The notes under the pieces are model-generated. The model saw nothing but the letters and a program-made list of their open reading frames with translations, was not told the origin of the DNA and ran no database searches. Shown piece by piece: positions 1 through 64,000 of a stretch of 64,000 nt of DNA (position 1 is the first letter of the stretch; each line of letters opens with the position of its first letter). The stretch comes from Eukaryota sp. TZLM1-RC. Lineage: Eukaryota; Protista; Metamonada: BaSk clade. Position numbers and translations under genes: made by a program. The DNA is taken from the NCBI GenBank assembly GCA_040285825.1, contig JAUPSS010000008.1:434001-498000 (forward strand). Direction: 5' to 3'.

Positions 1-2345
1 TTTTCGACTACGTCTGATAGTATCTCACCTATCGACAACATCAATGAGGAACAGATATGGGAATCAATTTTACACCTCAGCCAATATAGCACATTGGAAA
101 CGGCGAGAAATCAGTTATACAGAGTCCAGATGAATTGGAATATTGAGGACTTTAGGAATCGCTGGAACGACTTCACTGTGAGGCTAATGAGAACAGTTTC
201 ACGAAGCACGGCTATTTCTGACGTCAGGGCAAGCGACCGTGCCTTGTATTGGCAACATTTCCTACAGCGCATTCAAAACTGGGAAATTGCAACCCATATG
301 ATAGATTCTGTTGGTATTCAGGCCGTCAGTGACAATCTGAGAACTGGATGGTCCACACCCAATGTTTGGCAACACCATACATTACAAAAATTTGTCGACA
401 TCCTGGCTGCTGAATACATGAGTTGGTGTTCAGCCAGATCCAACGATGAGCAAAGGGCTAACATAAGTGATAGCTATCAGCAACATATGAGTCGCTATGT
501 TAGAGCAAACCCGAAGGACAAGAAACGAATAGGCAAATTTAAGCCTGCGGGTTCCAGCGTCGCCCCTGCTCATCTTAGCAAAAGGAGCAAGTCGCAAATT
601 AAGAAAGAAAGAGATAAAGCTGGTCTCTGTAGATTCTGTGGTATTCCAGGCCACACCATAAACGAATGTCCTGACCCTGATTGCCAGCGATCCAAGCAAT
701 GGCGAGATGCCAACCCAGATGCAGGTCAAACATATTTGGCAAAAAGAAGTAGTAGTAGTAGTAGAGGCAGAAATAGACGCAGAGGAAGAGGCAAGGGCCC
801 TTCCAGCAGTAATAAACGTGCACATAAATACCCACTGTTTGCTACAGAGCAAGATAGCTCTCCAACAAGCACAACACCAAAAAAAACGTTCCAACAAACA
901 CTCACTGTTTGCAATAGAGCAAGATCGCTCTCCAACATGTAACACATCAATGAAGCAAACCTCAGTCTCCAACCAGTGGATTAAGTGCTTAATTAATCCC
1001 TTAACTACTCAGAAGCTTAAAACAGCTACAACGATCGAAACACCAAATCAACCCTGTTTCAACCATGAGTTCGACTCGAACCCGGACTCAGAGTCCCATA
1101 GCAATATCTTCCTGGTGCGCACCTCAGATGTCGCACGCAAAAATTTAAAATTGAATTTTTCAATAAATAATTGCGAAATAGAAGGGATCATCGACTCTGG
1201 AGCTTCGATATCAGTCATCACTGTTGACTCAGCAGAGAGATACAACATGGTAAAGACAAACCATTGCATAAACTTTAAGTCTGCAAACAACCTCATGTCA
1301 AAGTCGTTAGGATCAGCAGAAGGCACACTGAGCTTCAGACTCGGTGGTGTAACCCAACAGGTACATGTGAAACATAGTTTGGCCATCATTCCTGACAACA
1401 ACATGTTACTAATTGGTAGAGACCTGTTGCATCATCCAAACTTATTGAACGATGAAGGCCTCTTCATTAAGATGGATGAGGAACATTGTACATTACTTCT
1501 GCCTGAGGCTGAATTCGATCATCGAATCTCCCAAGTTTCAGATGTCGTCAACGTCCCCAGACGTAGGTTGGAGCACATACAGTCTTCTGGTTGCACTATT
1601 AACCGCGATAACGACAAGAAGACTTTACTTCTAACCTTGAAAGAGTTCGAAGAGACATTTACCCTCAAGCCGCATGCTGATGGGATTGACTGTCCTCCTA
1701 TGGAGATCAACTTTCATGATGAAAGTATTCGAGTGAGACGACCCCCTCACAGATTAAACATCGAGAAGCAGAAAGTCGCCGAACAGATCTTCGATGAACT
1801 CGTCGAGTCTGGATTTGCTGTACCATCGAACCATAAGTTCAGTTCTCCAGTATGTCTTGTGGTATAGCCTGATCATCGTAAACCGCGCCGTACTGGTGAT
1901 TACAGCGGCAAATACGGAGTCAACGCCAACACTGTTCCTGCTTAACCTAATCTCCCTAGAATCTCCGATGTTCTAGTCTTCCTTTCGGAAGCTAATTTCA
2001 TCAATACCCTTGACCTCCCCAAAGCCTTTTGGCAACTAAAAATTGCAGAAAAGGACTAGGAGAAGACTGCCTTAAGCATTTCTGGCAAAAGTATCATGTT
2101 TAAACGTGCTGCTTTTGGCCTTAAGAACGTTCCTGCAGTTTTTCAGAACGTTATGGCAGACATCTTCTCCAGAGACGGTGTATTCATCTATATAGATGAC
2201 ATCATTATAGTAGGTGGAACTTTCAACGAGTTCCTCGGACGTCTAAGATGTGTCTTCGAGCAGGCTCGAACCCGTAGAGTTAGCCATGGACTGCCCAAGT
2301 GCCATTTTGTGTACTCGAGACACCCAATAAAGATCCTTGGTAGCA
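1..2345 (+). mobile_element. Degenerate Ty3/gypsy LTR retrotransposon fragment (gag, protease, disrupted RT); runs off the window start
   Basis: CCHC knuckle CRFCGIPGHTINEC (ORF 94..942), aspartic protease IIDSGAS (ORF 707..1867), RT YIDD (ORF 2096..2377) with in-frame stops; clearly paralogous to the polyprotein at 10684..16743; truncated after KILGS. Confidence 0.92.
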
Positions 2346-4038
2346 GATTCTTCATTTTTGGACAAAAAAAATTCTGATCAAGAATTTTTAGAAAATCACG
2401 ATGAAAACAAAGTTTGTTCAAAAACAAAGCCACGCTCCTACAGATGCTCAAAGTGTCGACAACAAGGACATAATGTTCGAACATGCCCCAATGTTGGAAA
2501 AAATAATGTGGCAAATTCTGAAACAAAATGTAAAAGAAAATTTATTAGAAGAAAAGAGTCTAAGGTAGAACCCATAAATGATCCACAAGTTCTTGCAAAA
2601 GCAGTTAGCAATCGATTGAAGCACAAAACTTGCAACAATTGTGGTATTTCTTTTAGAAAAAATGCAAAAGGAAAAACGGCTGATCGATGCTTGAAATGCC
2701 GCATAGTTGATAACTACCATCCTTCCATAAAAATACCTCAAGAAATTCATCCGTCAAAATGCAATGAATTTGCTTTCGTTTTTAAAAGATTTTAGGATCA
2801 ATTATGTAAAGGAAAGTATGCTATCAATATTCTTTGGGAATTTTTTGGTTCTTTAGAAATGGTTTAAAAATGGTTTAAGAAAAAACAATGAAAAGATTTG
2901 ATATTTATTTATGGCGTTCTCGGATTCAATTTGCCATTATTAATAGATTACCTCGGTTTTTCAATCGAATAAGAGACGCTTTAGCTAGACAGCAAGCAGA
3001 TCAAGATGTTGTAGAGGAAATCTTGGTTCAATGATAGTCGTCCCATTAGTTATGAGTTAATTTAATTAAGTGTGCAAATTCAATAAATACAAATATAAAT
3101 CCATTTATCATTCTGTGGTTTTCATTTGAAATGCCATTAATAATATATGCAGCTCGGCTGTTTTAAATCAAGATCTTCACTCATTGTTATTGGAAAAGGG
3201 TGTTTGTGAAAACAAGTCGTCAATTTCTTCACTTTTTGTAACCATTGTACCACGAAGATTTGGATTGTGTGCCACTAATGAAGCATTTGTAACAAAAATG
3301 AGATTATATCTGAACATCCCCATTAATCAATTATTATCAAAAGAAAAATGTATTTGTTCGAATTCACCTCAACTCACTTTGCGCCATGCTCTGAATTGCT
3401 CTGAATTGATAACTTATCGTTCTTCATTACATGATGCTGTTAGAGACACTGTTTTCAATATGGCACAAACTGCAAGGATATCGTGTATCAAAGAGCTCCT
3501 GCTGAAGGAAACGCTTTCTCTGAATAATTTTGGTTCTGATGATAGAGGTGATGTATTCTGTGATTGGATTGATAATACTGAAACTATTGTTGACTTTGTC
3601 TCATGTAATGTTGCAAATGATATTTTGGTTCACAGAAGAAAACTTAATCCTGTGGCTGCTCCGGATTTTAAAGCAAAAGAGAAACATAGAAAATATGATA
3701 AAGATATTGAAGAGGCTAATGTCGATAGAAATACACAACTGGTTTTTATTGCTTTCCCATTTTCGATAAATGGAAGATTATCAGTTGAAGCAGAATTTTT
3801 TTTGGATGACTCCAAAAAAATGGTGAAAGAAAAAACAATGAAAAGATTTGATATTTTTTTATGGCGTTCACGGATTCAATTTGCCATTATTAATGGATTA
3901 CCGCGGTTTTTCAATCGAATTAGAGAAGCTTTAGCTAGACAGCAAGCAAATCAAGATTTTGTAGAGGAAATCTTGGTTTAATGATAGTCGTCCCATTAGT
4001 TATGATTTAATTTAATCAAGTGTGCAAATTCAATAAAT
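2346..4038 (+). mobile_element. Mosaic of CRE-like non-LTR retrotransposon pieces (family L-A): N-terminal Zn knuckle, short 3' end, restriction-like endonuclease domain
   Basis: CSKCRQQGHNVRTC knuckle (2337..2795); C-x-C...H...C Zn finger, HDAVRD and RGD...VDF...K..KY motifs (3184..3981); 3' UTR ending AATAAA; matches 30794..33780. Confidence 0.88.
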
Positions 4039-4523
4039 TAATTTTAACTTTTCAAACAATTTTTTGGTAATTTCATCATTATTTCCTAAAAACGAACCCA
4101 AATGACGAATAGCATCAATTGAATATAATTTGGCTTGAATTTCAATATCATCAATTATTGTGGAAACTGGAGAATTCGATAACAAAACACATTTAAGTAA
4201 ATTAAGTCGGAGACCAATTTTGGTAAATAATTCTTTAAAACATACAGTTGCTTTTTTCACAATATTTAAATCACCAATAAGCACAACATCATCCAAATAT
4301 GCAATCATTCTTAGTGAAGGAAACATCTCTTGAATTTGCAGTAGAATAGGATGGATGGCCAAACAAAACAAAAGAGGTCCTAACGGATCTCCTTGCTTTA
4401 CGCCACTTGATGAACTCAAAATGTTGTTACCAAAATGTAAATTAGAATATGTGCAAAGAGCCCCTGCTGAAGGAAACACTTTCTCTGAATAATTTTGGTT
4501 CTGATGATAGAGGTGATGTAAAT
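4039..4523 (-). mobile_element. Inverted L-A reverse transcriptase fragment joined to a short forward-strand endonuclease fragment
   Basis: GVKQGDPLGPLLF and YLDD in ORF 4030..4479(-); 4455..4520 matches the + strand endonuclease region; this block is absent from the duplicate at ~53900. Confidence 0.88.
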
Positions 4524-4716
4524 ACGATATTATTTTGATTTAGCATTTCCCACTGTTCGAGATGATTCAGCAATTGATGTACTCAATCAACTTTCACCGA
4601 GATGGAGAGAAGTTGTCATCAGGGAAAATGGCTTTTTTCTTTTAGATACTTGGGTTTTTGCCAAAAAATTCATAAAAATACCCTACGGACATGGGTTAGG
4701 CAATCTGGCATATAAA

Positions 4717-7120
4717 ATGATAAATGAAAAGAAAATCAAACTTCATAGGGAATTTTCCCATATTTTGCTAATTGATTGTTTAGCTACTTCTCCTCTGATA
4801 CAAAATTCGATTCAATATGGGTTTCATGATTGTATCCTCTGTCTGAAACTTTTCGTGCTGTTTCAGAAAGACAAATTTATTTTATCATCTTATAAAACCA
4901 TTCGAGCAACCGTCAACTCAATGGTTAAACATTCGAATGTGATACTCAAATTGAGAGAAACTGCTTTAAAATTTCAACAGTTACGTATTCACACCACATG
5001 TTGCTTAAAGCTGTATTTACAGTCTTGTTTTGAACGTAATTAGTCATTACCACGAATATCTGCCCAATTATATGAATCATTAATGGCCAGAATTCGCTAT
5101 ATTTCAGCTGAGTATTATGAAACAAGAAATGGTGAAACCAAAGAGTGCATTTCCACAGGATTTTGAAAACTTTGTTTATGGTGAAGGAGATTATAGATTA
5201 TCGACCACCTTTGAACAACAAAAGTTGAACAAAACATTGAGTTATTTAAACCATTTGAGATATAGACCTGAGTTTTTTCCACGATTTCCAACTGATGGAT
5301 TCAGTAGACCACCAGAGTATATGGCCCCAGTAATGTTTGCCAATTTTGAGAATAATTTGAAACTAAATTATGAAAAACATATTAATCGATTTATTAATGT
5401 TTACTTTGACAAAGTAGATGTGGAAAATGTGTTAGCAGAAATGCATAAGCTGGGTGGATACTCAACGCCATTATCTACTATAATTTCACTGTATGGATTT
5501 AGGCTTCGTCAATTCAAAAACTTGTTTTTAGTTGATGATAGAGATTGCTTGAGTTCTTTGTTTCATCATCCTGAAAATATTTCAGACCTTCTGAATGATG
5601 AATTTTACGATTTATGTGAACAACATGATATAAGAAGAAATGAACTCAGAGACATATTTGAAGGTCTTATTGAGCCATTCACTTGTCAAATTGAGAATTT
5701 GGTCACTGACGAGAATTTAGTTGACAACATATTCCCAGTGGATATACATTTTCTTGCAGACGCTGTGAAAACAGATCCTCAGTTATTCATAAAACCAGCA
5801 ATTACAATTGCCCAATATATCTCCAGTAGAGAGAAAAAACCTTATCATATTTCTCCTGTTTCAACCACTGTAGGCCCTGTATATTTTCCCATTGATACAA
5901 GAACACTATGGAGAATTGTTAAACAAACATTGATGGACGATTTATCATCTACACAGACGCTGAAAATGTCCAATACACTAGCCCAAATTACGAAATTCAA
6001 ACCACCTCAGCAATTTGACTTTTGGTCTAATATTCTCGATTTAAACCAACCAATGTTCAAACAGAAGAGCTATAAATTCAACAACATTATACACACAGAC
6101 GGATTTAATATTGCAGTAGAATTTGTTCGTCGGGATTTACAAGGTCAGAAATGTAAGCCAGAAAACAAGGCCAGTATTTCTGATTTATATATTGACGATG
6201 TTGATGTTGATGCTTTTCAAGACAAACGAATTGTTGTTTGTGATCCTGGAAAACGTGATTTATTGTATTTTGGGAGTAAAAAGACTGATCAAGAACTAGC
6301 CATGGTGCCTGAACATGAAACTGAACAGCAAAGAAATAGTCGGGTGATGAATCAAGACAAGAAGTACAAATGGTTGAGAATGACTCAGATGTCCTGGTCT
6401 TTGAAAAGTAAGATGAATGAAAAACAGAAACGATGGGCGACAAAGTATACTGAGGTAGGTTACGACAGGAACCAAATGATACAGTCTAACGAAATGACAA
6501 TTGAAGATGCAAACACCGAATTGTCCGCATTTGTTGCAAATTCGGCGACTTTTATAGACTTTTCCAACTTGGTGGTTGCCAAACTTCGGCAAGTTTTTTT
6601 GACAATTGACTTTTACAGTCTTGACTTGTGGAGCATTCATAAAATGCAAGCTTTCATTCACAAGCAAAAGGCTGAAAGCTGCTTGTTAAAAAGCCTTGTT
6701 CAGCAGTTTGGCAACCCAAAAAACACTTTAATACTGGTGGGTGATTATGGTAAAAAAGGTTCCAAGAATTTAAAACATCATAGGCCTACGCGAGGCATTC
6801 GATGGATTCAATTTCTGAAGAGAAATGGATTTGAAGTATTGATGATTAATGAAGCTTTCACTTCAGCAAAATGTCCTGTTTGTTTTGAAAAGGTTGCTAC
6901 GTTTTTGAGAGTAACAAATCCCAGATTCTATAGAAGAGAAAAGACTCCTGTTACTACATGTCATGGTTTAATAGCTTGCAACAGTGATAGTTGCAAACTC
7001 AGTAACAAAGGCTCAACAAAGCTTTTCAATAGAAATAAGCTGGCTTGTCTGAATATGTTTGCAATTGCAGAAGCCAGAATGAGTGGCAATGAAAGGCCTC
7101 AGTATCTGTGTAGTAGATAG
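4717..7120 (+). pseudogene. Fanzor1-like RNA-guided nuclease, family A copy 1, with one premature stop (start codon uncertain)
   Basis: IHTDG motif, RuvC-I VVCDPGKRD, GDYG, RuvC-II INEAFTS followed by CPVC, second Cys pair and NRNKLACLNM, terminal RPQYL; TAG at 5041..5043 where the paralog has TTG (54417..54419). Confidence 0.9.
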
Positions 7121-7176
7121 TTTTTGTAATTATTCCACACGAAAATTGATCGTGTATTTATGGGAATTTCCCACAG
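7121..7176 (+). ncRNA. Candidate Fanzor omegaRNA scaffold 3' part / element right end (family A copy 1); may begin inside the ORF
   Basis: Identical to 56496..56551, then abrupt divergence; stem ACACGA/TCGTGT and palindrome TGGGAA-T-TTCCCA; ends in CACAG. Confidence 0.65.
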
Positions 7177-7196
7177 TTGAATTTCTTTACAACATA

Positions 7197-8642
7197 ATGC
7201 ACCATAAAACCACTTCTCGACCTCAATTCAGCAGCACCGACATCTTTGTTGTAGGATTTGCACCATTTTTAATTGACACAGTCATAATTGAACCATCCAT
7301 ACAGTCCTCAGAGGTGTTGTCCTTCTTGCAGTCAAAAGTTCGTTTTCACCCACTCGAAACACATTTTAATCCTCATCTCCTCACGATTAAAGTCAATAGT
7401 AAAAATGAAGCACAGGAACTGTTAAACCTATCAGGTATACGATTCAAAGGCCAAAAGCTCAAGATCGGTCAAAGAACCAATTACTCTGCTCCTCTACCAC
7501 CCTCTGACTTCATTCTATCAGTTGCTTGTAGACTAACTCAACCTAGAGTTCGAAAGTTTCCACCTAACCTCACCTACACAGTGGTTGATCTCAGTGGAGT
7601 TGTCGATCAGAAGTCCTCTGATCCTTCCCAATGCTTCAACTCACCCACAGACTGTGCACATTTGTTTGAACAAGCCAAGGTTCTACCACATTTGGCCAGT
7701 GTCACCATGCTTCGACTGAACAAAAATTCTATTCAGACCCTTTCCTTCCTCAAGGATTCACAGTTCCTGAGTCTCTTCACTAACCTTGAATCACTGACAC
7801 TGGACAAGAATTACATAACCGACCCAGCCCACCTAGCATTCCCCCTGCCATTCCCTAAGTTAAAGACAATGTCGATTAAGGAGAATCCAATAGCTGTACA
7901 AAGTGTTATTCAAGTGAGTAACCAACATCATCGTGCTCAAATCATTGGTGACAAGGTTCCAAAGGTGTCTCCTCACCCAACCATGTCTACACCACCTGCT
8001 GCAGCCTCTATGAGTTCACTCTTTCAACACATGGAGGTTATAGCAGACTCTGACGAGTCCAGGGAGCAGGTTTTTCAGTTTCTAGATAAGTGGTACTCTG
8101 TGCTGAAACAACGTCAGGAACACCAACTAAAAACATTTTACTCACCCAGTGCAGCATGTGCGGTATCTCTTGACTCATTACCTCATCCCCAGAACCAGTC
8201 GTTTCAGTGTTTTGAATATGTTCCCCTGCCCTGCCCTGTTGACCAGCTGGTGTTTTGTCTTTGTAACATTACTTCAAGTATATCTTTTGATCCACGCACC
8301 CCTCTATCCGTTGCTATAAAGAAGGATGGTGGTAAGGTTCGGGTTATTTATGAAGGAGTTGTTAGTGGTGTAGCTGATGTCTTTTATCACCGAAGATTTG
8401 TTTTATCGAGTTCAGGATCCACTCCTCTGATTTCAGAGGATGTTTACCATTTGTGGAGTAGTAAAGGGATTACTGATCCGAAAAGGATGTTAGTGGCGAG
8501 AAGTGGGCTGAAAGATGAAATTGCTAGTGGTTGTTTACAGCTTTCTAATAATTCTGTGGATCTAGCTATGATTTACTTTATGAAAGAGTTTGTTCAAGGA
8601 AATGTTCAATTTAATCACTTTGTTATTTCTGGATCAAGTTAA
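7197..8642 (+). CDS. mRNA export factor NXF1/TAP/Mex67-like
   Basis: RRM-like segment, LRRs (LRLNKNSI, LTLDKNYI, MSIKENPI), NTF2-like segment (LKTFYSPSA...ISED) and TAP-C-like end (SGLKDEIASGCLQLSNNSVDLAMIYF); first ATG after the Fanzor end is 7197. Confidence 0.8.
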   Translation: MHHKTTSRPQFSSTDIFVVGFAPFLIDTVIIEPSIQSSEVLSFLQSKVRFHPLETHFNPHLLTIKVNSKNEAQELLNLSGIRFKGQKLKIGQRTNYSAPLPPSDFILSVACRLTQPRVRKFPPNLTYTVVDLSGVVDQKSSDPSQCFNSPTDCAHLFEQAKVLPHLASVTMLRLNKNSIQTLSFLKDSQFLSLFTNLESLTLDKNYITDPAHLAFPLPFPKLKTMSIKENPIAVQSVIQVSNQHHRAQIIGDKVPKVSPHPTMSTPPAAASMSSLFQHMEVIADSDESREQVFQFLDKWYSVLKQRQEHQLKTFYSPSAACAVSLDSLPHPQNQSFQCFEYVPLPCPVDQLVFCLCNITSSISFDPRTPLSVAIKKDGGKVRVIYEGVVSGVADVFYHRRFVLSSSGSTPLISEDVYHLWSSKGITDPKRMLVARSGLKDEIASGCLQLSNNSVDLAMIYFMKEFVQGNVQFNHFVISGSS

Positions 8643-8849
8643 ATAAAATAGTTTATGTTTCATGTGAATAATTCCTTATTTTGTCCGCAAGTTATTTTGT
8701 CGCTGGTCTTGGTACAGAACTCATTAGAAAAAAGCATGATATTTCAACTAAATTCCTTATTTTTTTTTATTTTTTTAAAATAATATTTATTTATTAAACA
8801 ACAAAAGGTCAACTCCAAATAGTCCATCTCTACCAAAAGGAAACAACAA

Positions 8850-9369
8850 GATGCAACTCTCTCATTGTGAGATCCAAGAGAAAGTAGAGCATCGGAAACG
8901 ATATTCTACATTTCCATAACAATTGAAAGCACAATTCTGTTTTGCCAAAACAATTTGTTGAAATTTCTGTTCGTCCTTTTCGTTACAATCATTTCAATAG
9001 CTGCCAAAAAAAGTACAGCGGTGGGAGCAAGTAAACCAAATAGAAAAATACAAATGGATACAAATAGTATTTTGTATGCTGTTGGGTAGACAATTTGGAC
9101 AATGGTTCACTATACTTTTTGATTTAGAAATTTTCTGCTTTTGAAACGGGATTACGAATTTCAGAATGAGCAAGCCTTTCATTTGAAACATTACAAGGAT
9201 CAACAGACATTGCATCCACTAAAATGAAAGTTCCATCTATTCCAAATAATGTCACATCACCTTTGTTATTCTTATGAAAATCATCTTCTGCATTACACAA
9301 AGCTGACAACAAAGGTTCCAATTCTCTGGGATTTGCACATACAATATAATTGGTCTCTTCCAGCATCAT
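8850..9369 (-). mobile_element. Degenerate non-LTR endonuclease-domain 3' fragment (family L-C-like)
   Basis: EPLL...KGDV...LVDAMSVDPCN motif, similar to RGDLVV...LLDAMSIGPCN at 30156..30620. Confidence 0.7.
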
Positions 9370-9604
9370 GCTTCAACAAAGAGTAAAATGTTTAGATTTT
9401 AACAAATGAGTATTGGTGATTTAAATATTGTGAAACAAACAACTGTATGTTTTAAAGAATTACTTACCAAAATTGGCATCCGACTTAATTTATTTAAATG
9501 TGTTTTGTTATCGACTTCTCCAGTTTCCACAATAGTTGATGGTATTGAAATTCAAGCCAAATTATATTCAATTGATGCTTTTCGTCATTTGGGTTCGTTT
9601 TTAG

Positions 9605-9758
9605 TGTTAGTCTTGAATAGTATTTATAGTTAATAGTTTAGTTATTAGTATTCCGCCTGTTAGCTTAAGAAGAGAGAATACAATTCCTCTTCGTAATAAA
9701 TTACACTTCTGTTATACTACACTGTATGAATTCTAACTCACAACAGCCAAGACCATCA
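9605..9758 (+). repeat. 5' LTR
   Basis: TGTTAGTC...ACCATCA; one visible mismatch against the 3' LTR (9740 A vs 16973 C). Confidence 0.96.
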
Positions 9759-12700
9759 ATACGTATTGGGTCGTCCCCGGCTCAGCGTAGGATCCTTGAG
9801 GAAGAGACTGGTCCCTCTTCCTCACCACTAACCACAGACTCTGCTTCCGTGCCTCCTTCTTCGGTTGAAGCTTCTGCGCTTCCTGAAGCAACCCTTCCCG
9901 AGGGTTCTACCCCAAGGGAAGATAGTTCCCTTCCTGAGGATTCCGTTCCAATGGAAGGAAGTTCCTCTCCTCGGGATTCCGTTCCTGTGGAAGGAGATAA
10001 TCCTCCTAAGGATTCTATTCCTTCGGAAGGAAGAAGCCCTTCATTAGTCTCCTACGACGATGAAGATGTTGAGGATTCCGTTGCTCCTCTTCCTCCTTCA
10101 CATTTAAGGGCGTCTGAAGTCCCACCTTCTCCCCTCCCAGAAAGAAGTTCTGAAGTACCAACTTCACCTTCTATTCAGAACAGAGAGACTGTTCAACCTT
10201 CTCTCACGTCAAAGGAAGGATTGGAAGATCAACCCTCTTCCTCCTCCACTAAGGCCATCTTCATCCCTTTTATCTAGTTCTGAGGTCCCACCCTCTCACT
10301 CTCAACAGCTTCTCCCTCCAGTTCCAACTGTCAGGAGAACTATTCAAAATCCTGCTGTCCCAACTTCAGGATCTCCTCTTACTACATCAACAGTAAGAGG
10401 AGTTAACAATCTGTCTGTTTCCCCTCCCCAGGCTAGAGATTCCACTCCTAGCACACCAAATTTTCCTTCGCATCTTTCCGAAGAGCAAAGGAAGAGGTAT
10501 GAACTATTATTTTCAGATCTGGTTGACTATGAGGAACCTCCCAGGGAATTTTCTCACACAGCTCAACCTCCGGTTCCTCCCACGGAACATGTTCCTGAAA
10601 TTGATAGAGAAACTGGTGAGGTTTCTAAAAAATATTTAGAACGTTACTTCCATGAAGATCGAATCTGGAAACTCAAGAACAGATTGGAAAGAGAGTTACA
10701 GGCTAGAAGAGGAACATCCTCTACACCTGCTCAACTTACCCCTTCTCAAACTAGCTCCTACGCTAGCTCAAGTGTTCATCATGGTGCTACCCGCCAGCAC
10801 AACCCTTACGCTAGATATAGGGACACACGAGTCATTCCAGAGGACCCAGAGGCCATCCCTCCCACGGAGATGAGCAACAAGCGTCCTCCTTTCTACGGCC
10901 CCAAAGTCGAGAACGACTTAGGAATATGGATCTCTCCCAGAATTGGTCCATTTCTTTCCGATGAAAGGATCACCCCAGAAACCTCCAGGAATGACCCTGA
11001 ACCAACTTATGAACCAAGACCCGGAGTTAGGTTCATGAGAACTACTCGAGAAGGAGTATTCAGACGCTTCGCTGGAGATGAAGACAACCTCTTCATAAAC
11101 GTTCACAACCCTTGCCCATACCCTAGGTTCAGCCCTGGGTACAACGCATCTCTCGATATCCTTATCGACAGAGATTATAGAACAGGGTGGTGGTTTACCG
11201 AAACCACATATGGTGAAAGACTCTTTCTATATGATAGACGTCCTGATCATATAGCGTCATATTGTGGTCCCGACCACAGAAGATCTGGCAATCTTCAAAG
11301 AGCCCTCCAGCTCGTCACCGTTTTCCCTGGATGCATAGAATCCAGGATGTTAAAGTGGGTAATGGTAGAAGGTCGTATAGAGAAAACACGCTTGGTTCAA
11401 CCAGCGATCTCTTCTTATCAGGTTCCAGCCCAGATCGAAGAGACAGTACCTTCCCCTGAACCTCAACAGAGTGAAGCTCCATCTTCCTCCGTTCAACTTC
11501 CTGAATCACCACAACTTCCCATGGAAACTGATTCATTTCCTGTCACGGAAACCTCTAACCCCAACCAATCTGCTATGGAACAAGCTGACGACGACGTTGT
11601 CACTGTGAGCAGTGAATCACCCACCCCCACCACATCTTCTGATGCGGTACCTGCTCCCATCACTCCCGTTAGTCGAGCTCCTCAACCCCTACCTACACCT
11701 TCCACAACAGGTTCAACATCCTCCATTTCCTCACATAATTCACCCTTCTCGGGCACATACGAAAGTAGCCTTCTTCTCTCTTCAATGATTGGATCAAGAG
11801 ATCGAGATGACAGACGTAGGGACCGTCCTAAACGTCCATATCTTGAAGCTTCTGATTTGAGAGACGCTGATAAACTCCTAAAGTTTGTCAACAAATTCAT
11901 TCTCTGGAGTCGTACCGACCGAGTCCTAAGAGAAACGAGAGGTAATGTTGAGGATCCAGCCCAGATAGCTCTAGCTAACGAAGTTGCCAGACTACGTGAA
12001 GAATTAGAACTAGCTAGAGAAGGTTCCCAACCATCGATCGATGAGTATTTTGGTAACATCACTGGAGAACCAGTTCACGAATGGGACTTGTTCCGTCAAG
12101 CCATGAGGATCAACCCCCGAGGCCTCGCTGAATGTGTCACCCCCGAGGTATTAAATGCGCTACGATACCAAGGTGCTCACCTAGCTATCTCTTCTCCCGC
12201 GGTTCCTACCTCAAGAGATGAACGCATCATTTGGGCTCAAATTCTAAGAAGAACCCAATTCAGCAGACTGGATGAGGCTAATCGAGCTCTCCTCGCAACC
12301 AACATGGACTGGTCGGAAAGAGATTATGGCAATAGATGGATTGACTTCATGGTCAACATCGGCAGAGTTTTGACTCGCTCCACCGCCATCCAAGAGTTTA
12401 GGGGCATCTCTCAACAATTGAGAACATTCTCCATAAGCTCCACTCCTCCAGCTGATAGACTTCCAGACTGGGTAGTTGCTACTCATGTCTTAGAAAGCGT
12501 AGGAATTATCCCTATCAGAGACAGACTCCTCAGGATCTGGTCCTCTCCCTCCCACTACTCATGCGATGGGCACACCCTTGGCAAATTCTTTAGTGTTCTT
12601 CAAATTGAATACGAGAATTTCTGTAACGCCAGATCGTTCATGGAACAACTGAACCATGTCGATTTCACCTATCAGAACCAATTAACACATCAGCAGGCCT

Positions 12701-15700
12701 CTCGCCGACCTCCCACGGTCGTTCCCTCCCCACCTGACATCCCCAGACCACGAGGTTCTGGCCCAGGTAAACGCCCAAAACAAAGTAAGAGAGGAGGAAG
12801 CCTACCACAATCGTCTTCCCACGCCGCTGATGTCCAATGCAACTTCTGTAAGAAAAAGGGCCATCCGACCGAAAGGTGCCCCAGCGAAGACTGCCAAAGG
12901 AGAAAGAAGTGGAGAGAGCAACAAGCTCAACAACAAGCTCGAGGTAGAAGTTCTAGAGGTTCTGGTTTCCGTAGTCGAAGAGGTACTCGCGGCAGAGGCA
13001 GAGGCTCTTCTTACAATAAACGTTCCCGTCACTATTTATGTACTTTAGAAACCATACCCCCTACAACAACAACTCAACCACACACAGAAAGTTCAGCATG
13101 GAAAGATTCTCTTATCAATCCACTTGCCAACTTGGAACCTACCAAGACACTCAACAGTCAGGCTCACTTCTTCTCTGAACAAGCCGACTTAAATGGACAT
13201 GATTCTGATACAATTTTTATGGTACAATCCATGAATCACAACTGCCTACAATTAAACTTCCTGATCAACAATGTCGAAGTTAAAGGCATAATTGACTCTG
13301 GTGCAACATGCTCAGTAGTCACGGAAGACGTCATCAGTAATTGTAACATGGCACGTTCCAACGAAACCATTTCATACAAGATTGCTGATGGAACTACCTC
13401 ACAGTCCCTTGGTACTGCTTCTGGAACCCTTAGCATTAGACTAGGTAGTGTTACCCAGATTGTACACGTGAAACACAAGTTCAGCATCGTTCCTGGACAT
13501 GAGACCATTCTCATTGGTGCTGACTTGTTGAGTCACCTTGGGCTGATGAACAACAAGGGCATTTATATTAGAATGGACGACGCCTGTCGCACATTACTAT
13601 TACCTGAAGCTGAATTCGATCATCGAATATCACAAGCTTCGGAAGTCGTCAACGTTTCCACACGTTGGTTGGAACACATCAACTCATCTGGTTGTACCAT
13701 CAACCTCGACAACGACCATTTCAAGAAGTCCCTACTTCAAACTTTGAAGGAGTTCGAAGACGTTTTTACCCTCAAGCCTCATGCTGAAGGTATCGATTGC
13801 CCTCCGATGGAAATCAACTTCTACAACGAAGACGTCAGAGTTAGAAGACCCCCCATGACCCTGAATCCAGCCAGGCTAGAGGTCGCTAACCAAATTTTCG
13901 ACGAACTCGTAGACTCAGGATTTGCTGTCCCATCGAACCATGAGTTCAGCTCCCCTGTCTGTCTAGTGGTCTACCCAGATCACCGTAAGCCCCGCCTTAC
14001 CGGTGACTATAGTGGCAAGGACGGAGTCAACGCCAACACCATTCCTGTTGAGCCCAACCTTCCAAGGATCTCCGATGTGCTGGTATTTCTCTCCCAAGCG
14101 AACTACATAGGCACCCTTGACCTCCCCAAATCCTTTTGGCAACTCAAGATTGCCGAAAAGGATTGGCAGAAAACAGCCCTGAGCATTCCTGGCAAAAGCA
14201 TCATGTTCAAACGTGCAGCTTTTGGCCTAAAGAATGTCCCAGCCGTTTTCCAAAACGGCATGGCTGACATCTTCTCTGGAGACGGTGTCTTCATTTACAT
14301 AGATGACATCATAATCATAGGTTCAACCTTTGACGAATTCATTGAACGCCTCCGTCGCGTCCTTGATCAAGCCAGATGCAAAAGAGTTTCCTTGGGACTT
14401 CCAAAGTGCCATTTCGTGTCTTCCAGACACCCAATCAAGATACTGGGCAGTGTTTTCCAAAACAAACAGCGGACTATCGATCCCACTCGCGTCGAATCTT
14501 TGCTGAATCTACCTAGACCAAAGACAATCAAAGACGTCCGCAGCCTCGTAGGATCAGTCAACTTCATTAGAGAATGGCTTCCTCAGGTATCTGAGCTCAT
14601 CGCTCCTATCATCAGATTGACTAAGAAGGATGGAGACAACTCCAAAGTTAAACCCAAACCCCGCGCGCAACGCCTTCAATGGACCGACATGCACGACGGA
14701 CTCCTTCAAAAGATAAAACAACTGATAGCGAAGCACATGCCGCTCAGCTTACCTCCGCTGGAAAACCAAATTTTAATTAGTTGCGACGCATCCGACATTG
14801 CTGTAGGCGGCGTCATATGGGAACAAATCGAACAAGTCGACGACCCCGGTACCCCCTTGATCAACAGGAAATGTAGGCCTATCAGCTTCTTCAGCCGGTT
14901 GTTAACCAACTCGCAAAAGAACTGGCCGACAAACCAAAAGGAACTCTATGCTATCCTACTCATGTTAACTCAAAGTGGTTTTGAAAACTACTTGAAAGGA
15001 AGGAAACTGGTTATATTCACAGACCATCAAAACCTTACCTACATGTTCACGGCTCCTGAGAAGAACAGAATTGTAACAAGATGGTTACCCATATTCTCTG
15101 AATTCTGCTTTGATTTGGTACATACCAAAGGGGAAGATAACTTCTGGGCTGATATGTTGTCTCGAATAGTTCCGCCTATAGACCATCAAGAGATCAATCA
15201 TTTGTCCCATCAAATGCCTCCAAATTTTCATCCAATATTTTACATTGATAAAATTGATGGAACAGAAAATGAAAGATACTACATCGAAGACTTAAACAAC
15301 TTCGAACGTATCATGGTCATCAGAGAACGATGTTCCAACGACCTGCCTATTTTCGAGCCATGGCTCTGTAGGATTAGGTCCGAACAGAAGCTTGCCATAA
15401 CTTCCAAAGACCCCTCTTTCAACAACTGTGTTCATAACAATCATCTTGATTTATATATGACTCACGACAACAAGATAGTGATTCCCAAATCACTCATTAA
15501 GGACACCCTTAACTTGTTGCATGGACTTCTGCAAGGAGGTCATCCAAGCAAAGCTGAAAGCCTGAACAAGCTCAGGAACAGCGATTATTGGTGGCCAAAC
15601 ATGCTCACCGACATGAATAAGCACGTCCAAGAATGCCCCTCCTGTCAGAAAACAAGGACAGTTCCCAAACTGCATGTTCCCCCAACCGGTTCATTGTGGG

Positions 15701-16743
15701 CTGACAGACCTTTTGCTCGCGTCAACGCCGACGTCATTGGTCCTCTTCCAGAAGATCAAGAAGGCTACAAATACATCCTCGTATTTATTGACAGCTTCTC
15801 TAGGTTCACGATCATCGTGCCTTTAAAAGAGATAAATGCCAATCTTACTGCAGATGCATTAATTTGGAAAGTCTGTGCCATCTTTGGTATTCCATTTCAA
15901 ATCCACAGCGATAATGGACCCGAATTTTCCAAGGCTGTCTTTGACGAATTAAGCAAATTTTTGGGCATAGAGGTGTCAAAGTCAATACCTAGGTTTTCTC
16001 CGCCCAACGGCTTGGTAGAGCGCCGACACAGAGACATCCTGCAAAACCTACGAAAATTGCTCGTAGACTTCAATGCCTACGATGTGTGGTCTGAATACTT
16101 GCCTTATGTGCAATTATTGATCAACTCTTCCAAGAGCTCAATAACCAACCACACTCCATACCAAGTGATCTTTGGCTCAGATGTGTCTCCCAGATCAGAC
16201 CCTGGCAAAATCCTTGAAATCATTGAAAGCTCGACGTCTGAGTCATCTTTTATTCAAGAAATTCAATCTAAATTTCGAAGATTGAAAGAGAAACAGGAAA
16301 AGGCAGCACACCATCAAGCTTCCAAAGCTTCCAAGCTAACAAGATCGTCAACTCCAAACCCTTTTGAAGTTGGTCAATTGGTATTGAGAGCATCTGGCTC
16401 TTCCGCTAAGCTTCATGGAGACTATTTAGGACCCTTCCTAATTACTGAAATCGTATCCAATTCGTCTGTGAATATTAAGAATCTCTGCACAGGTACGATT
16501 GTCCAAGCTAGCGTCAAACACTTAGCTCCCTGGCACTCCAGCTTGCCCACCAACGATGAGTTCCACTCTTGGGTCGCTGCAGGTGATGTCGAAGAACACA
16601 TCATTGAAAAAGTGCTCAGTCAGGATGGTGACTTTTGCCAAGTGCAATGGCCTGGAAAAGAGATCACCACTGAGCATGTGTCTACAGTCCAAAATACTGC
16701 CGAAATACTTTATCAAGACTTCAAAAGCACGTCGCCGTACTAA
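9726..16743 (+). CDS. Gag-Pol polyprotein (Pro/Ser-rich N-terminus, Gag CCHC, protease, RT, RNase H, integrase, chromodomain-like tail); one frameshift near 10240
   Basis: CNFCKKKGHPTERC, IIDSGAT, YIDD, ISCDASD...TDH, HH-CC, D..SDNG..E integrase, IIEKVL...VQW tail; the frame of ORF 10684 is stop-free back to at least 10261 and overlaps ORF 9726..10277. Confidence 0.93.
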
Positions 16744-16837
16744 ATCCGCTCCTCCCAAGAAGCGTCATATTTCCATTAGTTCACCTCCTGTGACTAGAGC
16801 TTCCAGGGCTCGTCGCTCGAAAGAGAGGAAAAGGCAG

Positions 16838-16991
16838 TGTTAGTCTTGAATAGTATTTATAGTTAATAGTTTAGTTATTAGTATTCCGCCTGTTAGCTTA
16901 AGAAGAGAGAATACAATTCCTCTTCGTAATAAATTACACTTCTGTTATACTACACTGTATGAATTCTAACTCCCAACAGCCAAGACCATCA
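16838..16991 (+). repeat. 3' LTR
   Basis: Direct repeat of 9605..9758, preceded by GAAAGAGAGGAAAAGGCAG. Confidence 0.96.
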
Positions 16992-19349
16992 TTAGGAAAT
17001 AATGATGAAATTACCAAAAAATTGTTTGAAAGGTTGAACTCAATTTCTGACAAAATTGACCGAATGATGAATTTAGAAATACAAAAACACATCAAATTTA
17101 CCATTATAAGACTGTGTTTTAGTTCCAATTTTAATCATATATTTCGATCTACAAATCCTCTCGTCACTAGACCTTTGGCTCAGAAGTTTAAAGAATTACG
17201 TGCAAAAGTTTTGTCACATTACTGGGATGTAAAATGTTTCAAATTCCAGACCATGCTTATCTTAGTTTACATTATGACGGTTTTGGGTGGACCAAGGCTT
17301 CTATTCTTACCTCCTGTGCTTTTGTTGGTGGATGCAGAAACGCAATCTTTGAGTTTTCCGAAAGATTTGCAGATTGGAAAGATTTATTGATGGCAACGCA
17401 AAGTTCCACTGTTTTTACATTAAATGAAGAAATTTCAAAAATTAATGCAGAAAAATGGGGTCCCCAATCATTCAATGGCAATATTCCAGAAAAGAATGTT
17501 TTAAATTTGAAGTACACTCTTCGAACATTACAGAAACGATTGACCGGAATATATGAAAATGATCTTTACAATAATATATGCAGCTCAGCTGTTTTAAATC
17601 AAGATCTTCACTCATTGTTATTGGAAAAGGGTGGTTGTGAAAAAAAAGTCGTCAGATTCTTCACTTTTTGTAACCATTGTACCACGAAGATTTGGATTGT
17701 GTGCTACTAATGAAGCATTTGTAACAAAAATGAGATTATATTTGAACATCCCCATTAACCAATTATTATCAAAAGAAAAATGTATTTGTTCGAATTCACC
17801 TCAACTCACTTTGCGCCATGCTCTGAATTGCTCTAAATTGATAACTTATCGTTCTTCATTACATGATGCTGTTAGAGACAATGTTTTCAATATGGCACAA
17901 ACTGCAAGAATATCGTGTATCAAAGAGCCTCTGCTGAAGGAAACAATGTCTCTGAATAATTTTGGTTCTGATGATAGAGGTGATGTATACTGTGATTGGA
18001 TTGATAATTCTGAAGCTATTGTTGACTTTGTCTCATGTAATGTTGCAAATGATACTTTGGTTCACAGAAGAAAACTTAATCCTGTGGCTGCTCTGGATTT
18101 TAAAGCAAAAGAAAAACATAGAAAATATGATAAAGATTTTGAAGAGGCTAATGCCGATAGAAATACACAGCTGGTTTTTATTACTTTCCCCTTTTCGATA
18201 AACGGAAGACCATCAGTAGAAGCAGAAACTTTTTGGAATGACTTCCAAAAAATGGTTCAAGAAAAAACAATGAAAAGATTTGATATTGTTTTAAGGCGCT
18301 CTCGAATTCAATTTGCCATAATTAATAGATTACCTCGGTTTTTTAATCGAATTAGAGAAGCTTTAGCTGGAGAGCAAGCAGATCAAGATTATGTAGAGGA
18401 AATCTTGGTTCAATGATTCTCGTCCCATAAGTTATGATTTAATTTAATTAAGTGCGCAAATTCAATGGATAAAATATTACAAATGAGTAATTGTAATTTT
18501 TCAAGAACATTTACAAATTAAATTATCAGGCATATTATCAAGCCAGATAAACGAACTAAGTTTCATATTCAAAATTTAGGCAGAATCAGTTAGGAGAGTG
18601 CCATAAATTTTAGGAATGGTTGATATCAAAGCAGAAGATGTACTATCACATATATCTTGTAAATGATTTTCAAAAGCGAAATTATCCAGGTGTCGAAGTT
18701 AAAAGTTATTGAGATGATACTTGTATTCTTTGTCAAAAAGAAATCAATATTGAGTTGTTATCAAATGAATTGGAATCAATTTTCAAGCAAATTGGTTGGA
18801 AATTAAATTTGACAAAAACTGAAGTGTTCTCAGTTGAAGATGATTTCATGTGTTTGGTATCTTCAATTGACTCAACTGAGTTTGAATCCTCTTTTATAAT
18901 TCAAGGGTTTTACTATCAGCTTTATATCCTTCGCTTGCTGGTTTTGACTCGATCTGGGACAAACGAATTAAAATTTGCCAACGTCAAATCACTCATTTAT
19001 TTTATAGGGAAAAATTGAGTCTTTTGAAGGAAACATTATCAGAATGTGAACGACTACAATTTTTTCCAAATTGTGACAGCCAATCATCTTGTTCTTTGAA
19101 AGTTTTGCCTATTTCTCAAAATTTCACGTTCTCAGATGATTGCTTCAAGGAGAACAATTTGTGATATGTCTTTTGTGTGGTTATGGGGACCTAGGCTTAG
19201 ATCACTTGTTTCACTGTAGAAGGGTCTAAAGAATGGTTATACAAAGACATGACGAAGTAAATAATTTCATTAACGAATTAAATAATTTTGAATCTGAGAA
19301 GGATTTTTCTTTTGTTTAGCACTTCAATCAGTTTTAGTAAAATTTAAAA

Positions 19350-20860
19350 CTGATTTCATTCATTTATGTGCTTATGCAGATGATTCATCACTTATTGGTC
19401 CTTTGTCTCTTTTACAGCAAGGATTACATCATTTTGTTATTCTGTCCCAACAAATTGAGTTGGATATTAAATTGCCCAAATGTTTCATTATTGGTAATGA
19501 GAATGTTGAGGTAACATTTAATGAGATTTTCATCAAATTTGTTGATTATGAAACAGATGCAATTCGTTTACTTGGCTCCTAGTGAAAAAATAAAATCGAT
19601 TGTGACAGGCATTTTGGACAAGATTGAAGAGCAACTTTTAGCTATTCACGAATTAAAAATTGACAAGCATTGAGCGTTTTCGGTCCTGAATGTGTGTTTT
19701 GGATCAAAAATTAATCGCCTTTTTCGTTCTTTATCCCCCACAATTTTACATGATTTTGCACGTCAATTTAATGCTTTGATATTCAATTTTTAAGGTAATT
19801 TGGTGGAAAAATGTCCAGCAAAAATTCCTTATCATGCATTATTTAGTCCTAAATTTGTTGGAGTTGGTTTTTCAAAAGCAGAGTTTTTTATGCAAAAGTG
19901 CTTTCATTGGTGGTGTGAAAAATTTTCTTTTTGAGTGGAAACTCCGGTTTGATCAAATTCCTTCGAATGAATCACATCCCTTTTTGAAATTTCTCGAAAA
20001 CATGGTGCAAGAACTATCTATTGATGTATGGAATAAGTGTTTTCCTTCAAGTTTGCATTCTGTACCTCCGAGATTTTTGTCTAATCTTCATCTTGCTGTT
20101 GCGAAATTACAAAAATCTGTTTTAATTGGTTTTGAAAACCTGTATTTTTTTAAACGACTTAGTGTGACTGAGATTAATAATTCCGTCTTTGCTGCCATTT
20201 TATCAGACATCCAGAATTGCACTAGTTTAATTTCTCAGCAACCAAGGCAATTTGGTCTTCACTTAACAAATGAAGCTTGGAAACAAAACTTGCGTTTCAG
20301 ATTAGGGTTGTATCCAAGTGGACTTTTGGATAATTCTGTTTGTATTTGTAACGAAAAACCGTCTGCCAATTTTCGTCATATTGTAGGTTGTACGAAGTTT
20401 CTTCAATATCGGTCAGTTCTTAATAATGCTGTTCGTGATGTGACATATGAGATGTTTAAGTGTTACAATTTTAGTTGCAAAGTAGAACCGTTGTTGAAGC
20501 ATTATAGCGATAATAATTTGTTTAATTCACGTCGAGGTGATTTAATTGCTCCTTTTGTGGATTCCTCTCAAGTTGTTGATTTTACTACAGTTGATCCCTT
20601 TGCTTCAATTTATCGTGATGATGTTTTAGTTAGTTCTAATGGTCACTTGAACAAGGCTGAGGTTCGTAAAAGAGACAAATATGCTGAAATATTAAATGAT
20701 TCAAATAGGAATCTTTTACTCGAAGTTTATGTTTGTTCCTTTTGCCTTCTCGAATTATGGCAACATTGGTCAGTCTGCCTTGAATTTTCTCAATGTTGTT
20801 GATAATTTATGTCGTTCAAGTGGGAAGAATTTTGCATGGAATGTATGGAAGATTCAAAAT
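19350..20860 (+). mobile_element. Degenerate CRE-like non-LTR copy, family L-B (RT C-terminal half + endonuclease)
   Basis: AYADD near 19370; CIC...HIVGC, NAVRD, RRGDL...VDFT in ORF 19834..20802; paralog of 38844..40400. Confidence 0.85.
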
Positions 20861-21899
20861 ATATTTATTTTCTACGAAGAAGCAAAACAAAACAAAACAA
20901 ATTAACACACATAAGAAACAAAATTCTCCACGCCAACTCTTGATGAATCCTTATACAGCTTGGACATCAATAAATTTAAGTACAAAGCAAAAATGATACG
21001 ATTCTGAGAAGGAATTTAAATTTGGTTTAAATAAATAATTACGTGTTTATGGCTTTCAAACGTCAACTAAAATTGCTGTTGATGTTACCATAGTTGGAGG
21101 TTATGGTAATAATTGGAGTGATGCGGTTTTGAAAGGTTATTCGGAAAAAATTGCAAAATATTGAATTTTAAAAGAATTAATTTTAATTAACCAAATTGTT
21201 CCTCTCGTTTTTAGTGTTCATGGGGGTTTTTACACTAAAACAAAAATACTTTTTGATTAATTTGGATGGAATGAAGTAGCAGATGAAATTAGTTGTATCA
21301 TTTTGAAGAATAGCTTTAAATGCCACAGTGCTTTTAATTATATTCTTGAAAAGAAAAGAGAAGATCGTCAATGTTGGTAGGTAGTTGTTTTTTAGTGTTC
21401 AAGAGTTTCTTCTTAATTTTCAATAGAAGTAAATCATATCAAAAAAGATGCTCTTACACTTACAGTAATGGTTTATTGGGTTTCTGACATGCAATTGTTT
21501 ATATGTGGGTTTTTATTTAAAATTGAATAATTTCAATTAAATGATGATTAAAATTTGAGTTAATTTAATTAATTCAAATAAATACAAAATCAATTGAAAA
21601 TGTAATCATGCGCCCTTTGACCAAGTATACCACATTAAGTATGCCAACATTATTCACACACAATTTGATACCAAATCAAATCATTAGTGAATCATACACA
21701 TATAAGGCTTGATGCAACTGAATCAATTACTAAAATGACCAATGATTCGAACTACCTCCAAAAGCTACCAAAAAGAATCAGTAATGTTTATAAGGACTGT
21801 TTACGTTGTTCTGTTAGCTATTTGTATTAGTTGTGGTTTATTTAAGAGGAAGGTTTGATTGTATTATTAATTTCCGTGTCAGCTAACCATCATACGAAT

Positions 21900-22900
21900 A
21901 TTATATCGAGACAAACATTATAGTATCACAGAGCAAACATGTACAGCCAAAGACTGTATCGCATTGATCATCTGTATCTTTTATCAGTTTGTCCGCAGTG
22001 TGCTGATCAACTCCAAAATTAGTACATTTGTTCAAAAACTATAGTTGAAGAAGTAGCCTACTGATCGGAACAACTTCATCTATATCAATTTAGTTTGAAA
22101 AATCTTGGCCAGAAAGAATGAGCAAACAAGAGAGAATCCTGCAGTAGAAGACTCAGAGTCCCTGGCAAAGGTTCGAAATAAATCCAGTATTCGATCACCA
22201 TTCAGCAATAGATTTTGAGACAGTAGGGGAGGGAGTCAGAAAAAGGACGGAAGCAAGTGACGAGGGTAGAGAGACGTTGATAAAGAGAAAGAAAAAAAGG
22301 GTGGGGCAGGGTTGAGGTTGTTAGTTTGTATAAAAGGGAGACAATTAGTTGCCGATCATGATTCCATGATGGGGTGATGAATGATGGTTTAATTGAGCAA
22401 AGGAGGATTACTATTGCCGAAGCATGGGATAAGTCACAATCAGTGTTGAGTAGTGAAAACCAGTGTTTGGAAAAGTTTTGGAACTGAGGACGAAAACATG
22501 CAGGCAGTAGACTCTTCTGTAGCTTTAATACAAGGTGTGGAACATCAGGAATAGAAGACAGGGAAGACAGCCAGACTGATTCATATGAAGTCCAGGCAGC
22601 CACAAAAGAACTTGAGGGAAGGGACCTATGACAATGTAGTAACAGCTCTGTGTTGATCATTCTACGAAATAAGTGCCCCTGCATAGTAGAGACTTTTATA
22701 TTTGATTTGATTCCAGAATCAATCTTGTATTCATGGTTATATTCCATATAGGAAGGAAGAAGAAAAAACTTTACTTAAAATAAAAGTGATTCTCAATTTC
22801 CGACATAAAGAGTGGTAGTAGCTGCAATCAAGGATTCGTAGGAGAAGGTTTGTAGTAGAGTAAATGATGAAATGTTGTAAGTGATGAAATGAAATTCAAT
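21900..22900 (-). pseudogene. Probable disrupted host gene of unknown function
   Basis: Coding-like composition and ORF 22202..22747, with neighbouring frames broken by stops; no motif recognised. Confidence 0.3.
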
Positions 22901-23126
22901 TACGAATCTGGGGAATGATGACAACCCAACCAAACTTCACTCACCAACTTTTGTAACATGTAGTTCTTGTCTGAAGAAAGGAAAATATTCAGAAGGTAAT
23001 CTTGAACGATATGTCTCATTAATAAACACTTGTAACTAACTTTACTGTGAATTGACAACTATAAGATTGATTGTCTTCAACAGATTTTCAATCATTTCTG
23101 ACTGTTTCCGTTCTGTGTTGACTGCC

Positions 23127-24990
23127 ATGGATAACGTTCTACAAACTACAACTGTGGGAGCGTCTGTCAACCAGTTCTTCGACTCTGAGGCACAAGAAGC
23201 AATGGAACGCCAGTTCCAAGTTCTTGCTAGTATTGGAGCTCATGCTACTCACCTAGCACGACTCTTTGTGCTCCAATGTCCAGAACACTCTATGTGGCTT
23301 ACTCAAAGCCAGTTCTGGAGCCTCTGTTTCGACTTTGTTTGCCAAAGTGAGCCTAAACAAAGGAGGCCATTTGAAAACCATCCTTTGGTTTACCAAGCGC
23401 TACAACACCTTGTTCAGCACTTTTGGCCCTGGCGACCGCTGAATGAAACCACCTCAGCCGACGGTGGTAGATTTTGGTGTCTTTCCACTCTTCTTGGCAG
23501 TCGAGCCATCCAACTGCGAGAAGCCTTTTGTCAGTTGCTTGCTGACGGCTTTGTCTGGAAACGCAATTTTTTCAAAAGCTGTGCTCAGTTTCTAAATTGC
23601 CCCTGGCCCATGAAATACGCCGACTGTGTACTTCAAGGGATTCAGCCAGATGAGTCAATTTTACAATGGTATCAAGAAATACACCAGCATATCTTGGTCC
23701 ATTGGCTCAATATGACAGCCAACGCCTATATTGGTGGCCGTGAAAATTTGTTCGAAAATTCAATAAGAAACGAACGGTTTCCCATCAATATGGAGTTTGC
23801 TGCACCAATCGTTCAATCTGGCTTGAACATTTTATCTTTTTTAGAAGATAACTGCCCTGATGTGATGAAAAGGCACTCTCTCTCCACTGTCCAGTTGGTC
23901 TCCATGCTTCTGCAGCTTGACTAAAGAAGCAGAAGCTTATTTCACAAAACTCAATGCAAACAAAGAGCTTCTGAACAACCCTTATCGGTTTTTTAATAAA
24001 TCGAAATTTATTAACTATACCATTTTTTCGAATGGTGATTCCTTACGGTTTACGTTTACCCAGAAGGAAAGAAAAACTTATAATAGGCCAAATAAAGCGG
24101 AATTTGAGCCCAGGCGAGCCTCTGGAAATTATGATTTTCATAACTCTGAAAGGAAACGAAAATCCAATGTCCATAAAAGAGCAAATCCACAGAGAAGACC
24201 ACGATTACCAGTGGAACAACAGCCCAATTACGGAGATCCTGATGAAAATTTGTTTTTTGTAGCCATTGATCCCAACCACAGCAATCTTTGTGGTTGGACT
24301 GCTGGTTCTTTCCGATATTCTGCTACTGTTTTTGAACGTTCTGGACTGCTACTGAATCCAAAAGAACTATGACTAAATCACCATCCTCCTCTCACTCAAG
24401 CAACTCCTAACACTTATTCCGCTCAGAGCTTCCAAGAGTATCTGATTGAAATAAGTTTACCTTATGTTCCTGAATCTGAGGAAGAGCTTGAATATGCTTC
24501 AATTATGTCTGGAAATTTGCAGCGTGGTGCAAGAAAAAAGTTGAGAAGAAATAAGTTTGATTTCTTCATACGAAGACAAAAGAAACTAACTAGTTTTATT
24601 AACAAAATTAAACGCTTGTCTGAAGGAAGAAACACTATAGTTTGGTTCGGCAATGGCGGTGGTGGCCCCTCTCGTCAATCTGTGAAATCCCCCCGAAAGA
24701 GATTTCTCAAACAAATCAAAAAACACTTTGAAAGCGTCAAAGTCGGGGACGAGTTTAAGACCTCAGCAAAAGTGAATTGCTGTAAGGTCTTTCATAGAAA
24801 GATCTATCATGATGACGGAAGGGTAAATAACGCTAAGTTCGATTGCCCTCAATGTCAGACCAACTGGTCTAGGGACATCTCAGCCTCCAGAAACCAGCTG
24901 GAGATTGCAATTAGTGAGTATTTCACTGGTACTAGGCCAGAACCATTCAGAAGGCCAAGGCGTGTGAGACGTCTAAGAAGACAGCAGTAG
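23127..24990 (+). pseudogene. Fanzor-like nuclease, family B (about 620 aa; one frameshift, one in-frame stop)
   Basis: FSNGDSL motif, RuvC-I VAIDPN, FGNG, RuvC-II GDEFKTSAKVNCC, CPQC...SRDISASRN, terminal RPEPF; frameshift in CT run ~23880; TGA 24370..24372 in frame with ORF 24505. Confidence 0.88.
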
Positions 24991-25059
24991 CTGTTTTAAT
25001 CAACGTATTTCCAAGGTGTTTAGTGTATACTAACCCTTGGTGCTGAGAAGTTTACACAA
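24991..25059 (+). ncRNA. Candidate omegaRNA scaffold / right end of Fanzor family B
   Basis: Hairpin CCAAGG..TTAGT-GTAT-ACTAA..CCTTGG (25011..25040), then GAAGTTTACACAA resembling the family A end GAATTTCCCACAG; single copy, so the boundary is inferred. Confidence 0.45.
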
Positions 25060-25145
25060 TTATTAGGGATATTTATTCAATATTCACTTTGTGTGAAATT
25101 CTCAAAAGTGATTTAGGTATAACCTTGTGGGTCATTACCATCCCC

Positions 25146-26012
25146 ATGCTTTCCTCCACTGAGGGTTTCACTCCAAACCCTTCATCCAACTCTTTTATTG
25201 TTTCTAATGAGTCTGCCTTAAAAAAGCTTCTATCTTCTACTTCAATCTCCTCTTTCAACCACCAATCATTCACACCCTCATACCTGAATACCAACCCTCC
25301 TAAACCATTGAGTAAAACTTCTACCCATCAAACTGCTCGCACAATAGGTCCTCCAAAACAGTCGATACGTCCTCCAACTCGTGCAGAAATGATGACTGAT
25401 CGAGCTGCTGCCAAAAGATGGGAAAAACACCAACAAACCCTACTGGAACAACAACAAAATATACTACTCCGTCAAGAGAGAATCGAAGCCGAGAAGGAGC
25501 GTCGGTTTGCAGACCTTCTTTATCAAATATCACAAGAGGAAACCTCCTTTGTTTCTGCCATTCAAGACTTTATTGAGGCTCACCACTCCATCAAACAACA
25601 AAGGAAAAAAGAGTTATGGGAACATTGGAACAGCGAAGTATTTGGTAGAATAATGGCTGAAATTGATAAAGTCGTTGAAAATCAAGCAGATGATGTTATC
25701 AATCAAAAAAGACGTCTTTTTGACCTTTTTCTTAAGATGGTTGAAAAAAAGGGCAGCATGTCCTTGGATGACATTTCTGCTGAATACGATGCTTTGGCTT
25801 ACACAAGACTAAAAGCAAGGATTCCAAAACTTGAAGATCCTTTAAAAAGCTGTTTGACTGGCGATGACAACTCAAAAAGATCTCATCCAGACCTTAAAAC
25901 TAAACAAATGATTCCAGTAGAGAGTTGGTCAACACCCCCAATTATCAATACACTCAAGCCGCCAAGCAAGGCTAATGTCAGTTCTATAGTATTTGATGAT
26001 TTCAACAATTGA
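25146..26012 (+). CDS. FAM228-like coiled-coil protein
   Basis: RKKELWEHWNSEVF, FLKMVEKKG...LDDI..EYD and DPLK resemble FAM228 motifs (from memory); intact ORF. Confidence 0.55.
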   Translation: MLSSTEGFTPNPSSNSFIVSNESALKKLLSSTSISSFNHQSFTPSYLNTNPPKPLSKTSTHQTARTIGPPKQSIRPPTRAEMMTDRAAAKRWEKHQQTLLEQQQNILLRQERIEAEKERRFADLLYQISQEETSFVSAIQDFIEAHHSIKQQRKKELWEHWNSEVFGRIMAEIDKVVENQADDVINQKRRLFDLFLKMVEKKGSMSLDDISAEYDALAYTRLKARIPKLEDPLKSCLTGDDNSKRSHPDLKTKQMIPVESWSTPPIINTLKPPSKANVSSIVFDDFNN

Positions 26013-26105
26013 GTATTTGAATTATTTAATTTTTAAATTGATTCTCATCATTTTATTATAAAAATATTGAATATTTACACTAATTCCCTTTCTTGTAAAA
26101 TAAAC

Positions 26106-26906
26106 CTAATCTTCCAGTTTCATCAATCCTTCAATATACCCCCTGCAAACTGGACATTTGTTGGTTGTCCTCGTTAATGTTTGAGCACATTCGAGGCATA
26201 TGATAGAATGCCTACAAGGCAGTATTGAAGTATCTGGGTCATTGGTAAGACAAACCACACACTGTGATTCGTCCCCTTGACCATAAAGTTCTTGAATATT
26301 GTAACAAACACCATCTAGAAACACATCAAAAAAAGAAAGAATTAGGGTCGGTTTGCCTCTACGGAGTTCTATTCGGTAATAATAACATAACGTTTCGTTA
26401 GCACCGTTGGAAAAAATTAAAACAACATGGAATTGTTGATGATCTGGTTGCAGGGAAGAAAGTTGGTCTAAGTGTAGGGGAAAGGGTGAAGAAAGAGTAA
26501 TGTTTTCACCCAAGTTACTGTCAAAATGCTGAATGTGAGGAGGCCTGTCGAAAATGGGACGTGGAAGAGCCTTTTCTTCTCGTTGTGCCCCATAGATAAA
26601 AGTTAATGAACCAGTGGAGGAAGCTTTAAAGGTCAGTGTGGCATTAAAAAAACCAGGGGATTCGGTAGGTATTAAAGACACAGAAGACTTATCTAATATA
26701 AAGGACATGTCAACTGCTTTAGCTACACGGGGAGGATGATTTGTTGTAGGAACTGATGTTGAAACTCTATATTGAAAAGAACGGTCATTGGCCTCGACCT
26801 GATCCCTTATAGAATTAAACATGATTCGCTGAAGAAAGGAGGGGCGAGCAGCTGTAGTTCGACCAGACTGTTCAACATTGTAAGGTTGAGAACTTGAAGA
26901 TCCCAT
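26106..26906 (-). CDS. RING E3 ubiquitin ligase, MGRN1/RNF157/LOG2-like
   Basis: N-myristoylation-like MGSSSS, IQELYG motif before RING CVVC...LPCRH..C..C...CPVCR. Confidence 0.88.
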   Translation of the reverse strand: MGSSSSQPYNVEQSGRTTAARPSFLQRIMFNSIRDQVEANDRSFQYRVSTSVPTTNHPPRVAKAVDMSFILDKSSVSLIPTESPGFFNATLTFKASSTGSLTFIYGAQREEKALPRPIFDRPPHIQHFDSNLGENITLSSPFPLHLDQLSSLQPDHQQFHVVLIFSNGANETLCYYYRIELRRGKPTLILSFFDVFLDGVCYNIQELYGQGDESQCVVCLTNDPDTSILPCRHSIICLECAQTLTRTTNKCPVCRGYIEGLMKLED

Positions 26907-27179
26907 TGCTAAAAAGGTTGCATAAAACAAAAGAATCCCAACTACTAAAAAAATTCTAAGAAAGCGATTTTCTGCCTGATGCGGGAAATTCGCATTACAC
27001 GATCTATTTTTGTGCGGAATAATTACAAAAACTATCTACTACACAGATATTCCAGGGCTCACATCCAATTAATTACAATCATTTTTGTTGATTATTGATT
27101 GGCTCTCCAAAATGTGTTTCATTAATACAAGAAAATCTATCGGTGTAAGTGAATCTTGCTTATTGTTTTCTTCATCCAC

Positions 27180-27720
27180 TTTATCTTCGTAGTATGGGCA
27201 GTAAAACTATTGTGAAAACTTTTTTCACTATCTTGAAGGAACGACCAGTCAGGCCCTCAAAGAGGAAAAACGATAATGTAGTTGGCAATGTAGCTGTAAG
27301 AAAAAATGTTGCTCCACCAACACGTACTGAATGGCCAAAAGTAATGCATCACATAAAGACGCAGGAGTTCGTTGATTGGATACACACCATCACTTCTGGA
27401 ATATGTAAAAAAATACATGAATTCAGATACTGTAATCACCCAAATACAAGCCGGACCTAAGTACAATTCCTCAAATTATGCGGCTGGTATTTGGACCTAT
27501 TGTAGCCTAATACAAGACAACTGAATTGATAATAAATCCGATAAAAACGTCCTTTTTTAACCCATGTTCACTACATCTGACTTCGAAGCTTTTATCAACA
27601 CATCCTTTCCTAAGTTTGACCGACGATAAACACTACATTCCCTCTTCGTTACTCCAAATGCCACATGTTTGGTGATTTCATCCCCGTTGTCTAAAACCGA
27701 ATAACATTAGATAAATTTGA
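27180..27720 (-). pseudogene. Degenerate tyrosine recombinase (DIRS/Crypton-type)
   Basis: Manual minus-strand translation across frameshifts gives, in order, LFGFRQR..EIT, IKASKSDVVNMG and FGHSVRVGGATF (R...K...HxxR box order). Confidence 0.65.
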
Positions 27721-27935
27721 CATTGTTTCAACTTCATAAACTATCATAAACTGATGTTCAGAATGGAGAATTTGAAAATAAAATTCATTGAGGAAAGGTA
27801 AGTTGAAGGCCGATTTTGTTGAATTCTTTTTGAAGCACATGGTTTGTTCTTTGACCATCGTTAATGACCGATAATAATATCATTATCCATGTAAGCATTG
27901 ATTTTAGTGAATGAAATTATTGATGTCGTCTGTGA

Positions 27936-28045
27936 CATATGATAACAAAGAGTAAGGATAATTTATTAGAATTTCACCGGCCCTTATAAAGTAACTAGTG
28001 AACTATACTATATAAATACAAATGTACTAGACTAATTGTCCACAG
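27936..28045 (-). mobile_element. Orphan left end and 5' leader of a TA|CTGTG element (family E)
   Basis: Homologous to 63300..63389; begins TA|CTGTGGACAATTA on the minus strand and reaches an ATG, then switches to a LINE RT scrap (AYMDND). Confidence 0.55.
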
Positions 28046-28229
28046 TACAACATCATTGACTAATAATTTCTGGTAAAATTGGGGGAATAGCCAAACATAG
28101 ATGAGATATCATAGGGTTTTTCTAAGTCAGAAGCAATGGATGATTTCAATAATAGAATCAGCAAAATACAAAGTTGACCTAGTGTCAGATGTTCTTTGTG
28201 GTTATGGTTATTTACTGGCAAGTATTTCA

Positions 28230-29771
28230 ACGAAGCGTAATGAATACCGCCCCTATGAATTGACGTAAAAGCATTACTATAATGTAACAACATACATTCG
28301 ATTCATTTTGATGACACAATTCAAGTGGCACAAATACGGAAAGAGCAACTCGACCAGTCGTATTAGTTCCATAATGGAAAGATACCAAATTCTGTTTTGC
28401 TTTTTCTTTGAGCATATTGGAACAGCAAAGAAAATAGAAAAAACACTATGCATAATCTGAAAATCTGCAATTAGGTGAACATCTTGAGGATATTTGAGCT
28501 CACTGGATGAAACTTATTTGAAATATTTTATTAGGACAATTGAATAATCTACCGAATTGTCAACAAAATGTGGTTCAAAACGAAGACAATGGGAAGTGAA
28601 CAAGTTTCAAAGAGTAAGATTAAAAAATGAGTTCCACACTTTCCTGTACATAATTGATGTAGAAATTTCTGAAAGCAAATGCAAATTCACTAAATTTAGA
28701 ACAATGTAATTCTTGAGGAATAAAAAAATGGCTCCATTGGACCAATCGCTTCATCATTCGAGAATGATTGTATTGAAATTGTGAAACAGCATAGAGACAG
28801 AGTTTTTGACAAAACGTATTGGCGGAACAGAGATGTATTTTCAATTATTGAAGGTGTGGTCCCTCTGTTTGTCTTCTGCCATGTTATCTCTTGGTCGTTG
28901 TTATGAAGGAAAAACTTCCAGTCAAATATTGTTGGCTGATTTGGGGTATGAGGATATAGAATTTTAAATTTGTTGTTCAGTTTTTCATTGAGTGAACAAA
29001 CAAAAATAGTCGCAACTTCACTTTGGATTTTCAAACATACCTGTATTTTTAGTATTTTTCAGAGCAAAATCTGTGTGTTTTCCAGGAATGTTTTCAAATA
29101 TAATCACGTTTTCTATCACCTTTCCTTATTCTTTCTAGCGGTCATCCAACTGGGTCTCTGTCGCCCATTTGACATTGTTATGTTCTCTAGAGTCTTTATA
29201 AACGACTTTATCACTTATACGAAGAATTTATAGTACTTTTGAGTTGATGTAGACCATTAACAAGTGAAAATGATCTTCCATGTCTGAGTTTAGATGAATA
29301 TCATCTACGTTGCTTCTTTAAATTATGAACTTTACCTCTATCATCAATACTTGTCTACAAAACTTAAAACCTTTGATGCTTGCTCCTAACATTTACAATA
29401 TTAACATAGGTAACATAACAAAGTTTTCTTCATATGAGCCAAAGGTTCAATCAATGCCTATTTGTTTTGCTCGCCAAACTGTGACATATCTTGCTTCAAC
29501 AGCCACAATCCCCTGTTTCACTCCTTTTTTAATCACTACGTTATTAAAAATGGTTTGCATCGACTTTTGTTTGAATACTGACCATATTTGCAATATATTC
29601 TGCGTTTGCTCCTAAACATGTATGAGGTGAAAAGTATTTTTTCAAAGATATTGACTGGACAATCGGCCACTTTACGAAATTGTGAATGTCATTGCTATGG
29701 AATCCATCACGAAGACATATCAGCTCAACTAAGGCTTTGACGTCGGCTATAGTCATTGGATTGCAGGACAA
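28230..29771 (-). pseudogene. Mutator/MULE transposase remnant
   Basis: Manual minus-strand translation: PHTC, YVTVWRAKQ...FGSYEENFVMLP, DR*K...VIENVI...HRFC in MuDR order; many stops. Confidence 0.7.
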
Positions 29772-29849
29772 ATTAAATTGTAATGCAAATTAGGCAGAAT
29801 GGTAAAACGTGACTAGATTTGGGGGGGGGGTCAAACGTGAACATTTTTG

Positions 29850-30734
29850 TTATTTTCTCACTTTTCATTGGAATAAATTAAATTGTTTTTGTATTGGAAA
29901 TTTTTTAAAGGACATTCGCGATAGTTCTGCTTCTGCTTTAGTAACTCAAATTCCCTCTGTTTATGGACTTTTGTTACGAACAATGAATGGCTTTTAAACA
30001 TGCGTTTTCGTTGTTTTCTATAGCCAAACAATTTGCCCAATCATTTAACCTGTAAATGTGGTAAACCTCTTTTGTTTACTCATATTGTGAACTGTAAACA
30101 TTTCATTACATTGAGAAGTAAAGTACATAATAATGTCAGGGCCCAAATTTAAGTAATGTGCAAATCATATCGAGTAGATTCCTTTTCAGTGCCGTTGTTA
30201 TCAAAATTAATTCTTGTTGACCCCAATATTGATGTTACGCGCAACAACAGAACTTCTATGGGTCTGACAAGAGGTGATCTTGTTGTTCCCGGCTTAAATG
30301 GTAGTTTTACTTTATTAGACGCCATGTCCATTGGCCCTTGTAATTCTTCTAATGAACAATACATTAACTCAGATGTCAATAATCCTCTTCTTGCTGGCGA
30401 AAAATATAAAATTGCTAAATATGCGAAACCCATTTCCTCAGTTAATGAAAATTCTCATGCCCAATATAATTTATCGTTCTTTGTTTTTTCTTTGCTTGGA
30501 TCTCTAGGTAAGGCTGCTATGGCTTTCCTTGAGGATTTTGTTGTAGTTTTAAAGGAAAGAACTGAAAGAATTTTCAATCGTGTTTACTGGCAAAGCAGGA
30601 TTGTATTTTTTGTTTTTTAGGAAATGGTAAAACTAATCTGTGATTCACTCTCTTCTTTTAGGAAACTTTCTGAATCTTTAGCAATTAATTGATTTGAAGT
30701 AGGGGAGGCAGATTTTGAGGATGTGGAGTTTTAG
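29850..30734 (+). mobile_element. Non-LTR 3' fragment, family L-C (Zn finger + endonuclease)
   Basis: CKCGK...HIVNC...HNNVR, RGDLVV...LDAM...EKYKIAKY. Confidence 0.8.
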
Positions 30735-30793
30735 TTGTGTATTTCATGTTTTCTTATTCCTTATTAAATGAATAAGTAGTATTTTAAATTAAG

Positions 30794-33780
30794 TGTTGGC
30801 AAAAATGATGTTGCAAATTCTGAAAAAAATGCAAAAGAAAATTTATTAGAAGAACAGAATCTGAAGAAAAAGCAATAAATGATCCTCCACAAGTTGTTGC
30901 AAAACCAATCAACAATCCAATCAAGCACAAATTTTGTAACAAATGTGGTGCTGTTTAGGAAAAATGCAAAAGGTAAAACGACTGATCGATGCTTGTAATG
31001 CTAAATAGTCGATAATTACCATCCTCCCGTAAAAATACCTCAAGAAATTAATACGTCGATATGCAATGAATTCGCTTTCGTTTTTAAAAGAGTTTTGGAT
31101 CAATTGTGTAAGGGAAAGTATGCTATCAATATCCTTTGTGAATTTTTTGGTTCATTTTGTGCTCCTTTTGACCAAAATTTCGTAATTAATTCTGAAGATT
31201 TAACTAATATAGCACCGAGAACACAGTCATTTGAGAAATTGAGTCACATGTTTGAAGACAAATGCTTTGAAAACAAATGGTCTAGGACTTTGACTGCTTT
31301 AAGTCCCGGAGTTAAAGCACCCAACAATCAAGAAACTATAGATAAACAGAAAATACTACATCCATTGGAAGACCCAATAATGGATCATAATTTTTACGGA
31401 AATTATTGGGAAACTCATCCATTGATGGCATCAGAGGTATTTTCAGTGATAAAAAAGAGACCACGTGGTAAGTCTGCCGGGCTTTCTGGTATTTCTATTG
31501 ATCATATAAAAGCTGCAGTTATTTCATTAAAAAATTGTCTTGTTCTATTGACCAAATTTTTCAATAGAATATTGACTGGTCAACTTAAGTATTGAGAAGA
31601 ATTAAGACGTTCTCGTTTGACTGCACTTGTCAAGAATTCAAAAATGGATGTTCATCCTATTGCGGTCTCTGAAAGTATACATAATAATTTTTCTGTGTGT
31701 TGTTTAATCAGGTTCAATGAAAAAGCAAAAACGATTTCATAGCCCTTTCAATGTGGAATTAATACCACTAATGGAGTTTCTTATTTGCTACAGATGTACT
31801 ATTTCGCCAAAATGAATCCAATGTTTGTATGTCGTTGGATTTTAGTAATGCACTCAATTTACTCAGTCGTTGCAGTATTCATGGTGCTTTGTTGCGATAT
31901 GTGCCGGAATTAATGCCGTATTTCCAATCAACATATAGTACAAATTCTAAATTGCATTTTGGTAATTCCATTTTGAGCTCATCAAGTGGTGTAAAGCAAG
32001 GACATCCGTTAGAATCTCTTCTGTTTTGTTTGGCCATTCATTATATTTTATCACAAATTCAAGAGCTGTTTCCTTCGCTAAAAATGATTGCCTATATGGA
32101 TAATGTTGTTTTTATAGGTGATTTAAATATTGTGAAAGAAGCAACTGTATGTTTTAAAGAATTACTTACCAAAATTGGCCTCCGACCTAATTAACTTAAA
32201 TGTGTTTTGTTATCGAATTCTCCAGTTTCCAAAATTGTTGATGGTATTGAAAGTCAAGCCAAATTATATTCAATTGATGCTTTTCGTCATTTGGGTTCGT
32301 TTTTGGGAAATAATGATGAAATTACCAAAAAATTGTTGGAGATGTTGAACTCAATTTCTGAAAAATTGACCGAATGATGAATTTAGATATACAAAAACAC
32401 ATCAAGTTTACCATTATAAGACTGTGTTTTAGTTCCAATTTTAATCATATATTTCGATCTACAAATCCTCTTGTCACTAGACCTTTGGCTCAGAAGTTTA
32501 ATGAATTACGTGCAAAAGTTTTGTCACAATTACTGGGATGTGAAATGTTTCAAATTCCAGACCATGCTTATCGTAGTTTACATTATGGCGGTTTAGGTTG
32601 GACGAAGGCTTTCATTCTTACTTCGTGTGCTGGTATTCGGTGGATGTAGAAATGCAATCTTTGAGTTTTCCGAAAGATTTGCAGATTGGAAAGATTTATT
32701 GATGACAACACAAAGTTCCACTGTTTCTGCATTAAATGAAGAAATTTCTACAATTGATGTAGAAAAATGGAGTCGATGCTTTCCCCAATCATTCAATGAC
32801 AATATTCCAGAAAAGAATCTTTTAAATTTAAAATACACTCTTCGATCATTACAGAAACGATTGACTGCAATGTCTGAAAATGATCTTTATAATAATATAT
32901 GCAGCTCGGCTGTTTTAAATCAAGAGCTTCACCCATTGGAAAATGGTGTTTGTGAAAATAAGTCATCAGATTCTTCATTTTGTGTAACCATTGTACCACC
33001 AAGATTTGGATTGTGTGCTATTAATGAAGCATTTGTAACAAAAATGAGATTATATGTGAATAATCCCATTAATCAATTTTTATCAAAAGAAAAATGTATT
33101 TGTTCGAATTCACCTCAGCTCAATTTACGCCATGCTCTAAATTGTTCAAAATTGATAACTGATCGTTCTTCATTACATGATGCTGTTAGAGACACTGTTT
33201 TCAATATGGCACAAACTGCAAGAATATCGTGTATCAAAGAGCCTCTGCTGAAGGAAACACTTTCTCTGAATAATTTTGGTTCTGATCATAGAGGTGTTAT
33301 ACACTGTGATTATATTGATAACTCTGAAGCTATTGTTGACTTTGTTTCATGTAATGTTGCAAATGATTCTTTGGTTTACAGAAGAAAACTTATTCAGGTA
33401 AGTGCTCTTGATTTTAAAGCAAATGAAAAACATAAAAAATATGACAAAGATATTGAAGAAGCTAATGCTGGTAGAAATGCACAGCTAGTTTTTATTGCTT
33501 TCCCATTTTCGATAAACGGAAGACTATCAGTAGAGGCAGAAACTTTTTTGAATGACTTCCAAAAAATGGTTCAAGAAAAAACAATGAAGAGATTTGATAT
33601 TTTCTTGCGTTCTCGGATTCAATTTGCCATTATTAATAGATTACCTTGGTTTTTCAATCGAATAAGAGAAGCTTTAGCTAGACAGCAAGCAGATCAAGAT
33701 TTTGTGAAGGAAATCTTGGTTCAATGATATTCGTCTCAATAGTTATGAATTTATTTAATTAAGTGTACATGTTCAATAAA
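30794..33780 (+). mobile_element. Near full-length, inactivated CRE-like non-LTR retrotransposon (family L-A)
   Basis: RGKSAGLSG, RLTALVK...PIAV, LDFSNA, GVKQGHPL, YMDN, then Zn finger and endonuclease; several stops and frameshifts; AATAAA at 33775..33780. Confidence 0.92.
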
Positions 33781-33872
33781 TATTGTTTTAAAAAAAATTG
33801 TTTGAAAAAAATTGTTTGAAGACATCTTCAGATCAGATCCTGTCAATAAACCTCTCATCTCTTATACTTCTT

Positions 33873-34757
33873 ATGCCTCTTTGTGATAACTGTGATCAAG
33901 ATGTTCCAGCTGCAAACTTCACACTTCACAAAATTCAATGTCAGCGTAACACTACCAAATGTCCCCATTGTCAAGAACCTGTGTCAATAACAAGTCTCTC
34001 GTCTCATATAGAAGAGCAACACGCTCAAACTCAATGTTCTTGTAACAAAGTTCTAGAAAAGCGACAGCTCGATTTTCACAAAAAGAACGAATGCCCTGAT
34101 CGACCTATCCAATGTAAATACTGTGACATTCAATTACCTTTACATCAGATATTGCAACACGAAGCTGAATGTGGGTCTCGATCTACCATTTGTGAAGAAT
34201 GTGGCGAACGTGTTCGTTTAGCTCATTTGGATAATCACCTGATAAGTGGTTGCTCTTCTAATGTAGTTGGACAATCCCCACGTACAGTCTCCACTAGAAT
34301 TGATTCATCAGCTACCAGAAGGGGTAGATCCAGACGTCCTGTTTCACGATTAGTTGAGGAGTTGGTTCCTGAACTATCCCCTATGAGTAGAACCGAACCG
34401 CTTCCTTCTTCTTCTCCTGTGTCCTGTAGTTTTTGTGACAAATCTTTTTCCTCTGAAGCAGATGTACAACACCACTTTGACACTGAATGTCCCCTCAATC
34501 CAGACAGGCTTTCACAAACAACTTCCCCTCCTCCCCGTACCAGAACACCCCCTCAGTTTCCTTGCGGTTTCTGTGGAAGATTGTTCAATAACGATAGGGA
34601 GGTGGCTGACCATTTCCACAATGAATGTCCTTTCAATCCTGATTTGGGAAGTGTAGATGTAACAGAAGATTCCCCTGTTATTCCCTGCGAATTTTGTGGT
34701 GAATTGTTTCCGTTCACAATGATTGAACATCATCAGATGCAATGCAGACGACACTAA
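33873..34757 (+). CDS. TRAF-type zinc finger protein (TRAFD1/XAF1-like)
   Basis: CDNC...NFTLH...CQRN, tandem CxxC...H...C fingers, CGSRS, C-terminal IPCEFC. Confidence 0.88.
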   Translation: MPLCDNCDQDVPAANFTLHKIQCQRNTTKCPHCQEPVSITSLSSHIEEQHAQTQCSCNKVLEKRQLDFHKKNECPDRPIQCKYCDIQLPLHQILQHEAECGSRSTICEECGERVRLAHLDNHLISGCSSNVVGQSPRTVSTRIDSSATRRGRSRRPVSRLVEELVPELSPMSRTEPLPSSSPVSCSFCDKSFSSEADVQHHFDTECPLNPDRLSQTTSPPPRTRTPPQFPCGFCGRLFNNDREVADHFHNECPFNPDLGSVDVTEDSPVIPCEFCGELFPFTMIEHHQMQCRRH

Positions 34758-35237
34758 TTAATTATGAGGACCAGATGGGAATAAAAGAGTTTGATGTATT
34801 GTTTTTTTGTACACAACACCACCATCCAATTCCACACCCTCAACAAATACATGCATCTCAACTGGAGTTACAAATTTAAATACATTTTGGATTGTTGTAA
34901 AAATATGAAAGGAAAAATAGATTGAAACAATAATTACTAGCAGATGTATTATAAGGAAGAGAGAGAAAAGTTTTGTGTTTTTGTCCCCATTTAAGACAAT
35001 TTCTTTGCAACAAACCACAATAAGGCTATCAAAAAATTCCTAAAATGTCAATTCTATTCATTTTAGTATTTGAATTAATGTTCTTTATCATATGGTAAAC
35101 TTGGCCATAATTATTGTTATGAGTCAATGTTATTGATCAATAACTTGGTTCGGCTTTGTTATTGATAAAAGATTGGAAAATGATGAATTATCTTGTGAAA
35201 TGCATCATAATTTTGAAACTAATTACATTGAAAAATT

Positions 35238-35668
35238 CAGTGTTAAAGGGTGTGGTTTTTCGTGACGCACCCCTTTGAGTGCAGTCCGGGTGCGAGCTCG
35301 CACCCCTTTGGGTGCATATGGTATTGTAATAAATATCTGTGGTGATGACATCTATATTACACTTTGACATTCACATGTCCTCTTACGTAGATGACTATCT
35401 CACTACTCTACGCTTACCTGGGAATAACCACAAAGGCATTCATGCTGCAACCCTTTTTGATATTTCTATGGTAGATTAACATTATTACTTTTATGAATAA
35501 ACTATACTTGACTGTATATTCTAACTTTTAGGTATCCATAGATTATCAAAACAGCGTTTGCTATCATATGCACCCTTCACCTGCACCCCATTATTTGAAA
35601 ACACGCACTTGGGGTGCGCGGTGCGGGATTCGACCCCGCACACCCATTGCGCAACCTTTTTAACATTG
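35238..35668. mobile_element. Non-autonomous hAT-like element (MITE), 431 bp
   Basis: Imperfect TIR CAGTGTTAAAGGGT / CAATGTTAAAAAGGT, 8-bp TSD GAAAAATT / GAAAAATC, subterminal GCACCC/GGGTGC repeats at both ends. Confidence 0.78.
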
Positions 35669-36579
35669 GAAAAATCAAAAACAATTTTGAATTTATTTAA
35701 GCCTCAGAAGTTTCTATCTTTGGAAGCTACACCATGACTCTCTAGGCTGAGTACCACGGGTTGTATAATAATCAGGTATTTTAAACCTATTCAATTAACA
35801 CAAGAAGATGACAATAAAACTAATTACGCAGAGTTGTCCCATAAATAAAGTCTGTTGAAAATAATAGTTACTATTCCATTTAGTTGTCTCTGAGGTAAAG
35901 TCCCTATTCAATAGAGCTATATAAGGATAGATGGAAAATACAAATACTTGAATTCTTCTCTATTTTGTATTTGTATTAATACAAATTTGGTTATTTGTAT
36001 TTTTCTTCTTATGAGTCATTCTTCATCTCCGGTCCTAATCCTTCACGTCTTTCTGGATTTCAACGTAACAATGTTAAGTCCGAAAATCATCTCTGGGACA
36101 GGTGCTTTATCAAAAACAAGCAAAACTCTACCAACATGCGTATTGTATGAGGTTGATGTGGTCAGGCCTTTCCCAAAGCTAATGCAACTCAGAAAGAAGC
36201 ACAATGTTGGAGCAACTGAAAAATCTGGTATTTCAGGTATAGAATAATTTGTTTTGTTATAGAATGGTGTTTTTTTAGAAAACATGTGTTATTTACTCGG
36301 AAAACAAGTCAAATATAAGAAAATACATAAAATGGTCCCGTGTTCTGTATCTGTATTTGGTGTATTTGTATTTGTATTTGTATTAATACAAGGGCAAGGT
36401 GGTGAATTGTTCATCTATGAATCCAAGTACCAAGGTAGACGATTCGACAGTCTATTTTCTATTTACTACTTACTTAAAGTGTATTGTTGAAAACCCTAGA
36501 TGTTAAAGCTGATGAAATACTATAAACATTTATACTAAATTATATTATAAACGAAAATAAATTAAAAATAAATGAAAAA

Positions 36580-37914
36580 CTAAAAACTGAGATATTGACT
36601 AATCCAGTCCAAGAACCAATCAATTCCAGTGATATTGTATACAAAATAGGCAACATACGCCAAGATGAACAAAACTCCGATAGATTTCCTCAACTTAAAC
36701 CCCCCAATTGCTAATAATATAAACGATATCACCCCACTTGCTAGAGCAATGTAAGATGAAATAAAAAGGCCTGGCTCATCAATAACTACATCCTCTTTAA
36801 GAAAAACTGTTTGAACAAAGAAAGGGACTCCCAAACCTAATAAAATATCAAAAACATTCGACCCAAACACATTGCCAATGACAGCATCAGACATTCCCTT
36901 CATTCCCATGATAATAGAAGCAATGGCCTCAGGAGCTGAAGTCATTGGAGCAAGTAAAAGGATTCCCATCACGTCAGCAGTTGAGCCAACAAGGCAAGTG
37001 AGTTCATTGACCCAGTTGACAATAACATATTCCAAAACACCAAGCCAAACAATTGAGAGTAGAAAAGTGATTAAAAAATAACGTTCCTTCTTTGGACTTG
37101 AGCAATCTGGGAGGGTTATTTTCAAAACAAATCTATGTGGAAGTGTAATTGTCAAAACAATTCTCTTAAAGAAACCCTTTGGGAAGTAGGAGAGCTTTCG
37201 TCTGGCCGAGTCTCCTCCATGGTGGGCTTGCTTCTCCAGACGATGCTCAAGGGCCTCAATATCGTCTTCATCAACATTAACATACCCAAAGTCTGAAGGA
37301 AACATTTTGGTAGAGGAAGATGATTTAAAACAGTTCACAACCCAATTGGAGACTGATTTGGAAGATGCCACAAACAAAACGTAAAACACATAACTTCCAA
37401 GTAAAAAAGAAGACTCCTTGGCAGTGATTTTGTGATCAGCAAACACAAAGAGCATTAACAAAGAAGAAAGAAGGTAAAAGATCGTATCTCTAGTTAGGGA
37501 TTTCCAAGAAATTTTCAGGGCTTTGGTGAACAAGCAAGTGGCACCGAGTCCAATACCAACGTTGAATACACAAGAACCAACAACGGCACCCACTGCGCTG
37601 TCAGAATGGCCAGTGAATAAGGCAGCCAATGCGACGAAAACTTCAGGTGCAGAACTACCGATTGCAACAAAGGTGGCTCCAGCAAGGTCTTCAGAGAGTT
37701 TCAGTCTTTCAATGATGACATTAATACTAGGAACAAAGTATAGGTCACATAGATCAGTTACAAATAACATTGAGTAAAGGAGCATGGCGGAAATCACTGC
37801 AATACGTGGAATGTTATCAGTGTCAAAGTCACAAGGTTCTTCAGATACAAAAGGATCCGCATGTCCAGTAGCTGCAAAGAAAACAAGCAACAAAACAAGA
37901 ATGACCGTGTGCAT
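36580..37914 (-). CDS. K+-dependent Na+/Ca2+ exchanger (NCKX/SLC24-like)
   Basis: Signal peptide, alpha-1 repeat GATFVAIGSSAPE...VGSCVFN, alpha-2 repeat TSAPE...GSNVFDIL. Confidence 0.93.
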   Translation of the reverse strand: MHTVILVLLLVFFAATGHADPFVSEEPCDFDTDNIPRIAVISAMLLYSMLFVTDLCDLYFVPSINVIIERLKLSEDLAGATFVAIGSSAPEVFVALAALFTGHSDSAVGAVVGSCVFNVGIGLGATCLFTKALKISWKSLTRDTIFYLLSSLLMLFVFADHKITAKESSFLLGSYVFYVLFVASSKSVSNWVVNCFKSSSSTKMFPSDFGYVNVDEDDIEALEHRLEKQAHHGGDSARRKLSYFPKGFFKRIVLTITLPHRFVLKITLPDCSSPKKERYFLITFLLSIVWLGVLEYVIVNWVNELTCLVGSTADVMGILLLAPMTSAPEAIASIIMGMKGMSDAVIGNVFGSNVFDILLGLGVPFFVQTVFLKEDVVIDEPGLFISSYIALASGVISFILLAIGGFKLRKSIGVLFILAYVAYFVYNITGIDWFLDWISQYLSF

Positions 37915-37959
37915 TTGCCAATAATAATGTAAATTGGAAATGTAAAAAATAACATAAAT

Positions 37960-38770
37960 CAAGTCATCAGATTCTTCACTTTTTGTAACCATTGTATCAC
38001 GAAGATTTGGATTGTGTGCCACTAATGAAGCATTTGTAACAAAAATGAGATTATAGTTGAATATTCCCATAAACAATTGATATTAAACGAAAGATGTATT
38101 TGTTCGAATTCACCTCAACTCACTTTGCGCCATGCTCTGAATTGTTCGAAATTGATAACTTATCGTTCTTCATTATATGATGCTGTTAGAGACATGGTTT
38201 TTAATATGGCGCGAACTGCAAGAATTTCATGTATCAAAGAGCCTCTGCTGAAAGAAACACTGCCATAGATAAATTTTGGTTCTGATGATAGAAATGATAT
38301 ATACTGAGATTGGATTCAGAACTCTTAAGCTGTTGTTGACTTTGTCTCATGTAATGTTGCAAATGACACTTTGGTTCAAAGAAGAAAGCTTAATCCTGTA
38401 GATGCTCTTGACTTTAAGGCCCAAAAAAAGCATAGAAAATATAACAAAGATATCGAAGAAGCTAATGCCACTTGTTTTTATTGCTTTTCTATTTTCATTA
38501 AACGGAAGACTATCAGTGGAAGCAGAAACCGTTTTGAATGACTTCCAAAAAATGGTTCAAGAAAAAACAATGAAAAGATTTGATATTTTTTATGATGCTT
38601 TCGAATTCAATTTGCCATTATTAATAGATTACCTCGGTTTTTCAATCGAATAAGAGAAGCTTTAGCTAGACAGCAAGCAGATCAAGATTCTGTAGAGGAA
38701 ATCTTGGTTCAATGAATTTCGTCCCATTAGTTATGAATTAATTTAATTAAGTGTGCATGTTCAATAAATA
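37960..38770 (+). mobile_element. L-A non-LTR 3' fragment
   Basis: Matches 3210..4038 with stops; ends in the same 3' UTR with AATAAA. Confidence 0.88.
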
Positions 38771-38799
38771 TTTATATAGAAAAATGGAAAATAACAAAA

Positions 38800-40400
38800 T
38801 AAAAGAACCATTTATATAAAGAATCAAATAAAAACAAAACAAACTAAAACACATAAGAAACTAAATTCTCTACGCCAACTCTTGATGAATCCTTATAAAG
38901 TTTAGACATCATTAAACTCAAGTACATGGGAACACTTCTGTACAAAGCGAAAATTATACGATTTTTCCATAAATTCTCTGCAAAATTCTTACCACTTGAA
39001 CGACATAAATTACCAAAATCATTGATGAAATTCAAGGCGGATTGTCCAATGTTGCCAAAAATCGAAAAGGCAAAAGGAACAAACGAAAACTTCGAATAAA
39101 GGTTCTTATTTAAATCATTTAATATCTCAGTATATTTATCTCTCTTACGATCTTCAGCTTTGTTTAAATGACCATTAGTACTAAGTAAAACATCATCGCG
39201 ATAAACAAAAGCAAAGGGATCAACTGTAGTGAAATCAACAACAACTTGAGAGGAATCCACAGCAATTAAATCACCTCGACGTGAATTAAAAAGATTATCA
39301 TCACTATAATGCTTCAACAAAGGTTCTACTTTGCAACTAAAATTGTAACACTTGAACATCTCATATGTCACATCACGAACGGCATTATGAAGAACTGACC
39401 TATATTGGAGAAATTTCTTACAGCTCACAATATGACGAAAATTGGCAGTAGGTTTTTTGTTACAAATACAATAAGAATTGTCCAAAAGACCACTTGGATA
39501 CATCCCTAATCTCAACCTCATGTTTTGTTTCCAAGCTTCATTTGTTAAGTGAAGACCAAATGGCCTTGGTTGCTGAGATATTAAACTAATACAGTTCTGA
39601 ATGTCTGATAAAAAGGCAGCAAAGACAGGATTATTAATCTTAGTCACACTAAGTCGTTTAGAAAAATCCAGGTCTTCAAAACCAATAGGAACAGACTTCT
39701 GTAATTTCACAACAGCAAGATGAAGGTTGGTGAAAGATCTCGAAGGCACAGCAGGCAAACTTGAAGGAAAACTCCTATTCCAAATATCAACAGGTAGTTC
39801 TTGCACCATTTTTTCAAGAGAAATTAATAAAGGATGTGATTCATTTAAAGGAATATGATCAAAACGAAGTTTCCATTCAAAAAGAAAATTTTTCATACCA
39901 CCAATAAAAGCACTTTTGCATAAATACTCTGCTTTTGAAAAACCAACTCCACCAAATTTAGGACTAAAAATGCATGATAAGGAATTTTAGATGGACAAAC
40001 TTCTACTAAATTTCCTAAGAAATTTGTTCTCAAAGTATTGAATTGACGTGCAAAATCATGAGAAATTGTGGGAGATAAAGAACGAAGAAGATGATTAATT
40101 TTTGATCCAAAACACTCATTTAGGACCGAAAACGCTAAATGTTTGTCAATTTCTAGATCTTGAATAGCCAAAAGTTGCTCTTCGATTTTTTCCAAAATAC
40201 CTGACAAAATCGATTTAACTTTTTCACTATTTCCAAAATAAGATCCAAGAAACCCAATAGCATCTTCCTCGTAATCAACGTATTTGATAAAAGTTTCATT
40301 AAATGCCACCTCCGCATGCTGATTACCAATAATGAAACACTTGGGCAATTTAATGTCTAACCCTATTTGTTTGGCCAGCGGAAATGTTTTTGTTTGGAAA
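38800..40400 (-). mobile_element. L-B non-LTR 3' half
   Basis: ORFs 39893..40474 and 38844..39896 with RT thumb, CIC..HIVSC..HNAVRD, RRGDL..VDFT..KRDKY..PF. Confidence 0.88.
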
Positions 40401-41009
40401 ATAACAAAATTATTAATACACCTCTGAGAAAAACCAACTGTCAATATCTTTATTGTCAAAAAGAAGATTAACATATCAACAAATGTTGTGGAGTCAAAGT
40501 AATTGATTAAAATGCACTTTGTGTTTGGAATGTAACGTAAGGGGACAGAACGTTGGCAATGTTGATGTTTCAGTTCATGGTCTGAATTTTATTGGGTCAG
40601 ATTTTAAATGCAATTGCAAGTTGCAGTGTTTTTAGTACAAGATTCCGTGGATTGGAAGTTTTCTTGTGATAAAAGAAATCAGAACGTAATGTTCTGTAGC
40701 AAAAAAATGGTTTGCTTAAGAGGAAGTTGCGAACATGCAGTGAGCCCACTAGCAAGATATAATTGCCTTATCTTATAATAGATGGAGGGTGCAGGGAAAA
40801 TTCAAAACTTGTCTGAGTCGATTCAAAAGTTGTATAAAGTGGTATTAGCCAAAGAAATTTTCAAAAAAAAACCAAGACTGTTGGTATCACTATAAGCAAA
40901 GATGTTGAGACACATGTCAAGTTCAGACAAGGAACAAGCTCATCATCGGGATGTATACAAGAATGTATGACCCCATTGAAGTCTAGAAAGAGGTCTCTTG
41001 TTCATGAGT

Positions 41010-41150
41010 AAAAGTGTGAAAAAAGACTGCAAAACCAAGTAGAGGGTTGAAAACTTGCCAGAATAGGAAATCGAGAAATTACAAATGGGCTGACAAGTGT
41101 AAAATTTGACATATGAGCTCTTTATTGTCGCTTTATGTCAGACGTTCCTC
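41010..41150 (+). mobile_element. Diverged 5' leader of a family C-like Fanzor element
   Basis: Aligns with 60660..60785 (AAAACCAAGT.GAGGGTT.AAA, TGACAAGTGTAAAATTTGA, ATGAGCTCTTTATT, ATGTCAGAC). Confidence 0.7.
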
Positions 41151-42199
41151 ATGTCTCGCTGAACTTGAGAATTTACACCTCCTACCATTCAGTACTATGT
41201 ACCTGTTCCCAGATCAGAACAAGACAGAAAACGTGTTGCTTCACTGCTCTGCACTCCCCTTGAAACATTTCATAAATCCTGTTCGATTTCCTGTTCTTGG
41301 CCTCAAGATGATTCTGATTAACCGAAGTACATAGACTTTAATAGTATTCAGCACTCATGCACTCCATTCATCATTGGCCAAAAAAATGTGCTCAAATTTA
41401 CTTTTATTAACAAATAATATAGAACAAAAAATTAATGATTACGTTGACACCCACCACCAACTTTCAGGGCAATTTCCAACGTTCCTTCAAGGCTTTTTTA
41501 TCGAACACCACGAAATCTAATACATTTTTTCCAACTATTGACTGATTCTTTCTTAACAATTTAATCAACATCAATGATTCTTATTCATCAGCTTTTCTCA
41601 TCGACAGTGGAGACCGTTGCAGTTTTCCGAGGCTGTTTACTTAATTAATTTATTATTAATAATTAATTAATTTGATGTATTTTAACCTGAGGAAACTACT
41701 GCTATTCATAATGGCAATGTTTCAATGAAGGGTAGAAACTGTTTCATTTCATGAAACATTTCATAAACATTTCATAAACATTTCATGTTTAGAGTTCCAC
41801 TATCTACTATTCAAATTTTTTCAAAAGACAAAAGGAGTATTTCCATAATTTTATTCTCCTACAGTACCTCAGGATGTTCCAAAGTTTTACCTTTTATCTA
41901 TTGGAAAAAACACAGAATGAAGATTTTCACAATATTTTGATTCATTTGCATTATCAGTAAAAATATAGCATTCAAGAACTATCAAATGAATTTCTGGACC
42001 TTTGTTTCTGTCATACAAAGCTGAACGAAATTTTGGGGAATTTCCCCAATTTAATCCGAACCTTTTTTCAAAATATTCGAAATGGATTCTTTTCACTTGT
42101 TCGTGGTGGATTTGTTTTAATCGAAATTCTTTTTAAGTTGAAATCAAAATTTAATGAAAAAAAGGCCTCATGTCACCATTTGAAACAATTATTGTTGGA

Positions 42200-43555
42200 T
42201 AGAACCTTATATTGATTCATAAGCTACATTTATTTTCACCCAATGCAAAGGCGAATTTGCGTTTAATCCAAAGAATGAATTAAATTTTAATGGATGACCT
42301 TATGAAATGTTTACGTTCCTGTTTTAGCTTGTATAAGGCAAACTGTCATTTGAAATTGCTAAAGTCACATCCAATTAAGATGAATTTATGTTCACTTTAG
42401 ACCCCTAAAATACCTGGGATTTCTGAAAACATACAGGTAATTTACATATTTTTGATGAATCCAATCACCCAAGAAATTCTGGAGCTCTTCTTGAAATACT
42501 GAAAAAGTGCAACATCAATGTTGGAAATGGATTTTTCGAACAGGTAAAAGGGCTTTCCAAAAGACAGATTTCTTTTATATTGTTTCCATAAGGACTGGTG
42601 GTGTAAGTTGCCTTATCAGAAAAGATCAAGCAGGGAAGAGAGTCCCAAGAAGCAAGACGAAGATGAACCACACCTAACCCCACCAGATTCAAGATTAGAA
42701 TGAGACGAATAACGTCATGAAGAAAACAAAGGAAGAAATAGAGGTTTTATAACAGAATGAAAATAACAAAAAGGCAAAACAAAAGATTCTAGGCTTCAGG
42801 CCAAAACAAAATCCTCCTCCTCCAAATGAAATCAAGAAAACAAAATTAAAAGAATATACCTTCAAGAGGCTCACTGCTCCTCAATGAAGAAGAGAAACTA
42901 TGAACAAAGACCAACAAAAATTCTATAAGGATGTTAAAGAATCATGGATTTATCAAAACAAAACTGTAAAGGAGCGGGAAGAAGAATTAAAACAATTTTC
43001 AAAAAAACCCTAGATCATGAAGAATTCCTAAACTACTGCAAGGCAAAAACAACTTTTCACTCCATGTTGGAGCTTTTTACTTTAATAAAGATAAGAGTCA
43101 TGAAACTAAGGAAATTCATACCCACAGAGAGGTTTGAAGCAAAATGGATGAATGAATTTGAAAATAAGTTTGGAGGTCCAGACGATAACATTGTAGTGAT
43201 GGGTGATTGGAAGCAAACCAATTTTAAGCATAAAGCACCTACAAAGAATGTTGGTTATCAAGAGCTGATGAAAAACCGTAACTTCCGTCTATTACTGGAT
43301 AATTATATAACTAGTGCTGGATGTCATGCATGTGTACGCAAGGGGAAAGAAGGTGAAAAAGTAAAGAAGTATCGATTACCTAATGGAAGACCATACAGGA
43401 GAGCAGAGACATCAACTTTGCTGAGATATGGATTGCTCACTTGCAAGATGTTTGGATGTCCATGGAATCGTAATGTCAATGCTGTTCTTAATATGATTCA
43501 TGGGGTGGTGGATGTGTAACTTAAAGGAAATGAAAGACCACCAGTTTTGAAATTG
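42200..43555 (+). pseudogene. Fanzor1-like remnant, family D (5' boundary approximate)
   Basis: SIRTGGVSCLI (~42585, TDG-type motif), KRLTAPQ*RRE, VVMGDW, HKAPT, TS..CHAC, GLLTC...WNRNVNAVLNM, GNERP; collinear with family A. Confidence 0.82.
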
Positions 43556-43626
43556 ATTCATTTAGTCTTCATATTCCACTAATCTCAACTGATTACTGCT
43601 ATTTGACATTTTTGTACTATTAGCCG

Positions 43627-45771
43627 ATGTCTAGTCTACTCTTTAATTTAGATTCAAATGCTACAGATAAGGTAGTTGAAGTTCGTCAAACCCTAGACTC
43701 TCTATTTCAGTTCTTTACCAACGATCCAGTCGCACTTCTTTGTGAGACTTTTTCATTCTTTCACAATTCACTTCAACTTTCTAGTGATGACATTCGTAAA
43801 ATGGTAAGCTCATCACTATCCTATCTTGAAGAATGTCAGTTCAAATTGGTTATCGATTCTCACAGTGATTCCAGCACCAGCTCTACGTCTTCTTTCACAT
43901 CTTCCAAAGTTAAACAAGACATTGAAACTATCACTAAAATATGTTCTGAACCCTTTCTTTCTACCTCAGTCGATCAGCACTCCACTCATCTTTCCAAGCT
44001 ACGCAGATCTGAATATATTGCTCCTTGGCTGGAATCTTGGATCAGTAGGGTATCCCAAGAGATTCAAAACCTTAAAACTGAAGCTCCCCTCTCCTCGCTA
44101 CTTATTTACATGATTCATTTCTTCACTTCAAGCCCTCCTTTGCTTGACTACACCCTTTTGCTTCGTATTCAAGTTTTCTCTCTCGTTCGCCATATGCTGT
44201 CCCTACAAAGTCTTTCTACTGAAAATAAAGCTTTGTGTTCCTTCTTGCTTACTCTTCAACCAACCAAAGATCTTTGTTGTTCAGCATTAGCTAACACTCA
44301 GTCCTGGCTGGCTACTCAACGTTTTCACAGTTTGGTTACGTCATCAGCTCAAAAAGGAGGACCAAAACCCCCCTCTGCGGCACGTGTTTACAAAGCCTTG
44401 GACACTCTACCTTTCAGTGACCCTAGTGGATTAACTTTTGACCTTTTACTAATAAAAATTTCCAATATGGATTCTAGATCTGAAACGTTTATATTTTCCT
44501 TAAAAAGAATTAAATCTTTGTTAAACCCTAATAGCATCATTTGCGATAAGGAAAAGCGGATCAATTTTTGGATCAGTTTTTTAGAGAAGAATATAGAAGA
44601 ATTTCCCCCAAGTTATGGTTTAATTCCTGTTTTGTTGGAAGAATTTTCTAAATTTTCCCATTATTCAGAATTTTATTCTCTTTTACCAAGAATTAATTCA
44701 ATTATTAAATCAATTAAACAGAATTCTCCTCCTGTTTCAAGCAGCAACAATCAACCACTCCAAAGTTATCTTCTGTCTTCAGCTTCTTTACCTTTAACCA
44801 CCTTCACGTATTCGTCTCAACCCTCCTCACTTCCCTCTCAACGTCTACCTATCTACAACGGTGTTTCTTCTCAGATGGATGACTCTCACCCGTTTGCTAG
44901 TGTAGAGGGGGTTTGGGTTGGTTACATTGATGGTGAAGAAGGGGAAGAAATGGTATCTGAAGCAGGGGGAAGGTTTGAATTGTTTAGAAGACAATTTTCT
45001 TGGGTTGCAGTTGAGAATCAATCAAATGAGCAATCAGATCATAATGGTGACGTGTTGGCGGTCAAATACTCTGATATATCCAAATGGACGTGGAAGGAGG
45101 ATAGTGCAGAAGGTATTCTCTTTCTGGTCATTCATACTGAGAAGGAAACGTTCAAATTCTTTCCCTTTTCTCATCCAGAGATTAGACAACTTGCCCTTGC
45201 TTTGTCTGATGTTACTGAGAAGCCTGCATTTGATAGCAATCAAATCACATTAATCAATCAAAAGATTGTTGTCGACTCGGAGCGTATCGCAATTGTCCAA
45301 AAACTTGCCAATCATCCAAAATGGATAATCAACCATACAGTGGTCCTCCATAAAGTACTCGGTGATCTAATCAACCCCGTCAAACCTCTATCCTTGATGG
45401 GAGTGGAAAGAGTGTTTCATTCTTGTAGAAATAATCCTGAAGTGACAAAGGAAACATTGGCAGATCTCCGTCGAAAGTGGTCTAAAGCTAAGAGTACTGA
45501 AACCATTAGGATTAGAATTCTGTCTGTTGTGGATCGATTACTTGATCGAACAATTCTTTCCAGGGAAAACTTTTCGAATTTGTCAGAATGGCTTTCTGTC
45601 ATTGAAGAGCAGTTGGACCCATACAAGAGCCCTCAATCCTTAAGGCAAATACATATCCTCAAGACTAGGTGTAATGTATTGAAGGCACAACTGATTACTC
45701 CTCTTTCTGACCATCAGATTGAAGAAAAGTTTGAGCTACTTGATCAATATGAGGAGAGAGCTTCTTGTTAA
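43627..45771 (+). CDS. Hypothetical protein, 714 aa (helical, with a possible PH-like segment)
   Basis: Long intact ORF with host-like composition; no family recognised. Confidence 0.75.
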   Translation: MSSLLFNLDSNATDKVVEVRQTLDSLFQFFTNDPVALLCETFSFFHNSLQLSSDDIRKMVSSSLSYLEECQFKLVIDSHSDSSTSSTSSFTSSKVKQDIETITKICSEPFLSTSVDQHSTHLSKLRRSEYIAPWLESWISRVSQEIQNLKTEAPLSSLLIYMIHFFTSSPPLLDYTLLLRIQVFSLVRHMLSLQSLSTENKALCSFLLTLQPTKDLCCSALANTQSWLATQRFHSLVTSSAQKGGPKPPSAARVYKALDTLPFSDPSGLTFDLLLIKISNMDSRSETFIFSLKRIKSLLNPNSIICDKEKRINFWISFLEKNIEEFPPSYGLIPVLLEEFSKFSHYSEFYSLLPRINSIIKSIKQNSPPVSSSNNQPLQSYLLSSASLPLTTFTYSSQPSSLPSQRLPIYNGVSSQMDDSHPFASVEGVWVGYIDGEEGEEMVSEAGGRFELFRRQFSWVAVENQSNEQSDHNGDVLAVKYSDISKWTWKEDSAEGILFLVIHTEKETFKFFPFSHPEIRQLALALSDVTEKPAFDSNQITLINQKIVVDSERIAIVQKLANHPKWIINHTVVLHKVLGDLINPVKPLSLMGVERVFHSCRNNPEVTKETLADLRRKWSKAKSTETIRIRILSVVDRLLDRTILSRENFSNLSEWLSVIEEQLDPYKSPQSLRQIHILKTRCNVLKAQLITPLSDHQIEEKFELLDQYEERASC

Positions 45772-46189
45772 TAGCTGTGTCAATTCTTGGTGTTTTTCAA
45801 CACTTTTTTTTCAATTTATTTTTATTTAATTGTAACCCATTTTTTCCTCATTGTTTTTACAATGTTATAATATTTACTCAAAATTGGTTAGTTGAAATGT
45901 AAATTAATCAATAGTTTTAGTTATTAATAATAAATTATTAATACTTTCTTCGTAAATGCAATTGAATATGATCTATATCATTGAAATATGAATCGAAACA
46001 GAGTCTTATTATGGTAAATTTAAAATGTTTCTGTACATCCAATTTCATCACTGGTCAATTTTTATGGAAATAATATTCAAATAATTGTTCGGAGATTTCA
46101 TCATTATTGCCTGAGAGTAATTTGTATTAAACTTACACACTTGACAAAATAAAAAACGTGAATGGACCCGAAAGCGACGTCAGGTCATT

Positions 46190-46480
46190 GTGAAAACGGC
46201 AAAAGCTGAACTGATTCATTCTTTCAGTGCTAATTTTCGTAGAAATTTTGGGATAGTCATACATGAACAACTAGTGTTTATTGATGAACTTAGTTTCAGA
46301 GTAGAACATTTACACCGAAGGTATGGCAGGTCACCTAAAGGGACCCCTGTGAGTGAAGAAAGACCTCAGTTCAAAGAAAGGCAAATAAGCTTTGTTATCG
46401 TTATTTTTGTGAGGGGATTTTTTGCATGCTGCTTACGCCACAGACATTTCAACAGAATTGCTTTCACTGAATTTCAGTAC
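46190..46480 (+). pseudogene. IS630/Tc1-mariner DDE transposase fragment
   Basis: LVFIDELSF...RRYGRSPKGTP, the first catalytic Asp block of IS630/Tc1 transposases. Confidence 0.8.
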
Positions 46481-47339
46481 TCCCGAGGGTGTATAGTATC
46501 CCACCTGATTCACCTCTAATTCACCTTCCAACATGGAATCCTTTTCAACTCCTCTATTTACATATACACCTCTTTGTACTTTTGATGAATCAAACTTAGA
46601 CCTGCAACATCATGTCACCCCCCCCCCATCAAAAGCAGTGAACCAGCCAGTAGCTACCCCACTCCGAAGTGTCCCTGGTCTCTTCCACTGAATGCATGAC
46701 TCTTCATGCGGGATATGTTGAACATCTTCAGCAATTCTCCGTTTCTGTCATGAAACACAATATCAAGAACATTAAGCCATTGTCTGAGGTTATTGTGAAC
46801 CATTGGTTTTCATCAACAAGCGCCTGAACCAATGAAGCAATTTACGTTATTCAGGATCTATATAAAACCGACGAACTACAATGATTCTTACAAACCGTAA
46901 ATATTATTGACCATAATATCGATGCTGTTGATACATTTCATTGTGCTGATAGTATTTGTTGCATAAAATAAGTACAGATTTGTTTATTAAAAACATACAT
47001 ATCACATATCAAAACCTTTGGGAAAAGATTGAACAAGTGTCAACATTCAACAGAGTCTCATGATAGGGGAATGTGGCCTTACATTAATTTTGATCAGATG
47101 TGAATCAGAGGTGACTGGAATGGGAATGGGAATGGTGATTCACCAAACTTGCAATTCACAAAGGGATTCTGAGGAGGATTATTACTATACAAGTATAAAG
47201 TATAAGTATTCAACCAAACAGACAACCACAGGAAGGTCAATGGTGCGGAATTGAGCGCTGAACAAATGAAGAAGAAGGGTGGGAAACTTCGGTCACAGTT
47301 CACAAGTCCGTGTCAAGAAAAGAAATAGGGTAAAGAGTA

Positions 47340-47612
47340 CTGTGAATTTCACTTATCATGCATTCCCCTGTGAAATTCTCTCCTGTTTTCAACTTTCTCA
47401 ATTTCTACTCACAGGGTGTAAGAGACATGTAGCATCATTTGACAAAGACAATCATGATCTTCATCAATGGGCTACCTCACTTAAATACACCTACTGCATT
47501 CACAGAACAAAGCCTCGCGACTTGATGTATCTAAGTGGATCTACCAAATGCTACTAAGGTATTTGTAGATCGGTCTCAAAAGTTTTTGTTTCTGTATGCT
47601 CACGTTCCCTAT
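47340..47612 (-). ncRNA. Candidate omegaRNA scaffold / right end, Fanzor family C copy 1
   Basis: Reverse complement of 62732..63004; ends CACAG|TA (TA at 47338..47339). Confidence 0.72.
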
Positions 47613-49574
47613 TCATCTCCTCAGCAGAGCATCTGGGCAAATGTATCTTTCCGGCCACAATTCCGCTTTCTTCTTAATTTGAATATTTTTTTGCAGCGGA
47701 AATATCTCTGTCATATACTATTTGACACTCAGTACAAATACGCATCTGCCATGAGCCTGCTTGAATATTCTCGGCCATGCAACAACTTGACATTTTGCTT
47801 GTATTAAATTCACTGGTTGACAAGTGCTTCACGTCCTTTTGATAACACAACCATTTTCTGAAAGCCCTTGCTGATCCATATCGATTGACTTTTTCGGCAA
47901 TGAGAAGGGAAATTAGCAGAACCCACAGCAAGATAGAGTTTTTCAGGATGTCCAGCCAGACTTTGAAATTTGTTGAGACTCTCTCTGAACCGTCTCTCTT
48001 TTCGTCTGCGGTTAACAAATTTAATTATTTTCCATTTCTGGCGATTACTTTCCAAATACACTTTCCTCCTGACCAAATTCCAATGGTTCAAATATTGGTT
48101 GAAATTTTTGAACGGAATATTGGTTGGGAGAGTGTTTACTGGGTGAATTTTTTGTCATGTATCTTCTGCCAGTTGGACAAGGGATAACTCCACATTGATT
48201 ATCATTTAAGAAGTAACCACATAATCTTGATTGGCCAAGATCAACGCCGATAAGGGGCCTTTCAGGTAAAATTTCGACTGGATGTCTACGTCTTCGACGG
48301 GGCATTTTTTTAGTACCCTTCAACTGTGTTTCTCTGGTTTTGTTGGCATTAGGGTCACTTTTCATTTCATTTTTGATCTTCTTTTTCTTTTTCGGTGGTT
48401 CATCCAGCTCATCTGTGTTTTTCTGAGTCATTATTTTTTACCTTCAAAGGTCAAAAGCAGTTCATTACCATTAGTTTTCAATAAAATTTTGTTAAATCTA
48501 TTTTTCAAACTTTTTTCTGTTGATATTGAATTTTTGGTAAGGACATTGTTTGAATACTCGTTTCAGACATGTATTTTTGATAAACTTTGTTTTGGAAGAT
48601 GATCCTTCAATAATTGGAAATTTTTTTCACAGAGTGGAAAATTTGTGAAGGTACCTCAATAAATTTAGAACCTTTATGAGAAGCTAAAGGTATTATTCTA
48701 AATTTCTTCCAGCAATGCATATGAGAAAAGAAAGTGAGTAAGTATTGTGAAATTTTAAGATTGAAGAGAAAAAGCTCACTAATTTCCTTTGATGAAAAAG
48801 TGATTTTATCATGTGAGGACAGTAGGGAGGCAGTGGTAGGAAATCTTTGAAAGAGATTCAAGATAAACCTACATGCATTCAATAAAAAAAATCTTTCTCT
48901 TGAATTATTCAAATTGAAATTGATGAGGTATTCAAGAACAGAATCAACTACTACTTCCTCGGGTTGGGCTAGTAGTTCATCTGGCAAAAGTGAAAGAATA
49001 TTATTTGCAAAGACATTTGTTTTATTCAGGGCTCTACAATGAGCACGAATAAAGTTTTTTGTCCAGGATTGACAAATTTTGGGTAAACATGTCTTAACGT
49101 TGGAGGCCAATTGACGAGCACGACAGGCAAGATAAGAAGAAAGCCCTTTTCTATTGATAAAATTACAGTTCTGGGACTGCAGCCAATCATTGAGGAAAAG
49201 ATGGAATGAATTTCTGTAAGGCACTAAAGAATTTTCCCACACAGAAACAAGAGACCTGTCTTGTGGGCATTCAGGAAGAAATCCATTGTAAAGATATGGA
49301 GTAATTGGCGTTGGCCTTTAGATGTGGAAGGCTTTGGAAAAGAACCAGTGGTGATGACGGTCATAAACAGATACCATACATCCTGTTCCACTAAACCTCT
49401 TGATGCCAACGGAAAATTTAGAAGAAAAGATTGAAGTAATAAAGACGCTTCATGACAAATCTCGGTGACCACAGGAAGGTCAGTCCGAATTTGTTGCACC
49501 GCTACGAGGGTCAGCAGCGAGTTAAGTGCACAAGACCGAGTGAATACACGTGATACAGAGGGGGTGTCTGACAT
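47613..49574 (-). pseudogene. Fanzor-like nuclease, family C copy 1 (frameshifts mostly at homopolymers)
   Basis: RuvC-I IGVDLG, RuvC-II TSEFNTSKMSSCC, CTEC...DRDISAA; near-identical to 60772..62731. Confidence 0.88.
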
Positions 49575-49830
49575 GTAGTGAGAATAAAGAGCTCATCTAT
49601 CAAATTTTACACTTGTCACCCATTTTCGACTTCTGGTTGCCTATTCTGGGAGGTTTTTAACCCTCAACTTGGTTTTGGGAGGTTTTCACTATTCCCACAC
49701 TTTTCCCTCACTTTCCATTTACTTTGTAAGAATTCTCCAACTGAGTAGTTCAGCATCTCAGTTCATTTTATCCACGTCCTCCATTAATCTCAACAGGTTA
49801 CCACTGTTTGACGTTTTGTGTTATTAGCCG

Positions 49831-50718
49831 ATGTCTAAACTCAATTCTTTACAAACCAAGGTGATTCAGCTTAAACACACAATCACTACTTATCAAAACT
49901 ACTGCAAATCACATAATCTTCCTCTTCCACAAGTAAGTGATGTATTTTTCGCTCCAGACACACTCCAGAAGGTTTCAAATGCGTTCTCGCTTCGTTCTGA
50001 TCTCAATGACCTTCGCCATGATATCAATGCAGAACTTACCTCAATTGAATCTCAACTACAGTCCTCTCTTTCCCTTACTCTGTCGTCTCTACACTCTCAT
50101 GATGCGCACATATCACAACTTAACCAAGAAATGAGCAGTGTTCAATCACTAAACCAGCAACTTGAGTGTGAAGTATCTAAATTAAATGAAACTACTCAAT
50201 CTCAGTGTCTGCAGCTTTCCGAACTTGAAAATGATTTGATTGAAAAGGAAAGGTTAATAACTGAGCTGAAAAGCAATCACGATGGCAAGGCGGTCAACCA
50301 ACAGTTAGAGTTGGTTAATTTACAATCGCAAGTTTCTGATCACCAATCAACAATGTCTAAACTGGAAACTGAAATTTCAAAGTTAAGATTCCGAAATTCC
50401 CAGTTAATGTCTGAAATTAATGAAAAGGATTTGGAATTAACTAATCAAGTGGCTGAAAATAATATTTTAGAAACTGAATTTCAACAAATTCAAAAGGAAG
50501 CGCAAAATTACAAAAGTCAGTTGAATTCAGCAGAAACACGTGTCACTGAGCTGTTCTCTGAGCTGACAAGTGTCAAGTCTCAGCTGACAAATATTTGTAG
50601 TTCAAAGGACGCGGAATGGATTGAAAAACTTGAAAATTATAAAGATGAGTGGAAGAAGAGCTCAGAAAAGGATCAGTTATTACTGAAGAGACAATTAGAA
50701 TCAACAGAAAAGAATTAG
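49831..50718 (+). CDS. Coiled-coil protein, probably 3'-truncated by a LINE fragment
   Basis: Heptad-rich 295-aa ORF; stop abuts an L-B fragment at ~50720..50850. Confidence 0.7.
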   Translation: MSKLNSLQTKVIQLKHTITTYQNYCKSHNLPLPQVSDVFFAPDTLQKVSNAFSLRSDLNDLRHDINAELTSIESQLQSSLSLTLSSLHSHDAHISQLNQEMSSVQSLNQQLECEVSKLNETTQSQCLQLSELENDLIEKERLITELKSNHDGKAVNQQLELVNLQSQVSDHQSTMSKLETEISKLRFRNSQLMSEINEKDLELTNQVAENNILETEFQQIQKEAQNYKSQLNSAETRVTELFSELTSVKSQLTNICSSKDAEWIEKLENYKDEWKKSSEKDQLLLKRQLESTEKN

Positions 50719-51184
50719 AATCAACTCAGCCTTGTCTAAGTGGCCATTAGAACTAACTAAGACATCTTCACAGTAAATTGAAGCAAAAGAATCAACAGTA
50801 GTAAAGTCAACAACAACCTGAGAAGAATCCACCAAAGGAGCAATTGGATAACCACAACCACTACTTTTTATTACTATTACTTTTTTGTTCGGTGGTACGA
50901 TGGTGCGTTTGGTATAACATTGTTTTTGTTTGGTGCGCACTCAATTATAGCGACATTAGTTTTAAACAATTTGTATTGTCCAATAAAACTTTTGACAGAT
51001 TTGTTTTTTCCAATAAAAGAATAAAAATAGAACACCAATCCTTCCTTAAGTTGAAGTAAATTGACATCAGAAAAAAAATGATCGGTGTTAAACGGCATGG
51101 ATTTTGAGAATTGGGAATGGGGTGGGAATGGGAATGGGAATGGCAATTCACCAATTTTGCAAAATACTGTAAGATTTGCTTTCC

Positions 51185-51521
51185 ATGGTTGCCAAAGATC
51201 TTGCACTGCTGCTGATATCTCCAACCACAACCACTACAATCAGGTCTTATTTTTCAAATTTGACTCCCGAACAGTATTTATCATATTATGGGATACCAGA
51301 ACTTCTCACAGAAGGTGCCACAGAGGCACTACTTAAACGACCTTCCCCAGTACTGCCGTCCTTAGCTTCCTTTTTCAACACATCCACTGATTATCGTGAC
51401 ACCTTGGACACGGGAATTCCTTCAGGCATGACTACTAGAGGAAGATACTTGCGTACTATTTTTAGCAAGTTTTCTCTTGAGAAACGACAGTATTCCCTTT
51501 TTGCTACAGACTGGACCCAAC
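51185..51521 (+). pseudogene. Truncated duplicate of the host gene at 58456..59154, fused to gypsy sequence
   Basis: Identity ends after ...GACCCAAC (51521), then gypsy CCTCAAGCCG. Confidence 0.88.
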
Positions 51522-54092
51522 CTCAAGCCGCATGCTGATGGGATTGACTGTCCTCCTATGGAGATCAACTTTCATGATGAAAGTATTCGAGTGAGACGAC
51601 CCCCTCACAGATTAAACCCCGAGAAGCAGAAAGTCGCCGAACAGATCTTCGATGAACTCGTCGAGTCTGGATTTGCTGTACCATCGAACCATAAGTTCAG
51701 TTCTCCAGTATGTCTTGTGGTATAGCCTGATCATCGTAAACCTCGCCGTACTGGTGATTACAGCGGCAAATACGGAGTCAACGCCAACACTGTTCCTGCT
51801 TAACCTAATCTCCCTAGAATCTCCGATGTTCTAGTCTTCCTTTCGGAAGCTAATTTCATCAATACCCTTGACCTCCCCAAAGCCTTTTGGCAACTAAAAA
51901 TTGCAGAAAAGGACTAGGAGAAGACTGCCTTAAGCATTTCTGGCAAAAGTATCATGTTTAAACGTGCTGCTTTTGGCCTCAAGAACGTTCCTGCAGTTTT
52001 TCAGAACGTTATGGCAGACATCTTCTCCGGAGACGGTGTATTCATCTATATAGATGACATCATTATAGTAGGTAGAACTTTCAACGAGTTCCTCGGACGT
52101 CTAAGATGTGTCTTCGAGCAGGCTCGAACCCGTAGAGTTAGCCATGGACTGCCCAAGTGCCATTTTGTGTACTCGAGACACCCAATAAAGATCCTTGGTA
52201 GCAGATTCTTCATTTTTGGACAAAAAAATTTCTGATCCAGAATTTTTAGAAAATCACGATGAAAACAAAGTTTGTTCAAAAACGAAGCCACGCTCCTATA
52301 GATGCTCAAAGTGTCGACAACAAGGACATAATCCTCGAACATGCCCCAATGTTGGAAAAAATGATGTGACAAATTCTGAAACAAAATGTAAAAGACAATT
52401 TATTAGAAGAAAAGAGTCTAAGGTAGAACCAATAAATGATTCTCCACAAGTTGTTGCAAAACCAGTTAACAATCGATTCAAGTACAAAACTTGCAACAAT
52501 TGTGAAAATTTCTTTTAGAAAAAATGCAAAAGGAAAAACGGCTGATCGATGCTTGAAATGCCGCATAGTTGATAACTACCATCCTTCCATAAAAATACCT
52601 CAAGAAATTCATCCGTCAAAATGCAATGAATTTGCTTTCGTTTTTAAAAGATTTTTGGATCAATTATGTAAAGGAAAGTATGCTATCAATATTCTTTGGG
52701 AATTTTTTGGTTCTTTAGAAATGGTTTAAAAATGGTTTAAGAAAAAACAATGAAAAGATTTGATATTTATTTATGGCGTTCTCGGATTCAATTTGCCATT
52801 ATTAATAGATTACCTCGGTTTTTCAATCGAATAAGTGATGCTTTAGCTAGACAGCAAGCAGATCAAGATGTTGTAGAGGAAATCTTGGTTCAATGATAGT
52901 CGTCCCATTAGTTATGAGTTAATTTAATTAAGTGTGCAAATTCAATAAATACAAATATAAATCCATTTATCATTCTGTGGTTTTCATTTGAAATGCCATT
53001 AATAATATATGCAGCTCGGCTGTTTTAAATCAAGATCTTCACTCATTGTTATTGGAAAAGGGTGTTTGTGAAAACAAGTCGTCAATTTCTTCACTTTTTG
53101 TAACCATTGTACCACGAAGATTTGGATTGTGTGCCACTAATGAAGCATTTGTAACAAAAATGAGATTATATTTGAACATCCCCATTAATCAATTATTATC
53201 AAAAGAAAAATGTATTTGTTCGAATTCACCTCAACTCACTTTGCGCCATGCTCTGAATTGCTCTGAATTGATAACTTATCGTTCTTCATTACATGATGCT
53301 GTTAGAGACACTGTTTTCAATATGGCACAAACTGCAAGGATATCGTGTATCAAAGAGCTCCTGCTGAAGGAAACGCTTTCTCTGAATAATTTTGGTTCTG
53401 ATGATAGAGGTGATGTATACTGTGATTGGATTGATAATACTGAAACTATTGTTGACTTTGTCTCATGTAATGTTGCAAATGATATTTTGGTTCACAGAAG
53501 AAAACTTAATCCTGTGGCTGCTCTGGATTTTAAAGCAAAAGAGAAACATAGAAAATATGATAAAGAAATTGAAGATGCAAATGTTGATAGAAATACACAG
53601 CTGGTTTTTATTGCTTTCCCATTTTCGATAAATGGAAGATTATCAGTTGAAGCAGAATTTTTTTTGGATGACTCCAAAAAAATGGTGAAAGAAAAAACAA
53701 TGAAAAGATTTGATATTTTTTTATGGCGTTCACGGATTCAATTTGCCATTATTAATAGATTACCGCGGTTTTTCAATCGAATTAGAGAAGCTTTAGCTAG
53801 ACAGCAAGCAAATCAAGATTTTGTAGAGGAAATCTTGGTTTAATGATAGTCGTCCCATTAGTTATGATTTAATTTAATAAAGTGTGCAAATTCAATAAAT
53901 ACGATATTATTTTGATTTAGCATTTCCCACTGTTCGAGATGATTCAGCAATTGATGTACTCAATCAACTTTCACCGAGATGGAGAGAAGTTGTCATCAGG
54001 GAAAATGGCTTTTTCTTTTAGATACTTGGGTTTTTGCCAAAAAATTCATAAAAATACCCTACGGACATGGGTTAGGCAATCTGGCATATAAA

Positions 54093-56495
54093 ATGATAAA
54101 TGAAAAGAAAATCAAACTTCATCAACAATTCACCAATATTTTACCTGTTGATTGTTTAGCTACTACTCCACTGAGACAAACTTTAATTCAATATGGGCTT
54201 CAAGATTGTTCACTATGTCTGAAACTTTTCGTGTTGTTTCAGAAAGATAAGTTTGTTTTACCATCTTATAAAACCATTCGAGCAACCGTCAACTCAATGG
54301 TTAAACATTCAAATGTTATACTCAAAATGAAAGAAATTGCTTCAAAATTTCAACAGTTACGAATTCATACTACTTGTTGCTTAAAGCTGTATTTACAATC
54401 CCGATTTGAACGTAATTTGCCACTACCACGAATTTCTGCCAAACTATATGAATCATTAATGGCCAGAATTCGTTACATTTCAGATGATTTTTATGAGCAA
54501 CAAATGGTAAAGCCTAAAAGTGAAATTCCACAGGATTTGGAAGATTTTGTTTATGGTGAAGGAGATTATAATTTATCAACTACCTTTGAACAACAAAAGT
54601 TAAACAAAACTTTAAGTTATCTTGATCACTTGAGACACAGGCCTGAATACTTCCCACGATTTCCAACAGATGGATTCAGTCGACCACCTGAGTATATGGC
54701 CCCAGTTATGTTTGCAAATTTTGAGAATAATTTGAAATTAAATTATGAGAAACATATTAATCGCTTTATTAATGTGTATTTTGACAAAACAGGTGTGGAA
54801 AATGTGTTAGCAGAAATGCACAAGCTAGGTGGATACTCAACGCCATTATCTACCATTATTTCACTATATAGATTTAGGCTTCGTCAATTCAAAAACTTGT
54901 TTTTAGTTGATGATAGAGATTGCTTGAGTTCTTTGTTTCATCATCCTGAAAATATTTCAGACCTTCTGAATGATGAATTTTACGATTTATGTGAACAGCA
55001 TGATATAAGAAATAATGAACTTAGAGACATATTTGAAGGTCTTATTGAGCCTTTTACTTGCCAAATTGAGAATTTGGTCACTGACGAGAATTTAGTTGAT
55101 AACATATTTCCAGTGGATATACATTTTCTTGCAGACACTGTTGAAAAAGATCCACAAATATTTCTAACACCAGCAATTACAATTGCCCAATATATCTCCA
55201 GTAGAGAGAAAAAACCTTATCATATTTCTCCTGTTTCAACCACTGTAGGCCCTGGATATTTTCCCATTGATACAAGAACACTATGGAGAATTGTTAAACA
55301 AACATTGATGGACGATTTATCATCTACACAGACGCTGAAAATGTCCAATACACTAGCCCAAATTACGAAATTCAAACCACCTCAGCAATTTGACTTTTGG
55401 TCTAATATTCTCGATTTAAACCAGCCAATGTTCAAACAGAAGAGCTATAAATTCAACAACATTATTCACACAGATGGATTTAATATTGCAGTAGAATTTG
55501 TTCGTCGGGATTTACAAGGTCAGAAATGTAAGCCAGACAACAAGGCAAGTATTTCTGATTTATATATTGATGATGTTGATGTTGATGCTTTTCAAGACAA
55601 ACGAATTGTTGTTTGTGATCCTGGAAAACGTGATTTATTGTATTTTGGGAGTAAAAAGACTGATCAAGAACTAGCCATGGTGCCTGAACATGAAACTGAA
55701 CAGCAAAGAAATAGTCGGGTGATGAATCAAGACAAGAAGTACAAATGGTTGAGAATGACTCAGATGTCCTGGTCTTTGAAAAGCAGGATGAATGAAAAAC
55801 AGAAACGATGGGCGACAAAGTATACTGAGGTAGATTACGACAAAAACCAAATGATAGAGTCTAACGAAATGACAATTGAAGATGCAAACACCGAATTGTC
55901 CGCATTTGCTGCAAATTCGGCGACTTTTATAGACTTTTCCAACTTTGTGGTTGCCAAACTTCGGCAAGTTTTTTTGACAATTGACTTTTACAGTCTTGAC
56001 TTGTGGAGCATTCATAAAATGCAAGCTTTCATTCACAAGCAAAAGACTGAAAGTTGGTTGTTAAAAAGCCTTGTTCAGCAGTTTGGCAACCCGAAAGACA
56101 CTTTAATACTAATGGGTGATTATGGTAAAAAAGGTATTAAAAATTTGAAACATCAGAGACCTACTCGAGGCATTGGATGGATTCAATTTCTGAAAAGAAA
56201 TGGATTTGAAGTATTGATGATCAATGAAGCTTTCACTTCAGCAATATGTCCTGTTTGTTTTGAAAAGGTTGCTACGTTTTTGAGAGTAACAAATCCCAGA
56301 GTGTATAGAAGAGAAAAAACTCCTGTTACTACATGTAATGGTTTATTAGCTTGTAATAGCGAGAGTTGCAAACTCAGTAACAATGGCTCAGCAAAGCTTT
56401 TCAATAGAAATAAGCTGGCTTGTCTGAATATGTTTGCAATTGCTGAAGTCAGAATGAGTGGTAATGAAAGGCCTCAGTATCTGTCTAGTAGATAG
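54093..56495 (+). CDS. Fanzor1-like RNA-guided nuclease, family A copy 2, uninterrupted ORF (up to ~800 aa; start uncertain)
   Basis: IHTDG; D at 55617 (CDPG), E at 56226 (INEAFTS), CPVC/CNSESC zinc finger, NRN at 56403..56411, RPQYL. Confidence 0.92.
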   Translation: MINEKKIKLHQQFTNILPVDCLATTPLRQTLIQYGLQDCSLCLKLFVLFQKDKFVLPSYKTIRATVNSMVKHSNVILKMKEIASKFQQLRIHTTCCLKLYLQSRFERNLPLPRISAKLYESLMARIRYISDDFYEQQMVKPKSEIPQDLEDFVYGEGDYNLSTTFEQQKLNKTLSYLDHLRHRPEYFPRFPTDGFSRPPEYMAPVMFANFENNLKLNYEKHINRFINVYFDKTGVENVLAEMHKLGGYSTPLSTIISLYRFRLRQFKNLFLVDDRDCLSSLFHHPENISDLLNDEFYDLCEQHDIRNNELRDIFEGLIEPFTCQIENLVTDENLVDNIFPVDIHFLADTVEKDPQIFLTPAITIAQYISSREKKPYHISPVSTTVGPGYFPIDTRTLWRIVKQTLMDDLSSTQTLKMSNTLAQITKFKPPQQFDFWSNILDLNQPMFKQKSYKFNNIIHTDGFNIAVEFVRRDLQGQKCKPDNKASISDLYIDDVDVDAFQDKRIVVCDPGKRDLLYFGSKKTDQELAMVPEHETEQQRNSRVMNQDKKYKWLRMTQMSWSLKSRMNEKQKRWATKYTEVDYDKNQMIESNEMTIEDANTELSAFAANSATFIDFSNFVVAKLRQVFLTIDFYSLDLWSIHKMQAFIHKQKTESWLLKSLVQQFGNPKDTLILMGDYGKKGIKNLKHQRPTRGIGWIQFLKRNGFEVLMINEAFTSAICPVCFEKVATFLRVTNPRVYRREKTPVTTCNGLLACNSESCKLSNNGSAKLFNRNKLACLNMFAIAEVRMSGNERPQYLSSR

Positions 56496-56551
56496 TTTTT
56501 GTAATTATTCCACACGAAAATTGATCGTGTATTTATGGGAATTTCCCACAG
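56496..56551 (+). ncRNA. Candidate omegaRNA scaffold 3' part / right end, family A copy 2
   Basis: Identical to 7121..7176; ends CACAG|TA. Confidence 0.68.
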
Positions 56552-56673
56552 TAATTAGTTATTCAAAAAAAACCTCACGTTTGTTTCAAACCTCACTTTG
56601 ATTACACTGTCTTTTTAGTTGACTGACCCACCTTATTACACCATAGTTATTAAACTGTCACTTACTCTCTTTC

Positions 56674-58345
56674 ATGAAACTTGTTCCGTCATTCTTGTTG
56701 TGTTGCAAATGTTCACGAGATCGAGCAGATGATGATGATGATGATGATGATGCTGATTTGGAACACCCTGAACTGTCGGCATACTCTTCACAAGCTCTCA
56801 CCGAGCCAACCACGCCCATTTCAAATGTTGTTTGCGATGATCAATCTGCTTTTGATTCTACTGGTTCAACTCCCTTCTACCCAGTCAGAATCACTCCACC
56901 ATATGAACCACGTTCTCTTCCAATCGGACGTTTTCGAACATCTTCCTTTACCGAACATTCTGTATCTATGACTGTTAATCAATACAAAATGGAATCACTA
57001 CTCCAACGTGGAAACTCTGGTCGTGATACCCGTGTTTACCTCTCCCGTTCCAAAGTTGATGATAGTCTTTATGTAATTAAGGTATTCAATTCATCCATTA
57101 TAAAGAAAAAACAGTTTTCTCAACGTAGTTCACCCATTAAACAAGGTTTTGATCGTGTTCAAACTGAAATTGCCATCATGAAGCAACTTCGTCATCCCAA
57201 CATTGTGTCTCTTATCGAAGTCATTGACGATCCTTCTTCCAACAAGCTGTTTCTAGTTATGGAGTACGTTTCTGAAGGCGCGGTTATGCCTGATGATGTT
57301 AAGCTGATGAAACCGTTGGAAGCTTTGGATTCTTGGATCTTTTTCAGGGATTTAGTAATGGGTGTGGATTATCTTCATCAACAGTCAATTGTGCATCGTG
57401 ATATTAAGCCAGCTAATTGTTTGATTTATTCAATTCATTGTACTTATTCTAGGTTTAATATCTATAGATAAGCAGCGAGAGAATCTGAAAAGGCTCAAGA
57501 TTGCTGACTTTGGTCTTTCAGTATTGATTGAAGGCGATGGTACTCTGATCCGTTCCGAATCCTCCTCTGTTCAGGACTGCACTTCCCCCGCGTTCAGTAG
57601 TCCTGAAATAGTTGCAGGAGGTGATTCTTGGTCTGGGAAAGCTTCTGACATTTGGGCCATGGGTGTTACGTTGTATTCGTTTGCATTTGGCAAACTTCCT
57701 TTCTATCATGCTAATATGCTACGGTTGTTTCAATTGATCGCCACTTCTGAACCTGAATTCCCTGAACAAGTCGATCCTCTGCTTAAGGATTTGATATCCA
57801 GAATGCTGATCAAGGATCCTTCTTTCCGCATTACCATTGATGAAATCCTTGACCACCCATGGCTTACTGAAGGGGGTGAGTATCCACTGCCAAGATTGAA
57901 GTATGATCCTGTAAGTCTTGATGCTACTGATATTGAGGCTGCCTTGAAGGAAATGTACATACACTTGGATACTGAATCAATGAGTAGAAGGGTATCAGTA
58001 GTTGTGCACAATTCCATAACTCATTCAAGAAGATCTTCACTTGTACCTCGTTCGATTTCAGATCCAAGTAAATGTGGTGAACATCGTTTTTCAAATGACC
58101 TTTCTGCACTTTCTCATACCTCTGACTCTTCTATTCTCAACGTAAACATACCAGATTGTTTCATTCAACCAGATACCATTGCTGAAGTCGACACTCCCAC
58201 TCATTCAACAAATTCGGCAATGTTATTTCAACCTTCTGCAGAAAGTGAGTCTATTGGAGTCCAGTTCATTACTTCAGATGGTTATGATGACTATTCAACT
58301 TCAAATTATTCGGCTTGTATGTATTCATCTGAAGAGGGTTATTGA
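56674..58345 (+). CDS. Ser/Thr kinase, CaMKK/SAK1-like; exons 56674..57418 and 57453..58345
   Basis: VIK, EIAIMK, EVIDDP..KLFLVMEY, HRDIKPAN, DFG, PAF..PE, DIWAMG; removing 57419..57452 (GT..AG) restores the frame. Confidence 0.9.
57419..57452 (+). other. 34-nt spliceosomal intron
   Basis: GTTTGA...TTCTAG; splicing gives HRDIKPANC-LISIDKQRENLKRLKIADFG. Confidence 0.85.
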
Positions 58346-58455
58346 ATAATTAATGATTTTATTGTCCAGATTTGAGTTTTTCTTTAAAATAGTTTCTTGA
58401 TTTAAGTTTTGTAAATAAGTTATTTTGTGTAATAAAAATGTATTATTATATCTGT

Positions 58456-59154
58456 TCAGGTTCCTTTTGGGAGAATTATTCCTAGTGATCTGCAAAGAGA
58501 AACTGAAATGTCACACAGACCACTTACCCATTCGGTAATTGTGTGTTCATCATTTTGGTGTTCCAATAGAGAAATTAACTTTGATAATATAGGAGATTTT
58601 GATTTGAATAACTGGCTGAGGGCATGTGATGTGATTTTCTGGTAACCAGGTCTATATCGAAAATCTATCGTTGTTTCATTGAACATTACTACAAAAACCA
58701 AAACTCGCCAGAATTGAGCAAACGAGATGAAAGAATCTGAAACTGATAAGAGAGGAAATAAAGGAAGAAGAGAAGGAAGTAAAAAATCAGCAAATGAAGG
58801 AAAGTAAAGCTGTAAAAGTTGGGTCCAGTCTGTAGCAGAAAGGGAATACTGTCGTTTCTCAAGAGAAAACTTGCTAAAAATAGTACGCAAGTATCTTCCT
58901 CTAGTAGTCATGCCTGAAGGAATTCCCGTGTCCAAGGTGTCACGATAATCAGTGGATGTGTTGAAAAAGGAAGCTAAGGACGGCAGTACTGGGGAAGGTC
59001 GTTTAAGTAGTGCCTCTGTGGCACCTTCTGTGAGAAGTTCTGGTATCCCATAATATGATAAATACTGTTCGGGAGTCAAATTTGAAAAATAAGACCTGAT
59101 TGTAGTGGTTGTGGTTGGAGAGATCAGCAGCAGTGCAAGATCTTTGGCAACCAT
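58456..59154 (-). CDS. Hypothetical protein, possibly CSTPP1/TPGS1-like (tubulin polyglutamylase complex subunit)
   Basis: RIIa-like N-terminus EQYL..YGI..LL...LLKRP..L..FF and LSATDWTQLLQLYFPSF; resemblance from memory only. Confidence 0.5.
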   Translation of the reverse strand: MVAKDLALLLISPTTTTTIRSYFSNLTPEQYLSYYGIPELLTEGATEALLKRPSPVLPSLASFFNTSTDYRDTLDTGIPSGMTTRGRYLRTIFSKFSLEKRQYSLSATDWTQLLQLYFPSFADFLLPSLLPLFPLLSVSDSFISFAQFWRVLVFVVMFNETTIDFRYRPGYQKITSHALSQLFKSKSPILSKLISLLEHQNDEHTITEWVSGLCDISVSLCRSLGIILPKGT

Positions 59155-59169
59155 GGAAAGCAAATCTTA

Positions 59170-59290
59170 CAGTATTTTGCAAAATTGGTGAATTGCCATT
59201 CCCATTCCCATTCCCATTCCCACCCCATTCCCAATTCTCAAAATCCATGCCGTTTAACACCGATCATTTTTTTTCTGATGTCAATTTACT
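59170..59290 (+). mobile_element. Possible Tc1/pogo-type terminal remnant with (CCCATT)n repeats; copies at ~51050..51169 and ~47110..47155
   Basis: TA|CAGTATTTTGCAAAATTGGTGAAT then CCCATT tandem units; same motif cluster in a diverged copy at 47110. Confidence 0.4.
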
Positions 59291-59627
59291 TCAACTTAAG
59301 GAAGGATTGGTGTTCTATTTTTATTCTTTTATTGGAAAAAACAAATCTGTCAAAAGTTTTATTGGACAATACAAATTGTTTAAAACTAATGTCGCTATAA
59401 TTGAGTGCGCACCAAACAAAAACAATGTTATACCAAACGCACCATCGTACCACCGAACAAAAAAAGTAATAGTAATAAAAAGTAGTGGTTGTGGTTATCC
59501 AATTGCTCCTTTGGTGGATTCTTCTCAGGTTGTTGTTGACTTTACTACTGTTGATTCTTTTGCTTCAATTTACTGTGAAGATGTCTTAGTTAGTTCTAAT
59601 GGCCACTTAGACAAGGCTGAGTTGATT

Positions 59628-60516
59628 CTAATTCTTTTCTGTTGATTCTAATTGTCTCTTCAGTAATAACTGATCCTTTTCTGAGCTCTTCTTCCACTCA
59701 TCTTTATAATTTTCAAGTTTTTCAATCCATTCCGCGTCCTTTGAACTACAAATATTTGTCAGCTGAGACTTGACACTTGTCAGCTCAGAGAACAGCTCAG
59801 TGACACGTGTTTCTGCTGAATTCAACTGACTTTTGTAATTTTGCGCTTCCTTTTTGAATTTGTTGAAATTCAGTTTCTAAAATATTATTTTCAGCCACTT
59901 GATTAGTTAATTCCAAATCCTTTTCATTAATTTCAGACATTAACTGGGAATTTCGGAATCTTAACTTTGAAATTTCAGTTTCCAGTTTAGACATTGTTGA
60001 TTGGTGATCAGAAACTTGCGATTGTAAATTAACCAACTCTAACTGTTGGTTGACCGCCTTGCCATCGTGATTGCTTTTCAGCTCAGTTATTAACCTTTCC
60101 TTTTCAATCAAATCATTTTCAAGTTCGGAAAGCTGCAGACACTGAGATTGAGTAGTTTCATTTAATTTAGATACTTCACACTCAAGTTGCTGGTTTAGTG
60201 ATTGAACACTGCTCATTTCTTGGTTAAGTTGTGATATGTGCGCATCATGAGAGTGTAGAGACGACAGAGTAAGGGAAAGAGAGGACTGTAGTTGAGATTC
60301 AATTGAGGTAAGTTCTGCATTGATATCATGGCGAAGGTCATTGAGATCAGAACGAAGCGAGAACGCATTTGAAACCTTCTGGAGTGTGTCTGGAGCGAAA
60401 AATACATCACTTACTTGTGGAAGAGGAAGATTATGTGATTTGCAGTAGTTTTGATAAGTAGTGATTGTGTGTTTAAGCTGAATCACCTTGGTTTGTAAAG
60501 AATTGAGTTTAGACAT
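59628..60516 (-). CDS. Coiled-coil protein, duplicate of 49831..50718 with a homopolymer frameshift near 59853
   Basis: ORFs 59797..60516 and 59628..59825 together equal the 295-aa protein. Confidence 0.68.
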
Positions 60517-60771
60517 CGGCTAATAACACAAAACGTCAAACAGTGGTAACCTGTTGAGATTAATGGAGGACGTGGATAAAATGAACTGAGATGCTGAACT
60601 ACTCAGTTGGAGAATTCTTACAAAGTAAATGGAAAGTGTGGGAAAGTGTGGGAATAGTGAAAACCTCCCAAAACCAAGTTGAGGGTTAAAAACCTCCCAG
60701 AATAGGCAACCAGAAGTCGAAAATGGGTGACAAGTGTAAAATTTGATAGATGAGCTCTTTATTCTCACTAC

Positions 60772-62731
60772 ATGTCAGACACCCCCTCTGTATCACGTGT
60801 ATTCACTCGGTCTTGTGCACTTAACTCGCTGCTGACCCCTGCAGCGGTGCAACAAATTCGGACTGACCTTCCTGTGGTCACCGAGATTTGTCATGAAGCG
60901 TCTTTATTACTTCAATCTTTTCTTCTAAATTTTCCGTTGGCATCAAGAGGTTTAGTGGAACAGGATGTATGGTATCTGTTTATGACCGTCATCACCACTG
61001 GTTCTTTTCCAAAGCCTTCCACATCTAAAGGCCAACGCCAATTACTCCATATCTTTTACAATGGATTTCTTCCTGAATGCCCACAAGACAGGTCTCTTGT
61101 TTCTGTGTGGGAAAATTCTTTAGTGCCTTACAGAAATTCATTCCATCTTTTCCTCAATGATTGGCTGCAGTCCCAGAACTGTAATTTTATCAATAGAAAA
61201 GGGCTTTCTTCTTATCTTGCCTGTCGTGCTCGTCAATTGGCCTCCAACGTTAAGACATGTTTACCCAAAATTTGTCAATCCTGGACAAAAAAACTTTATT
61301 CGTGCTCATTGTAGAGCCCTGAATAAAACAAATGTCTTTGCAAATAATATTCTTTCACTTTTGCCAGATGAACTACTAGCCCAACCCGAGGAAGTAGTAG
61401 TTGATTCTGTTCTTGAATACCTCATCAATTTCAATTTGAATAATTCAAGAGAAAGATTTTTTTTATTGAATGCATGTAGGTTTATCTTGAATCTCTTTCA
61501 AAGATTTCCTACCACTGCCTCCCTACTGTCCTCACATGATAAAATCACTTTTTCATCAAAGGAAATTAGTGAGCTTTTTTCTCTTCAATCTTAAAATTTC
61601 ACAATACTTACTCACTTTCTTTTCTCATATGCATTGCTGGAAGAAATTTAGAATAATACCTTTAGCTTCTCATAAAGGTTCTAAATTTATTGAGGTACCT
61701 TCACAAATTTTCCACTCTGTGAAAAAATTTCCAATTATTGAAGGATCATCTTCCAAAACAAAGTTTATCAAAAATACATGTCTGAAACGAGTATTCAAAC
61801 AATGTCCTTACCAAAAATTCAATATCAACAGAAAAAGTTTGAAAAATAGATTTAACAAAATTTTATTGAAAACTAATGGTAATGAACTGCTTGTGACCTT
61901 TGAAGGTAAAAATAATGACTCAGAAAACACAGATGAGCTGGATGAACCACCGAAAAAGAAAAGAAGATCAAAAAGTGAAATGAAAAGTGACCCTAATGCC
62001 AACAAAACCAGAGAAACACAGTTGAAGGGTACTAAAAAAATGCCCCGTCGAAGACGTAGACATCCAGTCGAAATTTTACCTGAAAGGCCCCTTATCGGCG
62101 TTGATCTTGGCCAATCAAGATTATGTGGTTACTTCTTAAATGATAATCAATGTGGAGTTATCCCTTGTCCAACTGGCAGAAGATACATGACAAAAAATTC
62201 ACCCAGTAAACACTCTCCCAACCAATATTCCGTTCAAAAATTTCAACCAATATTTGAACCATTGGAATTTGGTCAGGAGGAAAAGTGTATTTGGAAAGTA
62301 ATCGCCAGAAATGGAAAATAATTAAATTTGATAACCGCAGACGAAAAGAGAGACGGTTCAGAGAGAGTCTCAACAAATTTCAAAGTCTGGCTGGACATCC
62401 TGAAAAACTCTATCTTGCTGTGGGTTCTGCTAATTTCCCTTCTCATTGCCGAAAAGTCAATCGATATGGATCAGCAAGGGCTTTCAGAAAATGGTTGTGT
62501 TATCAAAAGGACGTGAAGCACTTGTCAACCAGTGAATTTAATACAAGCAAAATGTCAAGTTGTTGCATGGCCGAGAATATTCAAGCAGGCTCATGGCAGA
62601 TGCGTATTTGTACTGAGTGTCAAATAGTATATGACAGAGATATTTCCGCTGCAAAAAATATTCAAATTAAGAAGAAAGCGGAATTGTGGCCGGAAAGATA
62701 CATTTGCCCAGATGCTCTGCTGAGGAGATGA
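60772..62731 (+). pseudogene. Fanzor-like nuclease, family C copy 2 (about 650 aa if homopolymer frameshifts are corrected)
   Basis: LKTNGNEL, RuvC-I IGVDLG, AVGSA, RuvC-II TSEFNTSKMSSCC, CTEC, RuvC-III DRDISAAKNI; D-E-D triad present. Confidence 0.9.
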
Positions 62732-63004
62732 ATAGGGAACGTGAGCATACAGAAACAAAAACTTTTGAGACCGATCTACAAATACCTTAGTAGCATTTGG
62801 TAGATCCACTTAGATACATCAAGTCGCGAGGCTTTGTTCTGTGAATGCAGTAGGTGTATTTAAGTGAGGTAGCCCATTGATGAAGATCATGATTGTCTTT
62901 GTCAAATGATGCTACATGTCTCTTACACCCTGTGAGTAGAAATTGAGAAAGTTGAAAACAGGAGTGAATTTCACAGGGGAATGCATGATAAGTGAAATTC
63001 ACAG
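62732..63004 (+). ncRNA. Candidate omegaRNA scaffold / right end, family C copy 2 (273 nt)
   Basis: Consecutive hairpins 62773..62806, 62807..62866, 62869..62915, 62928..62978 (alternative 62964..63002), with G-U pairs on the sense strand; ends CACAG|TA. Confidence 0.75.
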
Positions 63005-63006
63005 TA

Positions 63007-63389
63007 ATACCAGTTAATTTTCCACCCATTCAATTTTTGTTGGTAATAAATCATTCTCCTCATCAACAGGTTTCACTGCTGCTTTCATCAATGGTTGGTG
63101 AAAAACACATTTCATCAATATGCAAACAAGTAGAACCACAAGAGAATGAACCAAGTTTCTACAGTATTGACAAGTTTAGTTGAGTGTAATTATGTTTTGC
63201 ATTCCACTTTGAACTCCTTTCCATTTTCTGAGTTCTTTATTGCTCAATATGTTTCACAACTTTGATTTTCTTGGGAACACGATGATATGATACTTGAGGC
63301 ATAAGATAACAAGAGTAAGGAGTAATTTTATTAGATTTCACTCGCTATCACTAGTGAAGTCTATTACACACTAGAGTAATTGTCCACAG
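63007..63389 (-). mobile_element. Left end and decayed N-terminus of a probable Fanzor element (family E), cut off by the family C right end
   Basis: TA|CTGTGGACAATTA at 63389, ATG at 63302, then MPQVSYHRVPKKIKL*NILSNKEL, loosely similar to Fanzor1 N-termini. Confidence 0.45.
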
Positions 63390-63769
63390 TACAACACTAG
63401 CTTTTCCCCCTCTTTCATCTCAAAAGACAGCTATGAGAATTGAGCAATAAGAATTGAGCAGGTTCTTGAGCAATAAACTTTTATTGGATTTCACATCTTC
63501 AATGAGAAAAGGGTTCAGCTAAACATCACTCACTTATTAATAACAATTGTAGACCAACGGTATTGTAAAGGCTAGTGAGTGATTGAAGAGAAAGTTTAGA
63601 GTGGTATTTAATCAATAATCATCTATAGAAACACGCATTGTTTGAGTTAGCAAAATTGAAACAAAATGTTTATAAAACTATCCAACATTGAGGAATTGGA
63701 TCCCTATTCGTTATAACTACTATTAATTTGATAATAAATTAGCTATAATTCTTTGCTAATGTTGAGCCA

Positions 63770-64000
63770 TAGAGAGATTTGAAGTAAAATTAATAAATAA
63801 TGGATAAATAAGTTTCACAAAATAGCATTGTAGTGATGGGTGATAAAAGCAAACCAATTTTAAGCATAAAGCACCTACAAAGAATGTTGGTTATCGAAAG
63901 GTGTTTAAAAACCGTAACTTCCGTCTATTACTGGATAATTATATAACTAGTCCTCGATGTCATGCATGTGTACGCAAGGGGAAAGAAGGTGAAAAAGTAA
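63770..64000 (+). pseudogene. Second family D Fanzor remnant; runs off the window end
   Basis: Nucleotide match to 43128..43365 (VVMGD..HKAPTKNVGY..LLDNYITS..CHACVRKGKEGEKV). Confidence 0.85.

Follow-up and report, generated by a model that had tools for sequence, protein, structure and literature searches.

The stretch of DNA analysed here, called the window below, comprises 64,000 nucleotides from TZLM1-RC (Skoliomonas), a free-living metamonad protist. It is a transposon-rich part of a skoliomonad genome that contains relics of four or five Fanzor1-type families. Fanzor sequence of the four main families, A to D, amounts to about 14 kb (22% of the window), and all Fanzor copies in the window are truncated or frameshifted. 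The features, in window positions, are the following.

4519..7177, plus strand: A1, family A, 5'-truncated within the exonuclease domain; ExoIII motif 4816, Fanzor1 start 4891, TDG 6095, DPG 6239, shifted Glu 6845, NRN 7025, stop 7118-7120
7121..7174, plus strand: conserved right end of A1 with two hairpins, candidate scaffold of an omegaRNA whose guide may be the variable flank beyond
23127..24990, plus strand: B, Fanzor1-like, D-E-D; DPN 24265, shifted Glu 24748, RD 24865
26980..27049, minus strand: solo family A right end of 70 bp without any coding part, situated 74 nt upstream of a RING-finger gene
41030..41143, plus strand: relic of a family C left end and start codon, diverged (82-84% identity to C)
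42200..43626, plus strand: D remnant 1; Asn in place of the shifted Glu (43295) and in RuvC-III (43463), RuvC-I decayed
46145..46516: unlinked DDE_3 scrap
47338..56552, unstranded: two-headed composite, an inverted copy of 58818-63006 joined to a copy of 1663-7177
47339..49713, minus strand: C1, coding 49574-47613; duplicates C2 in inverted orientation, with eight 1-nt indels at homopolymers
49762..49830, plus strand: degenerate D-type tail, ending directly at the ATG of ORF 49831; duplicate at 60517-60585, minus strand
53896..56552, plus strand: A2, family A, 5'-truncated within the exonuclease domain; ExoIII motif 54192, open Fanzor1 frame 54267-56495, TDG 55470, DPG 55614, shifted Glu 56220, NRN 56400
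56496..56549, plus strand: conserved right end of A2, candidate omegaRNA scaffold
60634..63005, plus strand: C2, coding 60772-62731; TNG 61872, DLG 62100, shifted Glu 62531, RD 62630
62732..63005, plus strand: 3' tail of C (about 274 nt) with strong secondary structure (z -3.4), an omegaRNA candidate
63528..63648, plus strand: 3'-end relic of a probable fifth Fanzor family, 71% identity to the tail of the Fanzor remnant at locus L003
63767..64000, plus strand: D remnant 2, incomplete because the window ends here; Asn in place of the shifted Glu

Fanzor-type coding sequence was found at every place where an earlier note on this DNA had claimed families A, B, C and D, and these are, as it stated, too diverged for alignment at the DNA level (0 of 6 family pairs matched in blastn, word size 7, E<0.01). 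The RuvC layout ascribed to all of them holds only in part: the shifted Glu is carried by A, B and C, but D has Asn there, and the RuvC-III Asp is not universal either, being Asn in A and D. The rearranged RuvC had also been taken for a Fanzor1 trait; the shifted Glu is, however, common to Fanzor1, Fanzor2 and pro-Fanzor TnpB, and only TDG, which the note had listed too, and the REC insertions are Fanzor1-specific (PMC10711439).

In family A, Gly occupies the canonical Glu site, DPG lies at RuvC-I, TDG in the WED domain and the shifted Glu six residues ahead of the zinc finger. Protein searches matched PpFz1 (E 3.5e-24) and SpuFz1 (E 1.7e-21), and the assignment of this family to Fanzor1 is practically certain. 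For the Fanzor parts of A1 and A2, dN/dS is 0.18; the reading frame of A1 is interrupted by a stop codon at 5041 and shifted near 5120. The starts of both copies, previously placed at 4717 and 54093, had to be moved: the true truncation points, 4519 and about 53900, are inside an exonuclease domain, of whose motifs A1 and A2 retain only ExoIII. The 838-aa ORF of A2 is initiated by an ATG out of the native frame because of a 1-nt deletion at 54009. Sequence comparison showed that family A represents the 3' portion of a longer exonuclease-Fanzor1 gene. This N-terminal exonuclease fusion is the most important feature of the locus and was overlooked in the earlier note; the cluster alone provides only further Fanzors of a familiar sort from a newly sequenced lineage.

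Family B, whose frame shifts once near 23890-23920 and is interrupted by a single stop codon at 24370, is related to C (E 6e-8). PF07282 is above the cut-off for both, and hhalign comparison with the Fanzor1 profile gave P 96.8% for B and 96.2% for C. The shifted Glu, the D-E-D triad, a size of about 600-800 aa and the profile similarity to Fanzor1 are all present in B and C; the exact DPG and TDG are absent (DPN and SNG in B, DLG and TNG in C), and both families are on long branches in the tree. They are Fanzor-like and probably divergent members of Fanzor1, the profile comparison for C having been made against Fanzor1 only. The AlphaFold model of family C has a pLDDT of 28.6, and C2 contains four +1 homopolymer frameshifts. 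Family D matched PpFz1 (E 2e-15), but its catalytic residues are lost. The tail of D remnant 1 abuts the ATG of a host ORF at 43627, and D-type ends lie flush with three unrelated Met-Ser start codons. A2 and a consensus of C had been proposed as the best candidates for activity. A2, however, is a truncated fusion tail, and C1 and C2 have a common +1 frameshift (C2 62236), so that no combination of both copies yields an open frame; what stands is that the Fanzor part of A2 (54267-56495) is open and has the D-E-N triad.

C1 and C2 form one 4.2-kb inverted duplication with 99.3% identity and belong to the composite, whose two parts, C with host-gene cargo (from 58818-63006) and retroelement fragments with A (from 1663-7177), meet at 51521 with 2-3 nt of microhomology. 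Both its outer borders are Fanzor right ends. The picture of a dense cluster of at least four families should be corrected correspondingly: there are four Fanzor1-type families, but their density is inflated, because C1/C2 and A1/A2 are copied units within this one composite (47338-56552). The suggestion of an expanded and probably uncharacterised repertoire in TZLM1-RC is borne out by 90%-identity clusters with 42 members for A and 27 for C N-termini, and by the literature searched, where no paper joined 'Skoliomonas' with 'Fanzor'.

The right ends of the Fanzor elements are precise, agreeing to within a few bases while their flanks differ, and the left ends are variable. The right end of exonuclease-Fanzor elements is a conserved segment of 55-70 nt, and that of family C is identical in four copies. 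At the loci read, no inverted match to the right end was found at left boundaries, i.e., no TIR, and neither a linked transposase nor a TSD of fixed length was found in the window or in these loci. A TIR (DDE) transposon carrying Fanzor was not recognised in the window or the loci read, the only trace being the unlinked DDE_3 scrap. Target duplications were significant at 2 of 17 ends, both of family C: L008 and L009, which carry 5' cargo, have 13- and 11-bp duplications starting from the first base past the right end (p 0.003 and 0.03, respectively). The exonuclease clade shows such duplications only weakly or not at all (best p 0.07). The right flanks in family A lack the mutual resemblance that strict guide-directed insertion would predict. 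Folding of the family A right end as a single sequence gave z of only -1.2 to -1.8; comparison of six close copies revealed no compensatory substitutions, and Rfam gave no match.

Such ends could also belong to non-autonomous Helitron2-type rolling-circle elements moved in trans by HUH/RepHel. Fanzor would then serve only ordinary homing or maintain copies, with 2A, Ulp1 and the exonuclease as captured accessory modules that assist in this or are useful separately. Helitrons are known to capture protease domains, and the right ends of A and C have terminal hairpins. Moreover, the pattern found here, in which TSDs were significant only for family C, matches that of the Fanzor1 elements CRe-1/2/3: their 3' ends are intact, their 5' ends are truncated, captured DNA lies on the 5' side and the TSDs measure 7-19 bp (PMC3627910). 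Nevertheless, no RepHel was detected in the scanned window ORFs or in called genes of 12 skoliomonad loci, the window and the loci read showed neither a CTRR end nor a 5' hairpin nor asymmetric TIRs, and the right-end sequences differ among subfamilies. This origin is a real possibility, which we regard as less than probable. Retroposition, in which an abundant poly(A)-less non-LTR element would reverse-transcribe Fanzor transcripts from the structured 3' end, might generate truncated 5' ends, TSDs of variable length and double insertions in head-to-head orientation; the 2A and Ulp1 modules would have come from a non-LTR donor. The precise 3' ends, the 70-bp solo 3' end, the 11-13 bp TSDs, the abundance of RT fragments and the 2A-like motifs described at the N-terminus of non-LTR ORFs (PMC3708506) agree with it. 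However, the cargo of the C unit includes two host genes antisense to C, so a long antisense read-through transcript would be needed; in addition, the copies have no tails, and omegaRNA would end in a flank-derived guide, yet the flanks were mostly left behind. We find retroposition distinctly unlikely.

The complete architecture was recognised in kin of A2, which stand at 87-96% within TZLM1-RC and at 36-47% within the genomes TZLM3-RCL and GEM-RC1; PF03104 is carried by several of them (E down to 3e-16). In these three skoliomonad genomes, the order is a short variable leader, a 2A motif, a PolB-type 3'-5' exonuclease and Fanzor1, with a basic linker after 2A, where two Ulp1/SENP8-like proteases are situated in one subfamily. 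The motif D(V/I)ExNPGP is in frame at seven loci (L001, L003, L004, L005, L006, L016 and L017) from both TZLM genomes and is absent from the truncated window copies. The protein P0198 combines 2A, two Ulp1 domains, exonuclease and Fanzor in a gene model with one called intron. A structure search, proposed earlier as a check, gave the expected WED/REC/RuvC/TNB fold, including the REC insertions of Fanzor1: in the AlphaFold model of a full-length kin protein (pLDDT 76), the segment 381-1118 matches PpFz1 (Z 25.7 over 585 residues) and SpuFz1 (Z 24.4), and the segment 107-378 matches exonuclease domains of Pol alpha/epsilon/II (Z 18-19, best 18.9). The two domains abut, the exonuclease being joined straight to the first WED strand. 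By profile, yeast Pol delta is closest to the exonuclease (E 8e-10). In full-length kin, this domain has the RNase H-like fold and the ExoI, ExoII and ExoIII (YxxxD) motifs that characterise DEDDy exonucleases of the PolB type. The ExoI DxE, ExoII NxxxFD and ExoIII D are maintained across subfamilies of about 30% identity; ExoIII is changed in two of them, with His for Asp in GEM-RC1 and without Tyr in P0005.

Could the fusion have been joined in frame by accident, or be an artefact of the gene models, in an ordinary graveyard of decayed Fanzors? Every window copy is indeed broken, and the variable leaders resemble captured junk. Against this, uninterrupted single frames of 1194, 1194, 1194 and 1308 aa exist in genomic DNA at four separate loci, three genomes and no fewer than five subfamilies have the same junction, and intact copies give dN/dS values of 0.15-0.22 (exonuclease) and 0.17-0.22 (Fanzor). 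This reading has been largely refuted by the intact frames, shared junction and purifying selection and is very improbable, and we are confident that the exonuclease-Fanzor fusion is real and selected. Its clade is monophyletic within Fanzor1 (SH-aLRT 98, quick tree). RuvC-III is Asn instead of Asp nearly throughout the clade, which does not exclude membership in Fanzor1 because the resulting D-E-N triad is active in GtFz1 (PMC11423790). Both nucleases are probably active in intact copies; KAL0221350.1 and KAL0220299.1 are examples of intact natural copies. On sequence evidence, the family A fusion is skoliomonad-specific, and no exonuclease was found in other Fanzor matches or in the Fanzor literature searched. 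The design was not found described in this literature.

Based on Fanzor biochemistry, the right end with its flank would yield omegaRNA, and RuvC would cleave a TAM-flanked match to the guide, while 2A would free exonuclease-Fanzor from the variable leader. The tethered exonuclease could then resect 3' ends at the cut, as the exonuclease of Pol delta resects invading 3' ends in break-induced replication (PMC9477423). The broken end would prime copying of the donor from the element right end leftwards over a variable distance, with homing and one-ended copies with cargo as the outcome. In our opinion, the fusion gene together with this trimming for copying is the best overall explanation and a fairly probable one; trimming of 3' ends after the RNA-guided cut, the likeliest role of the exonuclease, is proposed more tentatively. 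The exonuclease is not required for the right-end-first pattern, because families C and D show it without this domain, and an engineered fusion of the T5 (5') exonuclease reduced editing by SpuFz1 (PMC13434818), which speaks against a trimming role.

Having no role in copying, the exonuclease might instead trim the 3' end of omegaRNA or make destructive deletions in competing elements. DEDD-fold enzymes include RNA trimmers, and the genome is crowded with other elements. Engineered 3'-5' exonuclease fusions enlarge deletions and prevent re-cutting (PMC8904484, PMC13545839). However, the domain belongs to the PolB proofreading exonucleases, which are DNA-specific, and the guide flanks examined gave no significant match to another element; these roles seem rather unlikely. 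To return to trimming for copying, its extreme form would be a transposase-free RNA-guided mobile element whose exonuclease-Fanzor cuts a site matched by the guide and trims the ends itself; host repair synthesis would then copy the element into the break, right end first and with variable upstream cargo. This is a speculative and unlikely variant. If it is true, a eukaryotic element spreads by an RNA-guided nuclease alone and is a natural editor combining a nuclease with end processing, and the D-type ends at Met-Ser start codons reflect guide-seed target choice.

The described Fanzors that were checked are stand-alone RuvC nucleases, and in the fusion a eukaryotic OMEGA nuclease has recruited end processing naturally and under selection, a function with which engineers have equipped Cas9, Cas12 and Fanzor artificially and with varying success. 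The fusion bears on whether Fanzors serve their elements in homing or in mobilisation, and offers a direct test because exonuclease-dead and RuvC-dead variants predict differently. It may also account for the TSD-flanked one-ended Fanzor insertions left unexplained by Bao and Jurka.

Among known systems, PpFz1, SpuFz1 and GtFz1 (Saito 2023, Xu 2024) share with the fusion the WED/REC/RuvC/TNB fold (Z 20-26), but are only 19-26% identical to it in structural alignment. Its likeness to Fanzor1 includes TDG, DPG, the shifted Glu, the short conserved right end and D-E-N of the GtFz1 type; to the known Fanzor1 it adds the N-terminal PolB exonuclease, the 2A motif and optional Ulp1 domains. In contrast to Spu-1 with its 30-nt IRs, no TIRs were found in the skoliomonad loci read. 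The Helitron2-type CRe-1/2/3 elements of Chlamydomonas (Bao and Jurka 2013, PMC3627910) are similar in the intact 3' end with a hairpin, 5' truncation, 5' captured DNA and, as regards family C, variable TSDs, whereas skoliomonad genes appear intron-poor and exonuclease-fused, and cognate Helitron ends or RepHel were not found in the window or loci read. With Pol delta and other family-B polymerases, the exonuclease shares the fold (Z about 18-19), the ExoI/II/III motifs and the best profile match; unlike Pol delta, the fusion has no polymerase domain, the first WED strand of Fanzor following the exonuclease. D-V-E-x-N-P-G-P after a short leader resembles the 2A-like StopGo of APE-type non-LTR retrotransposons (Ingi, L1Tc, CR1/L2), but precedes Ulp1 or exonuclease-Fanzor rather than APE-RT. 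Finally, the engineered Cas9-TREX2, T5-CasMINI and T5-SpuFz1 likewise tether an RNA-guided nuclease to an end-processing exonuclease, whereas the skoliomonad fusion is natural, selected and built with a PolB-type domain.

The fusion behind family A, in which Fanzor1 directly follows a PolB-type 3'-5' exonuclease, is well supported and is probably a new form of Fanzor1. The domain PF03104 sits N-terminal to Fanzor in the longer family A kin, and intact single frames of 1194–1308 aa were found at four loci of TZLM3-RCL; KAL0221350.1 is an example of an intact copy from this genome. In TZLM1-RC, the family A kin are 87–96% identical; loci L002 and L010 retain the part from ExoI through Fanzor, L003 retains the 2A motif and Fanzor, and the copies A1 (4519-7177) and A2 (53896-56552) begin between ExoII and ExoIII. 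An AlphaFold model of a full-length relative (pLDDT 76) contains a PolB exonuclease domain at positions 107–378 (Z 18.9) and, immediately after it, Fanzor1 at 381–1118; the latter match (Z 25.7) agrees with the Fanzor identity proposed for family A in the earlier note.

The exonuclease profile is nearest to that of yeast Pol delta (E 8e-10), and its acidic motifs are kept between subfamilies that are about 30% identical; two of these have an altered ExoIII. The dN/dS ratio is about 0.2 in the exonuclease and Fanzor domains. In an IQ-TREE quick search with SH-aLRT support only, without a Fanzor2 or TnpB outgroup and ignoring the partly out-of-frame row E_L003, the exonuclease-Fanzor clade was monophyletic within Fanzor1 (SH-aLRT 98); Asn occupies RuvC-III almost throughout this clade. 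The 2A motif, D-V-E-A-N-P-G-P, lies upstream of the fusion, after variable leaders, and in one subfamily (P0198) two Ulp1 protease domains are inserted after it.

The skoliomonad metamonads considered here are TZLM1-RC, TZLM3-RCL and GEM-RC1; the names GEMRC and Skoliomonas litria occur in bioRxiv 2023.05.03.539051. Among the fetched proteins, including the best 150 of 1,204 hits from 1.84 billion representatives, the exonuclease profile matched only the exonuclease-Fanzor clade, and all matches of known source were skoliomonad. Insensitive pattern scans of metagenome and viral contigs with an alignment of the exonuclease junction gave no exonuclease-Fanzor outside skoliomonads. A C-terminal alignment, scanned equally insensitively, found five metagenomic loci of ordinary Fanzor1 and nothing in viral contigs; the five had Asp wherever the RuvC-III site was read, and none had an exonuclease match. 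The word "exonuclease" is absent from three core papers on Fanzor and from a review of 2026, and a targeted literature search found only engineered exonuclease fusions; most subscription papers were outside its coverage, so novelty is unproven.

About 14.1 kb of Fanzor-derived DNA lies in the window, 22% of its length; as had been claimed, none of the family pairs aligns at the DNA level. Broken frames were searched as separate pieces. Family A matches PpFz1 (E 3.5e-24) and also SpuFz1, and family D matches PpFz1 (E 2e-15). Families B and C, alike at E 6e-8 and both containing PF07282, align to a Fanzor1 profile in hhalign with probabilities of 96.8% and 96.2%, respectively; an insensitive pattern scan of viral contigs gave no relatives of either. 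Family A has TDG; in B and C the canonical motifs are replaced by SNG and TNG and by DPN and DLG, respectively, so that these two families are best regarded as divergent and, judging from sequence, probably Fanzor1. The earlier note took both the rearranged RuvC and the TDG/NG-type motif as Fanzor1 traits; TDG is indeed a Fanzor1 mark, but all Fanzors and pro-Fanzors have the shifted Glu (PMC10711439).

The catalytic triad is D-E-D in B and C and D-E-N in A. The idea that Asn at RuvC-III marks family A as dead was rejected, since GtFz1 is active with a D-E-N triad and SpuFz1 becomes more active with D606N (PMC11423790). The catalytic TnpB/Fanzor layout ascribed to family D was not found: Asn stands at the shifted-Glu site and at RuvC-III, and RuvC-I is decayed. 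Both D remnants, 87% identical, have Asn at the shifted-Glu site (43295, 63931). Instead of random decay, the explanation may be that these Fanzors are nuclease-dead as a family. Further remnants are as follows:

L003 4050-5416, remnant of an additional Fanzor1 family, its shifted Glu and RD canonical
63528-63648, relic 71% identical to the 3' end of that L003 remnant

In TZLM1-RC, which we take to be S. litria, the window is repeat-rich, with a gypsy-type polyprotein, many non-LTR fragments and a few host genes:

1-2343, partial copy related to the gypsy-type polyprotein
10684-16743, gypsy-type polyprotein, open, 2019 aa, with protease, RT, RNase H and integrase domains
9603-9761 and 16836-16994, 159-bp direct repeats around this polyprotein
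3138-4038, 16992-18466, 32303-33796, 37956-38770 and 53000-53901, 3' halves of a multi-copy non-LTR retroelement, 85–93% identical
7200-8642, Mex67/NXF1-like host gene with RRM_9 and LRR, beginning 22 nt past the A1 right end
26106-26930, RING finger host gene
33798-34757, TRAFD1/XAF1-like zinc finger host gene
36580-38076, Na/Ca exchanger host gene
56674-58345, protein kinase host gene split across two ORFs (intron or frameshift)
43627-45771, ORF of 714 aa with no Pfam match, directly 3' of the family D tail

The non-LTR 3' halves stop near AATAAA without a poly(A) tail, and one of them adjoins A2 where its 5' end is truncated.

The dense Fanzor cluster exists, but it is of an ordinary kind and was in part overstated. 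The segment 47338-51521 is an inverted copy of 58818-63006 (99.3% identical) and 51521-56552 is a copy of 1663-7177; therefore four of the loci, A1/A2 and the family C copies C1 (47339-49713, minus strand) and C2 (60634-63005), derive from two source loci. The halves of this composite meet at 51521 through 2–3 nt of microhomology, and its outer borders are formed by the right ends of two distinct Fanzor families, each reading CACAG and then TA. A DDE_3 fragment (IS630/Tc1-like; 46145-46516) lies about 800 bp outside the left border of the composite; being unlinked and matched at E 1e-4, it was rejected as the cognate transposase. The cargo of A1 and A2 is 98% identical, whereas their Fanzor parts are patchy at 93.5%, suggesting that they have recombined with other members of family A. 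Among the L001, L004 and L005 copies of TZLM3-RCL, leader and linker are identical and exonuclease and Fanzor differ by 2–4%; this pattern suggests gene conversion. Units of about 1.32 kb, 99.4% identical and arranged in tandem, interrupt the family A copy at L002 (7721-13107).

All copies in the window are broken. In A1 the frame is interrupted by a stop at 5041 and shifts near 5120, and the family B gene has two lesions. Of the two candidates for activity named earlier, A2 has an open Fanzor part but is not an intact gene, being 5'-truncated in the exonuclease domain and beginning at an out-of-frame ATG that a 1-nt deletion at 54009 created. Consensus C fails, because C1 and C2, set apart by 11 indels of one base each, 10 of them in runs, share one further indel, so that no mix of them gives an open frame. 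Since 11 of the 12 C indels are +1 relative to other copies, long-read error is suggested; alternatively, repair synthesis may have slipped.

Family A copies share 54–57 nt after the stop, terminated by a hairpin, and then diverge; a solo right end of 70 bp was also found:

26980-27049, solo family A right end

The folding of this right end is modest, with no compensatory changes among the family A right ends and no Rfam match. The family C tail of 274 nt folds with z -3.4, and the C right end is common to four copies. Left ends vary across copies, and a search for TIRs at element ends found none. In a null test, target duplications were significant for two C copies with 5' cargo, 13 bp (p 0.003) and 11 bp (p 0.03), both beginning at the first base past the right end; none of the remaining 15 ends reached significance, and the idea that the exonuclease clade has TSDs in general, prompted by apparent matches of 8–12 bp, was accordingly rejected. 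A sequence of roughly 75–90 bp, continuous with the family D gene end, lies flush to the ATG of three unrelated ORFs:

43557-43633, 49762-49837, 60510-60585 and L008 6930-7027, family D tail and degenerate copies

The ORFs adjoining the D tail and its two degenerate copies are unrelated host ORFs, all starting with Met-Ser, and the sequence may represent either a leader that they share or the end of an element targeted to start codons. Weak coiled-coil Pfam matches on ORF 49831 (including Bacillus HBL, E 0.04) were regarded as noise.

If family A works as SpuFz1 and GtFz1 do, the right end with its flank would serve as omegaRNA, and DNA would be cut 14–21 nt from the TAM. The candidate guide of A1 would be the leader of the Mex67/NXF1-like gene, which starts so close to its right end. 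The broken 3' end would then hold bases mismatching the donor junction, whose removal would be needed for homing or copying; the tethered exonuclease could act as a built-in end trimmer, after which repair synthesis would copy the element from its right end. Such a mechanism fits with right ends being precise and left ends ragged, and also with the cargo, the mosaic copies and the join through microhomology. However, family C gives the same right-end-first pattern without an exonuclease, and Helitron2-type one-ended transposition, which also produces this pattern (PMC3627910), is a possible alternative, as is retroposition. The exonuclease itself may instead act in guide trimming or destructive cutting. 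In our opinion, the end-trimmer role may still be favoured, if tentatively, because the mismatched 3' bases would need removal and because there is a precedent in yeast BIR, where the Pol delta exonuclease removes mismatched 3'-end bases (PMC9477423).
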